Of a stretch of 64,000 nucleotides of DNA, positions 1-64,000 are shown piece after piece (within the stretch, counting starts at the first letter, position 1; each line of letters starts with the position of its first letter). Source of the stretch: Scyliorhinus canicula (lineage: Eukaryota); the NCBI RefSeq assembly GCF_902713615.1, contig NC_052152.1:52551810-52615809 (forward strand), given 5' to 3'. The notes below the pieces were generated by a model. The model made no database searches, had not been told where the DNA came from, and was given only the letters and a program-made list of their open reading frames with translations. A program made the translations under genes and the position numbers.

Positions 1-333
1 CCCAGTCCCGTTGAGGTCCCCCTTTCCCTCCAATCGCCCGGCCCGACCATGGCGGCCGCGGACTGAGTTCGCAGCTGCCACGTGATTATCCTGAAGCTGG
101 CACCAGATTAGAAATGCGCCATTGGGACTTCGCTGGTCGGGGGCAGAGAATAGCGGGGCGGGCCTCTGGCAATGGCCAGAGTGGGTGATACGCGTGGCGT
201 ACTTCCCAGGTACGCCACTTTCGGGGGCAAGAGAATCAGGAACCGGCGCCGGTCCCGATTCCATGCGCAAAACTGGATTCCCCACCCCAGCAACGGATGG
301 GATTTTGAGGTCGGGATGCGGAGAATCCAGCCC
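1..333. mobile_element. Right end of a Harbinger-type MITE
   Basis: Ends in GGAGAATCCAGCCC, matching the family TIR. Confidence 0.7.
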
Positions 334-2301
334 ATGGTTTTTGGAGCATGAAAAATGGGGTCATCTTCTATACAGATCAACCAATATGCTGCGATTCAAG
401 GTATTTGTTATAATTATTCTGCCGCTGTTCCCTGCTGTGAGATTCTCAGTCGTCTGGACTATTGAATGTGATCATATTGGCTGTTCACCATTTGGAAGCT
501 CGACCGTGAACCACAGGAATTGTTCACTAGAAGGAAATAATCCAACTTTATTACATGGAGAACAGTAATGGAACTTATCTGGTGCGTAACAGTGGTATGT
601 CCCACAGCCAAGCTCCACCACTGGCATCTATCTGACAATGTGGAAAATTGTCCAGGCCTGTGCTAGGCACAAAATCAGTACTTTCCAATCATGCCAATTA
701 CTACCTTATAGGTCTACTCTCGATCTTCAACAAAGCGATGGAAGGTATTGTTGACAGTGTTATCAGTGACAGAAGGGGGATAAGGGAGCTTATTAGTGAA
801 TGGGGCATTGGGTGTATTTGTTAAGTGTCCCAAACTGATGATTTCTCCATGGACAGCCTACCACAAAAAGCCTGTGCAAGTTTCCCCCTTTTCCTCCTCC
901 TCAGCTGTTTGATGTGCAGCTGGTGGCATGGACTGTGCCCTCACAATAGCAGACCACCACAAATCCTGCCACCCACTCTGCCAAGTATGTCAGGGGTCCT
1001 GGGAGCGGGAGCATTGTTTCAGAATGCTGATTGTCTGCTCGGTCACATTTCCTGAGGCAGGATGGCTTCCATTATTTGGGTGCTGCCCATGTGTGTGGCT
1101 TGTGTACTGGAAACAATCAGCCATACCGTCAGCAGGGAGCCCGTGCCACCCAGTAGCCACTCTTTGGTTTGTGGTGACTGTGCAAATGCAGAAAATACAG
1201 AAGACTGTCACAGAGTGAAATATCAAAACCACTGCCAGGATTTCAGCTGCTGATCGGCAAGATTCATTACACATGGTCATATAGCAGTTGAGAGAACGGA
1301 AGTCCTTTTGGCTGCATTACATTGCAGAGTTGAAATGAGCTGGTTGCCATGTGATGAGCATGCAGTCCTTTCCCTGCTTTAAGGTATCTGACAAACAAGT
1401 GTCTCTGAGATATGTTACAGGTAGACCCCGTTGTAACTCAGGATGGAGTGACTCATGCTGAGTATGACATGTACCAATGGAACCAGGAAACAAAACTTGA
1501 TCTGGGCTGAAAGAGCCCAGAAGAGTAAATAAAATGATCCTGGTTTCTCGTAAACTTGGATGAACCAGTGCCAGGAAACTGTGGGCCTCTCTGCCCTGGG
1601 CTTCCATCCTCCATTGACTGTGGTCATCCCTGGACCTTTACTCCCCCCCCTCTTTCCCATTAACCATTTATCTATGCTGTGGATGCAGGTGGAGGAGCAA
1701 ATGGCCACAGCTGGGGATTCTTTGTCCTCAACACTGGGGAGGGAACATTCCCTCAATTGGAAGACTTTAAGGATGTTAGTGATCAAGAGGGTTTGGGAGA
1801 GAATCTGGATATTGGGCTGGGGAGGCTGAAGGCCTCCTATTTTCCTGGCTCACAACCTGTGCTAAAAGAACAGCTCACCTTGGTAAGCCTATAGCTCCCA
1901 CCACAGATAAGCTGCTGGACATCCCACAGCTTAAGCCTCACCCTTAGTTACTATTAAACTTAATTCATGAGTCAATGATATCATGGGACCATAACATTGG
2001 CATGTTAATTAGGCCTGCATGGTCTGTTTTCTGCACTTTAAAATTTAAAGGAGTTGGAAAAGTGTCAGGTTGCCCATCCCTGGTATACTAGTCCCATTGC
2101 TTTACATTTAAAATGACTTTAGTTATTGTGTGGGCTGAAGTGACTAGATAAGTTATAAAAGACTGAACGGCAGATTTAAGTGATTTAGGAGTTGCTAAGA
2201 TGGCCGAACATTCACATCGCTGTGTCTTACAAATTACAAAGCCAGCAGCAAGGTGCTGGGCTGTGTAGAAGTAGCCCACCTGAGACAATCAACTTAGATG
2301 A

Positions 2302-2640
2302 GTGCAGCACGGTAGTACAGTGGTTAGCACATTTGCTTCAGAGCTCCAGTGTCTCAGGTTCGATTCCTGGCTTGGGTCACTGTCTGGAGTCTGCACGTTC
2401 TCCCGGGTGTGCGTGGGTTTTCTCCGGGTGCTCCGGTTTATCCCACAGTCCAAAGATGTGCAGGTCAGGTGGATTGACCATGATAAATTGCCCTTAGTGT
2501 ACAAAAAGCTTAGGTGGGGTTACTGGGGTATGGGGATAGTGTGGAGGCATGGCCTTAAGTGGGTGCTCTTTCCAATAGTCAGTGCAGACTTGATGGGCTG
2601 AATGACCTCCTTCTGCACTGTAAATTCTCTGATTCTATGA
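2302..2640 (+). mobile_element. tRNA-derived V-SINE (HE1-like) with a CR1-type tail
   Basis: A/B boxes (GTGGTTAGCAC, GGTTCGATTCC), V-domain core, and GGGCTGAATG...TTCTATGA tail. Confidence 0.88.
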
Positions 2641-2644
2641 GTGT

Positions 2645-3435
2645 GGGGACTTCCGGTGGCGGCATGTTGGAGGAAGTCACACGTTGGGTGGCTCCTGCTC
2701 GAGGCTTTATTTTTCAGAGTTTAATCCCGGTCCCAGGGATAATCTTTTGACAATTGAGTCAGGAAGGCACAAGGAAGGAGGGAAATGTCGATAAACCAAA
2801 AAAAACTGCCGTGAAGAAGGGAGTGAGTGAAGGTTCGCGAAAGGTTCAGCTCGGCAACTGGAAGGATGGCGGAGGCTGGGTCGCTGGCTGGGGCCACACT
2901 GCTTACGGCAGTAAATTTGACCGAGGTGATGGCTTTGGAACTGGAGAAACAGTTTGCAAAGCACGTGGAGGTGATGAGGAAAAAGATGATGGCGGCGCTG
3001 AAGGTGCTGGTGGAGGAGGCGATTGCCCCGGTGAAGGTGGCTGTGTCGAAGGCATCAGCCGAGGTGTGGGAGCAGGGTGAGAAAATGAAAGGATGGAGGA
3101 AGTCATGTCGCAGCATAGTGATCAGCTCTGCTCGATGGGTGAGGAGCTGCAGAAGGTGGTCGAGGCCAACAAGAGCTGCGAGCTAAATTGGATCTGAAAA
3201 CAGATCGAGGTGGCAAAACCTGAGGATCGTGGGCCTGCTCGAAGGGGTGGAGGCCCAAAGCCGATGCAGTACTTTGCCAAGATGTTGGCAGAGTTGGCAG
3301 GGGGAAGGGGTAGGCCCCTCCCGGTATGAACTGGATCGGGCTCATCGGCATTGAGGCCTATACCGATGGCAAGTGAGCCGCCATTTGCTTCCACAAGTAC
3401 CATGTGAAGGAGAAGGTCCTCAGTTGGGCGAAGTG
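2645..3435 (+). mobile_element. L1-type LINE 5' end with a degenerate ORF1
   Basis: GGGGACTTCCGGTGGCGGCATG start, coiled-coil, then ENRSRxxNLRIVGL.EGVE and YELDRAHR motifs across frames. Ends abruptly at a poly-G run. Confidence 0.75.
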
Positions 3436-3461
3436 GGGGGGGGGGGGGGGGGGGGGGGGGG

Positions 3462-5990
3462 TGGTCCGAGGTGCTGCGGTGTTCCAACATCTCCCCTGGG
3501 GAGTCATTGACACGGGCCCCATCACCTCCTCCTCACTCGGGGTGCCCCAATGCCCTCGGGCTACTCCATGGGACGGGGGTGAGAAGAGCTCTTCCCTGAG
3601 GCTCCCCCGCCACCTGGCATTGCCAGTCCTGGAGGCCTCCTCTGGTCTCGGTCAGGATTTTGCATGCTTGTGGTCATGGAGCACAGGGAATGGACTGCCT
3701 CCATCTGGGACTTGCCACATCACGCTGCAACTGGGCCACCGCCTTCTGGTTTGTGTCACATCAGCCAGTGACTGCGCCATCTCGCTCTGGGATGGGCTAC
3801 CTCTCTGTGTCTGCGCCACGTCGCCCAGCACCTGGGGAATGCCGCCAACATTCCCAGCCACGGTCTGATGTGTCTGGGCCACGCTCAGGAGCTCGGCTGC
3901 GATTCCCTGGCTCTGGGACATGGTCGCCGATATGGCAGCAATCCTATCCTGGGTCCGGCTGCTGTCTGCACAGAATGCCCCAGGCCTTGGACATGCTAAT
4001 CTGTAGCCGGGAATGTCACCTCAATGCCTCCACTGCGGATGCCACCTGTGCAGCGTTGGTCTGGGTGGCACGTATTATCGGCACCATCTCCTGCTCCTGC
4101 ACGCGATTGAACTCCTCCAACTGCACCTGCAGGTGCTGGATGCTCGCCACAACCCCATATAGTCCCTGGCTCTGCATCTCCACAATGGATGGGACTGTTT
4201 GTTCCAGAAGTCTGAGACCCGTCTGGACGCAGCTAGTCCCTAGGATTGGCCTGCCCTCCGAACATCCAACCCCTTGGGTGCTCCTACTCCACCTGCGGTA
4301 GCGGGTCAACTGTGTGGTGCGCACCAGAGAGTACGCAGGAGCCTCTTCACTAACATGCCCAACCGAGGGGAGTACTCTCTGGGACTGTGGAGGGTGTTGG
4401 AGACAGCTGACGGGAAATCACTATCATCCTCGGACCCGAACCCTGGGGTCTCCTGAGTCTCGGGCAGAGGGCTGTTGGCCGAGCTGCTCTCAGCGTCACT
4501 GCTTGGCTCACGGTGGGGTCCTGGCTGTGCCACTGGCGGGGGGGGGGGGACACACACACCAGATGGGCCCACTCCATCACCCCACAAGACAAGACAAGTG
4601 ATTAGACTGCAGGACGGGGGGGGGGGGGGGGGGGGGGGGGGGTGTGGGGTGTGTGGTGTTGTCGTGTTCTTTTGTTGCTAAATTCAGGATGGTTGGTGTA
4701 GTGTTCATAAAGACCACAAAATAGCTTCAACTTTAACAAAATAACTGAACAAAGCTATAAATTTATTAACACCACTAATTTGGATTTGACACGTACTCCT
4801 AAATATACAGTTGACAATAAACATATAATCTACACTCACCTACTACTATTGATATCTACACTATAACATTAACTATGACATGATGACATGTCTCTCACAA
4901 TCACACTATCTTTCCTTCAGTCTGCTCTCTAGCTGTCTCATTCACTTCACTCCCTAAGGATTAGCATCAATGTCTCATATACGTGTACATCCATCTCCCT
5001 CTAGTGGTTGAGTTATACATTTCATTAACCCTTGCAGTTTTTACATTTATGATAATACCACAGGGGTGAGGGTGGGATGGGTGTGAGGGTGGTGGGGGGG
5101 GGGGGGGGGGGGGTGTTGGCACACATGTCACAGGGAACCACAACTAAGCGGGGTCTCACTTCCACGCCCGTAGCCAAAGCTCCACCTCGAAGAACTCCCA
5201 TCCTCTGGACAACCACGTCCAGGGCCCTCTGCTTTGCCATGGTGAGGGGCCACAGGTGCAGCTGTCCCCCTCCTGTCTTCTCCCGCTCCCAGCAGTCCTT
5301 CTCCTGGGGTGGGGGGGAACAGAAATGAGTGTTAGACAGTCCGACACATGCAGCCCAGAGGGTGAGTAGCTGGTGGCCTCAGTGGCCAGGTCACCCGCCA
5401 TGCCGGCCGGTATGGGTACCGACATGTCGGCAGGGTGGGGGTTCGGCTGTCCTCCTGGTTGGGGGAGGGAGCGGGACTGGGTTGGTGCCAGGGGCACAGT
5501 GCTGCCTACTCCCCTGGCCGCCCAGAAGAGGTTGTGCTGACTGCTGGCCTGCCCAGACAGTATTGCCCACGGCATTCATGGCCTCTGCCATCTGCGCCCA
5601 AGCAGGGCGAATTGTGCCGGCCGGCAGCCTCCTTCCGGACCGGGATACAAAATCATCCACTGCTTCTCCACCACGTCCAACAGGGTCTCCAGCTCGGCAT
5701 CGGTAAACCTCGGGGCTGCTCTCCTCGCTGCCAGCTTGTTGGCTGGGATGGTGTGTGTGGGGAGTGAAGGGTGTAGATGTGGCTGCAGCTTGTCAGCCTT
5801 TGAATATGAATCGCAAAACCGGCGAATCCGGCACCATTTCACATTGGAATCGACTGTGTTCCATGTGGCACCGGTGCTAGTCCCTCAACAATAACTGAAT
5901 GGGTCCAGGTGTGGCGCCTTCTTCTGTCTTTAAAGTCCACGAATTCCGCGTTGGAGTCAACACTTCATCTCAGGAACGGAGAATTCCGCC
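3462..5990 (-). mobile_element. PIF/Harbinger element fragment carrying an intron-containing Myb/SANT-like gene
   Basis: RRAAPRFTDAELETLLDVVE Myb/SANT-like motif, coiled-coil exon (VAQTQR repeats), and TIR-like end GGAGAATTCCGCC at 5990. Confidence 0.75.
4657..5062 (-). mobile_element. Solo-LTR-like element inserted in an intron of a Harbinger Myb-like gene
   Basis: TG...CA ends; reverse-complement similarity to 15007-15690. Confidence 0.65.
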
Positions 5991-5999
5991 AAATGTCTT

Positions 6000-7400
6000 C
6001 TGTTCTGGGCAATGTGAAAAAGCTTACCTCAACTATTTAGAATCCTAAAAAAGCAATCATGCCACCTCTCAACCATTCCCTTTCCAGTGAGAACATGTCT
6101 GGTTTATGTAATCGCTCATCATAACTTAATTCCCTCCAACTACTGAATCATTGATTGGTCCCTTCTGTGTTGTCTCAGTAACTGCAATATCCTGTTGTAC
6201 TGTAGAGACCAGAATGTTCAAAATATTCTATGTGCTGTTGAGCGAATGATTTATAAAGTGGCAGAACTATATCACTTTTTTGGCTCAAATTGACATTGAA
6301 ATGCACCAAACCTGATTTGTTTCACTTACTGCCACTGAGTATTGTTGCAATAGCTTCAATTTATTGTCAATCATTTTCCATGCACACTTTCTTACCGGTT
6401 AAATGTCTTTATGATTTTTTTTTTCTCCCTGTGTGAAGAACTTTGTATTTCCCGACATTGAATTTTAACTGCCCAATTCCAGGTACTCAACATTCCCGTG
6501 GCTTACCTTGCTCAGCTTTGCGGACTATCACTTTCATTAACTTTGTTATTCTCTGAAAATTTAACCACTGCACTTGTGGCCCCTCTTCCAGTTTACTTAT
6601 GAAGTTATTAAACAATTAGACTCAAAGTTGCTCCTGTGGGATCCCACTGGTAACATTCTCCCATCCCGATGGATTCGCTGTACTGCAGCCTTCTAGGTTT
6701 TATCAGTAAACCAATGATATATCCATTATGAAATATTTCCACTGTGCCCTGCATTAGTTTTGTAGATGATGGGGTAACTTCGCCAGTGGTCAAGCCTGGT
6801 TCACGTAATTAGAATGCATTTTGCACACAAGTCGTATTATATAACTATGACCTCCAGTCACTACATTTTGCCAACACAATAATCCTGTTGTACTCAGGAG
6901 ATTCTTTCCTGTAGCTCATCAGCAGATAGATTGTTTGCTGCAGTTATCATGAGTCAACACTCCACCTCACTCATTGGCTGACACAGGTGTCAATATTCGT
7001 TCTGATCTTTACATTTCACACCAGTCTTTCCAGATGAATTGTAATCAAAGGTCTTATTGAAATCCAAAGAGTAGCACAGCCACTGCCTTATTCCTATCTA
7101 CCTCCTTTGTTGAAACCTTAAATTAGAGCAAGAACTTCCTTCATGAACAGGTATTGGCTGTCTTTTATATAGCATTATGATTTGAAACATTTTTTTTTCC
7201 AATTTTGGGGCAATTTAGCGTGGCCAATCCACCTACCCTGCACATCTTTGGGTTGTAGGGGTTGAGACCCCACGCAGACACGGGGAGAATGTGCAGGATT
7301 GCCACAAATTTGTCCACGATAGATGTCAAACTGACTGGTCTGTAGATTTTTGAGTCACCCTTGCTATCTTTTTAACACAGAAATAATATCTAACTTTCCC
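6000..7400 (-). mobile_element. Old, highly degenerate CR1-like LINE fragments
   Basis: Minus-strand remnants of CR1-like RT/endonuclease-proximal motifs; heavily decayed. Confidence 0.4.
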
Positions 7401-9014
7401 TCTTACACTGACTTTGCTTTGAGCTGCTATTATTGCATGACAGACCAAGGCATCAAAAATCATGCTGCTTTAAAGGTCACTGACTTCTCCCTGCCACAGT
7501 ATGGCATGGATGATGTGGAAATTGATAGGACTGGATACGCTTATGCATCATAAATATTAGCAGCACTCACAGGAGGATGCCAGTTTTATTTTTTACTACT
7601 GTACTTTGGATAAAACCTGTGTAAATGTATCAACATCAAGTGGTACCATTCATCCGTTTGGCCTATCTCATCATGAAATCCCACACGCTGAAGCTGTAAT
7701 GACCATTTTTCTTTCCTCTTGAAAGCAATGCCAATTATCAGCAGCTTATGGAATCTTGATGTCTGTCCAAGAACATTTGTTCCTGTACCAGTAGTGTATC
7801 ATTAGTCTGTCTGGCAGCCTAGCTCATTGTGGATGTTGTAACTGCTCCTCTTGACAAATGCACAAGGGTAACAATGTGGTTGGCTGGCAGGGAGACAACA
7901 TTGCACAAAGACACTGTCCTTAGTTTATATCTCATTTCCAATAATTGAAAATCATGTTTGACAGTCCTGAACTACAAGACTACATGCAAGGTGTTTGATT
8001 TTCACTTCAGCGCGCGGTGCGTTTCTTGGCAATTAGTCCATTAAATTCAACACAGCTGTTGACAAGGAAAAGACAGGGCTTCATATCAAAAGCAGCTGGG
8101 AGATTAGAACAAACGTAACTCAATTAGAAAGATCTCATGGCATGTTTATCAGTTTGAAAGTCAACTACAAAATGACAGACAATAATTCAACGTTGAACAA
8201 CTACATCACGTTTTCTTTTTATTCAGGCAATTTAAAAAGCTTATCACACTTCACTTGCAACATTACCGCACATTAACCATGGGTGAATTCATCAGGAAGA
8301 AGCGCAGGTTATTCAACATGATCTATCAACTAAGATGCTCAATTATAGCCCATTAACTATACAACGGCCCAATAAAACAGTGGCTGTCTGGCACGTGAAA
8401 AAGCACTGAAACATTTCTGTTTGCCACAACATATTCATATCCAGGGTGATACGTTTAATTGCGCAGAAATTCGTTTTTAATTTAAGCCTGTAGCCTCACG
8501 AGTACATTTGTGTGAAGATAATTGCACAGAGTAATCTTTTAATTTAGCAGGGGTGCCAGGAGGATTGAAGTTCAATTATAATTGTTTGTATGTGATTTCA
8601 ATGTTTGTCGTTAAGGGGGCCATGGAGACAAGCGATCGGGACAACTCTGCATAAACATGATGATGCATCCAAAAACGTTAAACCATATTTCTTTGTAATT
8701 ACATTATATATCACCAAATTTGATATAGAAATATATTTTCAAGTAGCAGTGAAGCATATAGATAAAACATTGAGTGTGTAATTGTAGGTACCCCGTCCCC
8801 CACTTCGTGGGAAGTCATTATTTGACATTAATAGCTCAATAATTAAATATCTCCACCAAGGAAATATGCAAAATCAATGAGCTTACTAATATTCATAAAG
8901 TATCTTTACTAGAAAGCCACTTCAGTTTTCTTTCCCTTATAGATAGCGAATTAGCACAGTGATAATTTGATTGTCTGTCAATTGTGAAAAACATTCAGAA
9001 GAATAGTTAATGTG

Positions 9015-9289
9015 GGTGGCACAGCTACACAGTGGTTAGCACAGTTGCTTCACAGCTCCAGGTTCGATTCCCGGCTTGGGTCACTGTCTGTGCAGAGTCT
9101 GAACGTTCCCCCTTTTCTGCGTGGTTTCCTCCGGGTGCTCCGGTTTCCTCCCACAGTCCAAAGATGTGCAGTTAGGTGGATGGCGGGGTGAGGGTGTGAA
9201 GCCTTAAGTAGGGTGCTCTTTCAAAGGCCAGTGTAGACTCGATGGGCCAAATGGCCTCCTTCTGAACTGTAAAATTCTATGATTCTCTG
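9015..9289 (+). mobile_element. V-SINE with a CR1-type tail
   Basis: Same head, core and tail as 2302-2640. Confidence 0.85.
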
Positions 9290-9543
9290 AATGTTAATTA
9301 CCATAATCAGTGGTTCCAACCTCTAACCTACTGAAGCGGGAGAATCCGTCAAGAAAGCCATGCATTGTTGGCCTGAGGAATCGGATGTTCTCCTATGGGA
9401 CTGCTTAGAGTCAGTGGACTGGTCAGTATTTAAAACTCTGCAACCAGCCTGAATGAGTACGCCACTACAGTAACTGACTTCATTAGTAAGTGTGTAAAAG
9501 ACTGTGTGCCAGAGAAGCAAATCCGTGTATTTCCCAACCGGTA

Positions 9544-9870
9544 GGCAGCACTGTAGCATTGTGGATAGCACAAATGCTTCACAGCGCCAGGGTCCCAGGT
9601 TCGATTCCCCGCTGGGTCACTGTTTGTGTGGAGTCTGCACGTTCTCCCCGTGTGTGCGTGGGTTTCCTCTGGGTGCTCTGGTTTCCTCCCACAGTCCAAA
9701 GATGTGCAGGTTAGGTGGATTGGCCACGCTAAATTGCCCCTTAGTGTTAGGTGGGGTTTCTGGGTTATGGGGATAGGGTGGAGGTAGGGGCTTGGGTAGG
9801 GTGCTCTTTCCAAGAGCCAGTGCAGACTCGATGGGCTGAATGGCCTCCTTCTGCACTGTAAATTCTATGA
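9544..9870 (+). mobile_element. V-SINE with a CR1-type tail
   Basis: Same head, core and tail as 2302-2640. Confidence 0.88.
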
Positions 9871-9884
9871 AATGAACAGGGATA

Positions 9885-11435
9885 TCCATTGGTTGTAATT
9901 GTCCAAAAATCCTTGGATTCTGGAGAAGTACCAGAGGATTGGAAAACTGCCAATGTAACGCCTCTATTCAAAAAGGGAGGGAGGCAAAAAATGGGTAACT
10001 ATAGGCAGATTAGCTTAACATATATTGTTGGAAAAATATTGGAATCAATTATTAAGGACGTAATAGCAGCACATTTGGAAAATCAGAATCTAATCAAGAA
10101 GAGTCAGCATGGCTTCATGAAAGAGAAATTGTGTCTGACTAATTTATTAGACTTTTTCTAGGAAGTCCAAGTCTCAACTAGAGTGGATAGAGGGGAACTA
10201 GTAGATGTGTTGTATTTGGACTTCCAGAAGGCTTTTGACAACGTACCTCACAAAAGGTTAAGTCGTAAACTAAGAGCCCATGATGTTGGAGGTAGTATAT
10301 TGACATAGTGGATAGATAATCTGAAAGACGTTCTTGTTAGGTGAATTGGACATTCTGAATTCTCCCTCAGTGTACCCGAACAGGCGCCGAAATGTGGCGA
10401 CTAGGGGATTTTCACAGTAACTTCATTGCAGTGTTAATGTAAGCCTACTTGTGACAATAATAAAGATTATTATTAATTGGCTAATGGGTATGAAACAGTG
10501 AGTGGGGATAAGGGTTTTCAGGTTGACAACCTGTAACCAGTGGGGTTCCAGTGCTGGGATCGCAACTATTTACAATTTATATTAATGACTTGGGAGGAAG
10601 CAAAGATACTGTAGCCATATTTGCAGACAGCACAGAAATAGGTGGAAAGGCAAGCGAGAGGGATACAAACAGTTTGCAAAGAGATATTAATAGGTTAAGT
10701 AATTGGGCAAAAGGTTGGAGTATAATGTGGGAGATTGGGAAGTTATTAATTTTAGAAGGGAAAACAAGATTCTTTAAATAGAAAAAAACTCCAGAAAGCT
10801 GCAACACAAAGGGACTTGGGGGATACTTGTGCACAAAACAGAGAAAGCTAGCACACAGGTGCAGCAGGTAATCAGGAAGGATGTTGGAATGTTGGCCTTA
10901 TTTCAAGGGGGTTGGAATTTGAGAGTAAAGAAGTCTTGCTGCAACTGTACAAGGTCCTGTTGAGAGTACATCTGGAGTACTATGAGCAGTCTTGGTCCCG
11001 TTATTTAAGGAAAGATATTATATAATTGGAGGCAGTTCAAAGGAAGTTCACAAGGATGATGCCCGATATGGAGGGATTGTCTTATGAGTAAAGGTTAAGT
11101 AGGTTGGGACTCTACTCATTGGAATTTAGAAGAATGAGAGGGGATCTTATTGAAACATATAGGATTCTTAAGGAGCTTGACAGGGTAAATGTTGAGAGGA
11201 TGTTTCCCCTCATAGGAGAATCCAGGACCAGGGAGCATAGTCAATTTAAGACTGAGATGAGGAGGAATTTCTTCTCTCAGAGGGGTATGAGTCTGTGGAG
11301 CTCGTTGCCACAGAGAACTGTGGGGGCAGAGTCCTTGTGAGTAGTTAAGACTGAGACAGATAGATCCTATTGAATGGCAGAGCAGGCTCAAGGGGCTGAA
11401 TGGCCTACTCCTGTTCCTATTTCCTATGGTTTTAT
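9885..11435 (+). mobile_element. Degenerate CR1-type LINE ORF2 (RT) with 3' tail; SINE tail inserted at ~10330-10475
   Basis: VPEDWKTANVTPLFKKG, SQHGF, LDFQKAFD, FADST, LGLYSLEFRRMRGDLIE motifs and a GGGGCTGAATGGCCTACTCCTG tail. Confidence 0.88.
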
Positions 11436-12577
11436 GATCAACAGGATCCTTTAAATTGCAGCAATAATCTGTTGTGTAGGTCTGATCTAGTGTTAGCTGT
11501 CTTTGTTAACTCACTATAATCCATGTGTGGTTAGGTTTTAATTCACAATAATCTACCTGTGAAGTTTACTTGATTCCAATATTCTACAATAATCGGGACT
11601 GTTGAGGTCCGTTAGGGTTTAGAATGAAAGCAGAAACTCCTGGAAATATGCAGCAGGCTTGTCAGCATTTGTGAAGAGTAAAGGCACACACATTTCACGT
11701 GTACAGCTCTTGTCGGAACTGGAAGAGAAATAGTTTCCTAACTGGACAGATCAAAGCAAAAGAGGAGGGAGCGGAACAAAACGACAGGAGCAAGTCACAA
11801 GGCAGAAATACTACCTCCCGTTGCTGAGAGATAATATTTAACTTAATAGCCAGGAAGCAGTGTTCATGACAAGCTAACAAGAGGTCAAATCTGGCTATTA
11901 ATCTTAAAAAATAATCTCAGTCAAGCAAGGAAAAGGGATTGGTAATTTGCGATTAGCCATACTCCGTGAAGAACCATAGGCATCTCTCTCTGTAAGAGGG
12001 AGACCAGTGGTTATACAGCTTGAGGGGCACCACTCTACGTTAAATGTTGGGCAAGGAAAGCCTCCATGCTATAGCAGCTGGTACCACAGTTGCTATGGGG
12101 ATTGACACCATTCTGCACTATACTCTCACCATCTAAACTAATCGACCCCCGCATTGAAAATGCATTGAAAGGTCAAAAGACAAGAAATAAAAAGAAATTG
12201 AAAAAAGAATGGCAATGAGAGCAAGAAAATAAACAAAGACATTTATTTTAAAATTGTAATACATTTAAAAAATGCAATAAAATCTAAAATTAAAAATTGG
12301 TAGGAACAAAACTGCCTCATCCCTCAAAAGGCAGCCCTGAAAATTTGATGGGGATCCCAGTAAACTATGTTCCGACAAATGTTTTACCACCAGTGTATTC
12401 TCCTGCCTCCCCTTGCCTGAACCCAATAGCCCATCATGCATTAATAGAGCAATCTGCTTCCAAGGAACTGTGGGAGGATGCTGAGGCTTGAAGCTGAGGT
12501 TTCAAATGGAAAGCTATAGCAAGCCCATGAGAAAAGGTTTGTGTCGAGTTTGTTTGATATATAATAGCTGATCAAGG

Positions 12578-12870
12578 ATCATAGAATTTACAGTGCAGAA
12601 GGAGGCCATTCGACCCATTGAGTCTGCACAGCCCTTGGAAAGAGCACCCCCCCCACCCTATCCCCAAAACCCAGCAGCCCCACCTAACCTTTTTTTGGAC
12701 ACTAAGAGCAATTTAGCATGGCCAACCCACCTAACGTGCGCATCTTTGGACTGTGGAAGAAAATCGGAGCACCCGGCGGAAACCCACGCAGACACGGGGA
12801 GAACATCCAGACCCCACACAGACAGTGACCAAGTTGGGAATCGAACCTGGGACCCTGGAGCTGTGAAGCA
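12578..12870 (-). mobile_element. V-SINE with a CR1-type tail
   Basis: Reverse complement of the same family. Confidence 0.85.
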
Positions 12871-13104
12871 ATAATGCGACTGAAGTTACATTTTTTGCAC
12901 TCTTTTGATATAGTCACACTTGAAGACAGAATAGTCCACTTGTGGAGCCAAGTGTTCACCCACCTGATTTTGAGGCCCCATATGTAAAGACTTTGCTGTG
13001 AGGAGACAATACTGATGTAACTTTAGTGATGCTGCATTTCCAGCACACTGCCTCACCTCAACAGAAACTGGAGTTGTAAAAGTAGCCCTATGATATTAGC
13101 AGAG

Positions 13105-13110
13105 TTTATT
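13105..13110 (-). terminator. Candidate polyadenylation signal (AATAAA) for the IGSF3-like transcript
   Basis: TTTATT on the plus strand ~500 nt downstream of the putative stop. An ATTAAA also lies at 13238-13243. Confidence 0.45.
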
Positions 13111-13609
13111 GGTGAGTTGTACTCTCATTAAACAACATTCACTGCTTGAAAGACATCAAGGTTGAATTTTTTCGAGAGGATACTGGAGGACATGTACAGA
13201 AGTTGAATCTATAGCATTTGAACATATTATTCAATGTTTTAATGTGCACCCTAGATATCAATGAACAAATCTGACAAATGGTCAGAAATGAGCATATACC
13301 CCCTGCCCACATCATATTGGACACCTAAGAAGTCATTTAGCCTGAGGAATGGGTGTGGCATACTTGAACCTCCAGCTCATTAACCACACATTCATGCAGT
13401 GTAGTCCTTGTGCGTGACAACATCATAACAATGCTGCATGGCTTTTCTGGGTCTTCTCCATGCCTAACCATAAAGAGAGTTGCCAAACACAAAACGATGA
13501 CTCTTGAATTTCTTTGACCACTGTAATTTTTACAAGGAAACCACTCGGTAAATTGAAGAAAGTTGCTGGGCGTGTTCTTGGCCCAGTAAAGCAATGATGT
13601 TTCTCTCCA

Positions 13610-13710
13610 TTAGATCAGCAGTAGGATTGCAATGTAAAGAAAGAATATCTTCCAGGTTTGCATGTGCATCCAGGGTGCCTGTGAACAAGGACTGGTCCTT
13701 GTCTTGTAAT
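13610..13710 (-). CDS. Putative terminal coding exon of the IGSF3-like gene encoding a GPI-anchor-like C-terminus (DYKTRTSPCSQAPWMHMQTWKIFFLYIAILLLI*)
   Basis: Acceptor tttctattgcag|AT. The phase-1 frame continues from exon 3 and ends in 12 hydrophobic residues followed directly by TAA. About 500 nt of non-repetitive sequence and an AATAAA follow. Not in the supplied ORF track in this frame. Confidence 0.65.
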
Positions 13711-14099
13711 CTGCAATAGAAATGTATTCCTGTGAGAACCAGTTGTGTTAAAAATACCATTTGAGAACTGAAGAGTATAAATTGACAAATATTTGAATAA
13801 AGTATCAGCAAAATGATTGGTTGCTGAACACCTCCGGGTGCTCCGGTTTCCTCCCACAAGTCCCGAAAGACGTGCTTGTTAGGTAATTTGGACATTCTGA
13901 ATTCTCCCTCTATGTACCCGAACAGGTGCCAGAGTGTGACGACTAGGGGCTTTTCACAGTAACTTAATTGCAGTGTTAATGTAAGCCTACTTGTGACAAT
14001 AAAGATTATTATTACAGGACACAAGACAGAGGAAGAATTAATGGCAATCGGAGGACAAAGAACAGTGCTCAGTGAAAACAATGCTTAAGAACAAGTGAC

Positions 14100-14970
14100 A
14101 AGTGGCTCAGTGGGGGAAGGGAAAGGGTATTTTTCATTGGGACAATAAATATTTGGATAATAAAAAGTGGTCAAGATTGAGGAGAAAGGTTAGTCTAAAG
14201 TTGTTGAACTCAATGTAGACTCCCAAGGGCTGTAACGTACCTACTCAGAACATGAGGTGCTGCTCCTCCAGTTTGAGCTTTACTGGTAAACTGCAAAAGG
14301 CCAAAAACTGACATGTGGGTGTGAGAGCAAGATGCTGATTTGAAGTGGTAAGCAACAGGAAAGTTGGAGTCATGCTTGCGTACTGAGCGAATGTATTTCG
14401 CTTAATGGTCACTCAATCTGTACTTAGTCTCCTCGAGGTGACCAAGTTGAAGGAGGTGCAAGTGAAATGTTGCTTCAAGCTAAATGAGTGTTTGGGGCCT
14501 TAAATCATGAGGAGGAAGGATGTAAAGAAAAAGGTATTTCACATTCAGCGATTGCAAGAGAAGGTGCCGTGGGGAGGGGATGAGGAGTTAGTAGTGATGG
14601 AGGAGCGTATCAGGGTTTCACAGAGGGAGCGGTTCCTGCAGAATGCTGACAGTGGAGGAAAGAGTTGGTGAAAATGGCAGTGGATGATCCTCTGAATGCG
14701 GAGGCTTATGGGGTGAAAAGTCAGTATGAGGGAAATTCTGTCATGGTTTTGAGAGGGGGGGAAGGGGTGAAGGCCGAGGTGTGGGAGATGGGTCAAACAC
14801 AGTTGAGTTCCCTTCAACCACACCTCAGTTAAGGAAAAAAGCAGGCATGTCAGAAGTGCCATTTATTGGAACAGATACGGTGGAGGTGGAGAAACGGGTA
14901 GATTGGGATGGAGTTTGAAAGGAAGTGGGGTGTGAGGAGCTGCAGATCAGGTAGCTGTGAGAATTGGTGT
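14100..14970 (-). mobile_element. Degenerate Penelope-like element fragment (RT C-terminus/GIY-YIG region)
   Basis: DRISLILTFHPISLRIQRII..HF...PLSAFCRNRSL...HGTFSCNR resembles Penelope-like linker motifs. Confidence 0.65.
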
Positions 14971-15006
14971 CAGGGTAGATAATCCAATACATTTCTCCCT
15001 CACCTT

Positions 15007-15690
15007 TGTAGTATTATCATAAATGTAAGAACTGCAGGGGTTAATTAAATGTTTAGAATGTGGGCAGCACGGTAGCACAGTTGTTAGCACTGTGGCTTCA
15101 CAGCGCCAGGGTCCCAGGTTCGATTCCCCGCTGGGTCACTGTCTGTGCGGAGTCTGCACTTTCTCCCCATGTCTGCGTGGGTTTCCTCCGGATGCTCCGG
15201 TTTCCTCCCACTAGCCTAGAAAGACGTGCTGTTAGGTAATTTGGACATTCTGAATTCTCCCTCCGTGTATCCGAACAGGTGCCGGAATGTGGCGACTAGG
15301 GGCTTTTCACAGGTACCTCATTGCAATGTGAACCTACTTGTGACAATAAAATTGATTTAAAAATTAAGAATAACTACTAGAGGGAGCTACAGTTAGAAGT
15401 ATATAAGGCATTGATGCTAAGCCTTGTGAGGAGAGAGTTAATTAGAGACAGACTGAAGTAAAGATAGTGTGAGTAAGAGCAGATCATAGTTTCTAACAGC
15501 ATAGAGATTAGTTGTAGGTGAGTGTAGTTTATATGTTAATAATCAACTATGTATTATTTAGGAGTACGTTTCGAATCCAAATTCCGAGTGTTAATAAATT
15601 TATAGCTTTGCTCAAGTTCGAGCTATTTTGTGGTCTTTGTGAACACTAAGCCAGCCATCCTGAATTTAGCCACACAAAGAATACCACAAC
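15007..15690 (+). mobile_element. Solo-LTR-like element (same family as 4657-5062) containing a SINE at 15062-15350
   Basis: Shared blocks TAGTATTATCATAAATGTAA and CTATTTTGTGGTCTTT...CCATCCTGAATTTAGC. Confidence 0.65.
15062..15350 (+). mobile_element. V-SINE with an alternative (GTGACAATAA) tail
   Basis: V-SINE head and core followed by GGCGACTAGGGGCTTTTCACAG...TGTGACAATAAA. Partial copies at 10330-10475, 13832-14013 and 30900-31070. Confidence 0.85.
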
Positions 15691-16346
15691 TCTAACTCTG
15701 AAGAAGAGTCATACGGACTGAATATGTTAACTCTGTTTCTCTCTCCACAGATGCGGGCAGAATTTCTGTGTCCACTGCATTTTCTGTTTTTATTTTATAT
15801 TATATCAAAAGCAATCTTCTTGACTTTCAGTGTCGTTGCATTATCGAAGAGAGCAGTCTGTTGGATGCCAGTCTTCAAAGAATATCTTATTACTGTCTTA
15901 AAACTGAACATTAAAAAAATCTACGTTCCATTTGTGTACTAGAAGAGCTGTAGCTCGCCACAAAACTACACTAGCTGCAGCCAATTTAATTCTATCCCAA
16001 TCCCTATTTCATCTTTGGAATATTTTTGCTTGGCAGCGTTTTAAGTAGGTCAACAGATTTGCAATGTTAGCTATTAATATCTGAATGCAGCTATTGCATT
16101 TTGGCAGATAGTCATCCATCAACAGAATCGAAACAGCGTCACCAAGAAAATGCCATTGCCAAGTGTGTGGCTTAGTTATGTGACTCCCCTGTGTGTGCAT
16201 ATGTGATTTCAAAATTAAAATGGCTATATTTGTACAGAATCATTCAGGTTTCAGACGTGGCCTTGTTTAACAGAATCGCTGAAATTCTAATCAAGGGAGG
16301 TCTACAACAAGGTCTGACTGCCAGACCAAAAGCAAATCACTTGTGA

Positions 16347-16530
16347 AGATGAAATGAAATGAAATGAAAATCGCTTATTGTCACGAGTAGGCTTCAATGA
16401 AGTTACTGTGAAAAGCCCCTAGTCGCCACATTCCGGCGCCTGTCCGGGGAGGCTGGTACGGGAATCGAACCGTGCTGCTGGCCTGCTTGGTCTGCTTTAA
16501 AAGCCAGCGATTAGCCCTGTGAGCTAAACC
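16347..16530 (-). mobile_element. Short tRNA-derived SINE with a (TTTCA)n tail
   Basis: GGGGCTGGTTTAGC-type head and GTGACAATAA tail. Other copies at 33190-33363, 34555-34739, 36960-37104 and 63118-63321. Confidence 0.82.
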
Positions 16531-16579
16531 AGACAGGGTGAGACGAAAAATAAGAAGCTCATGCTAACCTGCAATGTTT

Positions 16580-16793
16580 CTTTTAATAAATTTAGAGGAC
16601 CCAATTCATTTTTCCAATTAAGGGGCAATTTAGTGTGGCCAATCCACCTACTCTGCACATCTTTTGGGTTGTGGGGGCGAAACCCATGCAAACACGGGGA
16701 GAACGTGCAAACTTCACATGGACAGTGACCCAGAGCTGGGATCAAACCTGGGACCTCGGCGCAGTGAGGCTGCACTGCACCACCGTGCTGCCC
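16580..16793 (-). mobile_element. Short V-SINE variant with an AT-rich tail
   Basis: Tail AATTGCCCCTTAATTGGAAAAA...CTAAATTT. Other copies at 29323-29549, 37275-37497, 38140-38325, 40423-40634 and 56180-56415. Confidence 0.82.
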
Positions 16794-17113
16794 AACCTGC
16801 AATGTTGTAACATTGTAAAGTGTACTGCTTTTAAAGTGTAGCACTGTTTATCCTCAATACCTATCTGAATTAAAGACTATATCAGTACAAAAACATATTA
16901 ATGTACAGTACAGTTAGCATTTTAGCACAGATGACAGAATTTAAAAATATGGCACTTTGAATGCTTTTATACAATATAGCAAGCACTATTACTAATCATA
17001 GAATATGGCATATATAGATTTTGATGACTGTAAATTTACATATTTTCAAATATTTGAACAAATAGTATTATTGGTAACACTATCACCAGAATAGGGTCTG
17101 TCCAAATACATAC

Positions 17114-17530
17114 CTTGTATTCTTGCTGGTTTTATATACACTGTTGTATTTTCAGTGAACTTATGGGCAATATTATACCAGGATTTATCTGGGTCCTGCA
17201 CCCACTCTCTAGCCTCACAATAAAACTCTCCCTGATCAAACACTTGTAGTTTGCAGATGCTGAGTTTGAAGGAAGTGACTCCAATCTTGTCCAGTCGTAC
17301 ATCTCCTGATGCCTGTCTTTGTTTATATCTTGCTCCAGAATGGAGAATGAAATCTCGTGTCAGAGAGATGACCTCGAGATTCTGATCTCCCTTCCGTAGG
17401 TACCATGCGACAGCCACGTGCGTGTGCTGGGATGTTTGCCTGGATACTTCACAACTCAGTTCCAGGGAGTCACCTTCAACTTTATCCAGGGTCTGGGGTG
17501 CCAATACTGCCCTGAGTGTGTCTGGAATGA
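17114..17530 (-). CDS. IGSF3: IGSF3-like gene, coding exon 3 (IgV domain 2, EWI-type motif present as EWV)
   Basis: Acceptor ttattttag|TCATT and donor CAAG|GTATGT; 417 nt, phase 1-1. Translation VIPDTLRAVLAPQTLDKVEGDSLELSCEV...VAWY...ISLTRDF...DQGEFYCEAREWVQDPDKSWY resembles IGSF3 domain 2. Confidence 0.93.
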
Positions 17531-18180
17531 CTAAAATAAATAAGAACAGTGATATTTTTCAGTCAAATGCGACGTTGAATTATTGAAAAGAACAAACTGC
17601 CAGTTAATGATTTCTATTTGTTTTTAATCAATTAATTAATTAATATAAATAAATATTTGAGCAATGCAAAGTTTCCATATGATAAAATTAAATATTCCTG
17701 TAATTTGACTGAGAACAACAACGACAAACTATATTTATCATGTGTCCTTTACATTGAAACGTGTCCCAATGCACTTGACATAAACATTCGCAAACAGAAA
17801 TCATCACAGAAGCAAACATATTGGAAGAGGTGACCATAAATGCACAGACAAAAAAACTGGACTTGAAGGTGGGACAGGGGCTAGGATTGTTGTAGTGGCA
17901 GGGCCAAGTGGTTTAGGGAGGAAAGCTGCTGTGTTTAGACTCCATATAACTTAGGACTCATCTGCCAATGGTGGGATGAAGAGATTTCAAGATGCGCAAG
18001 AAGGCAAAAGTGAAGAAATGCAGACTGTTTGGAGGATTATAGAGCTGGGGAAGGTGAGTGATTGGGAGCAGTGGGACTGTAATAGGATTTGAACAGGAGA
18101 ATGCTAATTTTGAATCTGAGGCTTTATTGGCCATGGGGATAATGTAGGTGAGCGAGGGCAGGGATGATGGATGTTATACT

Positions 18181-18524
18181 TAGAACATAGAACAGTACAG
18201 CACAGAACAGGCCCCTCGGCCCTCAATGTTGTGCCGAGCCATGATCACCCCACTCAAACCCACATATCCACCCTATACCCGTAACCCAACAACCCCCCCC
18301 TTAACCTTACTTTTATTAGGACACTACGGGCAATTCAGCATGGTCAATCCACCTAACCCGCACATCTTTGGACTGTGGGAGGAAACCGGAGCACCCAGAG
18401 GAAACCCACGCACACAGGGGGAGGACGTGCAGACTCCACACAGACAGTGACCCAGCCGGGAATCGAACCTGGGACCCTGGAGCTGTGAAGCACTTATGCT
18501 AACCACCATGCTACCCTGCTGCCC
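18181..18524 (-). mobile_element. V-SINE
   Basis: Full head and core, with a (TTCTATG)n tail. Confidence 0.85.
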
Positions 18525-19577
18525 ATTCAGGAATCTTGAGTTCCCATGGCACCTTTCAGTTTGGCATCTCCACATCCTTTTAGTTTAACAGTTATGGACT
18601 TGTTCTTCTAATTGAAGGCCTAAGGTGGCATTGAGGTCGAAGGCCAGCTTGATCTAGTTAAATAGGCTTGAGAAGCCGAATTGCCTGCTACTGTCTCTTT
18701 GTTCCTCTGCTCCTAATGTTCCAACCTGTTTCATTACTAAAAGGCAAATGACAAACTTTGCATTTATTACTCTAGTGCACATAATCTGTCTTTCCATAAC
18801 AATTCCCTGTGACGTGCACTTTAGAATTAGAGAGCCTTAACCAATGCCCTGCCAAATTGAGGGACTCACCACAAAACCTCCCACAACTTCCAGACGTGAT
18901 GCCCATGCCAAAGGGCACCAAGGACATTGGAGCCCGAGTGCCAGGGACATGACAGGGCAGTGCAATAGCGGAAGTAAGCCAAAAGCACCTTAATGCAAAC
19001 TGGATGACTGTCCCTTTTAAATAGCATTAGTAGCAGAGAGCCCATGTTGAGCTGTGGGTGATAAACCAAGGCATCCACTGGACTTGCGTGTCCATATTTC
19101 AGTTAGCTAGAATGGCTGTGTGATGCCACAATCTGCCCACTGCAAGGGCTTTCCACATATTCATTCCATGTCCATGTTCGTGCCCTTCACAGTAGGGGAT
19201 AGCTTGCACACCACACTGGAAGTGGCCAGAAGCGCCATGTGCATCATTTCCTCATTTCATGGCTTCTTTAGCATTGGCAATTGTTTTGGCTCAGATGGAC
19301 TTAATGGTTATTTTAGTATCACAAAATTGAGCTGCAGCATGCCAAGAGTATCAGCTATAAAGATCAGCTCATTATAATGATGACTTAGGCTACTGACTGT
19401 ATTGATCATCGTAATCAGGCTGTACTCTATACGGTGATTTCATTTCACTCTCAGTTTGATTTGCTGTCAGTTCGACCTCCTATTGGTTTCCAGTTAATAG
19501 GTACATTATCAGAGGGGGTGATTCTCCGGCCATGTTGCTCCAGGTCAGGAGAATAGAGGGAGAGGCCCTAAATGGGG

Positions 19578-20208
19578 GGCGCGATTCTCCGATCATGGGA
19601 CAGAGTGTCTGCGCCGTCGTGAACGCCGTCCCATTTCACGACGGCGTGAAACGGGCACGGGCAGTAGCGATTCTGGCCCCCACAGGAGGCCAGCACGGCG
19701 CAGGAGCAGTTTATGCCGCTCCAGCCTCACTTTTTGGTGCGTATTGGGGGTGGCGCCGACCCGCGCATGCACAGTGACCTTACTGAATGCTCCGGCCCCG
19801 ACGCTACATGGCACGGGGGTTCAGGGGCCGACGCACAACAAAGTAGGCCCGGGGCGGGGAGAGGCCGGCCCGCCGATTGGTGGGCCCCGATCGAAGGCCA
19901 GACCCCATCGGAGACCCCCCCCGGACGGAGCCATCCCCCCCCCCACAGGCTGCCCCTGACTATTCGCGCAGAGTTCCTGCCGGCAGCAACCAGGTGTGGA
20001 CGGCGCTGGTGGGACTCTGCTTTTTCCGCGCGGCAGGAGAATCAGTGGCCCCGCTATGTACAGCAGCCCGCGACCAGCGCCGCGCCAAACCTGCCAGCGC
20101 AAATGGCGCCGATTTTCCGCACCTCAGAGAATCTCGCGTCGGTTTTGGGGCGGCGTAGCGCGGTTGTGGCGATTCTCCGACCCGGCGCGGGGCTGGGAGA
20201 ATCGCGCC
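19578..20208. mobile_element. Harbinger-type MITE nested in a related older element (~19515-20720)
   Basis: TIRs GGCGCGATTCTCC / GGAGAATCGCGCC. Confidence 0.75.
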
Positions 20209-20984
20209 AGGGGTTCATGCCGGGTACCAAACAGAACATGATGCTCCTGGCCTGCTGCAGGTGGCATAACCAGGTTCACGCCTAGCGAGGGCGTGAGCAC
20301 TTGATCGGCATATTTAAATATCAATTTAAATATGCTGGGATGGTTTGAAGCTGGATTCTCCCGGCTCCTGGTATTCTACCCGCCGCTGGCACAGTGTGAA
20401 GCCAGTAGGAATTGCCACTTGTCTCCAGCACTGGAGACCAGACTTGATGCCCATGCCAGGGGGCACCGTGGACATTGGAGCCCGGGTGGTCAGGGACATG
20501 GCAGGGCAGTGCATCCTGGCAGTGCCAAACTGGTACTGTCAGGGTGAAGTGACAGGCTGGCACTGCCAAAGGGTGGGCCTGAAAGGGGCGGGGTCTGAAG
20601 GGGGTATGAAGTGGGAAGTTGAGGTAGAGCATTTAGTGACCCCCCATAGCGGAGTGTCACTCACCTTGGGCGGGGGGGGGGGGTTCAATGTCATTGGAGA
20701 TGGGGGGGTAGGGCACTGGTACCGGTGAGGTCATAACTGTCCCTACATGTATTGATCAATGGCTATGTACAGTGGTGCTATTATATACAAATATATTAAT
20801 TGGTACAACTATATACAATTATACATCGATATACGCGCATATCACCACAGGGGCGGACGGTCGGAGGGCGGGCCATCCATAGGGATTACCTGCCATCCAG
20901 ATGGGTTTTGGGCTTCTGGAACGAACAGTTCCCTCAATCGTGGAGATGCAGTCGCAAAGCCAGGGACTGCATGAGGAGTTATCA

Positions 20985-21866
20985 TAAGAACATAAGAACT
21001 AGGAGCAATGAGATCATGGCTGATCTTTTGTGAATTCAACTCCACTTTCCCGCCCAAACACCATAACGCTTTATTCCTTTATTCTTCAAAAAACTATCTA
21101 TCTTTATCTTGAAAACATTTAATGAAGGAGCCTCTACTGCTTCACTGGGCAAGGAATTCCATAGATTCACAACCCTTTGGGTGAAGAAGTTCCTCCTAAA
21201 CTCAGCCCTAAATCTACTTCCCCTTAATTTGAGGCTATGCCCCCTAGTTCTGCTTTGACCCACCAGTGGAAACAACCTGCCCGCATCTATCCTATCTTTT
21301 CCCTTCATATTTTTATATGTTTCTATAAGATTCCCCCACAGCCTTCTAAATTCCAACGAGTACAGTCCCAGTCTACTCAACCTCTCCTCGTAATCCAACC
21401 CCCTCAACTCTGGGATTAATCTAGTGAATCTCCTCTGCACACCCTCTAGCGCCAGTACGTCCTTTTTCAGGTAAGGAGACCAAAACTGAACACAGTATTC
21501 CAGGTGTGGCCTCACTAACACCTTATACAGTTGCAGCATAACCTCCCTAGTCTTAAACTCCATCCCTCTAGCAATGAAGAACAAAACTCCATTCGCCTTC
21601 TTAATCACCTGTAAACCTACTTTTTGCAACTCATGCACTAGCACATCCAGGTCTCTCTGCACAGCAGCATGTTTTAATATTTTATCATTTAAATAATAAT
21701 CCCGTTTTCTGTTATTCCTACCAAAATGGATAATCTCACATTTGTTAACATTGTATTCCATCTGCCAGACCCTAGCCCATTCACTTAACCTATCCAAATC
21801 CCTCTGCAGACTTCCAGTATCCTCTGCACTTTTCGCTTTACCACTCATCTTAGTGTTGTCTGCAAA
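20985..21866 (-). mobile_element. 5'-truncated CR1-type LINE 3' end with an open RT C-terminus
   Basis: FADNTK...LQRDLDRL..W...RPHLEYCVQFWSP...RGHSLKL motifs and a (TTCTTATG)n tail. Confidence 0.9.
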
Positions 21867-24800
21867 TTGGCGAGCATCCAGCACCTGCAGGCACAGATGG
21901 AGGAGTCCAACCACGTGCAGGAGCAGGGTTGGTGCCAGCCATGTGTGCCACCCAGACCAACACCACATGGGTGGCATTCGTGGTGGAGGCCATGGGGGCA
22001 AGGGTTTCAGCAATGGTTCAGCATGTCCAAGGCCTGGGGCAATCTGTTCAGGCAGTAGCTGAGGCCCAGGACAGGGCTGCCCTCTCACAGGCATGGCCCA
22101 GTCAAAACGAGCCATGGCTGAGAAGGTCTGTGGCATTCCCTAGGAGCTTGCCGACGTGGCACAGGCAGAGAGGAAGATGGCAGTCACTGGCTGATGTGCA
22201 CAGACCCAGAAGGTGGTGGCACAGTCACAACATGATGTGGCGCAATCCTAGACGGAAGTGATCCACTCACTGTGCTCCATGGCTGTGAGCATGCAGGCCC
22301 TGGTCGAGACGGCAGTGGTCCTCCAGGACTGGCAGCACCAGGTGGCGGGAGAGCCTCAGCGATAGCTGCGTTCGCACCCCCATCCCATGGAGTAGCCCAG
22401 GGGCCATCTGCACTCCAAGGGGGGGGAGGCGGAGGTGATGGGGCCCATGCTGATGACTCCCACAGGGAAGATGCCGGGACACCGCAGCACCTCAGATTCC
22501 TACCTTCCTGGTCCTGGCACATCTGATGGGTAGTGGGCAGAACAGAGTGGCACCACGCCACCCGGGACACCCGAGCAGCAGCCAGGTCCATCCAGGCCCG
22601 GTCACCCCAGAAGACTTCTGCCAAAGGGGACCCAGGGCGCAGGGCAGGCTGCCTCCATTCCTGATGTACCATCTGGGGGATCCACCTTAAGACCAGAAAG
22701 GTAGATACCAGCTAGGTTGGCACGGGAGCAGGGCACAGTTTAGTGATGGGGGCTGGGACATGTATCTGTAAATATGATGTCACATCAAACACCTGTACAA
22801 TGTTACAACCTGCCTCAGTGCTCTCTATCTGTTGGGTGTGAGGGGTGGGCTGTTGTGGAATGGTGCAGCAGGTGGGGGGGAGGGAGGGGGGGAAATGGGT
22901 GGATATTGTGGGTGGGCTTGGCTCAGTGACCGCAGTTCAGCCAGCGCTCACCATTCCGGTAACCCACCCCCCCAGTCCTGGTCCCCACATTTGCCAACAC
23001 AGGGAATCGATGGGACCGTGTGATGGAATGGCCAGCTCGCATGCAGGGATCACCCAGGTGGACAGTGGAAAGTGCTTCTGTGGGCATGAGAGGCGGTGGC
23101 ATAGTGGTATTGTCATTGGACTAGTAATCCAGAGACCCAGGATAATGCTCTGGGGACCCGGGTTCGAATCCCACCACGGCAGGTGATGCAATTTAAATTC
23201 AATAAAGTATCTAGAATTAAAAGTCTAATGATGAAACGATTGTCGTAAAAACCCAACTGGTTCACTAATGTCCTTCCGTTTAGGGAAGGAAATCTGCCAT
23301 CTTTGCCTGATCTGGCCGACACATGACTCCAGATTCACAGCAGTGTGGTTGACTCTTAACTGCCCTCTTGTGGTAAACCACTGTTGCACCTATATTAGGT
23401 GATGTATGGTAGGACCTGTACTACAGGTACGATGGTAGGCTCTGCCTGCTGGCTCCGACCAGTAGGCGGAGTATAAATATGTGTCCTCCATGCTGCAGCC
23501 ATTTTGCCAGCTGCTGTGGGAGGCCCCACATCTTAGAGCAATAAAGCCTCAGTTGTATTCAACGCTCGTCTTTGTGCAATTGATCGTGCATCCCCCCTCA
23601 AGGGAAATTAGGGATGGGCAATAATGCTGGCACAGCCTGCAACACCCACGCCCGATGAATAAATAAAAAAGATGTCAAATGATGTGGAGCATCAAAGCTC
23701 ATCCCAGAGCAGGTTGTCATCATTCTCTATCCCATGGACCAGTCCCGCCCCACTGTTACTGCCAACCCAGGGCCCGCGCACCCCCCCCCCCCCCCCCCCA
23801 CAATACGGCAGCCATGTATCACCAATGGGATTTCAGGAGGAGGGGGGCAGGTGGTCGGCATCCCACCCTCCCCCTGAATGGGTGAACCTGAAGGCGCACA
23901 TTTTGTGCGGCCTCCCATGCCTGCCTGGGCCCCATGTCCAGTCCATCCTCATCCTCCCCCGCATCCTGCTCGTTGGACAAGGCCTGGCATCATCTTCGTC
24001 CTCCAGCACATCGCCCCCCCACCCTGTTGCACGATGTTGTGGAGGACACAGCAGGCAGCCACGGTGCAGGCGACCCTCTCAGCATCATATTGGAGGGCTC
24101 CTTCAGAGTGGTACCTGAACCGCATCTTTAGGATGCCGAAGCACCTCTCGAGCACGCTCCTGGTCGCTACGGGGCTGCTGTAGCAGGTCTCTGCATTGGT
24201 CTGTGGCCTCCAGCTAGGTGTCGTTAGCCATGACTGCAGTGAATAACCCCTAAAGCCCAGGAGCCAACACCCCAGCCGGGGGTACGCCTCGAAGAGGCCG
24301 GGAATCGTCTTATGTGCCTGGATAAAGACATTGTGCACAGTGCCTGGGTATCGGGTGCAAATGTGCATAATGCGCATCTCATGGTCACACAACAACTGCG
24401 CGTTCATCGAGTGGAACATCTTTCAGTTTGTGTAGAGCGGCCTGTCGTCTGCAGCTGCCTGTAGGGAGACCATCCCGTCAATCACCCGCTGGATGCAGGG
24501 CATCTCGGTGATGGCGGCTAACCCCGCCGCCCGGACATCCTTGTGGGCTCAGTCCACATTAAAATGGATGTAATGTGCCGACTGGGCATAGAGTGCCTCC
24601 ATGACGGTGTGGATGAACCTGTGCACCAATCTCTGTGAGATCCTGGACAGGTCCCCACGTTGCGTATATTTCAGGGCGACCATCACCTTGATGGCCACCG
24701 GGAGTAGGTCTCCTCCCCCATACTCCCGCGATGCCAGGTGCTCAGCCGGAGCCTTCGCCTGTCTGGTTCACAGGCCCTCCAAAAACATCCGCTGCTGGTA

Positions 24801-25532
24801 CACGTGAGGCCTCATGTGGCACCTCCTTTCCACCTCCTCCCCCTCGGCCTGTTGGGTGGCCGGCTCTACATCCTCTGCGGCTGCCACCTGTTCCTCTGGG
24901 CAGGCTCTGCTGCTGCAGCATGTTCCTCCTCGAGCACCTCCAGCTCATAAAGCCACGTTGTAAATCCCAGGGCTGCGGTGACGAGGAGGAAGGCAACCAT
25001 TGCTGGTTGAATTCCAATATCAATTGTCTGCAGGGGGTGAAAGGCCGACATGTTAGCATGGTGCGTGCCCCCATGCCCAAACAGATCCATGGGACTACAT
25101 GGTGCCCTGGTTGGCACTGCGGGCTCTGCCCCCGCATGCCCCCCAACTCTGACATCGCTGGTGTCCGGCACCATTGGGTTTCTGATCGCGGTGCCCATCC
25201 CTACTGCCGGGGTACTGTCGCCTGGTGGGGTGGCACGTTCCACAGCCCCCGCCTGGCGCCCAGTGTAGGGGCTACTATGGTTGTTGTCCTGCGGCGGGCC
25301 ACATGGTGCCCATTGGTGGTAGCGGTCACTTGGGGGGAGGCGGTATGGCTGGGGGCGGGGTGGAGGGTGGGGGCTGGGGTAGTGGGGCACCCATCCGGCT
25401 GGTGTCACTCTGCAGAACCAGGCGCCAAGGTGGGTGCTCAGTGGGGTGTGCAGCAAGATGGCTGCCATTTGGCCACAGCAATGGCTGTCCAAGCCTAGAC
25501 CCCATCTCAGTCCCCTGAGGGGGTCACGTCAG

Positions 25533-25563
<31 letters not shown>

Positions 25564-25932
25564 CCAGTCTGGCCAGTGTCAGGACTGGCAGCCCACGGTC
25601 TCGCCTTTCCACGTCCCATCTCCTCTCTCTCCCTCATCAGCCATGATGCCTGTTTCCTGATTTTTTTAAAAAAGCGCAAGTGAACCTCACTGTCTGGAAT
25701 TCCCCCCAGTAGAGGTGGAAGATTGCGAAGGCCCTGCAGAATACCAGGGCAGGCCTGTTAATGATAGACTAACAACGTTTACTGTACGTGTGGTGTGGAA
25801 CGCATAGACTCAAGGCACCGGAGAATTGCGATTTAGCCTGAAACCGGGGCCCGTTACGATTTAGATGTCTGAACGGATTGTTTGCCCAATTGCGTTCCCA
25901 AATTCCGGCGTCAGACGATGGAGAATCCCACC
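21867..25932. mobile_element. Degenerate PIF/Harbinger element: Myb-like gene 3' part (+) convergent with a HARBI1-like nuclease (-)
   Basis: FHSMNAQLLCDH...YPGTVHN...GYSLQSWLTTP...RSVLERCFGILKMRFR...ACCVLHN nuclease motifs; terminal GGAGAATCCCACC. Confidence 0.82.
23369..23592 (+). mobile_element. Solo LTR related to the Gypsy B LTR, inserted in a tRNA-derived SINE
   Basis: TGTGGTA start; shares CCTGTACTACAGG, GAGTATAAAT, AATAAAGCCT and the ATTGAT.GTGCATC end with 60474-60714. Confidence 0.8.
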
Positions 25933-27029
25933 TAATACATTTTTATATTGATTTCAGAAATGTCAGCTGCGCAGAAGACTGAGTATAAAAGCTTCCTTGT
26001 TCAAAGTCAGATATTTAACTCGGATTTGATGTGTGGGAGTACCTGAGCAATTTACTGTTCGATTTACCGGCACAACAACATCTTCTGTTGAGTGTGGTAA
26101 ATGTGAAATGATGTGCATTCTTTTCAAACTCCTCTCTGTGTCACTGGCTGTCAGGGCAATGGTACAGAATGTAACAGTCAGTGGTAAAAAACACAAGAAG
26201 AAGAATGGGAGCATCAGCATTGAATATTTTCTAGCTGCAAACACAGATTACAATCTGGAGCTAAAAGTCCTTTAATTTTGAGGAAATAATGTACCAGAAT
26301 TATGAGTAACAGCTACAATTATTTGCAGTGCTGGCTTTACTTATTGCCTCTTCAGATAGGCTGCGATACATATTGTGAGATTACACTTTCCGTGATGTTT
26401 CTATTGAGATGTATGTTCTCTATCGGTATTTTTATTGTCTGAACATTAAACGTTAAGCACAAGCTTTCTGTGAACCACTGAGTGACCTAATTTGCAAAGC
26501 AATCTACGATTCATCACAAAGAGATAATAAAGCACCACATGCACTTAAGTTAACATATTGCACACACCCTATAAAATGATCTCATGCTTTAGGTGCAGTA
26601 ACAAAGAAGTTCCTCAGAAACATGTTTTCATGCATATTTGCTTTCTCTGAGAACTCACAGCACACAACTTAGGGATTAAGAAGAAGTATTACACTGACAA
26701 TAGGCTTGGCATTATATAACAGCCAATGCAGGCTTAAAGTGGTCGACACCCTCTTGGCACAGTCTTAGTCTCTGTTGGTCTTAGATGAGGCAACTGAGTG
26801 TAATGCATCCAAGTTTGCTAATGGTGCAAAGTTAGGTGGGGAAGGAGCGATGAGGAGGTTGCAAAGGGATATAGGTGGGTTGGATGATGGTTGGGCAAGT
26901 TTGATGGCTCGAGGCAATGCCAGGTAGATGGAAGTAATGAAGTACAAAGTGCTTTTGACAATTAACAAGGGTAACTGATATACAGGCACTGAATGTGGCC
27001 AGGGGGCAATTATGCAGGACTTCACAGCA

Positions 27030-28480
27030 GACACCCAAGTGTCTCCAAAATGGCCCGGAGCTACATGTTATAGCCTAGCATTGACACGGAGATCGTGAAG
27101 TTAGTGAAACAGTGTACCCGGTGCCAGGAGCACCAGAAGCTCCCTGCTCCCCGGCAGCTCCACTTCAGCCATGGGAGTGGTCTGGCCGGTCATGGTCCCA
27201 CCTCCATGTGGATTTTGAAGGCCTTTTCCAGGGGGCAATGTACCTTTAACAGTAGATGCGCACTCCAAATGGATGGATGTACATCAGATGTCACTACCGA
27301 ACGGCTCCGGTAGAAGACCTTTAGTGTTCACGGACTCTCGGAGATCCTCATATCGGACAATGGCACTGTGTTTACTGGTTTGGATGTGTGGATCTTTTTG
27401 AAGCAAAATGGCGTCCGTCATGTCCGTACCGCGCCTTATTACCCGTCCTCAACTGGGTTGGCAGAACGTACCGTACAGACATTCAAACTGGGGATGAGAA
27501 AACAGACCTCGGGCTCACCAGAAACCCACCTCACCCTCTTTCTATTCTACTGTAGGACCGCGCTGCAAGCTACCAGCGGGGTGATGCCCACGGAGCTTTT
27601 GATGGGTTGTCGTTTGCGCTTGCGATTTAGCCTCGTTTCGCCGGTCTTCAAGGATAGGATCCAAGGCCAAAAAGAACAGACCGGAGCAAAGTGTGCCATG
27701 ATCGTGTGAGAATTCGCCGCTGGCAACTCCATTTATGTCTGGAATTTTACCGAAGGGCCATTATGGATTCTGGGAATGGTTTAAAACCCTCCTGGCCGGT
27801 GTCATACATGGTGCGGGTGCAAGTGAAGGACTCGAAAAGGCACAAGGGCCCTCTTGGGAGCCGGGTGGAACAGGTAACGAGAACTGACCACGGACCCCCA
27901 GCCCGGTGGTATCCCTCCCTCCGGAGCAGTTATCGGTGGTAACTGGCTGGAGCCTGCGACGCGGAAATGCGAGAGATTGACCAATCTGACCAGGAGTCGG
28001 ACATGGAGGTTTTGCCAACAGACTTTGACGCAGGTCCATGGATGACCGAACGAAAGGAAGCGGAAACTCCCAGACATTCGAACCAGGAAGTGATGCACCC
28101 CGGTCCATTATACCCCTCTGGGCCTGGAACGACGGGAGCCAGAAAACCAGCCTTTAGCGAAGAAGGCAAAGGATTCCCCCCCACCTTCCGTCGACATGAG
28201 GGGGGTGGGGGTGGAGGGGCTAGGAAAAGAGTGGTGTTATAGCCCTACAGGAGGCCCAGGGATCTGCAACATCAGAATCCCTGTGGTCTCCGCTGAATAC
28301 AATCTACCCAGATGAAGGGGCGGGGCTAACCCCCCTTCTCCTAGGATGGCTGGGACATAAACACCCCAGCCCAGATATGGATCAGGTGCAGGAGACCCTT
28401 TGGGGAGTAGGAGGGGATGTACAGTAACCAGAAAAATGCCGAACCTTTCCACAGACGTCGCTTCCAAATGGTCACTTACC
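27030..28480 (+). mobile_element. Degenerate Gypsy integrase fragment plus partial 3' LTR
   Basis: HVRTAPYYPSSTGLAERTVQTFK integrase motif, CTRCQEH Zn motif, and a purine tract followed by TGTTATAG at 28235. Confidence 0.75.
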
Positions 28481-31400
28481 TGAGACATTACAGGCAAATT
28501 CACATTCTGGCTCCCAGGTTCACTCTGACCCCGCTTCCCGGGACCCTCATGGGTCAGAGTTCGTGTGCTCCCTGCACGATGGGTCCCGAGCCAGTTGCAT
28601 GGACCGCCAGGGCAAAGGGGCCATGCTACCACATCCCTCCCACCTTAAGTCCCTCAATTAATAAATGGACAAACAGGCTGTAACCAATAATTATATTCAA
28701 TATAAGACTGAGGAAACAAAGGGGAAGAGCGTTCAAACAGTGCATCAGAGCGTGTTAATTTATCAGGAACTTTCCTGGGCCTCAACGATCGTCTTTATTC
28801 CCAAACTGGTTCCTCCAACTCAGAGGTATGAATGTCGTCACAATTAGCAGAATGTTCTTGAGGGTCACACTGGTGCACGATATGTTCAATGTCCTTCTCT
28901 AAGCCAGGCCACATGTTATAGCTACGAGCGAACATTATCATTTTTGTCTGGCCCAGATGGGTTCTATGCAATACTTGCAACAAGGGCTCTCAGACTGGGG
29001 GTGGAACTACCACCTGGGAACCCAAAGTATGACTCCATCCTCACAACTCAGTTTGTTCTTATGAGTAAGTTACAGACTTAATTGGTCAGTTAGTTGTGGT
29101 GCCACCTGGTCAAAATCATGTGTTTTACCTTGGACAGGACTGGGTGTCGTTGTGGCCAATTCTTTATGTGACCAACCAAAACTGGCAAGGTGTCCAAAAC
29201 GTTCAATGCTAAGACACTTTCTGGAGGTATCGATGGGGTGCTATACTCTTTGGAAATAGGAGCTGACTCAATGCATCAGCATTCAAAATCTTTTCCCTGC
29301 CTTTGTTTAAAGATGTAGTCATAGGACAGCATGATGGCGCAGTGGTTAGCACTGCTGCCTCACGGTTCCAAGGACCCGGGTTCGATCCGGGCCCCGGGTC
29401 ACTGTCCATGTGGAGTTTGCACATTCTCCCCGTATCTGCGTGGGCCTCACCCCCACAACCCAAAGATGTGCAGGGTAGGTGGATTGGCCACGCTAAATTG
29501 CCCCTTAATTGGTAAAAAATGAATTGGGTACTCTAAATTGAAAAAAATAGAAAGTTGTAGTCATAGGCCACCAGCAATAATGCCCACCATTATACTCTGG
29601 CCGGGGCAATTGGTGGTATTGACTTATCTTGAGGAAGGAGCCCGAGCAGGGGCTTATGGTCCTTTATTAACTTAAAACGTTGGCATTAAACATGCTGGTG
29701 AATTCCTTGACTCTGTAGATTATGACAAGGTCTTCCTTCTCAATTTGCACGTATTTATGCTCAGCATCAGAAAACATTCCTTAGGCAAAGGTAGTTGTCC
29801 TCGCTGAGCTGACCTCCATTGTATGAGAAGTGCCCCTATCCCTTACAGCAAAGCATCGCAGGCACAAATGATGGGTTTTCTTGGGTCAAAATGAACCAGT
29901 CGGCTCAAAGGTTGCAAGACCTGCAAGAGCATAAGCAATTGCGCCAATTTCGTTGTGAGATTTGGAATAAAACTACCATAATGGTTTTCCATCCCTAAGA
30001 AGGACTTTTAACTCTGTTACGTTCTTAGGTGGCAGTCCTTTTCCTATGGCTCTCACCTTGACTTCAGGTTGGTGCAGGCCCTTTGAACCCTAAGTAAGTG
30101 ACCTCACTCGCTTTGGAAAGTGCACTTTTTACATTTGAAATGGATTCCCGCATCTCTCAATCTTCTCAACACCTCTTTGAAAACTTGCTAGATGCTCCTC
30201 CTATGATGGTCCCGTTATTAGGACTTCACCCACATAGACCTGAACCTTTACGATGCCTTGAAGGAGATTCTCCATTTTGCAGCTCTTGGAATATTTAAAA
30301 CTTGCTGGTTTATTTTGCACAGGCCAAGGAGATGCCAAAAGTGTATTGGAATAGACCTTTGTGCATGTTAATTATTGCAAACATTCAGGAATCCTCATCT
30401 AGCTCCAGTTGCAAGTACACATGACTGAAGTCGAGTTTGCATGTGAGGCTCTCCGCCAACTTTACATAATGGTGTTAATTTTTTAGAATTGGGTATTTAC
30501 TTGGGCTGTTTGGTTTATTGTAAGCTTGTAGTCCCTGCAAATCCTAACTGAGCGGTCGGCTTTAATACAGGAACGATGCGGGCTGCCCACTTTGAAAACT
30601 GCACAGGTGTGATTGCTCCAAGTTCTTCCAGGCATTTAAGTTCGGCTTACACTTTTTGATGCAAGGCATTAAGACTGGTCTTGCACTAAAAAACTTGGGT
30701 GTTAAGTCTGGGTTGACATAAATCTTGGCCTTCACTCACTTTATTTGATCCAAATCGTTCTGAAACACGTCTTTGTATCTGTTGAAGACTTTCTGAAAGA
30801 TGCTGTCCGAGGTTTAAAAAATGTCCAACCAATTTAACATGATTTGGCGCAATCAATCTCACCCCATCAGACTTGGTTGATGCAATAATTATAACACTAA
30901 TTTTTATTAGTATCACAAGTAGGCTTACATTAACACTGCAATAAAGTTACTGTGAAAATCCCTTAGTCGCCACGCTATGGCGCCTGTTCATACACCGAGG
31001 GAGAATTCAGAATGTCCAATTCACCTAACAAGCACGTCTTTCTGGACTTGTGAGAGGAAACCGGAGCACCAGGATCGCCTGGGCGATCTCAATCGTCCTG
31101 TCCAGGGTAGTCTTCATTTTCAGTCAGCCATTTCTTCTGCACACTTTTTGTGTTAATAATGCAAAGTTAACTATCACGCAATATGTTGCCCACATAGAAA
31201 CACAGAAAATAGGGACAGAATGAGCCATTCAGCTCTTTGAAACTGCTCCGCGATTCATTATGATCGTGGCTGATCATCCAACTCAATAGCCTGATCCTGC
31301 CTTCTCCCCATATACTTTGACCCCCTTTCCACCAAGTGCTATGTCTAACATACAGGGCGCAATCTGACAGAAAATTTTCAAAGTGTGATAGCAAGCGGGA

Positions 31401-32500
31401 ACAGTCGGGTGTTTCCTGACGGTCGACCCAGCGAGGTGTCACCAATATCTAATGTTAATTAGGGCATTTAATGATGCCCCACGGGCCTCATTCCGGAAAA
31501 GACTGTCCTGCCAGCTGGCCCGTGTTTGGCAGCTCCTCGCTACGGAGGGGGAGGAGCCCTTAAACCAATCCCGCAGACAGCACGCAGCCATGCCACCGCG
31601 CAGAACCAGACCCACGATTCGGAGATGCCAGACTGTTGCACGAGGTGAAGTCCAGACCGGATACCCTGTTTCCCCGAGGGGTTGGAGGATCAGCCACTGG
31701 GCAACCAGCGCCACCTGGCAGGCAGTGGCAGCGGCTGTCAGCATGGGGGGGTTTTACTAGAGCACTGGGAGGAAACCCACGCAGACAGGGGATAACATGC
31801 AGACTCTGCACAGACAGTGACCCAAGCCAAGGAATCGAACCCAGGGCCCTGGCACTGTAAAGCAATGGTGCTAACCACTGTGCTGCCATGCCACCCCTGA
31901 CAATGATCATAGGTCATTCGATGACCCCTGACAATGACTATAGGTAACTGGGCATCTCGTTGCTGATATGACACTGGAGTCATAGTTGTTCCCAAGGTCT
32001 CTCCCATATATGTTGCCAACTTGGTTGTTGTCTCACACAAGTTCAAAGACCTCCTCGAAGATATTTAAATGCCACTCACTGCTACAAGAAGCTCAACGTG
32101 CTCCACCGGGTCACAAATATGAGTTGGTTTCGGCTCCGGCACTGGTCCCACCTGCCACAGACCCCCCTCCCGAGGACATCTTCCCCCATTGCCCTGACTT
32201 CCACCCTGTTACCCTCTAATCCCCCAAGCCACAAACCAACATTCCCTGCTATTTCTCAGGATGCCAGTCAGTGAGAAGGGGGACCCTGCCCGGCACACGG
32301 ATCCCCGGCCACAGCAGGGACCTCTGGGCACTGAATCTCACACCCTAGACACCAAACCCCCGCCAGGTACAGAACTGGGACAGGCCCCAGGTACACACTC
32401 AATCCACACTCTGATCATGGGGGTGTCCCCAGTGCTGTGGCCTAGCTCTTTGGTGTATGGTTGTTGGCTGCTGCTCCTGCGGTTGTGCAGCCTTTAATGT
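28480..32500 (-). mobile_element. Degenerate Gypsy element (pol and gag/PR fragments) interrupted by SINEs and a Harbinger fragment
   Basis: LHRTHLGQTKM..ARSYNMWPGLEKDIEHIVHQC integrase Zn domain, RT/RH remnants, and PPT plus TGTGGTAG LTR start at 28628 on the minus strand. Confidence 0.7.
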
Positions 32501-33624
32501 TCAGGTAATGTGTCCAGGTCACAAAGTCTGAAGGGGTGCCACGCAGTAACACCTGCCTGCAACACGGCATGTCTACCCACAGGTATCCACTTGTGAGCTA
32601 TGAAGTGCTCCTATTACTGACATTGCCAATTCTCGATTGGCGATATCCTTCGGCTGTGCGGCCAGAGGCCGGCACGGTCGGTGGGGGTTAGAGTGACCTG
32701 CACCAGACTATCACGGATGAGAGTCTGTATTGGAGGTGTTCGGTGGGATGGACAGGTAGAAGCTGAGTTCGCCCCTGGTATGGGTGTACACAATCCGGGG
32801 GGTGACATGTCAGACCCACGGGCACTAAGCCCCCTGTCCCCCAGCCCGGTGGCGGCTAATACCCTTGACGGGTCCTGACCCCCCCCACCCTGAACCGGAG
32901 ACTACCCAGTGGCCCCCGGGCTGAGTGCCCATTTACCAAGATAGCTACCCACCTCCATAGCAGCCATTTCGATAGCTTCACAATTTTAAATAGGTGTGCT
33001 AAACGGCACCCACATGACTGCAGTTAGATCACGGGTGGCCGTTAGATAGAGGGTCCTTGCTGCTAATCGGATGAAGATTGGCTTCAATTGGTGATTATTC
33101 ATTTCTCGCCACATTCATCGCCATCTTGCCAACGGGAGTGGGCCAGTTAGATCGGAAACTGATTGGCACCTGGCACGCTTCCCAATTAATAATAATAATA
33201 ATTGCTTATTGTCACAAGTAGGCTTCAATTAAGTTACTGTGAAAAGCCCGTAGTTGCCACATTCCGGAGCCTGTTCGGGAGGCCGGTACGGGAATTGAAC
33301 CCGCGCTGCTGCCTTGTTCTGCATTACAAGCTAGCTGTTCAGCCCACTGTGCTAAACCAGCCCCGATTTCAGACTCCCCCATGATCTAATTGTTTATCCT
33401 TCTCCATTATTTCATTTGCCCTGAAGAAGTAATGGAATTGCTCAGTATATTGATTCCAGTCTTCGGCCCCCTGGTCGAATGGGTCTATTTTCCCAATCAC
33501 GGGCATTTTTCACTCACTGTTCTCTGGTACTGTCGACCTTTTCCAACTCTATGTGTGTCTTGGAGGCTTTCCTCCCCTCTACGAATTTGACGTCTGTGAC
33601 TTGGGGTTGATCCAGTTTATACTT

Positions 33625-34235
33625 GTCACCAATGTGGTGTCTCAAGGCAATACCAGGTAGATAGTAAGTGTTTATTGGCAACTAACAAGGGTAACACATG
33701 TACAGGCACCAAATCTGTAATATAAGTGTTAAGATGCTGAATCACGGGTTCAGTCTGACAAGAACCCCACTCCTTGGGACCTGTACTAATCCCTCATGGG
33801 TCAGGGTTTGCGCTTCCAGTTTGCGGGGGTAGTGCAGCATAGTGATTAGCACAGTTGCTTCACAGCTCCAGGTCCCAGGTTCGATTCCCGGCTTGGGTCA
33901 CAGTCTGTGCAGCGTCTGCATGTTCTCCCCATGTCTATGTGGGTTTCCTCCGAGTTCTCCGGTTTCCTCCCACAGCCCAAAGACGTGCAGGTTAGGTGGA
34001 TTGGCCAAACAGATTGGGTGGAGTTACTGGGTTACTGGGTTATGGGAATAGAGTGATAGTGTGGGCTTGCATAGGGTGCTCTTTCCAATGGCCGGTGCAT
34101 ACTCGATGGGCCGAATGGCCTCCTTCTGCCTTGTAAAATCTATGATTCTGATGCTGTGATTCCTCACGATGGGCCCTGGGCCAGTCATGTGGACCGTGAG
34201 GGCACGTCCCTTAAAGGGGTCACGCGACTACAACA
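33625..34235 (-). mobile_element. LTR-like sequence interrupted by a SINE
   Basis: TG...CA ends and similarity to the LTR-like fragments at 26910-26995 and 28540-28628. Confidence 0.45.
33833..34150 (+). mobile_element. V-SINE with a CR1-type tail
   Basis: Same family as 2302-2640. Confidence 0.85.
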
Positions 34236-34239
34236 AGAA

Positions 34240-35165
34240 CATGGCAGATGGGTATAATGTGGTGAAGTGTGGAGTTATCCACTTTGATCGCTAAAATAAA
34301 AAAAAATATTTTTTGAATGTTTAAAGACTGGAAAACGTTTGCATTCAGAGTGGCCTCGGTGCCTTTGTCCATGAATCAAAGAAGGTTAACATGCAGGCAG
34401 AGCAAGCAATTTATATGTTAGTTTGTTACAAAGGGATTGGAATACAAGAATTATAAAGTCTTACTACAAATATCTAGGGCATTGGTGGAAACACGGTTGG
34501 AATACTGTACGCAGCTTTGATTGCCTTACCAAAGGAATGACACATTTTCCCTCAATGAAAATGAAAATGAAAATCACTTATTGTCACGAGTAGGTTTCAA
34601 TGAAGTTACTGTGAAAAGCCCCTAGTCGCCACATTCCGGCGCCTGTCCGGGAGGCTGGAACGGGAATCAAACCGTGCTGCTGGCCTGCTTGGTCTGCTTT
34701 CAAAGCCAGCGATTTAGCCTGGTGAGCTAAACCAGCCCCTGGTGCAATTAAGGTTCACTGAACTAATTCATTGGATGAGGGGTTTGTCCTATAAGGAGGG
34801 ATTGAGTAGGCGAGGCCTTATATTCTGAGGTGATCTAATTGAAACATATAAAATTCTTAAGGAGCTTGACAAGGTGGATGCTGAAAAAATGTTTCCTCTT
34901 GCTGGTGAATTTAGAACACTGGTTCAGCCTCAGAATAAGTACTGAGGTGAGTAGAAATTGCTTCACTCAAAGGATTGTTAATCTTCAGAACTCTCTATAC
35001 CAAAGCTGTGAATACTTGGGGCGTGAGGGAATTAAGGGAGCTAGGGACAGTGCAGGAAAGTGGAGTTAAGTGGTAGGTTAACCATGATCATACTGAAGAG
35101 CCGGGTCAAAGGTCCTGATGGCCTCCTCCATTTTGTTAAACATAACATACTTTTATGTTTATGTA
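34240..35165 (+). mobile_element. Degenerate CR1-type LINE 3' fragment containing a SINE
   Basis: RT C-terminal remnants (GDLIETYKIL) and a CR1-like tail. Confidence 0.7.
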
Positions 35166-35415
35166 TCAGTCTGAGACAGTCTAGACCTGAGTGTAATAAA
35201 GTTTCAAGTTTCCACCACCACTTCCTTCTCTTTAACAGAAATGAAATGAGGAACTTGGGCATGTGGTAGGATCAAACTATGTGAACTATTGAACGCATCA
35301 ATAGGGTTTGATGTTGCTACTCCACAATTTTCTGGTAGTACTCACTATCTTTTATGAATCTATACAGTTTTGCTATTCTCTAAACATAATTTACTATGAA
35401 AAATTATACATAACA

Positions 35416-36138
35416 GGTGCGAATCAGTGACCCCATTGCCCCCCTTGTGGATCTGGGTACAATAGATGAATCGCGAGGGAGCCTCAAATCGGGTTTTGCA
35501 CCGGGCGCCGGGCCAATCAGAGTCACCCTCCCTGGGCGAGATCCTGAACTAAATTTTTTAATGAGCTGGATTCACTGGGGCTCATCGGCCAGGCCTGGAA
35601 GATCTCGTCAGGGCACCATTTAGTACTGGACCACACAAACATGAACCAGGCATAAAGGCACATGGAGGGGTCTCCTAGGTGATTGAAGACCTCTGGGTGG
35701 ATGGGGGCAGGGCAGGATGGCACTCCCCCGGGCACCTTGGCACTGCCAGCCTGGCACCATGGCAGTGCAACCCTGCCACTGCCAGGGTGCCCGGGTGCCA
35801 CTGGCAGGGTGGCAGGCTGACAGCGCCAGGTTGACACTGCCAGGGGTCGGGTGGCTTTGCCAGGTAGAGGGTTGGGAGGTTGTCGGGGCTTCCCCTGGGG
35901 GAAGTGAGAGGGGTCAAATGACATGGGGGGAGGACCTGAAAGGGTGGAGGGGGGAAAGATTGGCGCTGCCACAAAATGGTGCCCTGATCTGAACTCGCCA
36001 GCAGGAAATCCCTCTAAGTGCGGCCTGGATAAAAAAAACAGCAAAGTGCCGTTGGATAGCAAAGTGTTTCTCGGTGCTGTAACCGCTGAGAAACACCCAC
36101 TAAATGTGTCTGGGTCCTGGGTCTGCTGAATCGTGCCC
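35416..36138. mobile_element. Harbinger-type non-autonomous element
   Basis: Degenerate TIRs GGTGCGAATCAG / CTGAATCGTGCCC and internal TGGCACTGCCA repeats shared with 20400-20580. Confidence 0.6.
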
Positions 36139-36432
36139 TATATGTTCCTTCTGCATGATAGTACTACTGTGCTGCTCCTGGTATAACCATGTTTGGTTGT
36201 GAATCTGCTACAATATCATGATGATTGATTCTTGTTTTTTTCCAACCTTGGTAGTATATCCTGAAATATCAATTCTTTGTTATTTTGTCAGTGACGTGGA
36301 TTGCCAAAAATTGATCGCCCCACATATTAGGAAGTTTCAACCCGTCTTAAAGTCTGATGAGGATTGAGGGAATTCAAATGACCACAAGAACCACAAAACA
36401 GCTTTACTGAAGAAATGGACAAGTGCACTTGC

Positions 36433-36810
36433 CTGCCAGAGTCATCATGGCTCGGTACGACCCATGGTATACACGGTCCATGTTGGGGGTGTGACACTCA
36501 TATTTCCCTTCATCTGTTTTCTGCAGCTTTGTAATGTGTAACAGCACCGAGTCTGCTTTAATCCTCTGTATATAGATCTCATTATTCTGCACCCTCTTAC
36601 TATACGCGGCATAAGGGAAATCGGAACTAGCTGTGCTGATAATCTGGATTTTCAGTGAAGGCTGATCTGGTTGAAAGATAGACCACTCGAAGTTCTGCAC
36701 TTGTGATTCCTGATATCCACTCACATTGCACTGGATGGTTATATGGTATCCTTCAGTCCGGACAAGTGGGCCCCTTTGTGTTTGCACTTGTCTCTGAGCA
36801 ACAGACAGAT
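36433..36810 (-). CDS. IGSF3: IGSF3-like gene, coding exon 2 (IgV domain 1)
   Basis: Acceptor ...ttgatgcag|ATCTG; 378 nt, phase 1-1. Translation QRQVQTQRGPLVRTEGYHITIQCNVSGYQ...FEWS...DEGKYECHTP...GSY closely resembles IGSF3 domain 1 as I recall it. The donor is CAG|GCAAGT (GC type). Confidence 0.92.
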
Positions 36811-37799
36811 CTGCATCAAGGTATAAACAAATGCTTTATTTAATGTGTATACACCAACCTCTTCTGAAAAGACACACGCCCAATAAAAATAGAAAGAGTA
36901 CAGAAACATCAATGCTGTTGAGTGAGCAAAGCCAGATTTCCCGTGGAACTAAGGAAGAGCGAAATGAAATGAAAATCGCTTATTGTCACAAGTAGGCTTC
37001 AAATGAAGTTTGAAGGAGGCTGGTACGGGTATTGAACCCACGCTGCTGGCTTGCCATGGTCTGCTTTAAAAGCCAGCTATTTAGCCCTGTGCTAAACCAG
37101 CCCCTTGATTGGTTTGGCTCAGTTGGCTGGACCACTGGTTTGTGATGCAGAGCGGGGCCAACAGCGTGGGTTCAATTCCCGCAATGGCTGAGGTTTTTCA
37201 TGAAGGACCTGTGTTCTCAATCTTGGCCTCACCTCAGGTGTCGTGATCCTGACGTGAAATCGCCACCAGTCGGAGGGCAGCACGGTGGCACAGTGGTTAG
37301 CACTGCTGCTTCACGGCGCTGAGGACCGGGGTTCAATCACGGCTCTGGGTCACTGCCTGTGTGGAGTTTGCATATTCTCCCCATGTCTGCGTGGGCCTCA
37401 TCCCACAACCCAAAGGTGTGCAGGGTAGGTGGATTGTCCATGCTAAATTGTCCCTTGATTGGAAAAAACGAATTGGGTACTCTAAATTTATTTTTAAAAT
37501 CACAACCAGTCAGCTCGCCCCTTAAAGGGGAAAGCAGCCCATGGTCATCTGGGACTATAGAAACTTTACTAACTTACTTTATCACCTTATAAAGGGCAGA
37601 AAATCAGGAGGCAGCAATTTGATAGAGTCAATACAGTGAGGAACTCTTGGCTCTGCATTTTACTTCATTGCACCACCTGAAACTGGATGGTATATTAAGA
37701 TGACAAGGCGTACGTGGTTATATATTTTGTCCTTATGAGAAGGAACATAAAATGTGTTAAATTGTGACCTCCTTCCAGAGATGGGTCGATGCTACCTCC

Positions 37800-38125
37800 A
37801 GTATTGAGGCCTTTGCTGTTTGTGGTTTATATAAATGATTTAGATATGAATGTGGGAGAGTTGATCAGTAAGTTTGCGAATGATTTGTAAATTGGTGGGG
37901 TGATAAATAGTGAGGATGCTAGCCTTCGATTGCAGGAGGACGTAGACAGGCAGGCTAGATGGGCTGATCAGTGGCAAATGGAACTCAATCCGTATAAGTG
38001 ACAGGTGATGCACTTGGGCAGGACAAACAATGCAAGGGAATGCATGGTACACGGCAGGATTGTGGGAAGCATCAAGGATAAGAGGCGTCTTGATGTGCAT
38101 GTACACTGGTCCCTTAAGGGAGCAG
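37800..38125 (+). mobile_element. CR1-type LINE RT fragment
   Basis: YINDLD...ISKFA...LQEDVD..WADQWQM remnants. Confidence 0.7.
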
Positions 38126-38329
38126 AGCAGGAGAGTACAGTGGTTAAGTGGTTAGCACTACTGCCTCACGGCGCCGAGGACACGGGTACGTTCCTGGCCC
38201 CGAGTCACTGTCTGTGTGGAGTTTGCACATTCTCCCCATGTCTGCGTGGGTCTCACCCCCACAACCCAAATATGTGCAGGGTAGGTAGATTGGTCACGCT
38301 AAATTGCCCCTTCATTGGAAAAAAGGGGC

Positions 38330-39179
38330 CGGGGCATCGGAGGCCACTGGATGAGGTAGGCATCTGGCTGCCTTCACCTCAGATGTGCATCCTGGGAAAC
38401 ACCTGGATGTATAGAAGAGCTAGGAGGGCCAGGCACATTGAGGATCACTGAGGGCACCAGGGGAGGGGGGTAGGTAGGGGGTAGGAAGGGGTGGTGGTTG
38501 GGGGTTGAGGGGTGGGGGGCGGCACCACCTGGAGTAGGGTACTGTGCAGCACATTAATCTCCTTTTTCGCAACCATTATGATGCCTCTGACACTTTCTTC
38601 CACAATGCGCGCTGACCCCGGCCCCTTTGCCCATCTCTTCAGGCAGCCCGCCCTCCCCATTGTGCTCACCCACCCTCTGGCTGTGGATATGTCCCCGGAG
38701 CTGTGTCCCATTCCCTGGGTGTTTGGTGTTGCGTGTGTGGTGTTGAGTCCTGCAGTGTTCAAGCACGTGTCCAGGCATCAAGGATTGATTGGGATGCTAG
38801 GCAATGACTCCCACATGCTACATGGCCCACCCACCCAAGGGAATCCACTTGGCTCCCCACAGAAGCCCTTCCACAAGGTTCACGTTTTTCAAAAGGAGTA
38901 CTAATCGACGCCAGCGTGAACACTTGCTGGGGAGACCGCTGAATGACAAGAGGCTGTAGGATATGGGGTGGCTCTTATTCATTGTATGGAAATAGGGCTT
39001 AACCGGTGATAATTGGTGTCTCACCACACTACGGTGAGATTCAGATTTTGCCTACGGGAGCGGGCTGGTTGCATCACAAACTGTTTGGCAGCTGGCGGGA
39101 ATCTCATTTTTGGCCTCTCCCGCTATTTACCAGCCTTGTTACGCTTGAGCGAGGGCGCAACAATCGGAGAATCATGCCC
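38330..39179. mobile_element. Harbinger-type element right arm
   Basis: Ends in GGAGAATCATGCCC; GC-rich subterminal sequence like the other copies. Confidence 0.55.
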
Positions 39180-39848
39180 TATGACTTTATACACATATTC
39201 ATGCTGGTATCATAGTGTTCAATGCACAAAATAACCTATGTGTAATGCTACCATATAACCAGAAACTGGGCAATGTCAGTATATTGTTTAAATGTGGACT
39301 GATCTCTGGTTTATATAATCTTAGGGATAATTTTTTTTAAGCATACAGTCAAATTATTCTCGAGGTGTATCCTGGAATTTTACTTTGATGTTAATATTGA
39401 CTTTACGTATTTGTGATCTATCACACCTAATTTCTTTCTTGCTTCTTTGATAAAATGCACCAATTTAGTTTTGTTTTTATGGTGGCTCCTACTAGTTTCA
39501 CAAGCATCCACCTAGCTTTCACCAATCAGTTGCGTACAAGTTCTCAATACATGTAAATGTAACGTTGCTGTAAAACTTACTTTTTCATGTTCATTGCTAT
39601 TAATTGTCTAAAAATATGACTTCCCTTTGAACTACATTGGATTGATATAGATATATATTTCATTAACAGAGTGTCACAAAGTCGTGGCATGATGTTAAGA
39701 ACAGAAATATATGTTGATAAAATTTGGACTGCAGCTCATTCAAATCTATCGGTTTACACCCATTAAAGTTGAATTGCAGTGGAAATAGTTAAGTGTTAAG
39801 CCAAAAGGTTGATGTAAGGCAGCTGATAAGCAAATAAGAAGCACTTAC

Positions 39849-39927
39849 CCCAACAAAGTGCAATAATTCCACAGTGAAAGATCCAAACAAGTTTAAACAT
39901 GTTGAGGTGTTTGGAATTTCTCTTCAT
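39849..39927 (-). CDS. IGSF3: IGSF3-like gene, coding exon 1 (signal peptide MKRNSKHLNMFKLVWIFHCGIIALCW; alternative ATG at 39900)
   Basis: ATG, then a hydrophobic stretch ending in the consensus phase-1 donor TGG G|GTAAGT. It joins in frame to the exon starting at 36810 (G+AT = Asp, then LSVAQRQV). The 5' UTR boundary is not determined. Confidence 0.75.
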
Positions 39928-40099
39928 CCCACTCTCTCCAGTGACTGTAGTCTTACAGTAATATTTTTTGTTTTGAGGAACCTTCACCGGTCAACTAGTT
40001 TTACAGAACTTTGAAATGCTCAACAACAGGAAATTTTGATGATTTTATATATAGGAATTAAAGGGGTGGAATTTTCCATCACGTAGACTACAAGAGGAG

Positions 40100-40868
40100 T
40101 CTTGAATTTGGATTTGGACTTTTTGTCACATGTACCAAGTCACAGTGAAAAGTATTGTTCTGCGTACAGTCCACGCAGATCGTTCCATACATGGAAAACA
40201 TAGGACATACACATACGATAGACATAGAAGCATAAGGAGTGTGGTACTACTCAGTAGAGAAGATGCACGGTGAGATCAATTCGGCCCAAAAGAGGGCCTG
40301 GTAACAGTGGGGAAGAAGCTATTTTTGAATCTGTTAGTGCGTGTTCTCAGACTTCTGTATCTCCTGCTCGATGGAAGAAGTTGGAAGAGGTCTTTGATTA
40401 TGCTGCTCACTTTCCAAAGACTTTAAAAAAAAATTTTAGGGTATCCAATCATTTTTCCAATTAAGGGGCAATTTAGCACCTAACCAGCACATCTTTGGGT
40501 TGTGGGGATGAAACCCACGCAAATACGGGGAGAATGTGCAAACTCCACACGGACAGTGACCCAGAGCCAGGATCGAACATGGGACCTCGGCGCCGTGAGG
40601 CAACAATGCTAACCACTGCGCCACTATGCTGCCCCACTTTCCAAAGACAGCGGGAGATGTAGACAGAGTCAATGAATGGGAGGCGGGTTCGTGTGATGGA
40701 CTGGGCTGTGTTCACGACTCACTGTAGTTTCTTACGACCTTGGGCCGAGCAGTTGCCATACCAGGCTGTGATGTAGCCAGATAGGATGCTTTCTATGGTC
40801 CATCTGTAAAAATTGGCAAGAGTCAATGTGGGCATGCTAAATTTCCTTAGTTTCCTGAGGAAGTATAG
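40100..40868 (-). mobile_element. Rex1/Babar-like LINE 3' end with a SINE insertion (40423-40634)
   Basis: Homologous to 59830-60470; TAQSITRTRLP.IDSVY.SRCL motif. Confidence 0.72.
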
Positions 40869-41049
40869 AATTATAGAATTTATAGTGCAGAAAGAGGCAT
40901 TTGGCTCATCAAGTCTGCACCGACCCTTGGAAATGGCACCCTACTTAAGCTCTCCATCCTATACCCGTAACCCAGTAACTTCACCTACCTTTTGGACACT
41001 AAGGGGCATTTAAATGGCCAATCCACCTAACAATCCACCAGCACCTATT

Positions 41050-41392
41050 GGGCGGCATGGTGGCATAGTGGTTAGCTCTGCTGCCACAGCGCCAGAGACT
41101 CGAGATCAATTCCAGCCTTGGGTGACTGTCTGTGTGAAGGGTGTACATTCTCCCCGTGTCTACATGGGTTTCCTCTGGGTGGTCTGGTTTCCTCCCACAG
41201 TCCAAAGGTGTGCAGGTTAGGTGGATTGGCCATGCTAAATTACCCCTTAGTGTCCAAAAAGGTTAGGTGGGGTATTGGATTACGGGGATAGGGTGGGGCC
41301 ATGGTTTAGATAGGGTGCACTTTCAGAGGGTCAATGCAGACTCAATGGGCTGAATGTCCTCCTTCTGCAATGTAGTGACTCTATGATTCTAT
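41050..41392 (+). mobile_element. V-SINE with a CR1-type tail
   Basis: Same family. An oppositely oriented partial copy lies at ~40865-41030. Confidence 0.83.
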
Positions 41393-41866
41393 GTGGATGA
41401 GTGCAGGCAAGTGCTAGCAGCCTCATCTGGATTAGACGAGAGCCCAGCCTTGCATTAACGCCATGACTGTACTTGTTGAGGTGTGTAAAGCCTTTTAGCT
41501 GTGATATGTAAGTGTCTTCATGGAATTTGGCATATGCAATTTGGCTATTTCCCCTTCACAGATCGATCCATCTGAGCTTTGCGCTTTCCTATGAGAGGGT
41601 CAAATGACCATCGGAACCCAATCAAAATATGGCCCCAAGGCGGAATGGATTCTCACAAGGATGTGCACCATGTGGTAAGGTGCTCAAACCCTTTAATTGG
41701 CATTTGAGTGTTCCTAATATGTTTCAGTTGAGTGTGGAAATTAGTAAGATGCCCCATCAATTGGCCCAAAAGTGCAGTCGCCGAGTCCTCCTACAGGCCC
41801 ATGGACCCCCTCCACTCGTGATTTGTTTTAATTTTCAAGTCATGCTAGCAGAATGGCAGAGATAAG

Positions 41867-42578
41867 GGGCGGGATTCTCCCAAACCCCCCCGATGGCCCA
41901 ACGGCGGCGTAAAAAATGGCGCCAACCACTTCGGCGCGGGCCGACCGGAAGTTGCGGAATCCTCTGCACTTCCAGGGGCTAGGCTGGCGGCGGAGGGGTT
42001 GGCGCCGTGCCAGTCAGCGGCAAAGGGCCGGCGCGGGTCACCGCATGCGCAGAACCGCCGGCGTGGTTCCACGCATTGGCTGTCTGGCCAGAATATTCTA
42101 GTGCATGCGCAGGGGGGTGTCTTCTCCGTGCCGGCCATGGCGGAGCCCTACAGAGGCCGGCTCGGAAGGAAAAAATTCCCCCACGGCGCAGGCCCGCCCA
42201 CAGATGGGTGGGCCCCAATCGCGGGTCAGGCCACCCCCACTTCACCCCCCCCCCCCCTCCCCCGGGCCGGATCCCCCCCGTGCCCCCCTGAGGACCACAC
42301 CAGCCGGCCTACAAGCCAGGTCCCGCCGTGTGGGACCATGTCCAATTCACGCCGGTGGGACTGGCCCTAAACCGGCGGCCTCTTGGCCCATCGGGGCCCG
42401 GAGAATTGCTGGGGGGGGAGGGGGGGTGGGTGCTGCCAACGGCCCCCGACTGACGTGGTGTGATCCCTGCTCCGTCCGAAAATGGGCGCCGGAGAATACG
42501 ACATTGGAGCGGCAGGGCGGGATTCACACCGCCTCCCGGGGATTCTCCGACCAGGCAGGGGGTCGGAGAATCCCACCC
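41867..42578. mobile_element. Harbinger-type MITE, 712 bp
   Basis: TIRs GGGCGGGATTCTCC / GGAGAATCCCACCC and a 3-bp TSD AAG on both sides; GC- and CpG-rich. Confidence 0.85.
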
Positions 42579-43467
42579 AAGATTTTATTATGAGGCCAGC
42601 TTCCAACCCCTGAGATCGTCAAATTCCCTCCCATCATTCTAATGGTCTAATCTGTGCCGAAAGTCAGACTGAATCATCAACTCTTTCCATCTCTCAAGCT
42701 GAGGTAATAAGGAGAGAGGGAAAGCATCTGTCTGGCTAATTAAACCATGTTGTCAAGAGGATTGTCAGCGACCTTATTCATCAGTGAAGCTATTACTCAG
42801 ATGCTTCCAATTTTCACTTCTGTAGAACTTTGAATACCCAGATAAGTATGATATAAATATCACATTAATATTCTATAAAACCTCTGAATTGCCATACTAA
42901 TCTAATCATTTGTTGTTAATATTCTATAAAACATCTGAACATAAATGTCTGAGCATCAGTTATAAATATTCAATCACATGCATTATTGGTATAAGTTGTA
43001 ATAATAACTCTGCTCATCAAATATTAGTGTTCATAGTTTCCTACACTACAATGTCATTTCATTCACCAGAATGCCCTTGGGAACACCCCGAGGTTGAAAA
43101 AGTTCTATGTCAATTTAAGTTCTTTCTTTCTCCTATATCTGGATGACGGAGGATATTTTTAAAAGGTGCTATGTCTTTTCGTCCGACGACATTTCGTCCA
43201 ACGACACTTCGTCCACGTCATTTCGTCCAACGTCTTTTTGTCCGCCCGTCTTTTGGTCCAACGTCATTTTGTCCGGTGATTTTTTTCGTCAAAGATTTTT
43301 TGTGACTTTTTACGTGTTTTTGCTGGATGATTTTTTTTGTCAAAGACTTTTTGTAACTTGACTTTTAGTAACTTGCTTAGTAGCACCACTCCACTTTAAC
43401 TTTTGTACATGGAAATCTTCTCTAATGCACATAATATACAATAAAGGATCTTTATTACCGGCCTCTT

Positions 43468-43535
43468 TCCTTTAACGAGCCTCGTTAAAGGATAGTTATT
43501 ATCGTTCTCTCCCCTTTAACGAGCCTCGTTAAAGG
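43468..43535. promoter_or_regulatory. Two copies of a 23-bp palindrome (CCTTTAACGAG-C-CTCGTTAAAGG) upstream of the MULE ATG
   Basis: Copies at 43469-43491 and 43513-43535, 44 bp apart. A regulatory role is inferred only. Confidence 0.5.
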
Positions 43536-43583
43536 ATAGATATTATCTGTCTCTTTCCTAATCCCGAATTCGCCCATCCCGAA

Positions 43584-44999
43584 ATGGCAAAGTTCATTGT
43601 GTCAACGAAGAGTAAGCGGAAGGTGGCTGATGGAAATAACTATATCTATGATTTTCATTCGAGCAGTGCAAACCTAGGAAAAGAATACTGGAGATGTGAG
43701 AAAAGAAGGCTATGTTCAGTGCGGATTCACACGGTCACGGAAAACAATGAGCCTAAAATTATTTATTTCTCTAATGAGCACCTTCATCCAGCTGATGTCG
43801 ATTCGTTAAATGCTAGAAAAGCAGTTGCAGAAATAAAGCATGAAGCGGTGGAAAACATAGCAGCAAGTTCGCGTAGCATACTAGCGGCCAAGTTTACGCA
43901 GCTATCAGAAAATACCTGCTCTCAACTCCCAAGGCTGCCCGTCGTCTCAAGGACTATTCAAAGGTGCCGACAAAAAAATTCTGGATTTCCCGCTAATCCA
44001 GCGGCTAGACACGGTTTTGAAATACCTGACAAATATTGCAAGCTTGACAATGGCGAGCAGTTTCTGAGGTTCGATTCGGGCGTCGAGGATCAACAGTGCT
44101 TACTAGTATTCGCATCAGAAAGTGCTCTTCAGGATTTAGCATCATATCGTCATTGGGCATGTGATGGAACATTCAAGATTGTGCCACAACAGTGGTTTCA
44201 ACTGTTCTGCATTCATGTACAAGTTAAAGGTAGCAGTCTACCACGGGTCTTTGCATTACTGCCGAATAAAAGGAAGCAGACATACGAATTATTCTTTGAC
44301 CAATTGAAAATTATGCAACCTGATGCAGATCCGATTGATATCATGGCAGATTTCGAAGCTGCAGTTCACAAGGCAATTAATTCATCATTCCTTAATGCAT
44401 CTGTCGTGGCATGTTTGTTTCATTTGAGCCAATCTGTGTTTCGAAAAATTACCGATTTAGGTCTCAAAGAAAAATACAACACAGACTCTGAATTCTGTCT
44501 TAAAATTCGATGTTTTTCAGCATTAGCTTTCCTCCCAGTTGAAGATGTCGAAGAGGCTTATGAAGATTTGATAGACGATGAAGAAATACCTGCTGAATTC
44601 ATCGTTTACTTCGACTTGACTTACATAGGCATTGTGAGAGGACGTGGTGCCAGACGAAGGAGAGAAACACCTATGTTCCCGACAGCTGTATGGAATGTTA
44701 ATCAGCGTGTTCTACAAGATCTACCGAGAACAAATAATGCTGCTGAGGGGTTTCATTCTGCGATAAAGCGTTCGGCGGGTGGAGCTCATTTGAATATCTG
44801 GAGGTTAATCAAAATTCTGAAGGAAGAGGAAGGGTTAATAATAGGTAAAAAGGCTCAAATTCTTCGGGGGGATCAGGCGACTTCATGTACGCGATATAAG
44901 AAAATAACTGAACGCCTCAAAAGATTGGTCATTGAATATGATCCCACAGCGAAAATTGATTTCTTGAGGAATGTTGCTCACAATTTACATCAATTTTAA
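43584..44999 (+). CDS. FLYWCH-MULE DDE transposase, 471 aa
   Basis: N-terminal FLYWCH-like Zn finger (YWRCEKRRLCSVRIH...HLH) and MULE core motifs DGTF, MADFE, CLFH and RTNNAAEGFH. No stops or frameshifts. Confidence 0.92.
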   Translation: MAKFIVSTKSKRKVADGNNYIYDFHSSSANLGKEYWRCEKRRLCSVRIHTVTENNEPKIIYFSNEHLHPADVDSLNARKAVAEIKHEAVENIAASSRSILAAKFTQLSENTCSQLPRLPVVSRTIQRCRQKNSGFPANPAARHGFEIPDKYCKLDNGEQFLRFDSGVEDQQCLLVFASESALQDLASYRHWACDGTFKIVPQQWFQLFCIHVQVKGSSLPRVFALLPNKRKQTYELFFDQLKIMQPDADPIDIMADFEAAVHKAINSSFLNASVVACLFHLSQSVFRKITDLGLKEKYNTDSEFCLKIRCFSALAFLPVEDVEEAYEDLIDDEEIPAEFIVYFDLTYIGIVRGRGARRRRETPMFPTAVWNVNQRVLQDLPRTNNAAEGFHSAIKRSAGGAHLNIWRLIKILKEEEGLIIGKKAQILRGDQATSCTRYKKITERLKRLVIEYDPTAKIDFLRNVAHNLHQF

Positions 45000-45342
45000 G
45001 TAATTTCGGGAATTCATCAGTAGTAAACTTTTAGATCTTTTTAACTGCATTTTTAGATTTTTTAACTTTTTAACTGCATTTTTAAGCTTGCATTTTACTT
45101 GAATTTCATCAATTACTTGCATTTTAGCAATTAAATTCACTTGCTGTATTGTGCCTGCTTTCTATCAATTAAATGCTTTTATACGGAGTTGATTTGCAAT
45201 TGGTTAATTGGACGAAGTGACATTGGACCAAAAGACGGGCGGACAAAAAGACGTTGGACGAAAAGACGTGGACAAAGTGTCGTTGGACGAAATGACGTCG
45301 GACGAAAAGACGCGACACGTTTTTAAAAACAGACAGAACCAT

Positions 45343-45522
45343 GGGCGAAATTCTCCGACCCCCACGACGGGTGGGAGAATAGCGGGAGGGCCTTCCCGAC
45401 ATTTTTGCCGCTCTCCCGCTATTCCCCCCCCCCCCCCCCCGCCGAAGTCCCGACCCGAATCGCTGCCGCCGTTTATTTACGGCCGGCAGCGATTCTCAGC
45501 TGTTAGATGGGCCGAAGTCCCA
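45343..45522 (+). mobile_element. Left end of a Harbinger-type MITE fused to the inverted duplication
   Basis: GGGCGAAATTCTCC TIR 23 bp from the right end of the MULE; truncated at 45522. Confidence 0.65.
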
Positions 45523-47970
45523 GCCCTGTTGGTGCCTGGCACTGTGGGCCCTCTGGCCCTGGTGCCCGTCCCTGCTGCCAGGAATCCATTCGCTGCCATT
45601 GCCCATGCCACGGGACGCTCCACAGCCCCTGTCCGGCACCCTCCTGTAGGGGCAACTGCGAGCGTTGCCCTTGAATGGGCTGCATGATGCCCCACCATTG
45701 GATGGCAGCCGGTTGGAGGGGTGGTATTGCAGAGTGTGCAGTGCAGGGGTGGTGGGTGGAGTGTGGAGGCCGCGGGTTGGGAGAACCCATACGGCCAGTG
45801 TCACTCTGCAGAACCAAGGGTCACGGAGGCTGGTCAGTGGGATACGCAACAAGATGGCTGCCTTGCCCGCCACAGAAATTTTGGTATGTGCCTGGACACC
45901 ACCCCAGTTCCTTGGGAGGTCACCCCGGCAACATGGCCTGCTCACCCATAACCTCCCACCACACCCTATGGCCCTGGCAGGGCCCCCCCAGCAGCCCGGC
46001 CAGTGTCAGGCCTAGCAGCCCACGGTAACGCCTCTCCGTGTCTTACCTCCTCTCTCTCCCTCATCAGCCATGCGCCTGTTTCCTGATTTTTAAAAGCACA
46101 GGTGAACCTCGCCATCGGGAATTACCCCCAGTGGAGGCAGAGAATCGCGGATGCCCCGGAGAGGAACGGGTCAGGCTCGCCAAAGATATGCAAATGCCGT
46201 TTATTGTACATGCGTTCCGGAGCGCATTGACGCTGCTGCCGAGGCACCAGAGAATTGCAATTTGCCGTGAAAAAATAGTGAAATCCTTCTCTAATACCTT
46301 CCTCTTCCTCTTCTTGATCACAGCTGTGTATAAGATTTATTTTGAACAATGTCAAGTCTCGGATGAAATGTAGTAACAAGCCTTGGATTGCTCCATGTCT
46401 GGGTTCCATTACGACAGTTTGCAAATTGGCTGTCTGTGATTTGTCAGATGGAAGCACCAGTTTATGGGGGGCTGGGGTGAGGGGCTGGCGGGTGGTGTTT
46501 TGTCGGAAGGATGGGGCAGATTGAAGGTCAAATTACACAAACTAAACTCCCTGCCCAGCACACCCGATCAGCACTCACTGACAACATCTATTTGGCTATT
46601 TTAACACCCGGATCCTATTTATATCCCACTGTCTGCCCAAAATAGCTGACAGGCAAAGTTCAGGAGGTCCAAAGACTGTATTCTTCCATTTGAATGAGTT
46701 GTTAAATTTAGGTGCCAGTGACGGTTCAGGTGGAAGCATTCTTGTCTCTGAATTAAATGGTTGTGTGTTCAAGTTCCATTCCAGAACTTGAGCCCACAGA
46801 TGAACGCTAGCATTCTAGTATTGAGGGGGTGCAGCACTGTTGGACGTGCTGTCCTTTCAGATTAAACTTTAAACTCTCTGCCCCCTTGGGTCCCATGGTA
46901 CTGATTCAGCAAAGTACAAGGGTGTTATCCCCAGAGCCCAGCCAATATTTATGCCTCAATCACACAGGAAAAGATCATTAAAAAGGTCATGGCCACATTG
47001 CTGTTTGGAGGAGTTTTCTGTGCGCAAATAGATCACTGCGTTTCCTACTTTAGAACAGTGGCTACTCTTCACAAAATTACTTTGTTACCTGTGAAGCAGC
47101 TTGAGATATCCAGTAATGATGAAAGACACAGGGCGGGATTCTCCATCGGCCGATGCCGGATTCGGGAAACGCGATTGGGCAGAGAATCGGTTTTGATGCT
47201 GAAATCGTGGCAGGCGCCAAGTTCACGGCAAATTGCAATTCTCTGGTGCCTCGGCAGCAGCGTCAATGCGCTCCGGAACGCATGTACAATAAACGGCATT
47301 TGCATATCTTTGGCGAGCCTGACCCGTTCCTCTCCGGGGCATCCGCGATTCTCTGCCTCCACTGGGGGTAATTCCCGATGGCGAGGTTCACCTGTGCTTT
47401 TAAAAATCAGGAAACAGGCGCATGGCTGATGAGGGAGAGAGAGGAGGTAAGACACGGAGAGGCGTTACCGTGGGCTGCTAGGCCTGACACTGGCCGGGCT
47501 GCTGGGGGGGCCCTGCCAGGGCCATAGGGTGTGGTGGGAGGTTATGGGTGAGCAGGCCATGTTGCCGGGGTGACCTCCCAAGGAACTGGGGTGGTGTCCA
47601 GGCACATACCAAAATTTCTGTGGCGGGCAAGGCAGCCATCTTGTTGCGTATCCCACTGACCAGCCTCCGTGACCCTTGGTTCTGCAGAGTGACACTGGCC
47701 GTATGGGTTCTCCCAACCCGCGGCCTCCACACTCCACCCACCACCCCTGCACTGCACACTCTGCAATACCACCCCTCCAACCGGCTGCCATCCAATGGTG
47801 GGGCATCATGCAGCCCATTCAAGGGCAACGCTCGCAGTTGCCCCTACAGGGGGGTGCCGGACAGGGGCTGTGGAGCGTCCCGTGGCATGGGCAATGGCAG
47901 CGAATGGATTCCTGGCAGCAGGGACGGGCACCAGGGCCAGAGGGCCCACAGTGCCAGGCACCAACAGGGC
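45523..47970. repeat. 749-bp near-perfect inverted duplication (45523-46271 / 47222-47970) with a 950-bp spacer
   Basis: The arms are reverse complements, identical ORF translations appear on opposite strands, and I spotted only one mismatch by eye (near 45642). Confidence 0.93.
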
Positions 47971-50827
47971 CAGGGGTGTGGGGATGGGGAGGAGGGAGAG
48001 GGAGCACATGCGGGGCAGGGTCCGCAGTGCCAACCGGGGACACCGTATAGCCCGTTGGACCTGGTTGGGCACGGGGGTACGCACCATGCTAACATGTCGG
48101 CCTTTCACCCTCCTGAAAACAACGTATCTTGGAATACAGCCAACAATGCTGGCCTTCCTCCTAGTCACCGCAGCCCTGGGGGATGCACTGAGGCTGTACG
48201 AGCTCAAGCTGCTCGAGAAGGATGCGACAGCAGCGGAACCTGCCCTAGAGAAACAGGAGGGAGCTGCTGAGGATGGAGAGCAGGCCATACAACGGGCTGG
48301 TGAGGAGGAGGTGCAAAGGAGGCCTCATGTGTAGGGGCAGCGCCTGTATTTCCAGGACCTGCCAGACCGGGCATGCCATCGAAGACTCCAACTGAGCAGG
48401 GGACAGTGCAAATATCTGCCAGGTCATGGCGCACCTGGCACTGTGGGGAAAATAGGGGATGACACCTGCTCTCAGTGGCCATCAATGGTCAGCCTGAACC
48501 TCTACACAACAGAGTTCTTCCAGGCGCCAAGTGGAGACCTGTCCAGAATCTCAGAGACCTCGGTGCACAGGTGCATCCGCGCCATCACTGAGGTCCGATA
48601 TGCCCAGTCGGCACAGTCCATCAAATTCAATGTGGACCAAGGCCACCAGGATGCCCAGGCAGCAGGTTTCGCCGCCATTGCCAAGATGCCCAGGTTCTAC
48701 GTCACCTGCAGATGACAGGCCGGTCTTCACAAACAGAAAGGGGTTCTACTCGATGAACATGCAGCTGGTATGTGACCATTAGCTGTGCATCATGCACGTT
48801 TGCGCCCGATATCCGGTCATTTTGCACAGCACCTTTGTTATGGCTCACTTGCCGGTTCCTAGCGCCCCCCCCCCCCCCCCCCCCCCACCACCCCGGCTGG
48901 GTGTATCCCTCCCGGATGACAAGGGTTATCCACTGTGGTGGTGGCTGATGATGCATATCCGGAGGACACAGACTGACATGGTGACCTGCTACAACGGCGC
49001 CAATGCACAACCAGCGGCATGAGCGCCGGCTGAACCGCAATCCCCGGGCCAATCCCACCCACAACGTACACCCATTCCACCCACCCACCCCCACACCCCT
49101 CCTGCGACCAATCCAGACCAGCCCACACCTCACACCCATCTGACAGATCACTGAGGTAGGTTGCAACATTGTGCACAGGTGTTTAATGTGAACAAATATA
49201 TACAGATACGTGCCCTAGCCCCTAACACTATACTGTGCCTTGCACCCATGCCAACCTAGCTGGTGTCTACTTTTCTGGCTTTACGTGCCCTAATGCTACA
49301 TCTAGGTCGAACTCCAGATGGCACATCAAGAGGTGACCTTCTGTGATTCCCGACCTATGACCTGGGTCCCCGTTGGCAGCCATCTTCTGGGGCGACCGGG
49401 CCTGAATGGGCCCGGCTGCTGCTCGGGTGTCCTAGGTGGCATGGTACTGCCCTGTTCTGCCCACTGCAAACCAGATGCGGGGATGGGGGATGGAGGGGAA
49501 TCCGAGGTGCTGTGGTGTTCTGGCACCTCCCCTGCGGGAGTCACTGGCACGGGCCCCATCACCTCCTCCTCCCTCGGGTTGCCCAATGGCCCCCGGGTTA
49601 CTCTCTAGGATGGGGCTGGGAGCAGACCTATGCCCTGAGGCTTCTTCAGCACCTGGCTCTGCCTCGTCCCGACCAGGGTCTGTATGTTCACAGCCATGGA
49701 GCACAGGGAGTGGACCACCTCCGACTGTACCACCACATTCTGCGTCTGCGCCACATCAGCCAGTGACTATGCCATCTCCCTGTGAGACTGGGACACTTCC
49801 CTCTGTGTCTTTGCCACTTTGGCAATCACCTTGGCAATGCCGCTGGCGTTCTCAGCCGTGGCCCACTGTGACTGGGCCATGCTTAGGAGTGCCGCTGCAA
49901 TGCCCTGGTGTTTCTGGGTCATGGCTACCTGTAACAAGGAAGACTTGCCCTGGGTCTCGGCCACTGCCTGCACAAAGTGCCCCAGATCCTGGACATGTTG
50001 ATCCATGGCCGAAGCCTTCATCCTCAATGCCTCCACTGAGGATGCCCAGTTTTGGCCTGTGGCATGCATGGTCAGCACCATCTCCTCCTGCTGTACGTGG
50101 TAGGACTCCTCCAACTGCACCTGCAGATGCTGATACTCGCTGACAACCCCTCATGTAGTCCCTGGCTCTGTGACTGCATCTCCACAATCGATGGGACTGT
50201 CCATTCCAGAAGCCCGAATCCCGTTTGGACGGCAGCTATTCCCTGGTTCAGCCCGCCCTCAGACCGTCCGTCACCTCAGGAGTTCCTACCTCAACCCGCT
50301 GTACCAGAGCATGTGTGTGGTGGTGCGCCCCAGGTAGTGTCCCAGGAGCCTCTTCACTAAAGTGCCCAACCGAGGTGAGTGTCCCTGGGATGGTGGAGGG
50401 TGATGCAGACCGCTGTGACGGGAAGTCAGCACCATCCTTGGACTCGCGCTCCGGGTGTCTCGGGATGCCATTGAAGGCTCACGTCCATGTGGGTGCCATC
50501 ACTGCTGCTGGTCGACACCTGGGGTTCTGGTTGTGGTTGAGGTTGGGGGCGAGGGACACCAGAAGGGCCCACCCCATTATCAGCAGCTCCTGCAAGACAC
50601 AAGGCAGGTGCATGATTCCATTGTGGGCCAGAAAAAACAACAGCCGCACCAATGTAGCTACTTTGAATGGGCTAGCACCGTCGCCACATGGAACGTAATC
50701 AAATTCATGGAAAATGTTGCCAGTATCGCCGGGTCCATGATTGGTGCAGCCGCACTTAAATGATCCATCCCCCAGCGCCGGCCCTAGGGTTGCTGGCGCC
50801 CCGGGAAAGCTGAACTTCGGCGCCCTT

Positions 50828-51019
50828 GGGGGGGGGGGGGGGGGGGGGGGGGGGGCGGCGGCGGGGGGGGGGGGGGGGGCGGCGGGGGGGGGGGGGCGGC
50901 GGTGGGGGGGGCGGGGGGGGGGGGGCGGCGGCGGGGGGGGGGGGGGGGCGGCGGGGGGGGGGGCGGCGGTGGGGGGGGCGGGGGGGGGCGGCGGCGGGGG
51001 GGGCGGGGGGCGGCGGGGG
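50828..51019 (+). repeat. ~190-bp almost pure G/GGC low-complexity tract
   Basis: Directly visible; G runs interspersed with single C residues. Confidence 0.9.
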
Positions 51020-52597
51020 AATGCTGAGCTGGACACCCTCCCGGACGCCGTGGAGGAGAAGTGGATGACCCTATACCCTGGCAGGCGCAGCATGGACACA
51101 GGTGGCAGGGGCTGTTAGCACCTTGGGCAACGTCGTGCGGACTGGCTTGCAGTGCCAGAAGAAACTTCACGACTTCCTCAGGACGATCAGGGCGAACTGG
51201 CTGCTCCGTGCCCCTGGCACTAGCCCTGCCCCCCACACACACCCGTAATCCTGCCCCTCCCCACCCGGGGAACGGCCAAACCATCACCCTACTCCACATG
51301 CCAACATCCATGCCAGTCGCCATGGCCGAGTGCCCTGGTCACTGAGGTCACCATCTACCCAACCCCTGGGGTGCACGCATTGGACCTTCTAACGGTGTTG
51401 TTTGTGTTTGTGCCCCCCCCCCCCCCCCCCTCAGGAGAAGGCCGCACACAACCGCCGGGAGCTAGAGAAGACCGGAGGGGGACCAGCAGAACTGCGACCC
51501 CTCACCATGCCTGAGCAGAGAGCACTGGAAATGGTCGGCGGTCTGGAGGAATGGGAGGTCACCAAAACGGAGTTTGGCAGCGGGCGAGGAAGTGAGACCC
51601 TGCTTAGTTGTGGATCCCTATAACATGTATGTGGATACTCAGCCCCCCCACACCCTGCTCAACCTGCATCCCCCTTAGACCTCACCCCCCTCAGCCCCCT
51701 CAACCCCGCTCCACAACCCCCTGGACTGCTGTCTAATCATACATGTCGTCTTGTATCTTACAGGACCTGCCAGAGAGGGGCCCGGTCCATCTGGAGCCCC
51801 CGGACCCAGCCAATGCCAGAGCCGATGCCCCTGGATGGCTGAGCACTGACGGGGAGAGCAGCCCGAACACCAGCCCTCCGCCCGAGACTCAGGACACCCC
51901 GGACTCGGGTCGGTGGAGACACTGACTTTCCTTCACAGCGGTCTCCAACACCCTCCACCATCTCAGAGACTCACCTCAGTTGGGCACATTAGTGAAAAGC
52001 TCCTGGGACACTATTTGGTGAGCACCACACATTGCATCCGGTATAGCAGGTGGAGGTAGGAGCAGCCGAGGGGCCGGACGGTCAGAGGGCAGGCCCCAGG
52101 AAGCAGCTGCTGTTCAGACGGGTCCCGGGCTTCTGGAACATCCAGTCCCAGCCACAGTGTAGATGCAGTCAGACAGTCAGGGACCACAAGACGGGATGTC
52201 GGTGAGCATCCAGCACTTGCAGGCACAGGTGGAGGAGTCCATCCGCATGCAGGAGCAAGGGGTGGTGCCGGTCATGCGTGCCACCCCGGCCGACATCGCA
52301 CGAGTGGCATCCGCGGTGGAGGCATTGTGGAGACGGCTTTGGCTATGGATCAGCGTGTCCAAGGCCAGGGGCATTCCGTGCAGGCGGTGGCCATAATGGC
52401 AGTCGATGCCTGGGCACCGCCCCAATCGATTAGGTGGGGGCAACCCGGCTGCTCGGCCTATCCCACCCCATCCCCTCCTCATCCCCCTCCCCTCCCCCGG
52501 TCTGTCAGGGGGCCCCCCCCTCACCACAGCCAGCACGGCCAGTGTCCGGGCCGGCAGCCGCAGTCACTCCCCACTATTTCCTACCTCCTCTCTCTCG

Positions 52598-52812
52598 CTG
52601 ATTTCCGGGGTGCCGGAACATCCTGATTTCTGGGGTGTCGGAACATCCTGATTTGGTGACAAACATTTACACCATTTCCGGGGTGCCGGAACATCCTGAT
52701 TTCCGGGGTGCCGGAACATCCTGATTTCCGGGGTGCCGGATAATCCTGATTTCCGGGGTGCCGGAACATCCTGATTTCCGGGGTGCCGGAACATCCTGAT
52801 TTGGTGACAAAC
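52598..52812. repeat. 25-bp minisatellite (GATTTCCGGGGTGCCGGAACATCCT), 2+5 copies
   Basis: Directly visible tandem units, each with a TTCCGG-GGTG-CCGGAA hairpin. Confidence 0.9.
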
Positions 52813-54149
52813 CGCCGCCTACCCCAATTTTGGCGTCGGAAGGTATTCTCCTTCCATTCACATTTCCCAATTTTGGCATTGGCAAGCAGGGAATCCCACC
52901 CTTAGTCTCAGGAACAGAGAATCCGGCTCACTATTTCAATGTTCTTTCCTTTCTTATTTCCAATATTAATAGTTTTTATAGAGAATTTTGATTTGCAGGT
53001 AGGAAGTAAGGTTGGTACAGGACAGCAAGGATCCAGATTTTCCTTGTGGGCTTCTCCTGATCTTCCATACCTTTTAATATGTCATATTTACATATATCAA
53101 TGATACACCTGAGGTCACCAGGCACCTCCCACACCGAAATAAAAGGAGTTGCTTAAAACAGCAGCAGGCAGGAAGGTAGTGAGAATGGGATGGTTAGTTT
53201 CTAGTGATGGCTCTAACCACATGGCTACCCTGTCCCAGGCTCCCATATGTTGTTTGCAATAAAAGTTAGTCAAAGCCAATGTACGGGAAATCTCAGAAAA
53301 TGAAAACAGTTGTTGAACTCGTGAAGCAAATATATACATTTAACACTTCCTAGAGAAATTAATATAAGTGACAAAGAATCTCTCAAATACATTAAAGTAA
53401 AAAGACTTTTAAAAATCCAGGAATATTGAACTGTTGTCTTACGGAAAATATATTAAGGTTGAAGTTACGGACATCATGGAAAAGAACATAAAATGAATTC
53501 TTATCTCTGACTGTAGAAGAGGAACAAGATTATAGAGGAATTGGTGGGTGTTTCATGTTATTCAAAGTAAGGGAAAGGTGTCAGAAATGAATTCAATAGA
53601 TTTCTCTGATAATGTAACTGTGGATACGTGTATGGACTACAATGTGGATGTGGTTTACATATAACTATATATGCTGAGACATCTCTGAAACAAACCTGTA
53701 TTTTTTAAATGAACCATTACCTCAAGTCCAAAATACAGTTCTCTAATTTTGCTGCATGGATGTTTTTTAAAGACAAATAAATAGAGGCATAGAGTAGAAA
53801 AACAAGGGCATTAAGATGAAGCTTTTTTAAACACTGGTCCAATTCCCCCGACTGAGCATTTCTTTTGAGATATTCCCATCGCGGCTTTCACAGAAATGCG
53901 CTACGCAACGTCCGGACTGGAGTAAAATCATGGGAAGACAGGACGCACCCATTTTAACAGCACAATCAGCCATGTGGTAAGTCTAAAGGTCCAGCCTGAA
54001 TGTTAGTGAGTGGGTGAGTGCATAAATGGATGAGTGGATAATCGAGTCCATGGATAGGTAGATAAGGTGGGTTGATGTGAGCTGGCTGGGTGGGGGAGAT
54101 AGTAGTTGGGTGAGGTGGTAGTTTGGTAAGGGGTTATTTGAGTGGTCAG

Positions 54150-57100
54150 TGGTGCAGAGGGCTCACTTCTTCGCCAGACCATTTCTGTACTCCTGCTGCT
54201 GGGCTCACTTCTTGCTGATTAAAGCCTTTCGATTCGGACTACACCGACGTTTCGTATCCATTGATTGTGCATCAATTTAATCAGCAAGATTTTTAAAGGA
54301 TGGAGCTCCGCATCAAGCCAGAGTGTCTTCGACTCAGCCCTCATGCAGCAAATGCAACAGCCACCTTTAAGCACTGGCTGGCTTGCTTCAACAGTTACCT
54401 TAGCAAAGCGGAAAAAGTCCCGACGAAGGAGCAAAAACTGCACATCCTCCACTCGCGCATCGGCACTGCTCATCGAGGACCCGACAGACTACGACGCGGC
54501 TATGGACCCGCTCAAAGGACACTTCATACGGCCGGTAAACCAAGTCTACGCTCGGCACTTACTAGCCACAAGGCAGCAGATACCTGGTGAGTCACTGAAC
54601 GATTTTTACCGTGCCCTCCTTGTGCTGGGGAGGAATTGTGGCTGCCCACAGGTGTCTGACGCTGAGCATACTGAACTCCTAATCCGAGACGCCTTCATTG
54701 CAGGCACGCAGTCCCCACAGATCCGCCAGAGACTGTTGGAAAGAGAAACGTTAAGCCTCACGGAGGTACGGGCCCTCGCCACCTCCCTAGATGTCGCGAA
54801 CCGAAACGCATGCTCGTACGCATCCCGACCGTGCGGCGGCCCCCTGGGCAGCGTGGAACTCAGCATCTCTCTCCCCAACGGACTCGGACTCCCCCCCCCC
54901 CCCCCCCCCACCCCCAGGTCCGCGCCGCAGGGCGTCCCAAAAAACCCGCGGGGCCCCAATGCTATTTTTGCTGCCAGGCGAAGTATCCCCGACAACGTTG
55001 CCCAGCCCGTTCCGCAACCTGCAAGGGCTGCGGGAAGAAAGGCCACTTTGTGGCCGTCTGCCAGGCAAAGGTGGTCGCTGCGGTCCCAGGCAGCGACCGC
55101 GGGACTCCCCCTTCTCTCTCTCCATGGGCCCAGTGCGGCCCGCGGACCTCGCTACCCCCATCCCCCAACGCCACGTGCAATCTCCGGGCGCAGCCATTTT
55201 ACGCCCCCGATGCCACATGCGACCACCAGGCGCCGCCATTTTGGACTTCCGACTCCACGGGCGGCCGACGGTCGCTGCCATCTTGGGTCGGCTCCGAGGA
55301 CCCCGTGGGTGACTACTCCCTGCCTGTTGAAGACTCTGACTATCTGACACGACTCGCTTCAGTCACGCTGGATCAGTCTCGACCCCGCACCCTCTCTACA
55401 GCAACAACGAAGATTTTACTCAACGGCCACGAGACGAACTGCCTGCTGGACTCCGGGAGCACGGAGAGTTTCGTCCACCCCACCACGGTAAGACGCTGCG
55501 CTCTCCCTGTCTACCCGGTTAAGCAAAAAATCGCACTGGCCTCCGGCTCTCACTCAGTACAGATCACGGGGTGCTGCATAGCGGACCTCACGGTCCAGGG
55601 AGGCAGTTTAAAAACTACAGGCTATACATCCTCCCTCACCTCTGCGTGGCAACAGTCCTGGGGTTAGACTTCCAATGTAACCTCCAGAGCCTAACATTTA
55701 AATTCGGTGGCCCCATGCCCCCCCCCCCCCCCCCCCCCCCCCCTCACTGTCTGCAGCCTCGCGATCCTCAAGGTCGATCCCCCATCCTTGTTTGTAAACC
55801 TCACCCCGGATTGCAAACCTGTCGCCACCAGGAGTCGACGGTACAGTGCCCAGGACCGGACTTTCATCAGGTCCGAGGTCCAATGGCTTATGAAGGCAGG
55901 GATCATCGAGGCTAGCAACAGCCCCTGGCGAGCACAAGTTCTGGTGGTAAAGACCGGGGAGAAGAATAGGATGGTCATAGACTACAGTCAGACCATCAAC
56001 AGGTTTATGCAGCTGGACGCGTACCCTCTCCCCCGTATATCCGACCTGGTCAACAAGATCGCGCAGTACAAGGTCTTCTCCACGGTGGACCTCAAGTCCG
56101 CCTACCACCAGCTCCCAACCGCGCGAGCGATCGCAAGTACACTGCGTTCGAAGCGGACGGGCGGCTCTTACCACTTTTTTTTTTTTTTTTATAAATTTAG
56201 ATTACCCAATTATTTTTTCCAATTAAGGGGCAATTTAGCGTGGCCAATCTACCTACTCTGCACATTTTTGGGTTGTGGGGGCGAAACCCACGCAGACACG
56301 GGGAGAATGTGCAAACTCCACACGGACAGTGACCCAGAGCCGGGATCGAACCTGGGACCTCAGCGCCGTGAGGCGGTTGTGCTAACCACTAGGCCACTGC
56401 TAACCACTAGGCCACCTTACCACTTTTTAAGGGTTCCCTTCGGTGACACAAACAGGGTCTCGGTCTTCCAAAGGGAGATGGACCGAATGGTCACCAATAC
56501 GGTTTACGGGCAACTCTCCCGTATCTCGATAATGTCACCATCTGCGACCACGATCAGCAGGACCACAACACCAACCTCCAAATATTCCTCCGAACCGCAA
56601 AACTCCTGAACCTGACCTATAATAAGGAGAAATGCGTGTTTAGCACCAGCCGACTAGCCATCCTCGGCTACGTAGTGCGTAACGGAGTGATAGGCCCCAA
56701 CCCGGAACGCATGCGCCCCCTGATGGAGCTCCCCCTCCCCCACTGCCCCAAAGCCCTCAAGCGCTGTCTTGGTTTTTTCTCATATTATGGCCAGTGGGTC
56801 CCCAATTACGCCGACAAAGCCCGTCCCCTCATCCAATCAGCCATGTTCCCCCTGTCGATGGAAGCCCGCCAGGCCTTTAGCCGCATCAAAGCATATATTG
56901 CAAAGGCCACGATGCGCGCTATCGACGAGTCCCTCCCCTTCCAGATCGAGAGCGGCGCGTCCGATGTAGCTCTGGCAGCCACCCTCAACCAAACGGGCAG
57001 ACCCATGGCCTTCTTCTCCCGTACCCTCCACGCTTCCGAAATCCGCCACTCCTCGGTCTAGAACGAAGCACATGCCATAGTAGAAGCTGTGCGACACTGG

Positions 57101-58966
57101 AGGCACTATCTGGCCGGCAGGAGGTTCACCCTCCTCACAGACCAATGGTCAGTGGCCTTCATGTTCGACAACACACAGAGGGGCAAGATAAAAAACGACA
57201 AGATCTTGCGGTGGAGGATTGAATTGTCCACCTACAATTATGACATCTTGTATCGTCCTGGGAAGCTGGACGAGCCTCCCAATGGACTGTCCCGCGACAC
57301 CTGTGCCAACGCATAAGTGGACCGCCTTCGAACCCTACACGCGGATCTCTGCCACCCGGGGGTCACCCGCTTATTTCACTTTATAAAGACCTGCAGCCTG
57401 CCCTACTCCATCGAGGAGGCCAGGACAGTCACTAGGGAATGCCACATCTGCGCGGAGTGCAAACCGCACATCTACCGCCCCGAAAAATCGCATCTGATGA
57501 AGGTTTCCCGCTCCTTGAACGTCACAGCATGGACTTCAAAGGTCCCCTCCCCTCTACCAACCGCAACGCATACTTCCTCAACGTGAATGACGAGTACTCC
57601 CGCTTCCCATTCGCCATCCCCTTCCCCGATGACCACACCCACCATCATTAAAGCCCTTCACACCATTTTCTCCCTGTTCGGATTCCCTGCTTACATTCAC
57701 AGCGATAGGGGGTCCTCTTTTATGAGTGACGAACTGCGTCAATTCCTGCTCAGCAGGGGCATTGCCTCAAGCAGGACGACCAGTTACAACCCCCGGGGTA
57801 ACGGACAGGTCGAGAGGGATAACGGTACGGTCTGGAAGACCGTCCTGCTGGCCCTACGGTCCAGAAATCTCCTGCTGGTAAGAGGTCCTTCCAGACGCCC
57901 TCCACTCAATCCGGTCACTTCTTTGCATATCCACTAATCAAACGCCTCACGAACGCCTTCTTGTTTTCCCCAGGAAGTCTTCCTCAGGGACCCCGCTCCC
58001 GACTTGGCTGGCTACCTCCGGGCCTATCCTGCTCCGGAAACACGTGCGAGTGTACAAGTCGGACCCGTTGGTTGAGAGGGTCCAGCTGCTCCACGCAAAC
58101 CCGCAGTATGCATACGTGGAGTATCTCGACGGCTGACAGGACACGGTCTCCCTACAGGACCTGGCACGGGATCCCCGCCATCGCCCCTGGCGCCAGCCCC
58201 CCCAACCCCAACTGCTTCCGGCAGTCACTCCCCTCCCTGGCCCGTCGACACCCTTACCCGCGCTGCCTAGAGGACCAGACACCCCTCCCCCGGCCCGGCC
58301 CTCGCCAACTCCAACTAGGGGTACGGACGCAGCCACAAGGGCCGGATTATCGCTCCCGGAGTCACGGACGCCCGCATCTCCAACGTCTCCAGCGAAGCTC
58401 CGCAGGTCGCAGAGGACGTCCAAGGCCCCCAATCGGCTGATTGAGTCTATGTGAACTGTTGATGGAGCCTTTTTTTGTTTGTTCCCTCGTTTTTTTTTCT
58501 CTTAAATCTGTATATAGTTACCGTGTTCTGACATGACCCTGTACATAGTTTTCGGGCCAGTGGGCAGCCACCGTTGGAGAGGTATGATCCGAGATCACTA
58601 GTCATACTACCAGTCTCTTGCCCATTCGCACGGGACACCCCCCCCCCTCTCCATGTCCTCATCCCCCATACACCCCCCACCCTCCCCCCCCCCCCTCCCC
58701 ACCGGTTCCTTTCTCAACAAGGGGTGAATGTGGTAGTATGACTAGGGGTATTACGGTACCTGGGAGTGTGAGCTGCCATTGGTGCAGAGGGCTCGCTGCC
58801 CATTGGCCCAAGTATCGTGTTCTCTGTATTCTCATCGAGAGGAAGGTAGCCCGTGTTCCCCAGCAGCCAGGCCATTTCTGTACTCCTGCTGCTGGGCTCA
58901 CTTCTTGCTGATTAAAGCCTTTCAATTCGGAATACACCTACGTTTCCTGTCCATTGATTGTGCATC
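54150..58966 (+). mobile_element. Gypsy LTR retrotransposon A (degenerate gag-PR-RT-RH-IN; truncated 5' LTR to 54274; 3' LTR 58729-58966)
   Basis: gag with a CCHC-type knuckle (CKGCGKKGHFVAVC), protease LLDSGS, RT motifs PWRAQV/LDAYPLP/VDLKSAYHQ, RNase H, integrase HSDRGSSF...GNGQVER, and PPT AAGGGGTGAA. Multiple frameshifts and stops. Confidence 0.92.
56180..56415 (-). mobile_element. V-SINE inserted in the Gypsy A RT with a 13-bp TSD
   Basis: TSD CTTACCACTTTTT at 56167-56179 and 56416-56428. Confidence 0.9.
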
Positions 58967-59829
58967 CCCTGGTTTAAGCATTGACAAAATACTGACACCA
59001 TCACAAAATGGCTGCGAAATTGGACCAATTGGCTGCCCACTTCCATAAAGTGAGTAGTCAACCTTTCCTGCGTGCCCCTAGGAAAGTTCAGCAGAGGCGG
59101 GGGCACAGCTGACTTGATTGGACTGTTCCCTACTTTTCCAGCTCCCTAACCTCAAACCCCAACTCCATAGGACTGGGAAAATTGAATCTTATGTATCTGT
59201 TTATCAAGCCCGGCTTCTTTAATGCCGCATTAATGACTGTCGCAAGATGCCTGCCACCTTTAACAATATGTGCATCTGTACCCCTCTGGTCCCTCTGCTC
59301 ATGCATCTCTTTAGAATTATATCTAAAATTGTAGAATTGTATATAAAATATTGCCTTTCCTCCTTCTTCTCACCAAAATGAATAATTTGGTATTCTGCAT
59401 TACATTTAATTTGTCACCTGTTTGCCCATTCCTTTCGAAGTCTATCACTGCCATCTTCACGATTCACAATATTCCCAAATATTATCCTCTGATGTGAAAC
59501 TGAGGACAATGGTGTTTCGAAAGACAGGAAGGCATGGAAGATGGCAGAAGAAACCATCGCTCTCTTTTCACTTTTCTCTGTTTAGTGCACTTTTACTAAC
59601 ATTAAACTTAGTTTTTTGAAACCCGTATCTTTGAGAGATTAAAATTGCTGCTTCTAGAATTTTATGTTTCCAATCAAGTTCTAGAATCAGCTATTTTTGG
59701 GGGTCATTTCAGTGGAAACAAAATCACCACTTCAATGAGTAAAACCAGGAGTTATCAGAATATGCAAGTTCAGTTTCAGAAGCTCATGCCTGTTCACATG
59801 TTCCAGAGATACTTCAGTAAGTTTGTATC

Positions 59830-60473
59830 CTGTTTAGATTTAGATTTATTGTCACGTGTACTGAGGTACAGTGGAAAGTATTGTTCTGCGTACAGTCCAC
59901 ACAGATTGTTCCATACATGAAAAACACAGGACATACGATAAATACACAATGAAAATATACTGACATGGACATCGGGTGAAGCATACGGAGTGTAGTGCTA
60001 CACAGTAGAGAAGGTGCGTGGAGAGACCAGTTCAATCCACAAGAGGGTCATTCAGGCGTCTGGTACCAGCTGGGAGGAAGTTGTTTTTGAATCAGTTCTC
60101 AGACTTTTGTATCTCCTGCCCGATGGAAGAGGTTGCAAGAGAGAATAACTCGGGTGGGAGAGTTTTTTGATTACGCTGCCCGCTTTCCCAAGGCACCAGG
60201 AGATGCTGACAGAGTCAATGGATGGGAGGCAGGTTCGCATGATGGACTGGGTGGTGTTCACGACTCTGTGTAGTTTCTTATGCTAGTTGCCATACCAGGT
60301 TACGATACTGCCAGATATGATGCTTTCTACGGTGCATCTGTAAAAATTGGTCAGAGTCAATGTGGACATGCCGAATTTCCTTAGTTTCCTGAGGAAGTAT
60401 AGGCGCTCTTGTGCTTTCTTGGTCGTTGCGTCGACATGGGTGGACCAGGACAGATTGTTGGTGATGTACACAC
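59830..60473 (-). mobile_element. Rex1/Babar-like LINE 3' end, interrupted by Gypsy B
   Basis: ITNNLSWSTHVDATTKKAQERLYFLRKLRKF...FYRCTVES motif and an (AAATCT)n tail. Confidence 0.78.
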
Positions 60474-63400
60474 TGTGGTAGTCACCACTGTTGTATTATA
60501 TTATATATATTGGCATTACAGTAAGGCCCCTGTACTACAGATACGGGGGTAGGTAGATCCCTGCCTGCTGGTTCCGTCCAGTAGGCAGAGTATAAATGTG
60601 TGTGCTCTCCGAACAGCTGCCATTTCACCAGCTGCTGTAGGAGGCCACACATCTCTGTGTAATAAAGCCTCGATTACATCCTACTCTCATCATGTTGTAA
60701 TTGATAGTGCATCAATTTATTACACAGAGACTTTTCAAAGATGGACCTCCACATCAAGCCGGATCGCCTGCAGGTGCATCCTCAAGCAGACAACGCTAAA
60801 AAGGACTTTGAACATTGGCTAGCTTGCTTTGAAGCGTACATCGGATCTGTGACAGACCCAATCTCAGAGGCACAGAAACTCCAGATTCTGTACACACGGC
60901 TGAGCTCCAACGTCTTTCCCCTCATCCAGGACGCGCCTACCTACGCAGAGGCCATGGCGCTACTGAAGGAGAACTACGCTCAGCAGACCAACAAGATCTA
61001 CTCCAGGCACCTCCTGTCCACGCGGCACCAACTTCCCAGTGAGTATGTGGAAAACTTCTGGCGTGCCCTGCTCGTCCTGGCAAGAGATTGTGATTGCCAG
61101 GCCGTTTCAGCCTCTGAACATTCGAACCTGCTAATGAGAGACGCGTTCATTACGGGCATAGGATCGAACTACATCCGCCAGTGCCTCTTAGAAGGGGCCA
61201 CGCTTGACCTTGCGGCGACCAAGAAACTAGAGCTCTCGCTTACGGTCTCCTCACATAACATACAGACTTATGCCCCCGACCGCACGGCCCACCCCTCCTG
61301 TGCATCTTGTACCCTGCCAGCGGCCACCCCATCATGGACCCCATCAGCGACCGCCCCCAGCCAACCCCACACCTGCGCCGCGTGGCAGCCAACCAACCCC
61401 GGGGGACCCAAGCACTACTTGTGCGGACAGATAAAACACCCCCAGCACGCTGCCTGGCACGGAGTGCGCTCTGCAAGGCCTGTGGTAAGAAAGGACATTT
61501 CGCTGCAGTGTGCCAGGCACGCTCAATCTCCGTTATTGTCCCTGGCCCACGTGCGGCCAGTGGGCGCCGCAATTTTCCTCTCCTCAGACCACTTGTGGCC
61601 CGTGGGCGCCGCCATCTTGCTCCACCCACAACACGTGCGGCCCGTGGGTGCCGCCATCTTGCTTGCCTCAGAACCAATGGGCGCCACCATCTTGCCTGCC
61701 CCAGGACACATGCGGCCCGAGGGCGCCGCCATCTTACCCACCTCAGGACCCCTGCCCATCGGGCATCTCATCGGGTCGCTCATCGCCTGCAACCGCCAAT
61801 GACCAGCCGCGTCTCGCCTCCTTCATGATCGACCAGTCTCGACCGCATAACCTCGCGACTGCGTCGACAAAGGTGAAGGTCGACGGGTACGAGATATCCT
61901 GCCTTCTGGACTCCGGGAGCACTAAGAGCTTCATCCACCCCGATACGGTAAGGCGCTGCCCCCTCGCGGTACACCCCGTTAACCAGAGAATCTCCCTGGC
62001 CTCCGGATCCCACTCCGTGGTGATCCGGGGGTACTGCACCGCCACCCTCACCATCCAGGGCGTAGAGTTCAGCGGCTTCCGGCTCTACATCCTCCCCAAC
62101 CTCTGCGCTGCCTTGCTGCTTGGCCTGGACTTCCAGTACAACCTCCAGAGCCTAACCCTGAAATTTGGCGGGCCCCTACCACCCCTTACTGTTTGCGGCC
62201 TCACGACCCTTAAGGACGACCCACCTTCCCTGTTTGCAAACCTCACCCTGGATTGCAAACCCGTCGCCACCAGGAGCAGACGGTACAGCACCCAGGACAG
62301 GACCTTCATCAGGTCTGAGGTCCAGCGGCTTCCGCGGGAAGGCATCATCGATGCCAGCAATGGCCCCTGGAGAGCCCAAGTGGTAGTGGTGAAAACTGGG
62401 GAGAAAAACAGGATGGTCGTTGACTACAGTCCGACCATCAATTGGTACACGCAGGTCGACGCGTACCCACTTCCACGCATATCTGATATAGTCAATCAGA
62501 TTGCACAGTACCGGGTCTTCTCTACAGTGGACCTGAGATCTGCCTACCACTTCATTAAGGCCCGCAATCTGCCCTACTCCATCGAGGAAGTCAGGGTAGC
62601 ACCAGAGACTGCCAGGTCTGCGTGGAGAGCAAACCGTACTTCTACCGGGCATGCCTGGTGAAGGCCTCCTGCCCCTTTGAATGCCTCAGCGTGGACTTCA
62701 AAGAGCCCCTCCCCTCTACCGACTGCAACACGTATTTCCTCAATATGGTCGACGAGTATTCCCGATTCCCCTTCGCTGTCCCATGCCCCGATATGACCCC
62801 CCCTGCCCCCGTCATCCAAAGTCCTCAACACCATCATCGCTCTGTTCGGTTTCCCCTCCTACGTCCACAGCGACCGGGGATCCTCATTTATGAGCGATCA
62901 GCTGCGCCAGTACCTGCTCAACAGGGGGATTGCCTCGAGCAGGACGACCAGCTACAACCCCCGGGGCAGGTGGAGTGGGAGAATGGGATGGTCTGGAGGG
63001 TCATCCAGCTGGCCCTACGGTCCAGAAATCTCCCGGCCTTTCGCTGGCAGGAGGTCCTCCCCGACGCACTTCACTCCATTCGGTCGCTCCTGTGCACTGC
63101 GACTAACGAAACCCACCATGAAAATGAAATGAAATGAACTGAAATGAAATGAAAATTGCTTATTGTCACAAGTAGACTTCAAATGAAATTACTGTGAAAA
63201 GCCCCTAGTCGCCACATTCCAGCACCTATTCGGGGAGGCTGTTACGGGAATTGAAATGTGCTGCTGGCCTGCCTTGGTCTGTTTTCAAAGCCAGCGATTT
63301 AGCCCTGTGCTAAACAGCCCCTTTGAACGACTCTTTGCCTTCCCCAGGAATTCCACCTCCGGGGTTTCGCTCCCAACGTGGCTGGCAGTACCAGGACCCA

Positions 63401-64000
63401 TTCTCCTCCGCAAGCACGTGCGGCTCCACAACGCAGACCCGTTGGTTGAGAGGGTACAGCTACTCCACGCAAACCTGCAGTACGCCTACGTAGCGTACCC
63501 CGACGGCTGCCAAGACACAGTCTCCCTCAGGGACCTGGCACCAGCTGGGTCCCCACACACCGCCCCCACCCTGCCCCGGTGCCACCCTCCCTCCCCCCAG
63601 TGCACCCGCTCCAGGACAATCCGTCCTCCCCTTGGACCCACCCGGGGATGAAGAGGATGACAACACGCTCCGGGAGTCACTGAAGACCAAGCCGACGCCT
63701 GGGTCACCACCAGTACTGCGGCACTCTCAACGACAGATCAAGGCGCCCGATCATCTAAATTTGTAACCTTCTCTGTAATTTTAAAGCCAATCTGTACGTA
63801 AATAGATTTTCCACCACCCCGCTGGACTCATTTTTAACAGGGGGTGAATGTGGTAGTCACCACTGATGTATTATATTGTATATATTGGTATTACGGTAAG
63901 GCCCCTGTACTACAGGTACGGGGGTAGATCCCTGCCTGCTGGCTCCATCCAGTAGGCAGAGTATAAATGTGTGTGCTCTCCGAGCTGCAGCCATTTCGCC
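60474..64000 (+). mobile_element. Gypsy LTR retrotransposon B (5' LTR 60474-60714; 3' LTR from 63849 running off the window; RT C-terminus and RNase H deleted)
   Basis: TG-starting LTRs with TATAAA and AATAAA; gag ORF 60741-61802; PR/RT ORF 61510-62661; integrase fragments; PPT ACAGGGGGTGAA. Confidence 0.92.

What the first reader, a model, noticed from the sequence alone, without database searches (positions are those of the whole stretch)
13610..39927. A two-Ig-domain, probably GPI-anchored IGSF3-like (EWI-family) protein
Seen: four phase-1 exons splice into a 975-nt frame (324 aa) of signal peptide, IgV1, IgV2 (EWV), then DYKTRTSPCSQAPWMHMQTWKIFFLYIAILLLI-stop, with an AATAAA ~500 nt later. 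The last exon is absent from the ORF track in this frame. I found no exon for IgV domain 3 in the remaining 13.6 kb. Established: EWI proteins (IGSF8/EWI-2, PTGFRN/EWI-F, CD101, IGSF3) are type I membrane proteins with 4-8 Ig domains, and EWI-2/EWI-F bind tetraspanins largely through their transmembrane region. A small-residue omega site (here S-Q-A, 24 aa from the end), a spacer and a terminal hydrophobic run with no cytoplasmic tail is the GPI-signal pattern. Inference: this is either a short GPI-linked paralog or an alternative terminal isoform of IGSF3. It would lack the tetraspanin-docking helix and could be a sheddable or decoy EWI ectodomain.
Basis: partly seen in the sequence, partly recalled or inferred. 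Interest (0 to 1): 0.8.

Follow-up and report, generated by a model that had tools for sequence, protein, structure and literature searches.

The report
Short two-Ig shark IGSF3-like paralog
The catshark carries a real, separate, two-domain copy of its IGSF3-like (EWI-family) cell-surface genes that ends in a lipid-anchor-type (GPI-like) tail instead of a membrane-spanning helix; the public annotation models it badly, and neither its transcripts nor its anchor could be tested here.

Summary
The four-exon, 975-nt, 324-aa model is in the sequence as described (Scyliorhinus canicula, minus strand). Both large exons are V-set Ig domains. No other EWI-like exon lies anywhere in the 64 kb.

It is a separate paralog, not an IGSF3 isoform. 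S. canicula and S. torazame each also have a 1024-aa, 7-Ig IGSF3-like gene. S. torazame and Chiloscyllium plagiosum have short orthologs.

Searched against the whole window, that tail hits exactly 13708-13616 (E 9e-5).

RefSeq's two Scyliorhinus models read the last exon in another frame, through a 19-nt upstream acceptor or a 16-nt micro-exon.

The gene is a mosaic. Half of domain 1 is 95-100% identical to the same species' long gene (gene conversion). The end of domain 2 is specific to the short genes across two shark orders.

Unrelated two-Ig, hydrophobic-tailed EWI forms exist in bichirs, gar, amphibians and snakes.

No read-level RNA evidence and no GPI predictor were available. GPI anchoring is an inference. 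The scan has not noted this gene on other DNA.

The parts
39849..39927 (-). Exon 1: start codon and signal peptide. ATG at 39927, second in-frame ATG at 39900, GT donor.
   Evidence: The exon-1 peptide of RefSeq's Chiloscyllium protein (MLQLAWILQCGVFTLLWD) has its best six-frame hit in the whole window at 39900-39850, E 2e-4. The A|QR cleavage context matches the long paralogs.
36433..36810 (-). Exon 2: V-set Ig domain 1, phase 1, GC-AG intron donor (CAG|GCAAGT).
   Evidence: Pfam V-set E 7e-10. 81% identical to S. canicula's long 7-Ig paralog by tblastn. Residues 74-137 are 95% identical to it, a gene-conversion tract.
17114..17530 (-). Exon 3: V-set Ig domain 2 with the E-W-V motif, phase 1, GT donor.
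   Evidence: Pfam V-set E 5e-11. Hits domain 2 of 1000-1200-aa EWI proteins. Its last 56 residues are specific to the short genes: 77% to Chiloscyllium short, 59% to the species' own long gene.
16861..16876 (-). Candidate 16-nt micro-exon (atatag|TCTTTAATTCAGATAG|gtattg). Including it shifts the last exon into the non-hydrophobic frame.
   Evidence: RefSeq's S. torazame protein carries VFNSD between exon 3 and the last exon. The only place on the gene's strand that encodes VFNSD is here, flanked by AG and GT. Its use in S. canicula is not shown.
13610..13710 (-).
   Evidence: The Chiloscyllium tail hits 13708-13616 in this frame, E 8.7e-5; the next best hit in the window is E 0.098. The S. torazame model is colinear with the window only from 13709 downwards, so an exon junction sits at this acceptor. 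Conservation drops after this stop.
13711..13729 (-). 19 nt added by RefSeq's alternative upstream acceptor (cacag|GAATAC) in S. canicula. It gives the other frame (tail GIHFYCRLQDKDQ…VVSL, stop at 13530).
   Evidence: P0039 sequence read against the DNA.
13090..13609 (-). Presumed 3' UTR with ATTAAA at 13243 and AATAAA at 13110.
   Evidence: Together with the terminal exon (13090-13710), 38-95% of its words are held by four runs of one study of unknown library type.
46299..46409 (-). First exon used by RefSeq XP_038658212.1. It has no signal peptide and is probably a wrong or minor 5' exon.
   Evidence: tblastn 100% over 37 aa. The peptide ends in EEEEE with no hydrophobic core.

Best explanation
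This is a functional, separate gene of Scyliorhinus canicula: a short paralog of the chondrichthyan IGSF3-like (EWI-family) genes. It arose by partial duplication that kept the signal-peptide exon and the first two V-set exons and gained its own small terminal exon. That happened before carcharhiniform and orectolobiform sharks split.

The main product is read as signal peptide, IgV1, IgV2 (E-W-V) and a 33-residue tail with the layout of a GPI-attachment signal: small S-x-A site, 9-residue spacer, 12 hydrophobic residues, stop. On this reading the protein would be cut at the omega site and held in the outer leaflet by a lipid anchor. It would lack the transmembrane helix and the charged cytoplasmic tail that define EWI proteins.

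Part of domain 1 is kept nearly identical to the linked 7-Ig gene by repeated gene conversion. The short protein therefore probably shows much of the same domain-1 sequence as the long receptor while being anchored differently.

Shown: exon structure, family, separate gene, orthologs, mosaic history, conserved tail frame. Inferred: splicing in vivo, GPI anchoring, any decoy or co-receptor role.
For: - Model verified. V-set domains confirmed. No further EWI exon in the 64 kb.
- Domain 2 hits 7-8-domain EWI proteins.
- Separate long genes exist: XP_038657947.1 in S. canicula and XP_072369883.1 in S. torazame.
- Short orthologs exist: S. torazame P0173 (90% identical) and Chiloscyllium P0177 (72% identical).
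RefSeq's own stop is not conserved.
- The hydrophobic end is unique among 2040 ORF ends in the window.
- Mosaic history: domain-1 residues 74-137 are 95%, 100% and 98% identical to the same-lineage long gene, against 84-86% between orthologs. The end of domain 2 is 77% identical between short genes and 57-62% to long ones.
- Partition trees agree. The AU test rejects short-gene monophyly in the domain-1 tract (p 1e-20). The short clade has 99/93 support in the end of domain 2, where the test rejects Scyliorhinus short genes grouping with Scyliorhinus long genes (p 0.002).
- Long paralogs have a TM helix plus about 28 charged residues; the short forms end 0-1 residue after the hydrophobic run.
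Against: - No read-level RNA evidence: read laying failed, and no near-identical transcript-derived protein fragment was found.
- RefSeq's two Scyliorhinus models put the last exon in the other frame, giving a 66-87-aa non-hydrophobic tail.
- The upstream AG at 13731-13730 is met first by the spliceosome.
- The one visible nucleotide change between the two catsharks in the tail would turn an Ile of the hydrophobic run into Ser or Asn in S. torazame (inference).
- Shark DNA evolves slowly, so 45% tail identity with Chiloscyllium could partly reflect slow neutral drift.
- Twelve hydrophobic residues is short for a GPI signal, and no predictor was run.
- The tree groups were named after the alignment had been seen.
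Confidence: 0.6

Rival explanations
1. Same gene, but the main product is soluble. Exon 3 joins the last exon through the 19-nt upstream acceptor (13729) or through the 16-nt micro-exon. Both shift to the frame RefSeq uses, so the protein ends in a 66-87-residue non-hydrophobic tail and is secreted. The GPI-like frame would be minor or unused in Scyliorhinus.
For: Two independent RefSeq annotations (S. canicula P0039, S. torazame P0173) use this frame. A 16-nt exon is unlikely to be placed without spliced-read support; this is inference. Both extra pieces have AG and GT flanks in S. canicula.
Against: Chiloscyllium's model uses the GPI-like frame. Annotation pipelines favour the longer ORF; this is inference. 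P0039 is otherwise defective: it has no signal peptide and lacks the first 56 residues of domain 2.
Confidence: 0.2
2. The hydrophobic end is a tail-less membrane anchor rather than a GPI signal, so the protein stays as a type I protein with no cytoplasmic part.
For: The snake short forms have 21 hydrophobic residues followed by 4-12 more, which could span a membrane.
Against: The shark runs are only 11-12 residues, preceded by W-K and followed by 0-1 residue. That is too short for a bilayer by established knowledge. A conserved S-x-(A/G) lies 9 residues upstream in both sharks.
Confidence: 0.08
3. The gene really continues to more Ig exons and a TM exon beyond the window's left edge. The 13710 exon would be a cryptic or minor terminal exon of a long EWI gene.
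For: Introns here are long (19 kb between exons 2 and 3), and only 17 kb follow exon 3 in the window.
Against: Three RefSeq annotations end the gene at this exon. The long 7-Ig gene is a different locus with only 59-82% identity outside the conversion tract. No other gene was called within 10 kb of the orthologous loci.
Confidence: 0.06
4. A decaying partial duplicate with a chance open frame, not a working gene.
For: Expression is unverified. The short-gene branches are longer than those of the long genes.
Against: Open frames, Ig hallmark Cys and Trp, the EW motif, the signal peptide and the tail are kept in two shark orders.
Confidence: 0.05

Closest known systems
Chondrichthyan IGSF3-like long genes: 7-Ig type about 1025 aa (e.g. 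S. canicula XP_038657947.1, Mustelus P0003) and 8-Ig type about 1168 aa; vertebrate IGSF3/EWI-3
   Same: Signal peptide with the A|QR site, one phase-1 exon per V-set domain, EW(I/V)QDPD motif in domain 2. 59-95% identity depending on segment. In the tree it lies inside the chondrichthyan IGSF3-like clade.
   Different: Two domains instead of 7-8. No TM helix and no charged cytoplasmic tail. Its own terminal exon.
CD101/IGSF2 (the name RefSeq gives it: 'IGSF2-like')
   Same: EWI family. Earlier scan notes, not checked here, place PTGFRN about 157 kb away. From memory, CD101 lies next to PTGFRN in human.
   Different: The tree puts the tetrapod CD101 clade (otter, caecilian, bird) elsewhere. 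CD101 has 7 Ig domains and a TM helix.
Other annotated two-Ig EWI-like proteins: bichirs (329 aa), gar (346), bonefish (296), Pleurodeles (320), frogs (295-379), snakes (338-358)
   Same: Signal peptide, two V-set domains and, in most of them, a short stalk and a hydrophobic C-terminal end.
   Different: Not orthologs. The fish and amphibian forms group apart from the shark clade (85/93 support for their own clade). The snake forms sit inside the tetrapod CD101 clade. Two frog models lack the hydrophobic end. The architecture therefore arose, or was kept, more than once.
EWI-2wint (N-terminally cleaved EWI-2)
   Same: A precedent that a shortened EWI protein behaves differently from the full-length form (PMC2270906).
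   Different: It is made by proteolysis, loses domain 1, and keeps the TM helix and the CD81 association.

Membership tests
EWI subfamily of the Ig superfamily (IGSF8, PTGFRN, CD101, IGSF3), as defined in PMC2270906 | Ectodomain made of V-type Ig domains | tested here: met
   Pfam V-set for both exons. Precomputed PF28276 Ig_IgSF3 on P0039.
EWI subfamily of the Ig superfamily (IGSF8, PTGFRN, CD101, IGSF3), as defined in PMC2270906 | Conserved Glu-Trp-Ile motif | tested here: met
   Domain 2 has E-W-V in both Scyliorhinus species and E-W-I in Chiloscyllium, in the conserved CEA.EW.QDPD context. This is a conservative variant of the motif.
EWI subfamily of the Ig superfamily (IGSF8, PTGFRN, CD101, IGSF3), as defined in PMC2270906 | [quoted passage not shown] | tested here: not met
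   The protein ends after 12 hydrophobic residues. No TM or tail exon lies in the window.
EWI subfamily of the Ig superfamily (IGSF8, PTGFRN, CD101, IGSF3), as defined in PMC2270906 | Sequence descent from EWI genes | tested here: met
   Best hits are 1000-1200-aa IGSF3-like proteins. It is nested in the chondrichthyan IGSF3-like clade, with the PTGFRN and IGSF8 clades outside.
EWI subfamily of the Ig superfamily (IGSF8, PTGFRN, CD101, IGSF3), as defined in PMC2270906 | Direct association with tetraspanins CD9/CD81 | not testable with these tools
   Needs co-immunoprecipitation.
GPI-anchored proteins | N-terminal signal peptide | tested here: met
   By inspection: a hydrophobic core and V-A|Q-R, the same site as in the long paralogs. 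No SignalP was available.
GPI-anchored proteins | C-terminal signal: small omega and omega+2 residues, polar spacer, terminal hydrophobic run, no cytoplasmic residues | tested here: inconclusive
   The pattern is present in the catshark (S-Q-A, 9-aa spacer, 12 hydrophobic) and in Chiloscyllium (S-K-G, 9-aa spacer, 11 hydrophobic plus N). This is rule-of-thumb reading only.
GPI-anchored proteins | Positive call by a trained predictor, or release by PI-PLC | not testable with these tools
   NetGPI, PredGPI and bench assays were not available.

The most novel reading that the evidence does not exclude
A paired receptor-and-decoy system in sharks. Repeated gene conversion keeps part of domain 1 of a lipid-anchored two-Ig protein matched to that of the long, tetraspanin-type IGSF3-like receptor. 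Inclusion of a 16-nt micro-exon, or use of an acceptor 19 nt upstream, switches the same gene from a GPI-anchored to a secreted product by frameshift. Unrelated short forms of the same build in ray-finned fishes, amphibians and snakes would then mark a recurrent solution in EWI biology that mammals lack.
Probability: 0.15. Interest if true: 0.7.

Novelty: new variant of a known kind. Interest (0 to 1): 0.5.

Why it matters
EWI proteins are defined, and mostly studied, as partners of tetraspanins, and their definition includes a transmembrane helix and a charged cytoplasmic tail (PMC2270906). A conserved family member that keeps only the two outermost Ig domains on a lipid-anchor-type tail would separate what those two domains do outside the cell from the tetraspanin link.

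Ongoing gene conversion with the long gene suggests the two proteins are kept alike in domain 1. Similar short forms in several other vertebrate lineages suggest this is not a catshark oddity.

There is also a practical result. RefSeq's S. canicula model (XP_038658212.1) appears wrong at its first exon, at the start of domain 2 and probably in the frame of its last exon.

Tried and rejected
- **Read laying (single allowed call, X15, X25, X1, X22 on 12400-17600).** No junction, depth or 3'-end evidence exists in this report.
- **The look-up of sequencing runs.** No holder is on record as RNA. Exon 3 is held at 5-18% by small 'RNA?' runs. The terminal exon plus UTR is held at 38-95% by four runs of one study of unknown type. 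This is suggestive only.
- **Protein search with exon 3, to catch transcript-derived fragments.** Nothing above 60% identity.
- **The look-up of encoding contigs for the S. torazame and Chiloscyllium genes.** Loci were found but no DNA was served, so no codon-level (dN/dS, frame) comparison of the terminal exon was possible.
- **Look-up of a 44-aa UTR ORF.** Not on record.
- **PDB sequence searches.** Only antibody and TCR V domains were found, no EWI entry.
- **Literature searches for GPI-linked or short EWI proteins.** Nothing relevant in the held library.
- **Whole-region trees.** They disagreed on whether the shark short genes are one clade. The mosaic explains this.
- **Rejected readings.** 'Isoform of IGSF3' and 'chance ORF in a long intron', which was my own first guess at 70%.
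Full report
**1. Observation**

The gene is on the minus strand. Every junction is phase 1.

The exon-2 donor is GC (CAG|GCAAGT), a GC-AG intron. A GT donor a few bases on would break the frame.

Pfam calls both large exons V-set. Four full-length EWI proteins searched against the window hit only these two exons, on either strand. ORF listing shows nothing Ig-like in 1-13600.

The repeat next to the last exon (13831-14014) is a SINE. The exon itself and its UTR are unique in the window. The 12-of-12 hydrophobic end is the only one of its kind among 2040 ORF ends in the window. That criterion was set after seeing the tail.

**2. Identity**

A full HMMER scan with domain 2 returns 1000-1200-aa proteins with 6-8 matching Ig domains. 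The best match always falls on their second domain.

Cluster look-ups name the genome and the players:
- The locus is Scyliorhinus canicula. RefSeq already has a 309-aa model here, XP_038658212.1, 'IGSF2-like'.
- S. torazame has a 361-aa model that is 90% identical over domains 1-2.
- Chiloscyllium plagiosum has a 265-aa model that is 72% identical.
- Both Scyliorhinus species also have a separate 1024-aa, 7-Ig 'IGSF3-like' gene on the same chromosome record.
- Sharks and rays have in addition an 8-Ig type of about 1168 aa.

In the 85-row tree the shark short genes sit inside the chondrichthyan IGSF3-like clade. The PTGFRN and IGSF8 clades and the tetrapod CD101 clade are outside it.

Earlier scan notes, which I did not check, place PTGFRN about 157 kb and IGSF3 about 750 kb before the window. 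That would fit the EWI gene cluster.

**3. Which gene model is right**

- Its first exon lies at 46409-46299 and has no signal peptide.
- It enters exon 3 at an internal AG, losing 56 residues of domain 2.
- It starts the last exon 19 nt earlier (13729), which gives another frame.

The Chiloscyllium RefSeq protein is an independent check.

The two tails line up as follows:
- catshark: K-T-R, then S-Q-A, a 9-residue spacer ending W-K, then 12 hydrophobic residues;
- Chiloscyllium: K-T-R, then S-K-G, a 9-residue spacer ending W-K, then 11 hydrophobic residues.

The S. torazame model is colinear with the window only from 13709 downwards. The six residues before that point come from a 16-nt piece. 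In S. canicula this piece lies at 16876-16861, between an AG and a GT.

Sixteen and nineteen nucleotides shift the frame the same way. This looks like a preference of the annotation pipeline for the longer ORF, or a real alternative form.

RefSeq's stop is not kept.

**4. History**

Identity by segment shows a mosaic.

| Segment (model residues) | Comparison | Identity |
|---|---|---|
| Domain 1, 74-137 | S. canicula short vs its own long gene | 95% |
| Domain 1, 74-137 | S. torazame short vs its own long gene | 100% |
| Domain 1, 74-137 | Chiloscyllium short vs Hemiscyllium long gene | 98% |
| Domain 1, 74-137 | orthologs between the two catsharks | 84-86% |
| Domain 2, 236-291 | S. canicula short vs Chiloscyllium short | 77% |
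| Domain 2, 236-291 | short genes vs long genes | 57-62% |

Partition trees agree. In the domain-1 tract each short gene pairs with its own lineage's long gene, and holding the short genes together is rejected (AU p 1e-20). In the end of domain 2 the short genes form a clade (99/93 support), and joining the Scyliorhinus short genes with the Scyliorhinus long genes is rejected (p 0.002). The groups were named after the alignment had been seen.

The reading is one old partial duplication, older than the split of the two shark orders, followed by repeated gene conversion of part of exon 2. This also explains why the quick and careful whole-region trees disagreed.

**5. Mechanism**

The long paralogs end in a TM helix plus about 28 mostly charged residues. 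The short shark proteins end 0-1 residue after an 11-12-residue hydrophobic run.

With a signal peptide and a conserved small-residue site nine residues upstream of the run, the simplest reading is a GPI-attachment signal. This is a pattern argument only. No predictor and no transcript data were available.

The protein fails one defining EWI feature, the TM helix with a charged tail (PMC2270906). I therefore file it as a variant by descent, not as a standard member.

A soluble product through the frameshifting pieces is the main rival (0.2).

**6. Wider pattern and novelty**

Two-Ig EWI-like proteins, most of them with a hydrophobic end, are annotated in bichirs, gar, bonefish, a salamander, frogs and snakes. 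They are not orthologs of the shark gene. The snake forms are nested in the CD101 clade.

I found no paper on GPI-linked or two-domain EWI proteins in the held library.

The gene is therefore known to automatic annotation but, as far as I could search, not described. Its anchoring mode and its mosaic history are the new parts.

**7. Verdict**

- Observation: confirmed.
- Interpretation: partly supported. It is a paralog, not an isoform. The GPI anchor is plausible but untested.
- Interest: 0.5.

Noticed in passing
window 36427-36432 (intron side of the exon-2 donor): Intron 2 is a GC-AG intron with the otherwise perfect consensus CAG|GCAAGT. The RefSeq models end exon 2 at the same residue.
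   Followed up: partly
window 16861-16876 (-): A 16-nt candidate micro-exon with AG and GT flanks, matching the VFNSD insert of the S. torazame RefSeq protein. Including it would frameshift the tail.
   Followed up: partly
model residues 74-137 (window about 36480-36670) against the long paralogs P0344 and P0204: This tract differs by 14% between the long genes of the two Scyliorhinus species, against 2-4% in their other segments. Conversion with the faster-evolving short gene therefore seems to feed changes into the long receptor as well.
   Followed up: partly
window 46299-46409 (-): RefSeq's first coding exon for this gene lies 6.4 kb upstream of the signal-peptide exon, close to a stretch that another first-reader note calls a MULE transposon (43156-45328). 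It encodes no signal peptide.
   Followed up: partly
window, many sites (e.g. 13831-14014, 10323-10475, 15185-15357, 30892-31074): One SINE family is scattered through the introns on both strands (78-90% identity between copies). Its copies produce the recurring ORF motif GHCLCGVCTFSPC in the ORF lists.
   Followed up: partly
window 21036-22136 (-) and 9889-11340 (+): LINE-type reverse-transcriptase ORF fragments lie inside intron 2 and downstream of the gene.
   Followed up: no
proteins P0151 and P0153 (Polypterus): The bichir short gene has two annotated isoforms that differ by a 16-residue stalk segment. Both keep the hydrophobic end.
   Followed up: no
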